Assembly (NCBI GenBank): GCA_963760615.1 | Contig: CAVXDX010000006.1 | Location: forward strand, 1 to 27,980 | Direction: 5' to 3' | Length of the DNA: 27,980 bases | Origin: an uncultured Candidatus Micrarchaeota archaeon | GTDB lineage: Archaea; Micrarchaeota; Micrarchaeia; Burarchaeales; Fermentimicrarchaeaceae | In this document: in pieces, positions 1-27,980 of the stretch | Position numbering within the stretch: the first letter of the stretch is position 1 | How the letters are laid out: the number at the start of each line of letters is the position of its first letter | Translations under genes and position numbers: made by a program | Notes under the pieces: model-generated | The model's input: only the letters and a program-made list of their open reading frames with translations | Database searches by the model: none | Told to the model about the DNA's origin: nothing

Positions 1-252
1 TGATAACTCTCCATCAACAAAGCCAAGTACCTCTACCTTTCTATGGAGGTTATTCTGACGGGCCCATTCAGTTATTTTACTGAGTGCTTCGAATTCTCCT
101 GTTGAGACTCTGGCTGATGCAACTTCAATCCGGTCGACTTTAAAATCTTTCAGAAGAAGATTGGCTATATGGAGTTTTTCGAGTGGTGAGTATGACACTC
201 CCTGCGTCTGTTCTCCATCCCTGAGGGTAGTATCCATTATTTCAACTCTCAT
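1..252 (-). CDS. cimA: Citramalate synthase / isopropylmalate-synthase-like protein, 5' part (runs off window start)
   Basis: Manual translation from ATG 252 is open to position 1: MRVEIMDTTLRDGEQTQGVSYSPLEKLHIANLLLKDFKVDRIEVASARVS...VEVLGFVDG. DTTLRDGEQ is the DRE-TIM (LeuA/CimA) motif. The position after leuD matches the Bacteroidota leuA-leuC-leuD-cimA-leuB order. ATGA overlap with the leuD stop. Confidence 0.75.
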   Translation of the reverse strand, partial: MRVEIMDTTLRDGEQTQGVSYSPLEKLHIANLLLKDFKVDRIEVASARVSTGEFEALSKITEWARQNNLHRKVEVLGFVDGELS

Positions 253-857
253 CTCACTAAGCTTTTATTGTTTTCATAATCTGATTATCTTATTCTTCAT
301 ACTAAGAAGAAATCGATATCATCCAGTCCTTTAAGAAGACATTCCTTCTTATATGGATTTATTGCAAACGTACGGAATCTCCCTGTTGAAAGTAATTGTA
401 AATGTCTGTTTTTCAAGATCAATTTTGACTTTTGTTGACGGGATCTTTCTGAATCAGTTAAGAAGATTCTGTACAGAAGTTCTTCCGGAATAACAACAGG
501 CAGAAGGCCGTTATTAAGGGAATTATTCATGAAAATATCAGCGAAAAAGCTTGATATCACAACTCTGAATCCATAATCAAAAATAGCCCAGACAGCATGT
601 TCCCTGCTTGAACCGCTTCCGAAATTTTTTCCTGCAACAAGTATCTTTCCCTGAGAATTTTGGATTATTCAGAACAAATTCATTGTTCATTTCTCCCGCT
701 CTTCTGTATATCTCCAGTCGCGGAAAAGATTATCTCCGAACCTTCCCTGGATAGTGGCACTCAGAAACCTTGCCGGAATAATCTGATCGGTATCCACATT
801 TTCAAGAGGAAGAGGAACACAGGTTGATTCAAGAATATCAAATTTAACTTTTGCCAT
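249..857 (-). pseudogene. leuD: 3-isopropylmalate dehydratase small subunit, frameshifted as assembled
   Basis: Starts [32 protein letters not shown]. Later pieces GKNFGSGSSREHAVWA and ISSFFADIFMNNSLNNGLLPV...ECLLKGLDDIDF lie in different frames. Inferred stop TGA at 249-251 overlaps the cimA ATG. Confidence 0.9.
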
Positions 858-888
858 TTCAGATTATGTTTATTGATGTGATTTTCAG

Positions 889-2297
889 TTAAATAAATTC
901 CCGCGGATCAGTAATTCTTCCGGTAATTGCAGCAGCAGCGGCAGTAACGGACTGGCAAGTAGAGTCCTGGCACCCGGACCCTGTCTTCCTTCAAAGTTCC
1001 TGTTGGAAGTTGAAACTGCATATTTTCCCGCAGGGATCTTATCTTCATTCATTGCAAGACAAGATGAGCATCCGGGTTGCCTCACTTCAAACCCTGCATT
1101 GTTTAGAATTTCTAATCAATCCTTCTTTAATCATCTGTTCTTCAACATTTTTTGAGCCTGGAACAAGCAGAGCTGTAATATTTGCGGCTTTTTTTCTTCC
1201 CTTTACATGATCTGGCAAATGCCCTGAAATCTTCAATCCTGCCATTTGTACAACTCCCGATAAATACATAATCCACCGGATGCCCAGGAAGTTTCATTCC
1301 GGGTTTAAATCCCATATAATCAAGTGATTTAAGAAATGATGACAGATGCTTCATTATTCTGATTTTCTGACGATGGAATTGATTCATCGACTGCCATTCC
1401 CATACCGGGATTTGTGCCATAAGTGATCATTGGTTTTATTGAACCTGCATCAAATTCTCAGTTCCCTGTCAAACATTGCATCCGGATCAGCTTTTAATTC
1501 TTTCCACTCATTGATCTGCATTCTCGACATCAAGATTTTCATTCCAGGATATTGATGGAACTGTTTCAGATAATTAAATGTAATTTCATCAGGTGCAATC
1601 AGTCCTCCACGTGCACCCATCTCAATACTCATATTGCAAATTGTCATCCTTGCTTCCATGCTCAGATTTTTGATTGCTGAACCACTATACTCAACGAAAT
1701 ATCCTGTTGCTCCTCCTGATGAAATCTCTGAAATGATATACATTATTATATCTTTGGAGGTAACTCCTTTCTGAAGTTACCATTAATGGTAATCCTCATC
1801 TTTTTTGGTTTTGGCTGAAGGATGCACTGGGTTGCAAGAACCATCTCAACTTCACTTGTTCCGATACCGAATGCAATTGTACCGAAATGCTCCATGTGTT
1901 GAAGTATGACTGTCGCCGCAGACAATTGTCATTCCGGGCAGAGTGTAGCCCAGTTCAGGACCAATAACATGAACAATTCCGTTATTTGGATGGTTAAGAC
2001 CAAACAATTCAATTCCGTATTTTATGCAGTTTTCAGTCAGTTTTTCAACCTGGTTCCTTGATAATTCATCTTTGATCTGAAGATGCTGATCTTTGGTAGG
2101 GATATTATGGTCGGCAGTTGCAAGTGTTCTTTCCGGACTGAATACAGGTATTCCTCTTTCTTCAAGACCATTAAATGCCTGAGGACTTGTAACTTCATGG
2201 ATATAATGCTGTCAATGTAAAGAACATCCGGTCCATCTTCAATGGAACGGACCACATGATTGTCCCAGATCTTATCAAAAAGTGTTTTTGGTTCCAT
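889..2297 (-). pseudogene. leuC: 3-isopropylmalate dehydratase large subunit, broken by at least six single-base indels as assembled
   Basis: Pieces in changing frames: [103 protein letters not shown]. The [4Fe-4S] Cys motifs are intact. Inferred stop TAA at 889-891. Confidence 0.92.
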
Positions 2298-2298
2298 T

Positions 2299-2407
2299 TC
2301 ATTTTAATTTTTGCTATTGCATCTATAAATGCTTCTACGGAAGCGGTTATTATATCAGTATTTGCAGAGAAGCCGTAATAGAGCTTTCCCTGGTGTTCCA
2401 CCTGTAT
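2299..2407 (-). pseudogene. leuA: 2-isopropylmalate synthase, last ~35 codons only (cut by the junction)
   Basis: IQVEHQGKLYYGFSANTDIITASVEAFIDAI resembles the C-terminal regulatory-domain end of Bacteroidota LeuA. It lies directly upstream of leuC. Confidence 0.8.
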
Positions 2408-2410
2408 GCC
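2400..2410. other. Junction between bacterial leu-operon DNA and archaeal ileS DNA (probable chimera)
   Basis: Minus-strand LeuA similarity stops and plus-strand IleRS similarity (AVMVHPNYQYVRVKV) starts within the same few bases. Composition and indel density change at this point. Confidence 0.85.
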
Positions 2411-4828
2411 GTGATGGTCCACCCAAACTACCAGTATGTAAGAGTCAAGGTGGAGAAGGAGGAGTGGATTGTTGCGAAAGACAGGCTTGATGCCGTTGTT
2501 GCCATCACAAACAAGCTCGGTCTGAGCCCTGTGATACTCGAGGAGTTCAGCGGGCTGAAGCTTGATGGCTTAAAATACGTTCATCCGCTTCTGGACAAGG
2601 TGCCGAAGCAGAAGGAGTTCAAGGATGCCCACAGAGTTGTGATGAGCGAGAAGTTTGTCACCCTGGAGGATGGCAGCGGGCTTGTCCACTGCGCGCCAGG
2701 GCACGGGCCGCAGGATTTTGAGGTTGGGAACCAATACAAGCTGCCCATATTCTGCCCTGTTGGAGAGAATGGAAAATACACAAAGGATGCTGGCGAGTAT
2801 GCTGGCATATATGTGAAAGAGGCAGACAAGCTGATAATAGAGGAGCTTGAGAAGAAGGGTCTGCTCATACACGTGGGTGATATAAAGCACAGGTACCCAC
2901 ACTGCTGGAGGTGCAAGTCACCACTCATTTTCATAACAACCGACCAGTGGTTCATACGAATAACAAAGATAAAGGAGAAGATGCTTGCCGAGCTGGACAA
3001 GGTTAGGTGGCAGCCTGAGTTCGCAAGGGTGTGGTTCAAGGATTTCATCACATATGCGCCGGACTGGTGTATCTCAAGGCAGAGGTACTGGGGCATACCC
3101 CTCCCAATATGGGTGTGCGAGAAGTGCAGCAAGGTAAAGGTAGTTTCCTCGAGGTCGGAGCTGGAAATTGCGAGCGGGAAGAGGCTGGATGATTTGCACA
3201 AGCCGGAGATAGATGAGGTATTCCTGAAATGCGAATGCGGAGGGGAGATGAAGAGGGTGCCTGATGTGCTTGATGTGTGGTTCGACTCGGGCAACTCAAT
3301 ATGGGCTCCGCTCTCAAAGGAGGAGCTGAAGTACTGGTATCCATGCGATTTCATTGTGGAGGGCAAGGACCAGATAAGGGGCTGGTTCTATTCATTGCTG
3401 GGATGCGGCGTTATAGCCTATGATGAGATACCCTACAGAAATTTGCTCATGCACGGCTTCTTTGTGGATGAGAAGGGAGAAAAAATGAGCAAGTCGCTCG
3501 GCAACTTTGTTCCTATAGAGGAAATAATTGAAAAATACGGCGCGGACACATTCAGGCTGTGGAGCATGAGCAGCACAGTTTGGGAGGACCTGAAATTCAA
3601 CTGGGAAGAGATAAAGGAGGCGAACAAATCCCTATCCATACTCTGGAATCTGTACCTGTTCATGGAAAGGTTCTCAAAACTCAGCAAGTTCAACCCAAAG
3701 AAAGAGGTGAAGGAGTACGAACCGGAAGATTTATGGCTGCTCTCCAAGCTGAATGGAATAATAAAGCAGACAACTGAGCAGTTTGACAAATATGATGTTC
3801 ATGAAGTGGTGAGGATTTACAGAAGCTTCATGGTGGAGGACATAAGCAGATTCTACCTGAAGCTTGGCAAGAAGAGAATTTCTGAAGGCAGGAACTCAAA
3901 TGCATTCTACAAGACGCTTCACACCTCCCTTCTTGCCCTCTCGGAGATGCTCTCGCCGATAACGCCATTCATAGCAGAGGACGGCTACCAGCTACTCTTC
4001 AGGGAAGAGGAGAAGAAGGAGAGCCTGAGCATGCTGCCCTGGCCGCAGCACGACCCTACCAAGCTCAATACGCTCATCGAAGGGCAGATGGGGGCGTGCA
4101 GGGAGATATCAGGAGTAATCGCACAGCTGAGGCAGGCTGCCAATATCAAGCTCAGGTGGCCTCTCGAGGAGGTTGTTGTTGTCACGGATTCAACTGAATG
4201 TGTGAATGCAGTGGAGCATCTCTCCTACATAATAGAGATGATTGGCAATGTCAAAAAGACAAGGATAGAGAAAGAAATGCCCAGCATTGTTGAGGCGAAG
4301 CCGAAGCTCCATGTCATGGGACCTGCTTTCAAGGATTACTCCGCAGCTGTTGCGGAAGCTGTGAAAAACAGCGATGCGAAGCTTGTCAGGAAAGAGTTGG
4401 AGGAGAAGAAGTATTTTGAGGTGCTCATAGACGGCAGGCCCTACAAGGTCACTCCAGATATGGTTGAATTCCTGGAGACCCCTCCGAAAGGATACGCAGA
4501 AGCGCCTTTCAGCGGTGGCAGGGTGTACCTGAAAGTTGAGGTGACCCCGGCTCTCTATGAAGAGGCAATAACAAGAGAGGTGGGGAGAAGGATACAGATG
4601 ATGAGGAAGGAGCTCCAGCTTGTTGAGAGCGACATGATTGAGGTGAACGTTGTTGGCGATGCAGAGTTCCTGTCACTTCTTAAGAAAGGAGAGCAGAGCT
4701 TGGCAAAAGAGGTTAAGGCGAAAGAACTTATCCTGTCAGAGAAGCAGAAGCTGAAAGGAAATGCAAAGGAGTGGGAGATAGAGGACAAGAATGTTACAAT
4801 AGTGGTGAAGAAGCCTACTCTGCCTTGA
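2408..4828 (+). CDS. ileS: Isoleucyl-tRNA synthetase (archaeal/eukaryote type), 5'-truncated
   Basis: Editing-domain motif GSGLVHCAPGHGPQDF, YPHCWRC, DWCISRQRYWG, DVWFDSG, EGKDQIRGWFYSL and KMSKS are present. The HIGH motif and the WTTTPWT segment are absent. The ORF-track start at 2282 translates antisense leuA/leuC sequence. Confidence 0.95.
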   Translation, partial: AVMVHPNYQYVRVKVEKEEWIVAKDRLDAVVAITNKLGLSPVILEEFSGLKLDGLKYVHPLLDKVPKQKEFKDAHRVVMSEKFVTLEDGSGLVHCAPGHGPQDFEVGNQYKLPIFCPVGENGKYTKDAGEYAGIYVKEADKLIIEELEKKGLLIHVGDIKHRYPHCWRCKSPLIFITTDQWFIRITKIKEKMLAELDKVRWQPEFARVWFKDFITYAPDWCISRQRYWGIPLPIWVCEKCSKVKVVSSRSELEIASGKRLDDLHKPEIDEVFLKCECGGEMKRVPDVLDVWFDSGNSIWAPLSKEELKYWYPCDFIVEGKDQIRGWFYSLLGCGVIAYDEIPYRNLLMHGFFVDEKGEKMSKSLGNFVPIEEIIEKYGADTFRLWSMSSTVWEDLKFNWEEIKEANKSLSILWNLYLFMERFSKLSKFNPKKEVKEYEPEDLWLLSKLNGIIKQTTEQFDKYDVHEVVRIYRSFMVEDISRFYLKLGKKRISEGRNSNAFYKTLHTSLLALSEMLSPITPFIAEDGYQLLFREEEKKESLSMLPWPQHDPTKLNTLIEGQMGACREISGVIAQLRQAANIKLRWPLEEVVVVTDSTECVNAVEHLSYIIEMIGNVKKTRIEKEMPSIVEAKPKLHVMGPAFKDYSAAVAEAVKNSDAKLVRKELEEKKYFEVLIDGRPYKVTPDMVEFLETPPKGYAEAPFSGGRVYLKVEVTPALYEEAITREVGRRIQMMRKELQLVESDMIEVNVVGDAEFLSLLKKGEQSLAKEVKAKELILSEKQKLKGNAKEWEIEDKNVTIVVKKPTLP

Positions 4829-4994
4829 ACTTTTTCCTCTTGCCCATTTCAGACCAGCAGTCCTTGCATATCATAATCCTTCTTATCTTGCTTGTTTTCT
4901 TGGATGATTTCTCGCAGGGGATGCACACCTTCCTGTTGCAGTACTCGCACGGTTCCAGCAGATGTGCCTCTTTCCCGCACCTTTCGCAAATCAT
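4815..4994 (-). CDS. 59-aa Cys-rich Zn-finger protein (below the ORF-track length cutoff)
   Basis: Manual translation: MICERCGKEAHLLEPCEYCNRKVCIPCEKSSKKTSKIRRIMICKDCWSEMGKRKKFKAE*, with four CxxC pairs. GAGGTG-N5-ATG ribosome-binding site. TATTAATA box about 35 nt upstream. Overlaps the ileS 3' end by 14 nt, convergent. Confidence 0.8.
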   Translation of the reverse strand: MICERCGKEAHLLEPCEYCNRKVCIPCEKSSKKTSKIRRIMICKDCWSEMGKRKKFKAE

Positions 4995-5038
4995 GTGTTC
5001 ACCTCATAAAATATTAAACAGAAAATCTATTAATACCT

Positions 5039-5385
5039 GTTGCTTTGCACATAAATTAAATATCATGCGCTTCCGCCCTCGTCTTTTCAGTCATCGGCGG
5101 TTCCGGGCTGAAAGCAGCAGCCCCGTCTGAAAGAACATGTCTTTCAGACCTCTTCAGGATATTCATTGCACCATTGAAGTCTGCATTCACCTGGTATTTG
5201 CAGTTAGGACATTTGAACAAACCTTGTTTTATTCTTTTCCCTTCCCCCCGCATCTGCTGCATGTTTTGCTTGTGTAGTCCTCCTTAATTTTCACAACTGC
5301 AATTCCTTTCAGATGCGCCTTGTATTCAATGAAGAAGGAAAGCCTGTTGAATGGAAAGGAGTTTATTATTCTGTTGAATCTCTTT
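5039..5385 (-). mobile_element. tnpB: IS200/IS605-family TnpB (Cas12f-like) C-terminal remnant with element right end
   Basis: RFNRIINSFPFNRLSFFIEYKAHLKGIAVVKIKEDYTSKTCSRCG / GLFKCPNCKYQVNADFNGAMNILKR gives the Zn ribbon plus RuvC-III (NADxNGAxNI). One frameshift at the C6 run 5244-5249. No RuvC-I/II upstream. Hairpins at 5125-5149 and 5047-5070. Confidence 0.85.
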
Positions 5386-5493
5386 AAGGGGGGTAACTTT
5401 CCAGTGAAGGGTGTATGAGATCTCCCGCTCATGCTGTTAATCAAGGATTTCACAGTTATATTAATATTCTGGAGTTTACAGTTATATCTGGTA

Positions 5494-7368
5494 ATGAGAA
5501 TGGGGAAGCTTGCTCTGTTGCTTTCGGTATTGTGCCTAGTGCTTGTTGTGCGCTCAGTCAAAACTGTCTCCCCGGGAGACTCAACAACAATAAACTTCTT
5601 CATAAGCAACCCGGCCGGTTACTATGAGTTCTGCGTTGACAGCATCCTCGTCCAGTTCACCGATCATGTGGGAGACATAAAAGTCGTCACCCCCATGCCA
5701 GTTTATCCAAAGATTTGCATCTGCCCACCCAGCGATAACAGCAGCTGTCTCAGCTATGTCAGCTCAGGGAAGGCGTACGGCCAGTCGCAGGGATACAAAT
5801 ATGCTCCCTCAGATGAGTTTGGGTTTGTCTTCAATATAACCATAGACCCCAATGCTGCCTCGTCGCTGGTCTACCCCGGCGTGTCGCACAGCTATGACGT
5901 GCATTATTCATACAAGTTCGTGAATTGCGAGATGGGCTGCTGGTTCGAGAGTCCGCAGCAGGAGTCATACTCCGAGATGATTTACGTTCATGGACTCACA
6001 CAAAATGAGCTAATCCTGGCGCAGGGCGGGACCCCAGTTGAGCAGCTGGCTGCAAGTTCCCTGGCAGAGGCGCAACAGGATGTTTCTGATGCGTTCAATG
6101 CAATTGAGCAGGCCAACAGCACAATATTCCTCTCCCTCACTGCCCGCTGCATATCAACATCAAAAGCATCAGCATACATTTCAGATGCTCTTGACAATTA
6201 CTCTGCAGCTAAATCCTACCTCCTCTCTGCCCAAGCTGCATACAACTCCAAGAATTATGATGCTGTGAAGTACAATGCAACCATAGCAAAGCAGCTTGCA
6301 GTGCAGACCAAAAACGAAGCAGATATGGCTACGAACATAATACAGGCTGAGCTCCAGAGGGTTGAGGCAATATCAAACAAGATGGAGCAGGCAAACCTCT
6401 CACTGAGCTATTCGCTCACTCTGGAAACAAAGGCAGAGGCGATAGGGGTGATTTCCCCTGAAGCGAATGCATTAAACTCGCTTGCCTTGGAGTATCTCAA
6501 CAAAACTGATTCAGCATGCAACTCCGGCGAGTATGACGTTGTCAGCGAATCAGCCGACAGTGCCATGGAGAAGGCTGATGCGGCAAAACTGGTCCTTGAA
6601 CCGCTTCTTAGGGATAGGCTTGCTGACATCTATGGAGCCTATGCGAGCAACCTGAGCAGTGCCAGACTTGCGATTGGAAACCTGTCAGCCAATTACAGCA
6701 ATTCGACGCTTGATAACCTGACAGAATACAGGGATAATATACGGAATGGGAACTACACAGACTTCTTCATCTATCTGGAGTCGTTGCCATCAATCACTGA
6801 AATTGTGGCAAAGACCGTTTCCGAGCTGGCTGAACTGAATCAGACCCTTGGAAGAATGCAGAACATAACGCTCCTCGCTGGGGAGTACAAGCAGGAGATG
6901 AATCTCTCAGAGATAAACCTCCTACTCCAGAATTCAGTGGAAGAGCTTTCTGTTAATGACTTCAACCACTCTATGAACCTAACCAATGAAGCAAACCTGA
7001 AGCTAGATGCAATGAATACGGATTTGCATGTCAAGATAGACAAGATAAAGAATGCCAAAATACTCATCCAAACTGCAAACAGCACCATGGACGATGTGTC
7101 AAAAGATACATTCCTGATTTTAAGACCGGATCTGTCAGAGTCAGAGCTTGCATTGAAGAGGGCAAATGATGCGCTGTACTCCCAGCCTGATAAAGCAGCC
7201 ACCTTTGCAATCCAAGCAAGGGTGCTCGCAGTTGAGCAGAGAAGGAAGACGGAGTCCATAAAGATGGGAGTCGCCGGAGCAGTTATAATTATAATTGTCC
7301 TCGTTGTGATAATAAGCAGAATAGGAAGTCCTTTCAAAACTGCGAGAAAACCAATAAAGCTCAGGTGA
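5494..7368 (+). CDS. Membrane-anchored surface protein: signal peptide, Cys-containing N-terminal domain, long helical stalk, C-terminal TM helix
   Basis: N-terminal hydrophobic stretch MGKLALLLSVLCLVLVV (likely start 5494 or 5500, not 5431). Ala/Asn-rich helical repeats and many N-x-S/T sequons. TM VAGAVIIIIVLVVII followed by a basic tail. Confidence 0.85.
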   Translation: MRMGKLALLLSVLCLVLVVRSVKTVSPGDSTTINFFISNPAGYYEFCVDSILVQFTDHVGDIKVVTPMPVYPKICICPPSDNSSCLSYVSSGKAYGQSQGYKYAPSDEFGFVFNITIDPNAASSLVYPGVSHSYDVHYSYKFVNCEMGCWFESPQQESYSEMIYVHGLTQNELILAQGGTPVEQLAASSLAEAQQDVSDAFNAIEQANSTIFLSLTARCISTSKASAYISDALDNYSAAKSYLLSAQAAYNSKNYDAVKYNATIAKQLAVQTKNEADMATNIIQAELQRVEAISNKMEQANLSLSYSLTLETKAEAIGVISPEANALNSLALEYLNKTDSACNSGEYDVVSESADSAMEKADAAKLVLEPLLRDRLADIYGAYASNLSSARLAIGNLSANYSNSTLDNLTEYRDNIRNGNYTDFFIYLESLPSITEIVAKTVSELAELNQTLGRMQNITLLAGEYKQEMNLSEINLLLQNSVEELSVNDFNHSMNLTNEANLKLDAMNTDLHVKIDKIKNAKILIQTANSTMDDVSKDTFLILRPDLSESELALKRANDALYSQPDKAATFAIQARVLAVEQRRKTESIKMGVAGAVIIIIVLVVIISRIGSPFKTARKPIKLR

Positions 7369-7377
7369 GGTGCGTGT

Positions 7378-8673
7378 ATGCTGAGAACCCACTATGCATG
7401 TGAAGTGAAGCCCGGCATGAACGGGGAGAAGGTCTCCCTCGCAGGCTGGGTGCATGAGGTAAGGGACATGGGCAAGGTAAAGTTCCTTGTACTCCGGGAC
7501 AGGACAGGGCTGGTCCAAGTGACAGGGAAGAAGGGAGTCACAGATGACATAGTGCTTGGCAAAATGAGCCTTGTCAAGGAGAGCGTTGTGAGAGTGACCG
7601 GCATAGTGCGCGAGGAGAAGCAGGCAAGAGGAGGGGTAGAAGTGAACCCACTTGAGATTGTTGATTTAAATCCGGTTGAGGTGAAAATACCTTTTGAAGT
7701 CACGGGAAAGGTTCCTGCGGATCTGGATGTGCGACTCAACCACAGGCAGATTGATTTGAGGAGGATGGAGACGAGCGCAGTCTTCAAGGTCAAGAGCCAG
7801 ATGCTGCATTCATTCAGGGATAGACTTTGCCAGCTTGGCTTCACTGAGATAAACCCGCCCTGCATAGTCTCTGCTGCAACAGAGGGAGGGACGGAGCTGT
7901 TTCCCGTTGAGTATTTTGACAGGAAGGCTTTTCTGGCGCAGTCGCCCCAGCTGTACAAGCAGCTTGCGGTCATAGGCGGAATGGATAGAATCTTCATGAC
8001 AACTCCTGTTTTCAGGGCGGAGAAGCACAACACCACAACACACCTGAACGAACTGCTTTCCCTGGATATAGAGATGGGGTTCGCGGACCATAATGACGCA
8101 ATGAATGTTCTGGAGGATGTGATCAAGCACATAATATCGGATGTGCTCAACAGCTGCCCTGCTGAGCTCAAGCTGCTCGGAGCTGAGCTGGAGGTTCCAG
8201 AGAAGGTGAAGAAGCACACATACACGGAAGTTGTGGAGCTGCTCAAGAAGAAGGGAGAAAAAATGGCATGGGGCGAGGATTTCAACAGGGAGCAGGAGTC
8301 AAGAGCCGCAGAGCTGCTGGGGGAGGAGATATTCTTCATAACAGAATGGCCCACGAGGTGCAGGGCCTTCTATTCCATGCCTAAAGAGGATGACCCCAAA
8401 ATTTGCAATGCATACGATTTGATGTACGGAGGATTGGAAATAGCATCTGGAGCGCAGAGGATACATCTGCCAAAGCTTCTCGAGGAGCAGCTCATCTCAC
8501 GGGGGTTGGATCCTAAGGAGTTTGAGTTCTACGTAAATGCATTCAGAATGGGAGCGCCCCCCCACGCGGGCTGGGCCATTGGAGCGGAGAGGCTTGCCAT
8601 GAAGCTCTGCAACAGGGAGAACATACGGGAATGCGCCCTATTCCCAAGGGACAGGAGCAGGCTAACGCCCTAG
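7378..8673 (+). CDS. aspS: Aspartyl-tRNA synthetase, archaeal type
   Basis: OB-fold start GWVHEVRDMGKVKFLVLRD, EGGTELF, LAQSPQLYKQ, motif 2 FRAE, motif 3 GAPPHAGWAIGAERL, ending FPRDRSRLTP. GAGGTG-N5-ATG ribosome-binding site. Confidence 0.96.
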   Translation: MLRTHYACEVKPGMNGEKVSLAGWVHEVRDMGKVKFLVLRDRTGLVQVTGKKGVTDDIVLGKMSLVKESVVRVTGIVREEKQARGGVEVNPLEIVDLNPVEVKIPFEVTGKVPADLDVRLNHRQIDLRRMETSAVFKVKSQMLHSFRDRLCQLGFTEINPPCIVSAATEGGTELFPVEYFDRKAFLAQSPQLYKQLAVIGGMDRIFMTTPVFRAEKHNTTTHLNELLSLDIEMGFADHNDAMNVLEDVIKHIISDVLNSCPAELKLLGAELEVPEKVKKHTYTEVVELLKKKGEKMAWGEDFNREQESRAAELLGEEIFFITEWPTRCRAFYSMPKEDDPKICNAYDLMYGGLEIASGAQRIHLPKLLEEQLISRGLDPKEFEFYVNAFRMGAPPHAGWAIGAERLAMKLCNRENIRECALFPRDRSRLTP

Positions 8674-8681
8674 TCTGCATA

Positions 8682-8689
8682 TTTATATA
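8682..8689 (+). promoter_or_regulatory. Archaeal TATA box upstream of the 8725 gene
   Basis: TTTATATA lies 36 nt upstream of the TTG start, in the intergenic gap after aspS. Confidence 0.55.
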
Positions 8690-8724
8690 TATGTAAATGT
8701 ATGAAATTCTAATCTGGTGGTAAG

Positions 8725-9498
8725 TTGGTTGAAACTGAAGTGATACAGCATAGTATTGAGGCATTCGGAAAGAATGCCAAGCTGGTCTTGTTCTTCTCAG
8801 TACCATTCCTGCTGGCGTTTGCCATACCTCTTCTCTCTCCAATGCCAACCTACGTTTCTCTGGGCGCGACATTCCTCAGGACGGGCAGCATGTTCATAGA
8901 CCTCACATACTTCGATGTGGGGCTGATATTCATAAGCTCCCTGGCCTCCCTTTTCCTTATCTCCTTTGCCATTGTGTCTATAAACATCATCATAAAATCG
9001 CAGAGAACAATGACGAACGTGAGGACTGAGGTTATAGAGGGTATAGAGAAATACACAATGACTATATTCCTGCTCTACACAATCACATTGGTGCTCTCCC
9101 TTGCTGTGCTGCTTCTCTTCCACGAGTACCAGCTGGACGACCTGGCGACCCCCCTCTTCTCCTTCGTTGTTTCTCTGCCGCTCTTCTATGCTCCTGCAGC
9201 TGTTGTGATAGATGAACTCAGGCCTCTGGAGGCAATGAAGATGAGCCTGTACATGATAAGGAAGAAATTCCTTCTTTTCGTGCTCTGGCTTATCGTGGGC
9301 TTCCTCCTGCTCTCAGTTATTGATGAGTTTTTCATAGTAATAATGCCTCTAGTTGATGAATTGCTTCCGCTTTCAACCCCGTATCTATGGACTTGGGGCG
9401 CGTATGTTGCCTTGGTGCTCAACTCCATGCTGGTGATGCCTTTCCTTGTGATACTGCAGACCCAGTCATACCTCACGAAATACACAATACTGAAGTGA
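8725..9498 (+). CDS. Polytopic membrane protein of unknown function (about 6 TM)
   Basis: 257-aa ORF with multiple hydrophobic helices. TTG start with GGTG-N5 spacing. Confidence 0.8.
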   Translation: MVETEVIQHSIEAFGKNAKLVLFFSVPFLLAFAIPLLSPMPTYVSLGATFLRTGSMFIDLTYFDVGLIFISSLASLFLISFAIVSINIIIKSQRTMTNVRTEVIEGIEKYTMTIFLLYTITLVLSLAVLLLFHEYQLDDLATPLFSFVVSLPLFYAPAAVVIDELRPLEAMKMSLYMIRKKFLLFVLWLIVGFLLLSVIDEFFIVIMPLVDELLPLSTPYLWTWGAYVALVLNSMLVMPFLVILQTQSYLTKYTILK

Positions 9499-9533
9499 GT
9501 AGTTTCAAAGCGGATTTCCAGTGGAGAGATTAA

Positions 9534-11048
9534 ATGGATTTCTACAGAAAAAATAGAAATGCGCTTTTCATCTCCATACTGATTCTCCTCTCCTTGGCAA
9601 TTAGCTTGTACTACCTGCCCCGCGCCCCCCTTCTTAATGATGAGGCGGTTTATGCCGAGATGATAGACGAATTCATCCGCACTCCAACCATGGTTCCACA
9701 CTTCATGGGTCATGTGGTATCCTGGAAGCCCATACTCGGCTTTGCCACCTATGCAGCTTTCATAATCGGCTTCCATACCCTTAATCCCGCCATACCGGTT
9801 GAGTTCCTCTACAGGTTTCCCTCCATTATCTTTGGCGTGCTCTCCGCAATTGCGGTGTATTTTCTCGGAAGGAAGTTCTACGGTGAAGAGGTGGCCCTCC
9901 TTTCAGCAGTAATATTTGCGCTCAACCCAGTCTTAGTGGTGCTAAACGAAAGCCTGCTTCTGGAAAACCTCACCCTCTTCCTGCTCCTATCTGGTGTTCT
10001 CCTCTACATTGAGGGCGAGAGGGACAGGAAGTACCTTTACTACGGAGGCTTTCTGGGTGCCCTTCTCTTTCTCACGAAATCAATTACGGCATTTCTGCTC
10101 CCTGCCCTGGCAATTGCATACTATCTGGGAAACAGGAAGATGGGAAATTACCGTCAGATGGGGAGGACCTTCCTCCTCTCGCTCGCAGGGGTTCCGCTTG
10201 CGATGCTGCTGTACTCCCTCGTATTCTTCATGAGCGCTCCCGCAGGGCAAGGTGCCGATGTAAGGGTGTTGTATATATACGATGCGATTAGGGTGTGGGC
10301 CATGAGCGGAAAGCCAGTGCTGCTCTTGAATTCAATTGAGTTTCTCAAGCTCTCCCTGCCTTGGAGCATTATGTTTTTTGCGGGACTGCTGACAATCAAA
10401 CTCAGGAGGAAGGAGGACCGGTTCATCTTCATCTGGCTTGTTCTCATGCTGATATTCTTGGGGGCTGGTCAATTCTACAGCCGCTATTATCTGCCACTCA
10501 TCCCGCCCTTCTCAATAATCTGCGCCAGGTCCTTCATGCAGATAAGAGACAGAAAGTTTTTCCTGCCTCTGTTGCTCCTGCTCCTCTTCTCCTCCGTCCC
10601 AGATTTTACCAACCCCGCCTTTATGAACTCAAACATACCTACAGCAGCCCCCCGCTCCCAAAATGCGCAGGTTGGATTTTTCCTGAGGAATAAGAGTGGA
10701 ATACTTTCCATAACAACAGAGGGCATACCAGAGACTGTTTTCTACAAGTTTCATGGGGAGAGTGCTCCCAATTATACAGGGTTTGAGATGAAAGTCCTCA
10801 ATCCCGCATCCTCAGAGGGCTACATCGCATACAGGACAATCTCAGAGATAGCGCTCGAGCTGGTGCCCACAATCAATCTTACGGACTCGCAGCAGGTCAA
10901 GAGCTGGATTGGGAACAGCTCCAATAATGAGTATGTGGTTATGGACTCTGACGTTTACAGGGTATACTCCTCATCCCCACTAAGGAATTACTCCGTTGTT
11001 TTCAACTCCTCCGAGGGCGGACCCATTGTGCTTGGAAGGGTCACATAG
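9534..11048 (+). CDS. GT-C fold glycosyltransferase (ArnT/PMT, GT39/GT83-like)
   Basis: Loop motif LLNDEAVY after TM1, then WKP, RFPSIIFG, FALNP, FLTKS and RYYLPLIP across many TMs. The soluble C-terminal domain carries several sequons. Confidence 0.85.
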   Translation: MDFYRKNRNALFISILILLSLAISLYYLPRAPLLNDEAVYAEMIDEFIRTPTMVPHFMGHVVSWKPILGFATYAAFIIGFHTLNPAIPVEFLYRFPSIIFGVLSAIAVYFLGRKFYGEEVALLSAVIFALNPVLVVLNESLLLENLTLFLLLSGVLLYIEGERDRKYLYYGGFLGALLFLTKSITAFLLPALAIAYYLGNRKMGNYRQMGRTFLLSLAGVPLAMLLYSLVFFMSAPAGQGADVRVLYIYDAIRVWAMSGKPVLLLNSIEFLKLSLPWSIMFFAGLLTIKLRRKEDRFIFIWLVLMLIFLGAGQFYSRYYLPLIPPFSIICARSFMQIRDRKFFLPLLLLLLFSSVPDFTNPAFMNSNIPTAAPRSQNAQVGFFLRNKSGILSITTEGIPETVFYKFHGESAPNYTGFEMKVLNPASSEGYIAYRTISEIALELVPTINLTDSQQVKSWIGNSSNNEYVVMDSDVYRVYSSSPLRNYSVVFNSSEGGPIVLGRVT

Positions 11049-11415
11049 CCCCGACTGCATAGGCCGTGTATATCGTAGCAATTATCCCAATGAGAGGTAG
11101 GACATAGCCCATGATTAATTCTCCATTGCTTCTCCTCATGCTCACCTTCCTTTTTATCTGGTACGCATAGAAGAGCGCCTGCAGCAAAAAAAGAGAGAGC
11201 GTCATTGTGATGAAGGCGAGGTTGTTGTCGAGAGCAAACTCTGGAAACGTGACGTAGGAATTGATAACAGCCATCAGTCTGTCGGCTATATAAGAGAACA
11301 GGAAAAGTATTAGGGTTACCGATACTGCCCTCAGCAGATACATTGGCAGTATGGCCCTCCAGTCGTCAACTTCAGAGAATTTCCCGCGGATGTGCGAACC
11401 TTCGAATGTTTTCAT
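11041..11415 (-). CDS. Small membrane protein (about 3 TM), unknown function
   Basis: 124-aa ORF with three hydrophobic segments. Convergent 8-nt overlap with the glycosyltransferase. Divergent from the pilin promoter. Confidence 0.6.
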   Translation of the reverse strand: MKTFEGSHIRGKFSEVDDWRAILPMYLLRAVSVTLILFLFSYIADRLMAVINSYVTFPEFALDNNLAFITMTLSLFLLQALFYAYQIKRKVSMRRSNGELIMGYVLPLIGIIATIYTAYAVGAM

Positions 11416-11500
11416 ATTATGCGCTCTTAATATTTCGAATAATCCATATTTATCATTTACTGAGAAAAAAACAATTCAGTATCTGTTCTAGTACACTTAT

Positions 11501-11515
11501 AGAAAGGTTTATATA
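11501..11515 (+). promoter_or_regulatory. BRE + TATA promoter of pilin 1
   Basis: AGAAAGG followed by TTTATATA (11508-11515). GAGGTGA ribosome-binding site at 11574-11580. Short UTR hairpin AACTCC/GGAGTT at 11550-11566. Confidence 0.7.
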
Positions 11516-11586
11516 TATCCTAGTGCACAACTACCTTTCATTAAAGTAAAACTCCATCTCGGAGTTAAAAAATGAGGTGATGTATA

Positions 11587-11940
11587 ATGAAAGCAAAAAT
11601 GACGGCTTTGCTGTCCCTTGCCTTGTTTGCAGGGCTGGTATCAGCAGGTGCAGTTACTCCTACAACAATGGCAGCGAGCATAGCAGCAGGTCTGTGCAGC
11701 TTTAAGGTGCTGGTTGTCGGTGTACTGCCAACTCTTGCCCTGATACTGTTCCTGTTTGCAGGGTTGTCCTATGCAGCTGGTCAAGCATTCGGTGCTGAGA
11801 CCAAGGCAAAGGCACAGGGCTGGGCAATGTCCCTTCTGGTTGGAGGGATAATTGGTATAATCCTTGCAGTGCTGGCACCAATACTGGCAAGCATATTCGT
11901 CGGTATGGCAACAGGCCAAATGGTAGCATCAGCTTGCTAA
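11587..11940 (+). CDS. VirB2/TrbC-like (T4SS-type) pilin 1
   Basis: 117 aa. Sec-type signal (..GLVSA|GA), then two hydrophobic helices joined by a short basic loop (QAFGAETKAKAQGW), which is VirB2-like topology. No class III signal peptide. Only two Cys (C37 and terminal C117). Confidence 0.75.
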   Translation: MKAKMTALLSLALFAGLVSAGAVTPTTMAASIAAGLCSFKVLVVGVLPTLALILFLFAGLSYAAGQAFGAETKAKAQGWAMSLLVGGIIGIILAVLAPILASIFVGMATGQMVASAC

Positions 11941-11950
11941 GAAACCACTC

Positions 11951-11979
11951 TTTTTATTTTTTATTTTTCATATTTTTAT
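11951..11979 (+). terminator. Oligo-T archaeal terminator after pilin 1
   Basis: Four T5-T6 runs starting 11 nt after the stop codon. Confidence 0.7.
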
Positions 11980-12094
11980 CGTAGATCAGAATGGAGAAGA
12001 GTCAAAAAATGATTTTTATGTTGGCAAATACCTGGATGGTCATCCTACCGTTATCTTTTTATTCTCCCTATTCCATATAATAGTGGTGATTGTA

Positions 12095-12454
12095 ATGAGA
12101 AATCATACAAAAATGGTTTTTATCCTGTTGCTGCTGAGTTTATCGCATGCAGCCTTCGCTGCTGCAACTCTTACTGCCATGGCAGCTAATATAGCAGCTG
12201 CCCTCTGCGGCTTCCAGACGCTTGTGTATACAATCCTGCCAACCCTTGCCCTCATAATGTTCCTGTTTGCAGGTTTGGCATATGCAGCTGGTCAGGTATT
12301 CGGAGCAGAGATGAGAGCAAAGGCACAGGGCTGGGCAATGTCCCTTCTGGTTGGAGGGATAATCGGAATATTCATAGCAGTGCTCGCCCCAATACTTGTG
12401 GATATATTCGTAGGCATGGACCCGGCGCTGAGAACCCATATGCCTACATGCTAG
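12095..12454 (+). CDS. VirB2/TrbC-like pilin 2, paralog of pilin 1
   Basis: Same core (LPTLALIxFLFAGLxYAAGQxFGAExxAKAQGWAMSLLVGGIIGI). Signal peptide ending AFA. Likely start ATG 12095 after GGTGA. Only two Cys, the second is the last residue. Confidence 0.75.
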   Translation: MRNHTKMVFILLLLSLSHAAFAAATLTAMAANIAAALCGFQTLVYTILPTLALIMFLFAGLAYAAGQVFGAEMRAKAQGWAMSLLVGGIIGIFIAVLAPILVDIFVGMDPALRTHMPTC

Positions 12455-12508
12455 GGGCAACCCACCTGCAATAATGCATGGGTGCACTGATGAGCTAAGT
12501 CAGGGGCA

Positions 12509-12516
12509 TTTTTTTT
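12509..12516 (+). terminator. T8 tract after pilin 2, possible terminator
   Basis: Run of eight T about 55 nt after the stop, preceded by an imperfect hairpin. Confidence 0.45.
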
Positions 12517-12538
12517 ATCATTCACTCACAGTTAGTTT

Positions 12539-12590
12539 TAAAAACCACCAAACCCAAATTATCAAATGCATACTGCCATGGTGGTTTTTA
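12539..12590. repeat. Perfect 12-bp inverted repeat upstream of the first VirB6-like gene
   Basis: TAAAAACCACCA (12539-12550) and TGGTGGTTTTTA (12579-12590) with a 28-nt spacer. The right arm contains GGTGG. Confidence 0.85.
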
Positions 12591-13525
12591 CAATGTTTCT
12601 TCAAATAGATTTGAGTGGTGGTGCATTTCTTGGTGGCTGGGAGGCAGCAGCCCTCACTGCGCTCCTGGTGTCATTCGGCATAATCGGAATTGGTTTTGCC
12701 ATAGGCATTGGATTCGGCTACCATGAGCTTGAGGAGTGGGCTAAGAAGGAGATGTATGAAATATTCATGAGTGGTGTTATTCTCGGAGTTCTAATAGCTT
12801 TCGTCAACATTCTGTTCGGCATATCAACCAACTTGGCTGGTGGCAATCCACTCGATGTAGCGCATAACTACTTGAATCAAATGCTGTTTGACACAGCTGG
12901 CACTTTCCTCCAGTTGTTCCTCTACAACATGTATATAGCCGCAGTCTCAACGCTGATGATAGGCTTCTTCATACCCATATCCATACCTCCTTGGATAACA
13001 ATACGAATCGGTTCCTATGTCATGCCCGAGGCAGGCTTCAGCGCTATGACGCTTGGGATAGATACCATATTCAATCTCATCTCCGTAATGCTGGCACTCA
13101 TACTCACCGAGCAGGTTCTTCTTGATTTCTTTAGGATTGTGATGTTCAAGTACATCCTCCCTCTTGGCGTTCTCATGCGAACTTTTCCACTCACAAGAGT
13201 TGCCGGCAGCACCATCATTGCGGTTGCAATAGGGGCTTACATAATATACCCGCTCTCAATAATATACTCCGCGCAGCTGTACAACAGCTTTAAGGCAGTA
13301 GCTGTGCCCGGGCAGCCAGGCAACCCAATGATGAACCTGGCATTCGGACCGCTGCTCTGGGATATCGCCGGCCCCATAGAGTCAATAGGCGATATGATGC
13401 GTAACTTCGTCATAGTAACAACCTGTTTCTTGGTGACCGTAGTCATAACGTTGTCCTCAGTACGTTCGCTTGCAGGTGTTCTGGGAGGCGACCCGGATTT
13501 ATTTGGGTTGGCCAGGTTGGTCTAG
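12566..13525 (+). CDS. VirB6/CedA-like polytopic membrane protein, paralog 1 of 6
   Basis: Family motifs EWAKKEMYE, LPLGVLMRTFPLTRVAGSTIIAVAIGAYIIYP and C-terminal LGGDPDLFGLARLV. The true start may be ATG 12593. Confidence 0.65.
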   Translation: MHTAMVVFTMFLQIDLSGGAFLGGWEAAALTALLVSFGIIGIGFAIGIGFGYHELEEWAKKEMYEIFMSGVILGVLIAFVNILFGISTNLAGGNPLDVAHNYLNQMLFDTAGTFLQLFLYNMYIAAVSTLMIGFFIPISIPPWITIRIGSYVMPEAGFSAMTLGIDTIFNLISVMLALILTEQVLLDFFRIVMFKYILPLGVLMRTFPLTRVAGSTIIAVAIGAYIIYPLSIIYSAQLYNSFKAVAVPGQPGNPMMNLAFGPLLWDIAGPIESIGDMMRNFVIVTTCFLVTVVITLSSVRSLAGVLGGDPDLFGLARLV

Positions 13526-13533
13526 GTGGTAAA

Positions 13534-14544
13534 ACGAAACTGAACCCATTCATGGTATTGCTTGTATTCATTGCTATTGCAAATATTTCATCTGCGGGTG
13601 TTGTATGCCCCCCAAATCCACCATACCCACCCTGCTGCATAAGCAGTGAGTGGTGGACAGGCGGTTGGATCTATCTGGTCTTCATCGGAATATCCACCAT
13701 TCTCCTGTCTCTCTCGCTTGTATTCATGGTTTCCCAGATAACTGGAAAACACGAGTGGGTTGTTTGGATAAAGGACGAGTTCTACCAAACAATAATCTCC
13801 GTTATCATAGTTATCCTTCTCGTCATGGTACTCACTCTGGTATGTAACATCTTTAGCAATATTGCTGGAGGCGACCCCTTTGTCATTGCCCACGCCTACT
13901 TGAACGATCTTGTCTGGAGCAGGACGATCAACGATGCAATAAACGCATTCCAGGCCAGCCTGCTGTGTCAGATAGTTGCCGGTTACAAGACCCACATGGG
14001 GCCCAAATCTCTGGGGACAACCTACAGCCAGCATATGGGCCTTAGAACAGTTGCAACCAACTTTGACTTCCTCTACACTCTCTTCGTAGGGCTCTCAGCA
14101 AGCCTCATGATCCAGGATATAGGGCTGTCAATAATACAGGCATTCGCTTTCAGGATAATGCTTCCTCTGGGAATACTCTTCAGGGTGTTCCCATTTCTAA
14201 GAAAGGCGGGAGCCATGCTCATAGCCCTGGCGCTTGGGCTGTACATAGTGTTCCCCCTGTGCTTTGTGATGGACAAAATGATAGTGGATTCAATACTCAG
14301 CGATCCAGCCATGAGCGGTGTTTTCATAAAGACTGACACCCAGCTGACTGCAATGGCAGGGTCGCTGGTGCTGTACTTCATATCACCGTTCTTGCCGTGG
14401 GCGATGATGACCCTTATCCTTCTTATGCAGGAGGCGGCGAGGCTGTTGCCCCAGGCAATCTTCCTTCCGACATTGAACCTTGTTATAACCCTCACGTTTG
14501 TGAAAAACGCAACAAGGGTTTTAAGCCAGAACTTCACAGAGTGA
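13534..14544 (+). CDS. VirB6/CedA-like membrane protein, paralog 2 (start probably ACG 13534; first ATG is 13552)
   Basis: VWIKDEFYQ and LPLGILFRVFPFLRKAGAMLIALALGLYIVFP. N-terminal signal peptide followed by a Cys/Pro-rich segment. Lacks the family C-terminal tail motif. Confidence 0.65.
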   Translation, partial: TKLNPFMVLLVFIAIANISSAGVVCPPNPPYPPCCISSEWWTGGWIYLVFIGISTILLSLSLVFMVSQITGKHEWVVWIKDEFYQTIISVIIVILLVMVLTLVCNIFSNIAGGDPFVIAHAYLNDLVWSRTINDAINAFQASLLCQIVAGYKTHMGPKSLGTTYSQHMGLRTVATNFDFLYTLFVGLSASLMIQDIGLSIIQAFAFRIMLPLGILFRVFPFLRKAGAMLIALALGLYIVFPLCFVMDKMIVDSILSDPAMSGVFIKTDTQLTAMAGSLVLYFISPFLPWAMMTLILLMQEAARLLPQAIFLPTLNLVITLTFVKNATRVLSQNFTE

Positions 14545-14548
14545 TAAC

Positions 14549-15757
14549 ATGGCCGTAGTAACCACCACAGCAGCATTCCAGAATATATGGAATAGCTGGC
14601 AGACAGTTGCCCTACTCGCAGCAGTGCTCTCTCTCTTGTTCGCAGCCCTTGGGTATATGCTGGCGCATCTATTCAAGCTGAAGAGCGTTGAGGTTTGGGC
14701 GAAGGAGGAGGTATACCAGGCTCTGGCAAGCGCGCTAATCATAGTCACCGCTGTAGCTGCGGTGACCGCCATAGTGAGCTTATCCTGCATTCTCACCAAC
14801 GGATGTGCTGCAAACCAGGACCATATGGACGTAGCAATACGCATAATGGACAACATGAAAAATAAAACAATTGAACAGACGCAGAACATCTTCTCCCTGA
14901 GTATGCGGGTGGGCCTCATAAAAGGCATGGGCAAGTATTACGACTTCACGTTCGGGCCCGACTCCGCTCCATGCCTGCTGGGGCACTGCCTAACCGCGTT
15001 TGGCTGGTCCTGGTATATGTGGGCCGGAGGCAGCGTAATATCAGATTCCCTGGACTACACGTTCTCAATACTGATTCCAATTGTCTCCAGCTTCTTCGCA
15101 CAGCTCTGGATGCTGAGGTTCATACAATCGACTCTCTTCCCAAGCCTTCTTGCTCTTGGTATAATACTCAGGACGTTCTTTTTCACAAGAAAGGTCGGCG
15201 GTCTGCTCATTGCAATAGCACTCGGAGTGTATACTGTTTACCCGCTCATGTACATAATGCTTGCCAGTTATATGGACTTCACCCCGCGCCAATTCTACTA
15301 CCCGAACAATGACCTGTCTCACTCCTATGCGTTCATCTCATGCGCTGGGGGTGAGTTTATGCCGGGTGGGTCGAATCCCAACACGCCCTGGTGCACGGGG
15401 TTTGCTGGTATGCTCTCCTACATAATACCTGGGCTCCCCACAGCTGCTGGAAATTTTCAATCGGCTGATTTCATGTTCAAGAATGGCTGCGTAGCCCCCA
15501 CTGCAACCTATGATGGATGCCCGGGCTCCTCATGCCCCAGCACTCCGGGGTTCTGCAGCGCAAATCCCCTGCCTCCAGATGTGTATGCAGGCATGCGAAG
15601 CTCATATGATGGTGTGCTCCCAATAGTTGGCTACCTCCTGGTGCCGGCAGTTTTCATCCCCCTCATCATAATCCTTGTAACCATATCATTCATAAGGATC
15701 CTCTCGCCAATGCTGGGAGGAGATGCTGAAATAGCTGGCTTGACCAGAATCCTGTAG
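14549..15757 (+). CDS. VirB6/CedA-like membrane protein, paralog 3, with a large Cys/Pro/Gly-rich insert
   Basis: VWAKEEVYQALAS, LGIILRTFFFTRKVGGLLIAIALGVYTVYP and C-terminal LGGDAEIAGLTRIL. Confidence 0.65.
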   Translation: MAVVTTTAAFQNIWNSWQTVALLAAVLSLLFAALGYMLAHLFKLKSVEVWAKEEVYQALASALIIVTAVAAVTAIVSLSCILTNGCAANQDHMDVAIRIMDNMKNKTIEQTQNIFSLSMRVGLIKGMGKYYDFTFGPDSAPCLLGHCLTAFGWSWYMWAGGSVISDSLDYTFSILIPIVSSFFAQLWMLRFIQSTLFPSLLALGIILRTFFFTRKVGGLLIAIALGVYTVYPLMYIMLASYMDFTPRQFYYPNNDLSHSYAFISCAGGEFMPGGSNPNTPWCTGFAGMLSYIIPGLPTAAGNFQSADFMFKNGCVAPTATYDGCPGSSCPSTPGFCSANPLPPDVYAGMRSSYDGVLPIVGYLLVPAVFIPLIIILVTISFIRILSPMLGGDAEIAGLTRIL

Positions 15758-15765
15758 GTGTAAGA

Positions 15766-16704
15766 ATGGCAGTTATAGTATGGGCAGACTGGTACTCGAT
15801 AACCTTCGTGGTGATATCTGCGACCATGGCTCTCGTCGCACTGGCGTACATGGTAGGTATAGGCTTCCACCTGCCCAAGCTTCAGGCATGGGCCAAGGAG
15901 GAGTTCTACCAGGCTCTGGCAAGCGCGCTAATAGCGGTTTTGTTCATATCGTTTGTATCAACAATAAAAACCACAATGCAGAACCTATACGGGGGGGACC
16001 CATTCCAAATAGCAAGTACCTACATAGGAAAAGTTATCTCGAGTCTTACTGTTCTTTTCATGGCGGTGGTTGGAACCGATGTTCCCTTTTCCCTTATGCA
16101 GAGCCTGACTTTCAAGGCAATGCCGAGCCAGATGGGCTTCAGCATAAACCCATTCATAGGCCTGACAACGCTGACGTCCATGCTCTCCCTAATGATGGAA
16201 GGGATTCTGGGAGCAATGGCCGTAATGCTCAGCCAAGGCACCTTCCTTTTGTTCATCCAATACCAGCTTCCAATTATCTTCCCGATTGGAATAGCCCTGA
16301 GAGCATTTCCATGGACTCGGCATGCTGGCGGCGCTCTCATTGCAATATTCTTTGGCTTCTACATTTTCTACCCATTCCTGTGGGTCTTCAATAGCGCAAT
16401 CTATGACGAAACTATCCAGCAACTCAGCTTCATGGGTGCAGCTCGCAATTTCGTTAACGCTCTCGGTATAGGAGCGGGCTGTATCGAAAACCCAACTACC
16501 TGCTTAACAAATGTTCCGGATTTTGGCGCGAATATAATGCTTGCATTGATCAACTTAATTGCCTACCCCGTAATAGCCCATCTCTTCATATTCGCTATCT
16601 TGCTCCCACTCTTCAACCTTTTAACAGTGCTTATACTGATTAATGAACTTGCCAAGATATTCGGTTCTGAAATAGATCTTGGAGGACTGCAGGGGTTGAT
16701 ATGA
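15766..16704 (+). CDS. VirB6/CedA-like membrane protein, paralog 4
   Basis: AWAKEEFYQALAS, FPIGIALRAFPWTRHAGGALIAIFFGFYIFYP and C-terminal FGSEIDLGGLQGLI. Confidence 0.65.
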   Translation: MAVIVWADWYSITFVVISATMALVALAYMVGIGFHLPKLQAWAKEEFYQALASALIAVLFISFVSTIKTTMQNLYGGDPFQIASTYIGKVISSLTVLFMAVVGTDVPFSLMQSLTFKAMPSQMGFSINPFIGLTTLTSMLSLMMEGILGAMAVMLSQGTFLLFIQYQLPIIFPIGIALRAFPWTRHAGGALIAIFFGFYIFYPFLWVFNSAIYDETIQQLSFMGAARNFVNALGIGAGCIENPTTCLTNVPDFGANIMLALINLIAYPVIAHLFIFAILLPLFNLLTVLILINELAKIFGSEIDLGGLQGLI

Positions 16705-17744
16705 AAGCTTCCAAAAAACTCACAGCCTGCCTGCTGGTTCTAGCCATGGCTCTGGCTGGCTGCACCGCAGCAGGAGGGACTCTGACAGTGAAGCCCGCAT
16801 GTAGTGCAGGAGCTGTAAGCGGTGACTTTGTTAGTATGTGGACCACAAATTGGCAGGGCATAGCCTTTCTTGCAGCTTCAACTGTTTGGGTGGTGAGCAT
16901 ATTTGCCTATGTTCTTGGTTACGTCCTGAACCATCAAAAAGTGATAATATGGGCGAAGGAGCAGATGCAGGAGGCAGTCCTTGCCATGGCCATCACGCTG
17001 TTCGTGGTTGGCTTCGTGTCATTCCTCTGCAGTGTTGATCTGAATTCTCTTGGCATAGGTCCAGCATGCGGCGTAAACAGCGGCAATTTTGTTGATGTTG
17101 GATTTGGGTGCCTCGCTTCAATGTACTCAACAGTGATGAGTGGCTACCTACTAGTAATTGGAATCAACACTGCGCTAAGCGCGGCAGCAACAATAACTGT
17201 GGGTTTTGCCCCAGGTGGAGTCGGGCCGATTTTCGCGCCATTCGCATTCCTGGCTGAAATTGCAAATTCATTCCTGCTTGCAACCATTGCCCTGCTAACA
17301 AGCTTAGTTTTCACAATGACTCAGATGATACTTTTGAAGATGACCGGGAGCATGTTCGTCATACTCTTTCCCATTGGCGTCATCCTAAGGTCCTTTGGTG
17401 CAACTAGAGGTTTCGGAGGTGGTCTCATAGCCATAGCACTTGGGTTCTTCCTCTTCTACCCCCTGCTGATAGTGCTTTTCTACGCATCAGTAACTGGGGA
17501 TATTTCTGACGACTTCACCAACCTCAACGAAGCGTTTAAAAATGCAGGGCCCTCGCCAACCAGCCCCGATTGGTTTATGGGCGGCGGTCTGCTTAATTAT
17601 TTCGTAGGGTTCGTAGGTAAAACTATAATGGGAGCAATTATCCTACCTTTAATAATGTTCATGGTCCTCATAGCATTTGTAAAAGGGCTATCCATGGCCC
17701 TTGGAGAGGAGGTCGACGTGAGTAACCTCACGAGACTTATATAG
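16701..17744 (+). CDS. VirB6/CedA-like membrane protein, paralog 5, with an N-terminal lipobox-like signal
   Basis: MKASKK...MALAG|C21, IWAKEQMQE, FPIGVILRSFGATRGFGGGLIAIALGFFLFYP and C-terminal LGEEVDVSNLTRLI. ATGA overlap with paralog 4. Confidence 0.65.
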   Translation: MKASKKLTACLLVLAMALAGCTAAGGTLTVKPACSAGAVSGDFVSMWTTNWQGIAFLAASTVWVVSIFAYVLGYVLNHQKVIIWAKEQMQEAVLAMAITLFVVGFVSFLCSVDLNSLGIGPACGVNSGNFVDVGFGCLASMYSTVMSGYLLVIGINTALSAAATITVGFAPGGVGPIFAPFAFLAEIANSFLLATIALLTSLVFTMTQMILLKMTGSMFVILFPIGVILRSFGATRGFGGGLIAIALGFFLFYPLLIVLFYASVTGDISDDFTNLNEAFKNAGPSPTSPDWFMGGGLLNYFVGFVGKTIMGAIILPLIMFMVLIAFVKGLSMALGEEVDVSNLTRLI

Positions 17745-17752
17745 GTGAGAAA

Positions 17753-18761
17753 ATGATGCTTCAGATATGGTGGGCAGAACCTTGGAATTCAGGAGCCCCC
17801 GTTGATGTGGGGGGAACCTGGAATGTGTGGCAGCCCATAGCGCTGTTGGCAGTCACCACGGCCTTCCTAGTCGTTGCACTTTCCTACATGCTTGGGGTGA
17901 CATTCAATCTTGACGGTTTAAGGAAATGGGCCAAGGCTGAGTTCTACCAGGCTCTGGCAAGTGCGGTTCTGGTAGTGTTCCTGCTTTTCCTGATGGACAT
18001 TATGGTCAACCAAGGTTTTCAGACGATGATTGGCGGGATGAACCCATACAAGAAAGCCTATGCGTACCTTGATGGAGTCATGGACTCCCTCTATGCCATA
18101 TACATAAACGTCTACAACGTAAACTTCCCAATTGAGTTCCTCTCAACGTTCTCATTCTACTTCAACGCAGCCGGTCTTGATTATGCACCGTTCGAACTCG
18201 TCCTCAGCCCCATAATCGAGCAACTGCACTTCCAGGCCCATGTGGTAACAATTGCCGCAATCTCAACAGCATCGCAGAAAGCACTCATACATTTATTCTA
18301 CAACACAGGGTTCTCAGTCTTCATACCCGCGGGTGTTCTGCTCAGGATATTCCCATGGACTAGAGGGGCGGGTGGCCTGCTCATAGCGCTGGGAATTGGT
18401 CTTGCAGTGGTATATCCAGTCATGTTCACCTACGTGGCTCTCATGTCCGAGAACCCATCGGAGGTCCAGAGACAGGCATCCCAGCTCGGCAATAGCATAG
18501 GGGGATTCGATCTTACTCAATACGGCGCGTGCGCGAGCGATTTTCAAAATGCGACTGATGTCGCAACCAACAAGGTTCCTCTCCCCGCAACTTAGGAACT
18601 CATCCGCCTGGCTTCTTGGCTGGCTCTCCGGTGTGTGGCTGAAAATATTCTACTACCCCATGCTGGTGCTCCTCGTAACCTTCACATTCATAAGGACAAT
18701 AGCTCCATTGTTAGGTGCGGATATAAGTGATATAGGACAGGGGATAATCAGGATACTGTAG
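17753..18761 (+). pseudogene. VirB6/CedA-like membrane protein, paralog 6, interrupted by a one-base frameshift near 18575
   Basis: KWAKAEFYQALAS and IPAGVLLRIFPWTRGAGGLLIALGIG are in ORF 17753-18595. The family C-terminus (FIRTIAPLLGADISDIGQGIIRIL) is in ORF 18549-18761. Removing one base gives 335 aa. Confidence 0.75.
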
Positions 18762-18769
18762 GTGGTTCT

Positions 18770-19585
18770 TTGCAGATAGAGAGGAAAACAGCCCTTGGAT
18801 GCATTGGCATAAGCGCATTCCTGCTACTGCTGACTTTAATTGTAGGCGGGCTGGGGTGGATTGCGGGGCTCGTCCTGATACTTGCTGCCGCCTTCTCAAC
18901 AACAGGCTTGATTCTTTTCAAGTACGGCTACTGGATAGTCCCCTTCCTCACAAGGAGGGTGAGGGTGATAGATGTCATAGAAGAGCCCTATGAAATATCT
19001 TCAGCGCAGGATGCGGTCATCAAGAAAGTTGGCAATACCTACTACGCCTCGGTGTTTGTTCATGTAAGAGTATATGAATCCGCGACAGAGAAAAGCGATG
19101 AGGAAAAGGTTGCATACATGGATTTGTGGGAGAGGACAATCTCAGGTTTGAAGTTTGTTACGAAGTTTTGCATATCCTCCTATGTTAAGGATCTAACAAA
19201 ATACAAAAGCATCATTGAGGGCAAGAAGGCCGATGCCCAGCTCAGGCTTGCAAACGAACGTGGCAAACCAGAGCCAAGCGAAGCGGAGTTGGATAAGATT
19301 GAGAGAGAGATAGCAATGTGGGATAACATGTTTTCAAAACTTAATACGGGGGGCAACCCCATAACGCAGATAACCTACGTAATGACTTCTGGGCAAGGCC
19401 CAACACCTGAAATGGCTTTAGCTGCTGCGAAAAATCAGGCAAACGAGATAAAAACCACAATATCAACTACTCTCAATGCCGAGGTTGCGGTGCTTACAGG
19501 GGATGATATGAAGAGATGTTTTGAGTGGGAGTACATGCTGCCTCCTATGATAAGAGAGGATGTGGTTGCCCAAGAGGGAGTTTAA
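18770..19585 (+). CDS. Membrane-anchored protein resembling a PrgI/VirB3 anchor plus the non-catalytic VirB4 N-terminal (TraC-like) region, paralog A
   Basis: TTG start, two N-terminal TMs, then a soluble alpha/beta domain with a coiled-coil hairpin. Shares QD-YY-YES-YMDLWER-KFC-AQLRL-ERE-GxDMKxCFEWE-PP with the next ORF. The family assignment is inferred from layout and position. Confidence 0.55.
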   Translation: MQIERKTALGCIGISAFLLLLTLIVGGLGWIAGLVLILAAAFSTTGLILFKYGYWIVPFLTRRVRVIDVIEEPYEISSAQDAVIKKVGNTYYASVFVHVRVYESATEKSDEEKVAYMDLWERTISGLKFVTKFCISSYVKDLTKYKSIIEGKKADAQLRLANERGKPEPSEAELDKIEREIAMWDNMFSKLNTGGNPITQITYVMTSGQGPTPEMALAAAKNQANEIKTTISTTLNAEVAVLTGDDMKRCFEWEYMLPPMIREDVVAQEGV

Positions 19586-20410
19586 ATGCCGGCAATAAGC
19601 ATTGGGATAAACGAGAAGACAATCACAGCTGCTGCTCTGGGCGTAGCCTTCCTATCCATGATGCTCGGAATCTCGGCATCGGGGCTGGGCCTATTCAAAA
19701 TAGTCGTAGTCCTGTTTTGCATTTTCTTCCTTGCGTTGGACGCTGTTGTCTACCAGCTGGGCTTCATCATTCTCCCTTTCATAACGAAGGTTCTGAGAGT
19801 GAGGGAGATACGGGCTGGAGGCTTCGAAGTTCCCCCCTCGCAGGATGTCATACTCAAGAGCGTTGGCGGTGTTTATTACGCAACGCAATTCCTTTATGCA
19901 AGGTTATACGAGTCCGCATCTGCAGGTGTTCAGGAAGAGCAGTCATCATACATGGATTTGTGGGAAAGGGCAGTGGCGAGCATGGATTTTCCATTCAAAT
20001 TCTGCGTGCTCTCCTACCTGGAAGATATCCTGAAATTCAGGGAGGATGCGGAAACAAAGAGGGCGGCAGCTCAGCTGAGGCTCGGAAGGGAAAGGGAGAA
20101 ACCGCGTCCAGACGCAATAACCATAGACAAATGGGAGAGGGAAGTTGCAAAGCAGAATGCGCTGCTCGCGAGGCTCTCATCAGGGGAAAAACCATTGGGA
20201 ACGTTAATGTATGCTATGACTATTTCAGTCGGCGTAAGCCCCGAGGCAGCCACAGCTGCAGTGAAAGGACAGACTAATGAGCTGAAAGCGGCTTTCTCCA
20301 ATGCTCTCAATGTAGAGATGCTTGAACTGAAAGGAGAGGACATGAAGAAATGCTTTGAGTGGGAAGTGGCATTCCCCCCAACACTTAAAGATTTAAAAGG
20401 CTCGATATAA
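19586..20410 (+). CDS. Paralog B of the 18770 protein
   Basis: Colinear similarity to paralog A over the whole soluble domain. A 19-nt DNA identity (CATACATGGATTTGTGGGA) covers YMDLWE. Confidence 0.55.
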   Translation: MPAISIGINEKTITAAALGVAFLSMMLGISASGLGLFKIVVVLFCIFFLALDAVVYQLGFIILPFITKVLRVREIRAGGFEVPPSQDVILKSVGGVYYATQFLYARLYESASAGVQEEQSSYMDLWERAVASMDFPFKFCVLSYLEDILKFREDAETKRAAAQLRLGREREKPRPDAITIDKWEREVAKQNALLARLSSGEKPLGTLMYAMTISVGVSPEAATAAVKGQTNELKAAFSNALNVEMLELKGEDMKKCFEWEVAFPPTLKDLKGSI

Positions 20411-20420
20411 AGGTGTATCC

Positions 20421-21950
20421 ATGGGAGTGTTAAAAGTCCAATCTGTAATGAGCAATGAGCTTGCCAAGAGGCCACTGTTTGTGAGGCCTCCTGAGCCACC
20501 AGCAGAGTACATAGCCCTTGACCCTTCCAATTCAATCTATGTTGGGAAAACGAGAATATTCCATGTTCCTTTCAACTGGTCCTACCAATACCTGACAAAC
20601 CCGCACATATGCATCGTGGGGATAACCGGTGCGGGAAAATCTTACTTCGTCAAAACCTTCCTGTCAAGGGCTGCCTTCGTCTGGGGAAGCAATGCCATAA
20701 TAATTGACTGGGCTGGGGAGTACAGGGCATGGGTCAAGCAGACAGGGGGAAGGGTAATCGCCCTCGGTAAGGGGGATTTCATAAATCTCATGGATCTGGG
20801 AGGAATGAAGCCGCTTGACAGGGTGAAGCAGATTATAAGGACTCTTGAGATACTCACAGACATAGGTCAGTACCCGGAGCAGAGGAGGCTGACAGAACAG
20901 GCTCTTGAGGAAACTTACACGGAAGCTGGCTTCAAGCTCAATGAAACCGAGCACAAGGGCTCTGATGGAAACCCGCTGCCTCCCCCCACCCTGAAGGATG
21001 TGGTGAAGATACTGGAGGACAAGCTCAAGGCAGGCACCTATGAGTTCCCAGCGGAGCTGGAGAATGCTGTATACCGCTTGAGGAACTTCTGCAGGCCAGG
21101 TGAGGATTATTTCGCCCAGCAGAGCACAGTGAAGCTTGAGGAGCTGACAGAAGTGGGACTGGTGGATGTTGACATGAGCGGACTTCCTGACGAGGTTATG
21201 AGAGGATTAGCAGGTCTATTTGTGCTCCAGTTCCTCAAGGAGAAGATGAGGTCCACGGGATGGACCGCAACCAAGGGCTTAAGGGTGTTTGTAGTGCTCG
21301 ATGAGGCCTGGAAGATAGCGAAGGACGAGAGGTCGGATGCAATAATGATTGTGAGGGAGGGAAGGAAGTATAACTTCGGCCTTATAGTCGCATCGCAGAA
21401 CCCCACCGACATACACGAGACCATATTCTCCAATGTTGGGACAACTTTCATCCTGAGAGTGAAATTCCAGAACTTCCTGGATTATATTCAAGGCTCGCTC
21501 AACTTCAGCGATTATATGAGGGGCGAGATAAGCAAGTTCGGCGTGGGACAATGTGCCGTGAACATGGCATTCCAGACCAGCACAAGATTCCCCGAAACAT
21601 TCCTGCTGGAGAAGATTCATGGTGAAGAGCCTCTTGAGGAGTACTCCCTTGATGTGCAATCCATACTCACCCAGGCTCAGCTGGCGGATGAGGATGTCCC
21701 TCAGAATTATGCCTTTGAAAAAAATGAGCTGAAGAACAAGCTCACTGAATTTGGAATGGATGATATACGCGCATCCGAACTGATAAATATGTTTAACAGG
21801 AATAACAAGCGCATGGATATACTCAGCTTTGTGGAGTTTCTCGAGAAGAACGACCTCGCAAGAGGAAATATAACTTCATTCCTGAAGGGGGTCGGCATGG
21901 AGGATTCCATGATAATAGACATACTGAACAGGATAGGCGTTGGAGGGTGA
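20421..21950 (+). CDS. VirB4/HerA/FtsK-superfamily ATPase (CedB/VirB4-like)
   Basis: NPHICIVG then Walker A GITGAGKS (20619-20642), IIIDWAGEY, Walker B VVLDEAW, arginine finger REGRKY and sensor ASQNP. No TM. About 80-aa helical C-terminal extension. Confidence 0.9.
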   Translation: MGVLKVQSVMSNELAKRPLFVRPPEPPAEYIALDPSNSIYVGKTRIFHVPFNWSYQYLTNPHICIVGITGAGKSYFVKTFLSRAAFVWGSNAIIIDWAGEYRAWVKQTGGRVIALGKGDFINLMDLGGMKPLDRVKQIIRTLEILTDIGQYPEQRRLTEQALEETYTEAGFKLNETEHKGSDGNPLPPPTLKDVVKILEDKLKAGTYEFPAELENAVYRLRNFCRPGEDYFAQQSTVKLEELTEVGLVDVDMSGLPDEVMRGLAGLFVLQFLKEKMRSTGWTATKGLRVFVVLDEAWKIAKDERSDAIMIVREGRKYNFGLIVASQNPTDIHETIFSNVGTTFILRVKFQNFLDYIQGSLNFSDYMRGEISKFGVGQCAVNMAFQTSTRFPETFLLEKIHGEEPLEEYSLDVQSILTQAQLADEDVPQNYAFEKNELKNKLTEFGMDDIRASELINMFNRNNKRMDILSFVEFLEKNDLARGNITSFLKGVGMEDSMIIDILNRIGVGG

Positions 21951-21954
21951 GGGA

Positions 21955-22254
21955 GTGGCAAAGTCATACCCCTTTGACAAGAGTGATTTGAGAAAGAAGC
22001 TCAAGCTGTTCGGCCTTAGCGATGCGCATCTAGAGGAAATTATAACAATGTTTGACAAGAAGAATAAGCGCATGGATGTGGTGGCGTTTGTGCTCAACCT
22101 AGAGAAGTTCGGGGTCACCAGGGCGCAAATTTCCAATTTTCTTAAAGACCTTGGAATAGAAGAAACAACTCTCATGAGCGTGTTCTCAAGAACTGACTTC
22201 AAGAAGGCGGGAGTTGATGATAAAAAGATTCAGGAAGTTGTGCTGAAAGGATGA
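21955..22254 (+). CDS. Small protein homologous to the ATPase C-terminal domain
   Basis: 31 of 77 residues identical, ungapped, to ATPase residues encoded from 21705 (hand alignment). Likely start GTG 21955 (GGTG-N5). Confidence 0.85.
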   Translation: MAKSYPFDKSDLRKKLKLFGLSDAHLEEIITMFDKKNKRMDVVAFVLNLEKFGVTRAQISNFLKDLGIEETTLMSVFSRTDFKKAGVDDKKIQEVVLKG

Positions 22255-22258
22255 TATT

Positions 22259-22624
22259 GTGAAAAAATCCATCTGCATAGTCTGCAAGAAAGAGAAGAAG
22301 GGAAGCAGGGTTGAGAATGATCTATACCTAGACACAATAAGAAAGATAAAGAACAGGCTGGGCATCGCCAGGAATAACACGCTCGTTGTATGCAAGGATT
22401 GCCTTCCCAAAGCAGAGGAGAAGAGGAAGAGGTTTGAGAGAACACTGATGACCTGGACTATCCTCGCAATTCTGTTATTTATCATGCTTGTCGTCATGTC
22501 TCAAACTCTTCAGGCTATCTTCTATGGTCTTGCATTAGCAGTTGTCTTCATTCTATTCTCGCTCATACTATACTTCCCAAGAGTTGAGGAACATGGCGGA
22601 AAAAAAAGAGGAAGCGTCGGCTGA
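22259..22624 (+). CDS. Small Zn-ribbon (CxxC...CxxC) protein with two C-terminal TM helices
   Basis: CIVC and CKDC motifs, a basic linker, then two hydrophobic segments. GTG start. Confidence 0.75.
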   Translation: MKKSICIVCKKEKKGSRVENDLYLDTIRKIKNRLGIARNNTLVVCKDCLPKAEEKRKRFERTLMTWTILAILLFIMLVVMSQTLQAIFYGLALAVVFILFSLILYFPRVEEHGGKKRGSVG

Positions 22625-23369
22625 GAAGAAGGAGCTCAGGAAGGAACTCAAGGACGAGGTTCCCGCACCGCAGGTTGCCGGCTTCAGGCTCCCGGCTAGG
22701 AGAGTAAAGGATTTGAGCGAGATAACAAGTGCGCTCTCTATGCTCAGCTCAATCCAGCTGGCCGTCGAAGGCGACTATGTAGCCGCGCTGAATGTTGAGA
22801 GCAGGGATATACGAAAGAGCCCCTATCTATTCTCAACGGTGTACTTCAGGCCCAGCGAGATAGAGGTTGTATACACGATAGTGCCTGGCATAAGCAAGAG
22901 GAAGAGGAACATAGAAGTGCTCAAGCATTTCCTGAACATCCTGACCCTAATGGGACATAACTACGAGATAGACAACAAGCAGCTCTACCAGATTATAAGG
23001 AATTACCTGACCGAAATAACGGAATTCGCCACGTCCACCTATGATGAGATATATGCAAAATACGACATGCTGAACAATGAATCCCTCTCACTCCAAAGGA
23101 AGATTGAGAACCTCAATGCCTCTCTTGCCAAACTCACAAAGGAGACAATAGAACTGAACGCAAAGAATGATGAGCTTGTATTGAGGCTGAAAGAGCTTGA
23201 ATCGCCATCTGATGATACTCTCAAAGTGAAAATACAGGAGTGGCTGGAGCTGCATAACAACGAGATAAACATAACTGAATTCGCAAAGGTATACAACGTT
23301 CTGGAATCCCGGGTGGAGCACCTGCTCAACGCAATGGTCACGCAGGGCAACCTTGAGTACATAGGGTAA
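22593..23369 (+). CDS. Cytoplasmic protein: alpha/beta domain, coiled coil, C-terminal winged helix
   Basis: Likely start ATG 22593. Heptad region YDEIYAKY...LKELE. The C-terminus IQEWLELHNNEINITEFAKVYNVLESRVEHLLNAMVTQGNL fits a wHTH pattern. Confidence 0.75.
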   Translation: MAEKKEEASAEKKELRKELKDEVPAPQVAGFRLPARRVKDLSEITSALSMLSSIQLAVEGDYVAALNVESRDIRKSPYLFSTVYFRPSEIEVVYTIVPGISKRKRNIEVLKHFLNILTLMGHNYEIDNKQLYQIIRNYLTEITEFATSTYDEIYAKYDMLNNESLSLQRKIENLNASLAKLTKETIELNAKNDELVLRLKELESPSDDTLKVKIQEWLELHNNEINITEFAKVYNVLESRVEHLLNAMVTQGNLEYIG

Positions 23370-23373
23370 GACG

Positions 23374-23571
23374 ATGGAGCAACCCCCCAGCAGTGAAATA
23401 CTGGAATCCCGGTTCAGGAAAGAGACCTATCTACTCCGCGTAAAAAAGAGATTCCAGAACACCAAGCATTTTGTAATAAAAAAAAGGTATAAGGAGGAGG
23501 AGAATCCGCTGGGTGAGAAAGTCCTTGCGCTATTCAAGAAGATGGGTTGGATCAAAGAGGGTCAAAGATGA
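23374..23571 (+). CDS. Small basic hypothetical protein (65 aa)
   Basis: Fills the gap between co-oriented genes, starting 4 nt after the upstream stop. ATGA overlap with the next gene. Confidence 0.6.
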   Translation: MEQPPSSEILESRFRKETYLLRVKKRFQNTKHFVIKKRYKEEENPLGEKVLALFKKMGWIKEGQR

Positions 23572-25940
23572 GGAGGAGAAATCTAGTAATACTCATCGCG
23601 ATTCTCCTAACTGTTGGGCTAACCAGCCTGTTGCTTCTGCTGCTTTTCATCCTGTCCATAAATGTCCGCCCGCCTACTCCAGTTAACTCCAGCGTGGAGC
23701 TTAATGTTCTAGACTCCGGTGTAGTCGACTACGGAAGCTCCAGCAAGGTGGTATACCTGCTCACTCAGGTAAATGGAAAGGACATCACAAATGTAGATAT
23801 AAACGTCAGCCTCTATGACAGTGAGCTGCCACGCGACATATACCTACTTGACTACTCAAGCCCAGGCTTTTCAGGTTGCACAGAATGTGAGGGTCTGCCA
23901 GACTTCAGGAAATCGCTGGAAACAACATTCAAAACATACGGGTTGATAGATATCAACTCCACACTCAACCAGATAAAAATAAACCAGCTTGACAGGCTGA
24001 CTCACCGTTCGATACTCATAGTTCCAACTGGTAAAATACCCGCCCAGCTTGTCGGGCTTGAAAGCGGCCCTGACCTCAAAGATTTTATGAGCAGAGGTTT
24101 TGTTGTAATATTCCTGGGGCGTGATCTTGACGAGGCATTCTACAGGAATGGTTCAGTTGTGCGCATACCCAATGACAATCTTAGCTCCTACGGCATCTAC
24201 TATCAGTCCAGGCCTGACTTGTATACTTGCGAGGGATACAGACTCCAAAACCCCAACTTCGTCATTTCAAACCATATGGTGGCATGTTCCATGTCATACG
24301 TGAAGAATGGGGAGGGGTATTTCTTTGTTCTCCCCAGGAGCATTGACATAGGTTGGAGTGGCAATGGAAGCGCTGCTGGGGAGGATGTAGGGCGTCTAGT
24401 ATACAGCGTGGAATGGAAGGACCCATTAACCAAAGGCAACTTGAGGATACCCGCACAAAGAATCAACGAATCCAATTCCAACACTTCCATGATATTCCTG
24501 TCTCCGCACCCCTCTGATTCGGGGTGGGCGAGGATATACATCAACGCAACTACGCTCAACGGCACTTCCCTGCTCTCCGTTACGGATAGGAGAATAAACA
24601 ACCCAGTTCGGGGGAAGATGATCCATAAACCGCAGGCCGTGGGGAATGACAATATACTCATCGACTTCGAGTTCTCTGAAAACTACCCCACCTCCCGCGA
24701 TGTCAACATAAGCGTGGCTGTGTACCAAGATATGAAGTTTATTGAGAGGCAACCAGCCAGTACAATCAAAATTCAGAATGAATACACCTTCACAAGCACC
24801 TTTCTCGTTAACCTTTCAGTCGGCAACTACACGCTCAGGGCACTGGATGATTACGGCCACATATACGCCCAGTCTTTCCTCAGCATTCCGCCAATCTCCC
24901 TCGCAATGAAGCCTGACTGGATTGACGAGCCACAGATTTTCTATTTCACTTTATCCGTGCCAAAGGACCCACTCTCAGCTACAAGTGAATCTGAAGGTCT
25001 GCCATACAGGACAGCTTATGTAACAGCAAACAATACCCCCGGCGTGAACCTCTTCCCGCCTCTCTCCAACATATCAGATGCTGGGGGGAAGTTCTCCGTC
25101 TCGCCGAGCCAGCCACTTACTTTTGGTTTCTATACATTCAAAGTGAATATAAGCAGGCAGACGCTAAACATTTCCGCAACCTACAAAAAACCCGCCTCAT
25201 GGCTGGATAACCCGGTCAATATTGTCATAATCATTGCAACTGTCATAATTGCCATAGTTGCAGTCGCTCTGAGAAAACCTGAGAAACCGGTCTACACAAT
25301 AGACGTACCAGATTTCCCACCCCTCGAAAAAGTCGTAGTTCCCATTTCAAAATTCTCCATACTCAGCCTGTTCGACTCTGTGAACAAGGAGTACAAGTGG
25401 AGTTTCATGCCACTCAGCCCCCAGGAGCTGAAGAACGAGATGAGGAAGAAAATAACCTACAAAGGCGTGCCAATCCTCATAACTGACTACAACCTGGACA
25501 AGATACTGGAAGAGCTTATAAAGAGCGGCGATGTTGCAAAGGCGCTCAACTTCTATGGCCTAAAGACATGGGAGAATAAAAGCGGCAGAGATATGAGATA
25601 TCTCGCCCTGTTCCGGTTGCTGAGAAACTTCTTCATAAACAATGCAATACCGTTCACAGACTTGAACCAGAGAAAGGACTGCGACATGCTCGCAAGTGTC
25701 AAGGGCGAGGGGCTCTACACGCATATATACACTGATGAAACTACATTAAAGAAAGCGCTTGGGCTCACCGAAGTTGGAAAGAATTTCATCGTTTTTGAGA
25801 GCAGGAAGGAGCTGGAGGAGGTTCTGAAGAAGCTAGACCTTTCATACAGCCCGCTGGCAGTTATCCTCAAGTCTGAAATAGGCACTGGTGTCATCCAGCT
25901 AGTACATCCAGGCAATTTCAGTGAGATGCTGGGCAGATAG
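23568..25940 (+). CDS. Large two-TM membrane protein with a glycosylated external region and a ~220-aa cytoplasmic C-terminal region
   Basis: Likely start ATG 23568 (MRRRNLVILIAIL...). Dense N-x-S/T sequons up to the second TM (NIVIIIATVIIAIVAVAL), then a Lys/Glu-rich domain with almost no sequons. Confidence 0.85.
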   Translation: MRRRNLVILIAILLTVGLTSLLLLLLFILSINVRPPTPVNSSVELNVLDSGVVDYGSSSKVVYLLTQVNGKDITNVDINVSLYDSELPRDIYLLDYSSPGFSGCTECEGLPDFRKSLETTFKTYGLIDINSTLNQIKINQLDRLTHRSILIVPTGKIPAQLVGLESGPDLKDFMSRGFVVIFLGRDLDEAFYRNGSVVRIPNDNLSSYGIYYQSRPDLYTCEGYRLQNPNFVISNHMVACSMSYVKNGEGYFFVLPRSIDIGWSGNGSAAGEDVGRLVYSVEWKDPLTKGNLRIPAQRINESNSNTSMIFLSPHPSDSGWARIYINATTLNGTSLLSVTDRRINNPVRGKMIHKPQAVGNDNILIDFEFSENYPTSRDVNISVAVYQDMKFIERQPASTIKIQNEYTFTSTFLVNLSVGNYTLRALDDYGHIYAQSFLSIPPISLAMKPDWIDEPQIFYFTLSVPKDPLSATSESEGLPYRTAYVTANNTPGVNLFPPLSNISDAGGKFSVSPSQPLTFGFYTFKVNISRQTLNISATYKKPASWLDNPVNIVIIIATVIIAIVAVALRKPEKPVYTIDVPDFPPLEKVVVPISKFSILSLFDSVNKEYKWSFMPLSPQELKNEMRKKITYKGVPILITDYNLDKILEELIKSGDVAKALNFYGLKTWENKSGRDMRYLALFRLLRNFFINNAIPFTDLNQRKDCDMLASVKGEGLYTHIYTDETTLKKALGLTEVGKNFIVFESRKELEEVLKKLDLSYSPLAVILKSEIGTGVIQLVHPGNFSEMLGR

Positions 25941-25950
25941 ATTAAAATAA

Positions 25951-25961
25951 AGGTTTAAGTA
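25951..25961 (+). promoter_or_regulatory. Possible BRE/TATA for the last gene
   Basis: AGG-TTTAAGTA in the short AT-rich gap. The spacing favours ATG 26005 as the start. Confidence 0.4.
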
Positions 25962-25971
25962 AAGTGATACA

Positions 25972-27980
25972 ATGCTGCATCGAGCGCGCAAATATGCCAA
26001 AGAAATGCTGCTCGTATTGTTTATACTCTCTTCCTTCTCTACTCTGGCGTTCTCCTCCCAGCCCCAAGCTGCACTAAAAGGCTCCATTAACGGACAGCTC
26101 TATGTCCCAAACCTGCCCAATGTTGCAGATATCAAGATAGAGCTATGGTGCAACATGAGCGCCACAGACTGCCAGAGTCTCAATGGAACCCCATACTGCG
26201 GCTGCACACGCATGATATGCGACAACAACGGAGGGGCAAGCCCTTACCCAACAATAACCCCCTGGCCAAATGGCAAGATTGACCTGGCGGACACAATGTT
26301 TGAGAACCTGAAATATGGCACATCTGAAGGTGGTTCAAATTGGAATTATATGGCAGACTGCGTGCCAGACAGGAAAGTTAACCTGCTGGAGACTATGAGC
26401 ACAAACAGCAGATTTAATGCAGGTGGAGGTACCTACTCCTCAGATTTGGCAAACATAAAAGTCCTCTTCAACAACAACCCCAACTACTTCACACCGGATG
26501 CAAGTGGATACATACAGATTCCTGCAGGTGCACTGAACTTCACTGTATACAATGGTTCAGCTCCGGTCATGGCAATGGCAACATTCTGGAATATTAGCGT
26601 GCAACAGTCCGCAACAGCAGCACTCAAAGGCGGTCCTAATGGTTACCTGTACATTCCTAATAGTGCCTATCTCCCCAGTCTGAACCGTATCAAGATAGAA
26701 CTATGGTGCAACATGAGCGCCACAGACTGCCAAAATGGCATATGCGGATGCACCCGTATGTGGTGCGACCAGGCAGGAGGAGCAAGCCCCTACCCGGCAG
26801 TAAAATTCTGGCCTGAGGGGATCGTGGATGGGTCAGACCTCATCCTCCAATCCCGTCAGAACCCATCTTATGAGGGGGAGACCACTCCGAAAGTATGGGA
26901 ATACATGGCTGACTGCTCTCCAGACAGGATTGTTGACGGAAGTGATAATATAATAGCAGCCAGAAATTTCAATCAGGGTGGAGGAACCTACTCCTTAGAT
27001 ATCTCAAACATAAATGTGGTGTTCAACACAGCCGCTACCCACGTACCTGTTGACTCGCGGGGATACGTAAACATCCCACCAGGTGCAACCAGCTTTACAG
27101 TTTACAACGGCCCCAATACCGCAATGGCACTGGCAACATTCTGGAGTTTTAGCATGCAATCCTCACAGATGACCCAGTCAGCAAGCCCGCCTTCACCCCA
27201 GACTGTTGGGTCTGCAGTAACATTCACATGCAACTATACGGATTCGTCTTCTAGCAAGATAGCTGGGGCAACTGTTTATGTAAACATAAATGGGACAGCA
27301 TATCTGGCTACTGAGACGGCCACTGGGTATCAACTTACACACACATTCACCGCTATCGGAAACTACTCATGGTATTGCAACGGAACTGACCCCACTTGGA
27401 AATATGCACCTGCCATTGCGCCACCAGAAAACTATGAGATAAAAGTACAAGCCTCTCGCATGACCCAGTCAGCAAGCCCGCCTTCACCCCAGATTGTGGG
27501 ATATCCAGTAACATTCACATGCAACTATATGGATTCATCAAATAACAAGATACCGTTTGCAACTGTTTATGTAAACATAAATGGGACAGCATATCTGGCT
27601 ACTGAGACGGCCACTGGGTATCAACTTACACACACATTCACCGCTATCGGAAACTACTCATGGTATTGCAACGGAACTGACCCCAACTTGAAATATGCAC
27701 CCGCCAATGCGTCACCAGAAAACTATGAGATAAAAGTATTATACTGCAACATGCGCTGGGTCGCCTCCCCAGCCGCCCCAACAGATTTCAAAACAATCCC
27801 AACAAACCACTACGCGCATGTGGTTAACCAGTCAGTGGCAGTCGCTTTATTGGTCACAGATGCCTCGGGAGCCCGCATGCCGGGTATTAGCGTTAACATA
27901 ACAGCTTGGGGTTTGCCCGGCTCTCCAAGCGCGGTGGTGCTTTCAGATGCTAGTGGAGTTGCCAATGCATCATTTCTTCT
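25972..27980 (+). CDS. Large secreted repeat protein (adhesin/S-layer-like) with dockerin-like and Ig-like repeats; runs off window end
   Basis: Not in the ORF track because it has no stop in the window. Manual translation is open from ATG 25972 (or 26005) to the end. Signal peptide MLLVLFILSSFSTLAFS, two ~183-aa repeats, then two 97-aa-period repeats. Confidence 0.88.
   Translation, partial: MLHRARKYAKEMLLVLFILSSFSTLAFSSQPQAALKGSINGQLYVPNLPNVADIKIELWCNMSATDCQSLNGTPYCGCTRMICDNNGGASPYPTITPWPNGKIDLADTMFENLKYGTSEGGSNWNYMADCVPDRKVNLLETMSTNSRFNAGGGTYSSDLANIKVLFNNNPNYFTPDASGYIQIPAGALNFTVYNGSAPVMAMATFWNISVQQSATAALKGGPNGYLYIPNSAYLPSLNRIKIELWCNMSATDCQNGICGCTRMWCDQAGGASPYPAVKFWPEGIVDGSDLILQSRQNPSYEGETTPKVWEYMADCSPDRIVDGSDNIIAARNFNQGGGTYSLDISNINVVFNTAATHVPVDSRGYVNIPPGATSFTVYNGPNTAMALATFWSFSMQSSQMTQSASPPSPQTVGSAVTFTCNYTDSSSSKIAGATVYVNINGTAYLATETATGYQLTHTFTAIGNYSWYCNGTDPTWKYAPAIAPPENYEIKVQASRMTQSASPPSPQIVGYPVTFTCNYMDSSNNKIPFATVYVNINGTAYLATETATGYQLTHTFTAIGNYSWYCNGTDPNLKYAPANASPENYEIKVLYCNMRWVASPAAPTDFKTIPTNHYAHVVNQSVAVALLVTDASGARMPGISVNITAWGLPGSPSAVVLSDASGVANASFL
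26068..27156 (+). repeat. Tandem ~183-aa domain repeat (A1 26068-26616, A2 from 26617)
   Basis: Both copies have AALKG..NG.LY.PN, IKIELWCNMSATDCQ, CGCTRM.CD..GGASPYP, YMADC.PDR.V, GGGTYS.D..NI.V.FN, FTVYNG and ATFW. 43 of 44 nt are identical at 26131-26174 vs 26689-26732. Confidence 0.9.
27169..27738 (+). repeat. Direct repeat, 279 nt x2, period 291 nt (Ig-like domain)
   Basis: B1 27169-27447 and B2 27460-27738. A 127-nt perfect identity at 27268-27394 vs 27559-27685. Confidence 0.95.

What the first reader, a model, noticed from the sequence alone, without database searches (positions are those of the whole stretch)
11587..25940. Chromosomal T4SS/Ced-like machine without relaxase or coupling protein in a probable DPANN archaeon
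Seen: 16 co-oriented genes (one frameshifted), tightly coupled from 12566 onward. They comprise two VirB2-topology pilins, six paralogous polytopic membrane proteins, two paralogous anchored soluble proteins, a VirB4/HerA-type ATPase and five accessory genes. No relaxase, VirD4-type second ATPase, integrase, replication or partition gene is visible in the window. Upstream are housekeeping synthetases, with no obvious compositional break. Known: the crenarchaeal Ced/Ted DNA-import systems are domesticated conjugation-like machines built from VirB2-like pilins, VirB6-like CedA and a VirB4/HerA-like CedB, and epibiotic Saccharibacteria carry a T4SS-like locus. Inference: this is a more elaborate, resident archaeal version that could form a conduit to a host cell for uptake of DNA or metabolites, or for effector delivery. 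The six-fold membrane-subunit expansion, split ATPase architecture and accessory genes do not match the Ced/Ted gene sets as I know them.
Basis: partly seen in the sequence, partly recalled or inferred. Interest (0 to 1): 0.92.

Follow-up and report, generated by a model that had tools for sequence, protein, structure and literature searches.

The report
Resident conjugation-like machine of Micrarchaeota
This chromosomal operon of a tiny DPANN archaeon (genus Ca. Fermentimicrarchaeum, Micrarchaeota) encodes a heavily remodelled, vertically inherited relative of the bacterial conjugation (type IV secretion) and archaeal Ced/Ted machinery, which I did not find described in print and which could be how these cells exchange DNA or other material with neighbours.

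Summary
Sixteen co-oriented genes lie at 11587-25940. They are two VirB2-like pilins, six paralogous polytopic membrane proteins (the sixth frameshifted in this assembly only), two anchored paralogues, a short VirB4/HerA-clade ATPase and five accessory genes.

New here:
- The anchored paralogues look like VirB3 plus the VirB4 N-terminal domain, and one is predicted to dock on the ATPase. VirB4 therefore appears split.
- The best fold matches of the membrane paralogues are T4SS channel proteins (R388 VirB6, Legionella DotA), with moderate scores.
- The six paralogues are orthologous position by position across distant families, so the set of six is ancient.
- The ATPase (341 of 401 genomes) and the array (351 of 401) share one family-level presence/absence pattern across the phylum, even where they are unlinked.

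The locus is chromosomal. It is syntenic with the near-closed Ca. F. limneticum genome, sits between housekeeping genes, and has no integrase, tRNA or att-like repeat nearby. No relaxase or VirD4 was found in the genome.

The function is inferred, not shown: a pilus plus transfer of a macromolecule, possibly DNA. This scan has already found the same system on other Micrarchaeota DNA. I found no published description.

The parts
11587..11940 (+). g1, VirB2-like pilin: signal peptide, two hydrophobic helices, basic loop, C-terminal Cys
   Evidence: 79% identical to g2 over the core. In family alignment A2, 9 of 17 members hit Pfam T4SS_pilin (best E 7.6e-7) and 5 of 17 hit TrbC/VirB2. It has its own AT-rich upstream region and T-rich terminator.
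12083..12454 (+). g2, second VirB2-like pilin
   Evidence: Pfam T4SS_pilin E 7.7e-4, below the cut-off for this protein alone. hhalign of A2 against R388 TrwL gives E 2.6e-4. The A2 profile's best PDB hit is TrwL at E 0.064.
12566..13525 (+). g3, VirB6-like polytopic membrane paralogue, position 1
   Evidence: Paralogy; position-specific orthologues in other families.
13552..14544 (+). g4, paralogue, position 2
   Evidence: The position-2 clade holds 7 of 8 rows, SH-aLRT 99.
14549..15757 (+). g5, paralogue, position 3, with a Cys-rich external insert
   Evidence: The position-3 clade holds 7 of 7 rows, SH-aLRT 94.
15766..16704 (+). g6, paralogue, position 4 (the one modelled)
   Evidence: AF2 model with pLDDT 78.5. 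Best fold matches are R388 TrwI/VirB6, Z 9.4 with 236 of 261 residues aligned, and in the wide search DotA Z 9.0 and TrwI Z 8.0 as ranks 1 and 2 of 48,161 chains.
16701..17744 (+). g7, paralogue, position 5, with a lipoprotein-like N-terminus
   Evidence: The position-5 clade holds 7 of 8 rows, SH-aLRT 98.
17753..18761 (+). g8 plus g9, paralogue, position 6, broken by one extra base near 18576 (ORFs 17753-18595 and 18549-18761)
   Evidence: A single intact ORF in G001, G002, G003 and G006. The alignment shows the extra base. The position-6 clade holds 8 of 8 rows, SH-aLRT 98.
18770..19585 (+). g10, VirB3-like TM hairpin plus VirB4 N-terminal-domain-like soluble domain
   Evidence: AF2 model with pLDDT 75. 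The Foldseek top 10 are all R388 TrwK/VirB4 (E 0.011, prob 0.99). VIA-align gives Z 11.3, model residues 71-260 against TrwK 220-377. Predicted to dock on g12.
19586..20410 (+). g11, paralogue of g10
   Evidence: 38% identical to g10. Other families have a single copy.
20421..21950 (+). g12, VirB4/HerA-clade ATPase (motor domain only) with an extra C-terminal helical domain of about 90 residues
   Evidence: Pfam DUF87, AAA_10 and TraG P-loop above their cut-offs. PDB match to the VirB4 C-terminal domain 4ag5, residues 59-332. Walker A and B residues are invariant in A5. Orthologues found in 341 of 401 genomes.
21940..22254 (+). g13, stand-alone copy of the ATPase's C-terminal domain
   Evidence: 40% identical to g12 residues 424-504. 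Weak EF-hand-pair-like profile hits, E 4e-5.
22259..22624 (+). g14, small membrane protein: N-terminal CxxC...CxxC motif and two predicted TM segments
   Evidence: Read from the sequence. A match lies beside the ATPase in 17 of the 18 relatives' loci examined, the exception being the divergent second locus of G030.
22542..23369 (+). g15, cytoplasmic coiled-coil protein (probable ATG start at 22593)
   Evidence: Only coiled-coil Pfam noise. Conserved beside the ATPase in all 18 relatives' loci. Atlas neighbours are all hypothetical proteins of Microcaldota (= Micrarchaeota).
23374..23571 (+). g16, 65-residue basic protein, found only in the closest relatives
   Evidence: Orthologues in G001, G002, G003 and G006.
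23547..25940 (+). g17, 797-residue membrane protein: N-terminal TM segment, about 500 external residues, second TM segment at about 550-579
   Evidence: Topology from hydropathy. No family found. A match follows the ATPase in 17 of the 18 relatives' loci, all except the divergent second locus of G030.
25972..27980 (+). g18, start of a giant Ig-like repeat surface protein (runs off the contig); possibly associated, in this family only
   Evidence: Weak Big_3_5 and Big_1 hits and 291-nt tandem repeats. It continues on C3 by synteny with G002's 2707- and 1902-residue ORFs. Giant ORFs follow g17 only in family f1.

Best explanation
This is a resident, vertically inherited cell-envelope machine derived from the conjugation / type IV secretion apparatus. 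It is a sister kind to the crenarchaeal Ced and Ted systems, not a member of either.

Proposed working:
- The two signal-peptide-bearing VirB2-like pilins (g1, g2) are processed and polymerise into a pilus or short conduit.
- The six different VirB6-like proteins (g3-g9) form one fixed-composition membrane platform or channel. A ring with one copy of each would match a hexameric motor.
- VirB4 is split. g10/g11 give the VirB3-like membrane anchor and the VirB4 N-terminal domain, which docks on the N-terminal arm of g12, the ATPase.
- g14, g15 and g17 are lineage-specific partners on the cytoplasmic, membrane and external sides.
- The motor drives pilus assembly and passage of a macromolecule between cells, most plausibly DNA by analogy with Ced/Ted.

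Shown here: the gene set, its paralogy, its conservation and chromosomal setting, sequence-level VirB2 and VirB4 affinities, fold-level VirB4-NTD and VirB6 affinities, and a predicted g10-g12 interface.

Inferred: that all parts form one machine, the hexameric stoichiometry, pilus formation, and any substrate or direction of transfer.

Rough odds:
- T4SS-derived and chromosomal: about 0.8.
- One machine including the array: about 0.65.
- It moves a macromolecule between cells: about 0.4.
- That macromolecule is DNA: about 0.25.
For: T4SS affinity:
- Pilins: 9 of 17 family members hit Pfam T4SS_pilin (best E 7.6e-7) and 5 of 17 hit TrbC/VirB2. hhalign against R388 TrwL gives E 2.6e-4.
- ATPase: Pfam TraG P-loop, AAA_10 and DUF87 above cut-off. 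It aligns to the VirB4 C-terminal domain 4ag5 over residues 59-332.
- g10: the Foldseek top 10 are all TrwK/VirB4 (prob 0.99). VIA-align gives Z 11.3 onto TrwK 220-377, and this is the only match covering the whole soluble domain.
- Predicted complex of the g10 soluble domain with g12: score 0.73, best control 0.00. That mark was reached by 58 of 80 solved complexes and 2 of 110 mismatched pairs. The runs agree in at least 75% of contacts, and partner pLDDT is 76-77. A pass may reflect memory of solved VirB4 structures.
- g6: the best PDB matches in three searches are T4SS channel proteins. TrwI/VirB6 gives Z 9.4, 8.7 and 8.6 over nearly the full length. DotA (Z 9.0) and TrwI (Z 8.0) are ranks 1 and 2 of 48,161 chains.

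One system:
- Junctions from g3 to g17 are tightly coupled.
- ATPase and array share the same family-level presence/absence pattern: both present in the same large families; both not found in f10, f21, f23 and f24; and in f18 both occur only in genus g97.
- There are always six array genes in the same order, and they form position-specific clades: 9 label changes against a minimum of 5, with a shuffled mean of 31.

Resident:
- The locus is syntenic with G002 from IleRS to g17, with RFC, aminoacyl-tRNA synthetases, glycosyltransferases, Memo, UbiX and UbiD around it.
- ATPase identity falls with taxonomic distance: 88-93% in the genus, 70-87% in the family, 64-68% in the order, 58-65% in the class.
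- There is no tRNA and no flanking repeat.
- No PF02534 (VirD4) or PF03432 (relaxase) match in the 91%-complete genome. The integrases lie only on contigs C8 and C14.
Against: - VirB6 affinity rests on fold only, at Z 8-9.4. The tool's own notes say that for helical bundles this can be a common arrangement, and an unrelated row scores 7.8-7.9.
- Profile comparisons with R388 TrwI and TrwK gave nothing, and PDB sequence profiles of A3 and A4 gave nothing.
- In the wide search the VirB4 match of g10 ranks 8th (Z 7.5), behind short helical matches.
- Outside family f1 the array is not beside the ATPase, so physical association of the two modules is inferred from co-occurrence.
- In two genomes of one genus the stand-alone array is followed by a T2SSE-type ATPase, so the array could serve another motor.
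- The sixth paralogue is frameshifted here.
- There are no expression, localisation or transfer data.
Confidence: 0.6

Rival explanations
1. It is a pilus-only or adhesion machine. The T4SS-derived parts only assemble a VirB2-type filament, perhaps together with the neighbouring giant Ig-like proteins, to attach the cell to a host or surface. Nothing is translocated.
For: VirB4 energises pilus biogenesis in bacterial T4SS (established knowledge). No T4CP, relaxase or DNA-processing gene lies in or beside the operon. Giant Ig-like surface proteins follow the operon in this family. The two separately transcribed pilin genes suggest high pilin demand.
Against: Ced and Ted also lack T4CP and relaxase, yet they import DNA (PMC9905601, PMC11868833). 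Six conserved, non-redundant VirB6-like channel-type subunits are more than a pilus platform is known to need. The giant proteins are adjacent only in family f1.
Confidence: 0.2
2. It is an ordinary integrated conjugative element (ICE) or plasmid remnant whose relaxase, coupling protein and att sites lie outside the contig.
For: The window is a whole 28-kb contig, so its flanks are unseen in this assembly. The same genome does hold an integrase-flanked VirB4/pilin locus on C8.
Against: In the two-contig genome of the same genus the flanks are RFC, IleRS, AspRS and glycosyltransferases on one side, and surface proteins, Memo, UbiX and UbiD on the other. No integrase, relaxase, Rep or partition gene is among them. 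The ATPase is present in 341 of 401 genomes, with identity tracking taxonomy. There is no tRNA, flanking repeat or GC break. No VirD4 or relaxase family match was found in the genome.
Confidence: 0.04
3. It is not T4SS-related. A HerA-type ATPase works with unrelated lineage-specific membrane proteins in another process, for example DNA repair, defence or membrane remodelling, and the T4SS likenesses are convergent or due to chance.
For: Public annotation calls the ATPase HerA. NCBIfam HerA models score about as well as the VirB4 and CedB models, all far below cut-off. The fold matches for g6 are in the grey zone. Sequence profiles did not link A3 or A4 to R388 proteins.
Against: Three independent parts point the same way: pilins by sequence; the g10 soluble domain matching only the VirB4 NTD over its full length and predicted to dock on g12; and the best matches of g6 being T4SS channel proteins in every search. 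No HerA partner NurA or HAS-barrel match was seen in the operon.
Confidence: 0.08

Closest known systems
Ced system of Sulfolobales (CedA/CedE, CedA1/CedA2, CedB/CedD; PMC9905601, PMC11868833, PMC11823120)
   Same: It is a chromosomal, domesticated T4SS derivative in an archaeon. It has VirB2-like pilins, more than one VirB6-like membrane paralogue, and VirB4-clade ATPases whose N-terminal-domain function is shared between two proteins. It has no relaxase and no VirD4.
   Different: NCBIfam CedB and CedD score about 66 bits against cut-offs of 700 and 600. The present system has six fixed VirB6-like paralogues, not two. Its VirB4 N-terminal domain sits on a separate anchored protein with no ATPase domain. 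Its pilins carry a cleavable signal peptide and a conserved Cys pair. Its accessory genes g14, g15 and g17 have no Ced counterpart. No link to UV induction or Ups pili is known.
Ted system of Thermoproteales (TedA, TedB, TedC; PMC9905601)
   Same: It has a pilin with a cleaved signal peptide, a VirB6-like channel protein and a VirB4-like ATPase. It is chromosomal.
   Different: Ted has one TedA and a full-length VirB4-like TedB, and often HerA, ParA and Rad50 neighbours. None of those neighbours is here. No Ted sequences were available for a direct comparison.
Bacterial conjugative T4SS, e.g. R388 Trw (PDB 7O3V, 7O41, 8RTD)
   Same: The best structural matches of g6 (TrwI/VirB6) and g10 (TrwK/VirB4 N-terminal domain) come from it. 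The pilin profile aligns to TrwL/VirB2. Pfam TraG P-loop and AAA_10 match g12.
   Different: No VirB5, B7, B8, B9, B10 or B11, VirD4 or relaxase was recognised in the operon by the searches run. The locus is not on a mobile element. VirB4 is split. VirB6 is multiplied sixfold, whereas R388 uses a homo-pentamer.
VirB4/TraG-like ATPases linked to giant Ig-repeat surface proteins (SPEARE) in Nanohaloarchaeota (PMC10266531)
   Same: A DPANN archaeon has a VirB4-type ATPase encoded next to giant Ig-like repeat surface proteins, and a role in host interaction has been proposed.
   Different: There the ATPase domain is fused into the giant protein, and no pilin or VirB6-like array is described. Here the giant proteins are separate genes and are adjacent only in one family.
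T4SS of Patescibacteria (PMC12102498)
   Same: It is a chromosomal, near-universal T4SS-like locus in an ultrasmall, mostly host-dependent lineage, with VirB4, VirB6-like and VirB2-like parts.
   Different: It is bacterial and of the MPF-FATA type, with a full-length VirB4. No six-paralogue array is described.

Membership tests
Conjugative T4SS (mating-pair formation module) | VirB4-family ATPase | tested here: inconclusive
   Pfam TraG P-loop 40.2 bits (cut-off 25.8) and AAA_10 47.1 bits (cut-off 27.5) are met. TIGR00929 VirB4_CagE scores 27.5 against 643, and the other VirB4 equivalogs are far below cut-off. The N-terminal domain is on a separate gene and is supported by fold only.
Conjugative T4SS (mating-pair formation module) | VirB6/TrbL-type polytopic channel protein | tested here: inconclusive
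   No Pfam, NCBIfam or PDB sequence match. hhalign against TrwI gives prob 0.3%. The best fold matches are TrwI (Z 9.4, 8.0) and DotA (Z 9.0), close to unrelated rows at 7.8-7.9.
Conjugative T4SS (mating-pair formation module) | VirB2/TrbC-type pilin | tested here: met
   9 of 17 family members hit PF18895 (best E 7.6e-7) and 5 of 17 hit PF04956. TrwL is the best PDB hit. The window's own g2 is below cut-off on its own, 19.9 bits against 26.6.
Conjugative T4SS (whole conjugation system) | Coupling protein (VirD4/TraG) and relaxase | tested here: not met
   PF02534 and PF03432 have no match in the 91%-complete genome. PF10412 gives only sub-cut-off P-loop matches. None lies in the G002 flanks. 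Other relaxase families were not searched.
Conjugative T4SS (whole conjugation system) | Carried on a plasmid or ICE (integrase, att sites, patchy distribution) | tested here: not met
   Housekeeping flanks and synteny. No tRNA or flanking repeats. Present in 341 of 401 genomes.
Ced system | CedB / CedD equivalog ATPases | tested here: not met
   NF041017 CedB scores 65.6 bits against a cut-off of 700. NF053655 CedD scores 65.8 against 600.
Ced system | CedA-type membrane protein and CedA1 pilin | not tested
   No NCBIfam match at all for g1, g2, g3 or g5. I did not check whether that library holds CedA or CedA1 models, and no CedA or CedA1 sequences were at hand for a direct profile comparison.
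Ced / Ted systems | Imports chromosomal DNA between cells | not testable with these tools
   Needs genetics or a transfer assay in a culturable Micrarchaeota-host pair.
Ted system | TedA, TedB and TedC homology | not tested
HerA DNA-repair helicase | HerA equivalog score; NurA partner | tested here: not met
   NF040819 scores 42 bits against 970, and NF040937 scores 52 against 800. No NurA-like neighbour appears in the Pfam scans of the operon.

The most novel reading that the evidence does not exclude
The six ancient, order-fixed VirB6-like paralogues form a hetero-hexameric channel. It would be matched one-to-one to a hexameric split-VirB4 motor and topped by a disulfide-stapled VirB2-like pilus. 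Micrarchaeota would use this as their general cell-to-cell conduit for importing DNA or other macromolecules from host or sister cells. That would be a third, independently remodelled archaeal descendant of the conjugation machine, with an architecture (six-fold asymmetric VirB6 ring, trans-acting VirB4 N-domain) not known in any T4SS.
Probability: 0.2. Interest if true: 0.9.

Novelty: new variant of a known kind. Interest (0 to 1): 0.72.

Why it matters
How DPANN archaea obtain material from their hosts is an open question, and no dedicated transfer machine has been defined for Micrarchaeota. This operon gives a concrete gene set that is conserved across most of the phylum sampled and can be tested by cryo-ET, proteomics and cryo-EM in existing co-cultures (Mia14, ARM-1, Ca. 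Micrarchaeum harzensis).

It also widens the known range of T4SS designs. It has a split VirB4 and a fixed set of six different VirB6-like subunits, which bears on how the VirB6 channel is matched to the hexameric motor.

Several lineages that carry it, such as Ca. Gugararchaeum, are predicted to be metabolically self-supporting (PMC8561730). Its role may therefore be DNA exchange within populations and not parasitism.

Tried and rejected
- Sequence profiles of the membrane paralogues (A3) and of g10/g11 (A4) against all PDB chains found nothing usable.
- hhalign of A3 against R388 TrwI and of A4 against R388 TrwK gave probabilities of 0.3% and 0.25%. Single-sequence templates are weak, so this does not exclude homology.
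- NCBIfam found nothing for the pilins, paralogues, g10, g15, g17 or g18.
- The protein-atlas feature search found nothing for g17, and only unnamed Micrarchaeota clusters for g15.
- The atlas structure search for g6 found only unnamed Micrarchaeota clusters with TM above 0.5.
- A word-indexed search with A3 found 33 proteins. Every one that carries a source name is a 'hypothetical protein', and the organisms named are all Micrarchaeota. The full HMMER search found 3356 representatives, but without names.
I therefore could not check the frameshift against reads, or check expression.
- The g13 / ATPase C-terminal domain gave weak EF-hand-pair hits and Topo V at E 0.13. I considered a DNA-binding helix-hairpin-helix reading and dropped it as unsupported.
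- I considered the array as a T2SSF/PilC-type platform, because a T2SSE ATPase follows it in G022 and G013. I rejected this as the main reading. There is no T2SSF Pfam hit, that neighbour is absent from the other arrays examined, and the best fold matches are VirB6 and DotA.
- Literature: six full-text searches and the papers read found no description of this system in Micrarchaeota.

Full report
WHAT IS THERE

The window is the whole 27,980-bp contig C6 of a 1.14-Mb, 16-contig genome that is 91% complete. On the + strand, 11587-25940 holds sixteen genes.

- g1 and g2 are about 120 residues long and 79% identical over the core. Each has a signal peptide, two hydrophobic helices and a basic loop.
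- g3 to g8/g9 are six polytopic membrane proteins with 20-29% pairwise identity. They share the motifs WAKxExYQ, LR-FP-TR-GG-LIA-G-Y-YP and a C-terminal LGG tail.
- The sixth paralogue is split into 17753-18595 and 18549-18761 by one extra base near 18576. It is a single ORF in G001, G002, G003 and G006. Because this assembly has other defects, I cannot tell a real pseudogene from an error.
- g10 and g11 are 38% identical. Each has an N-terminal TM hairpin and a soluble domain of about 200 residues.
- g12 is a 509-residue P-loop ATPase. g13 copies its last 90 or so residues at 40% identity.
- g14 is a small membrane protein with a CxxC...CxxC motif. g15 is a coiled-coil protein. g16 has 65 residues. 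g17 has 797 residues and two TM segments.
- Junctions from g3 to g17 range from a 47-nt overlap to a 26-nt gap, with GGTG motifs. The pilin genes have their own AT-rich upstream and T-rich downstream regions.

WHOSE GENOME

The 89%-identical ATPase on a 1,178,830-bp contig (that of G002) is named Ca. Fermentimicrarchaeum limneticum. Nearly all other named hits are Micrarchaeota. NCBI now calls the phylum Microcaldota. 'Probable DPANN archaeon' is right.

IS IT T4SS-LIKE?

Pilins. In a 17-member alignment, 9 members hit Pfam T4SS_pilin (best E 7.6e-7) and 5 hit TrbC/VirB2. The best PDB hit of the profile is R388 TrwL (E 0.064), and hhalign against TrwL gives E 2.6e-4.

ATPase. DUF87, AAA_10 and TraG P-loop are above their Pfam cut-offs. 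Residues 59-332 align to the VirB4 C-terminal domain 4ag5. The Walker A and B residues are invariant. NCBIfam CedD, CedB, VirB4 and HerA models all score 40-66 bits, far below their cut-offs. It belongs to the clade but to none of the named equivalogs.

g10/g11.
- An AlphaFold model (pLDDT 75) has R388 TrwK/VirB4 chains as its ten best Foldseek matches (E 0.011, prob 0.99).
- VIA-align places model residues 71-260 on TrwK 220-377, the N-terminal domain, at Z 11.3 with 153 residues aligned.
- In the Foldseek-independent search TrwK ranks 8th (Z 7.5), but it is the only match covering the whole soluble domain.
- The g10 soluble domain is predicted to bind g12: score 0.73, best control 0.00. That mark was reached by 58 of 80 solved complexes and 2 of 110 mismatched pairs. 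The runs agree in at least 75% of contacts, and partner pLDDT is 76-77. The interface uses the conserved N-terminal arm of g12, residues 18-50. This may be memory of solved VirB4 structures, so it shows likeness, not binding.
- I read g10/g11 as VirB3-like anchor plus VirB4 N-domain, and g12 as the VirB4 motor domain: a split VirB4. This recalls CedB and CedD sharing out the VirB4 N-domain (PMC11868833).

Membrane paralogues.
- No sequence method links them to anything.
- The g6 model (pLDDT 78.5) has TrwI/VirB6 as its best Foldseek match (E 0.24, prob 0.82).
- TrwI chains are its three best VIA matches: Z 9.4, 8.7 and 8.6, with 236 of 261 residues aligned.
- In the wide search, ranks 1 and 2 of 48,161 chains are both T4SS channel proteins: Legionella DotA (Z 9.0) and TrwI (Z 8.0).
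- Unrelated helical rows reach 7.8-7.9, so this is suggestive and not proof.

IS IT ONE MACHINE, AND IS IT RESIDENT?

Synteny. The whole cluster is syntenic in G001, G002, G003 and G006 (same genus or family) at 56-93% protein identity, and more loosely in G007 and G008.

Flanks. In near-closed G002 the flanks are glycosyltransferases, an ABC exporter, RFC, IleRS and AspRS upstream. Downstream are two giant surface proteins, a small DUF87 ATPase, Memo, UbiX and UbiD. There is no integrase, relaxase, Rep or partition gene.

This assembly. The missing IleRS N-terminus is at the start of C7 and the giant proteins are on C3, so the real order is probably C7-C6-C3, as in G002. There is no tRNA and no bracketing repeat.

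Mobile-element genes. PF02534 (VirD4) and PF03432 (relaxase) have no match in the genome. Integrases lie only on C8 and C14.

Distribution. The ATPase has orthologues in 341 of 401 genomes sampled from the phylum (168 of 188 high-quality genomes). Identity falls from 93% in the genus to about 58-65% in the class. These tallies include the unpublished genomes G056 and G216. All of this fits vertical inheritance, and the ICE reading is close to excluded.

The array outside this family.
- Outside family f1 the ATPase locus is a compact core: pilin, one g10/11, ATPase, sometimes g13, then g14, g15 and g17. The six-gene array sits on another contig, sometimes in two copies.
- Every array examined has six genes in the same order. 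A tree groups them by position, not by genome: position 6 holds 8 of 8 rows (SH-aLRT 98), position 3 holds 7 of 7 (94), and positions 5 and 2 hold 7 of 8 each (98, 99). That is 9 label changes against a minimum of 5, with a shuffled mean of 31. This is the quick tree, and the G030 rows sit on long branches.
- The set of six is therefore ancient and each member is non-redundant. That is what a complex of fixed composition predicts.
- The array family occurs in 351 of 401 genomes. Its family-level pattern is the same as the ATPase's, including joint absence from f10, f21, f23 and f24 and joint presence in only one genus of f18.
- Kin are not independent, so this is supportive and not a statistical proof.

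MECHANISM

My preferred reading is a domesticated T4SS derivative. VirB2-like pilins form a pilus or conduit, a hetero-oligomeric VirB6-like platform (possibly one of each paralogue) sits in the membrane, and a split VirB4 motor drives it. g14, g15 and g17 are lineage-specific partners.

By analogy with Ced/Ted (PMC9905601, PMC11868833), the cargo could be DNA. Nothing here speaks to cargo or direction.

A pilus-only adhesion role is the main rival. The giant Ig-like proteins downstream recall the nanohaloarchaeal link between VirB4-type ATPases and giant surface proteins (PMC10266531), but they are adjacent only in this family.

COMPARISON AND NOVELTY

The system works like Ced/Ted but fails their membership tests where tested. 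It differs in:
- six VirB6-like paralogues;
- a trans-acting VirB4 N-domain;
- signal-peptide pilins with a co-varying Cys pair (both Cys present in 15 of 17, neither in 2 of 17);
- three unknown conserved partners.

Six literature searches and the papers read found no description. Public records call these proteins hypothetical, HerA or ATP-binding.

This scan has reported the same system several times on other Micrarchaeota DNA. One later check noted that the array is often apart from the ATPase, and my loci confirm that.

I rate it a new variant of a known kind.

Noticed in passing
window 1-2300: Low-GC stretch (39%) carrying fragments of an HMGL-like gene and an aconitase / isopropylmalate-isomerase-type gene on the minus strand, shredded across frames. 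IleRS in the window lacks about 225 N-terminal residues; these lie at C7:1174-2 and overlap the window's copy. The left end of the contig is probably chimeric or a strain-variant join.
   Followed up: partly
L021:6484-9627 (G006), and G019:C37:2707-5748: The orthologous ATPase of G006 carries an in-frame intein with a LAGLIDADG homing endonuclease (Pfam Intein_splicing and LAGLIDADG_3), inserted about 75-85 residues into the ORF, at or just after the P-loop. G019 has an insert of about 1.5 kb at a different site (about residue 291, near Walker B), which I did not examine.
   Followed up: partly
G000:C8:59688-66890 (L048:7688-14890): Second T4SS-like module in the same genome: an 805-residue TraG-P-loop VirB4-like ATPase, a 530-residue protein with a weak PrgI (VirB3-like) hit, proteins of 537 and 92 residues, a 102-residue pilin-like protein and a DNA methylase. 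It lies between tyrosine-recombinase genes at C8:48853 and C8:73468, so it is probably an integrated element.
   Followed up: partly
G000:C7:85162-87816 (L049:8162-10816): An 884-residue full-length VirB3-VirB4 fusion (Pfam PrgI, TraC_F_IV and TraG P-loop), about 85 kb from the contig end that probably adjoins this window. Its neighbours were not studied.
   Followed up: no
window 11587-12454 and alignment A2: The pilins carry one Cys near the mature N-terminus, and a second Cys is the last or next-to-last residue. Both are present in 15 of 17 family members and both are absent in 2 of 17. This suggests a disulfide that ties the two ends together, loosely reminiscent of head-to-tail cyclised T- and P-pilins.
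   Followed up: no
L052:5636-6946 (G022) and L054:14019-15332 (G013): In these two genomes of one genus the stand-alone six-gene array is followed directly by a T2SSE-family (VirB11/PilB-type) ATPase and then FtsZ. This was not seen beside the other arrays examined.
   Followed up: partly
G002:C1:36966-37880 (904-residue frame), G006:C2:195451-196365 (633-residue frame), L057:3519-7451, L059: Individual array paralogues carry very large lineage-specific extensions or inserts, giving proteins of up to 1352 residues. They are presumably external, so the array has a variable surface-exposed face.
   Followed up: no
window 25972-27980; G000:C3:3770-18164: Giant surface proteins with Ig-like and Cys-rich repeats follow the operon: 291-nt tandem repeats at 27157-27738 and about 555-nt repeats at 26130-27159. 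They probably caused the contig break.
   Followed up: partly
window 11041-11415 (-): A 124-residue gene of no known family, divergent from the pilin gene, is conserved at this position in G002, G003 and G006 (44-53% identity).
   Followed up: no
window 5431-7368 and 8725-9498: Two conserved genes without a Pfam family (645 and 257 residues) sit among the synthetase genes. Both are syntenic in G002, at 57% and 74% identity.
   Followed up: no
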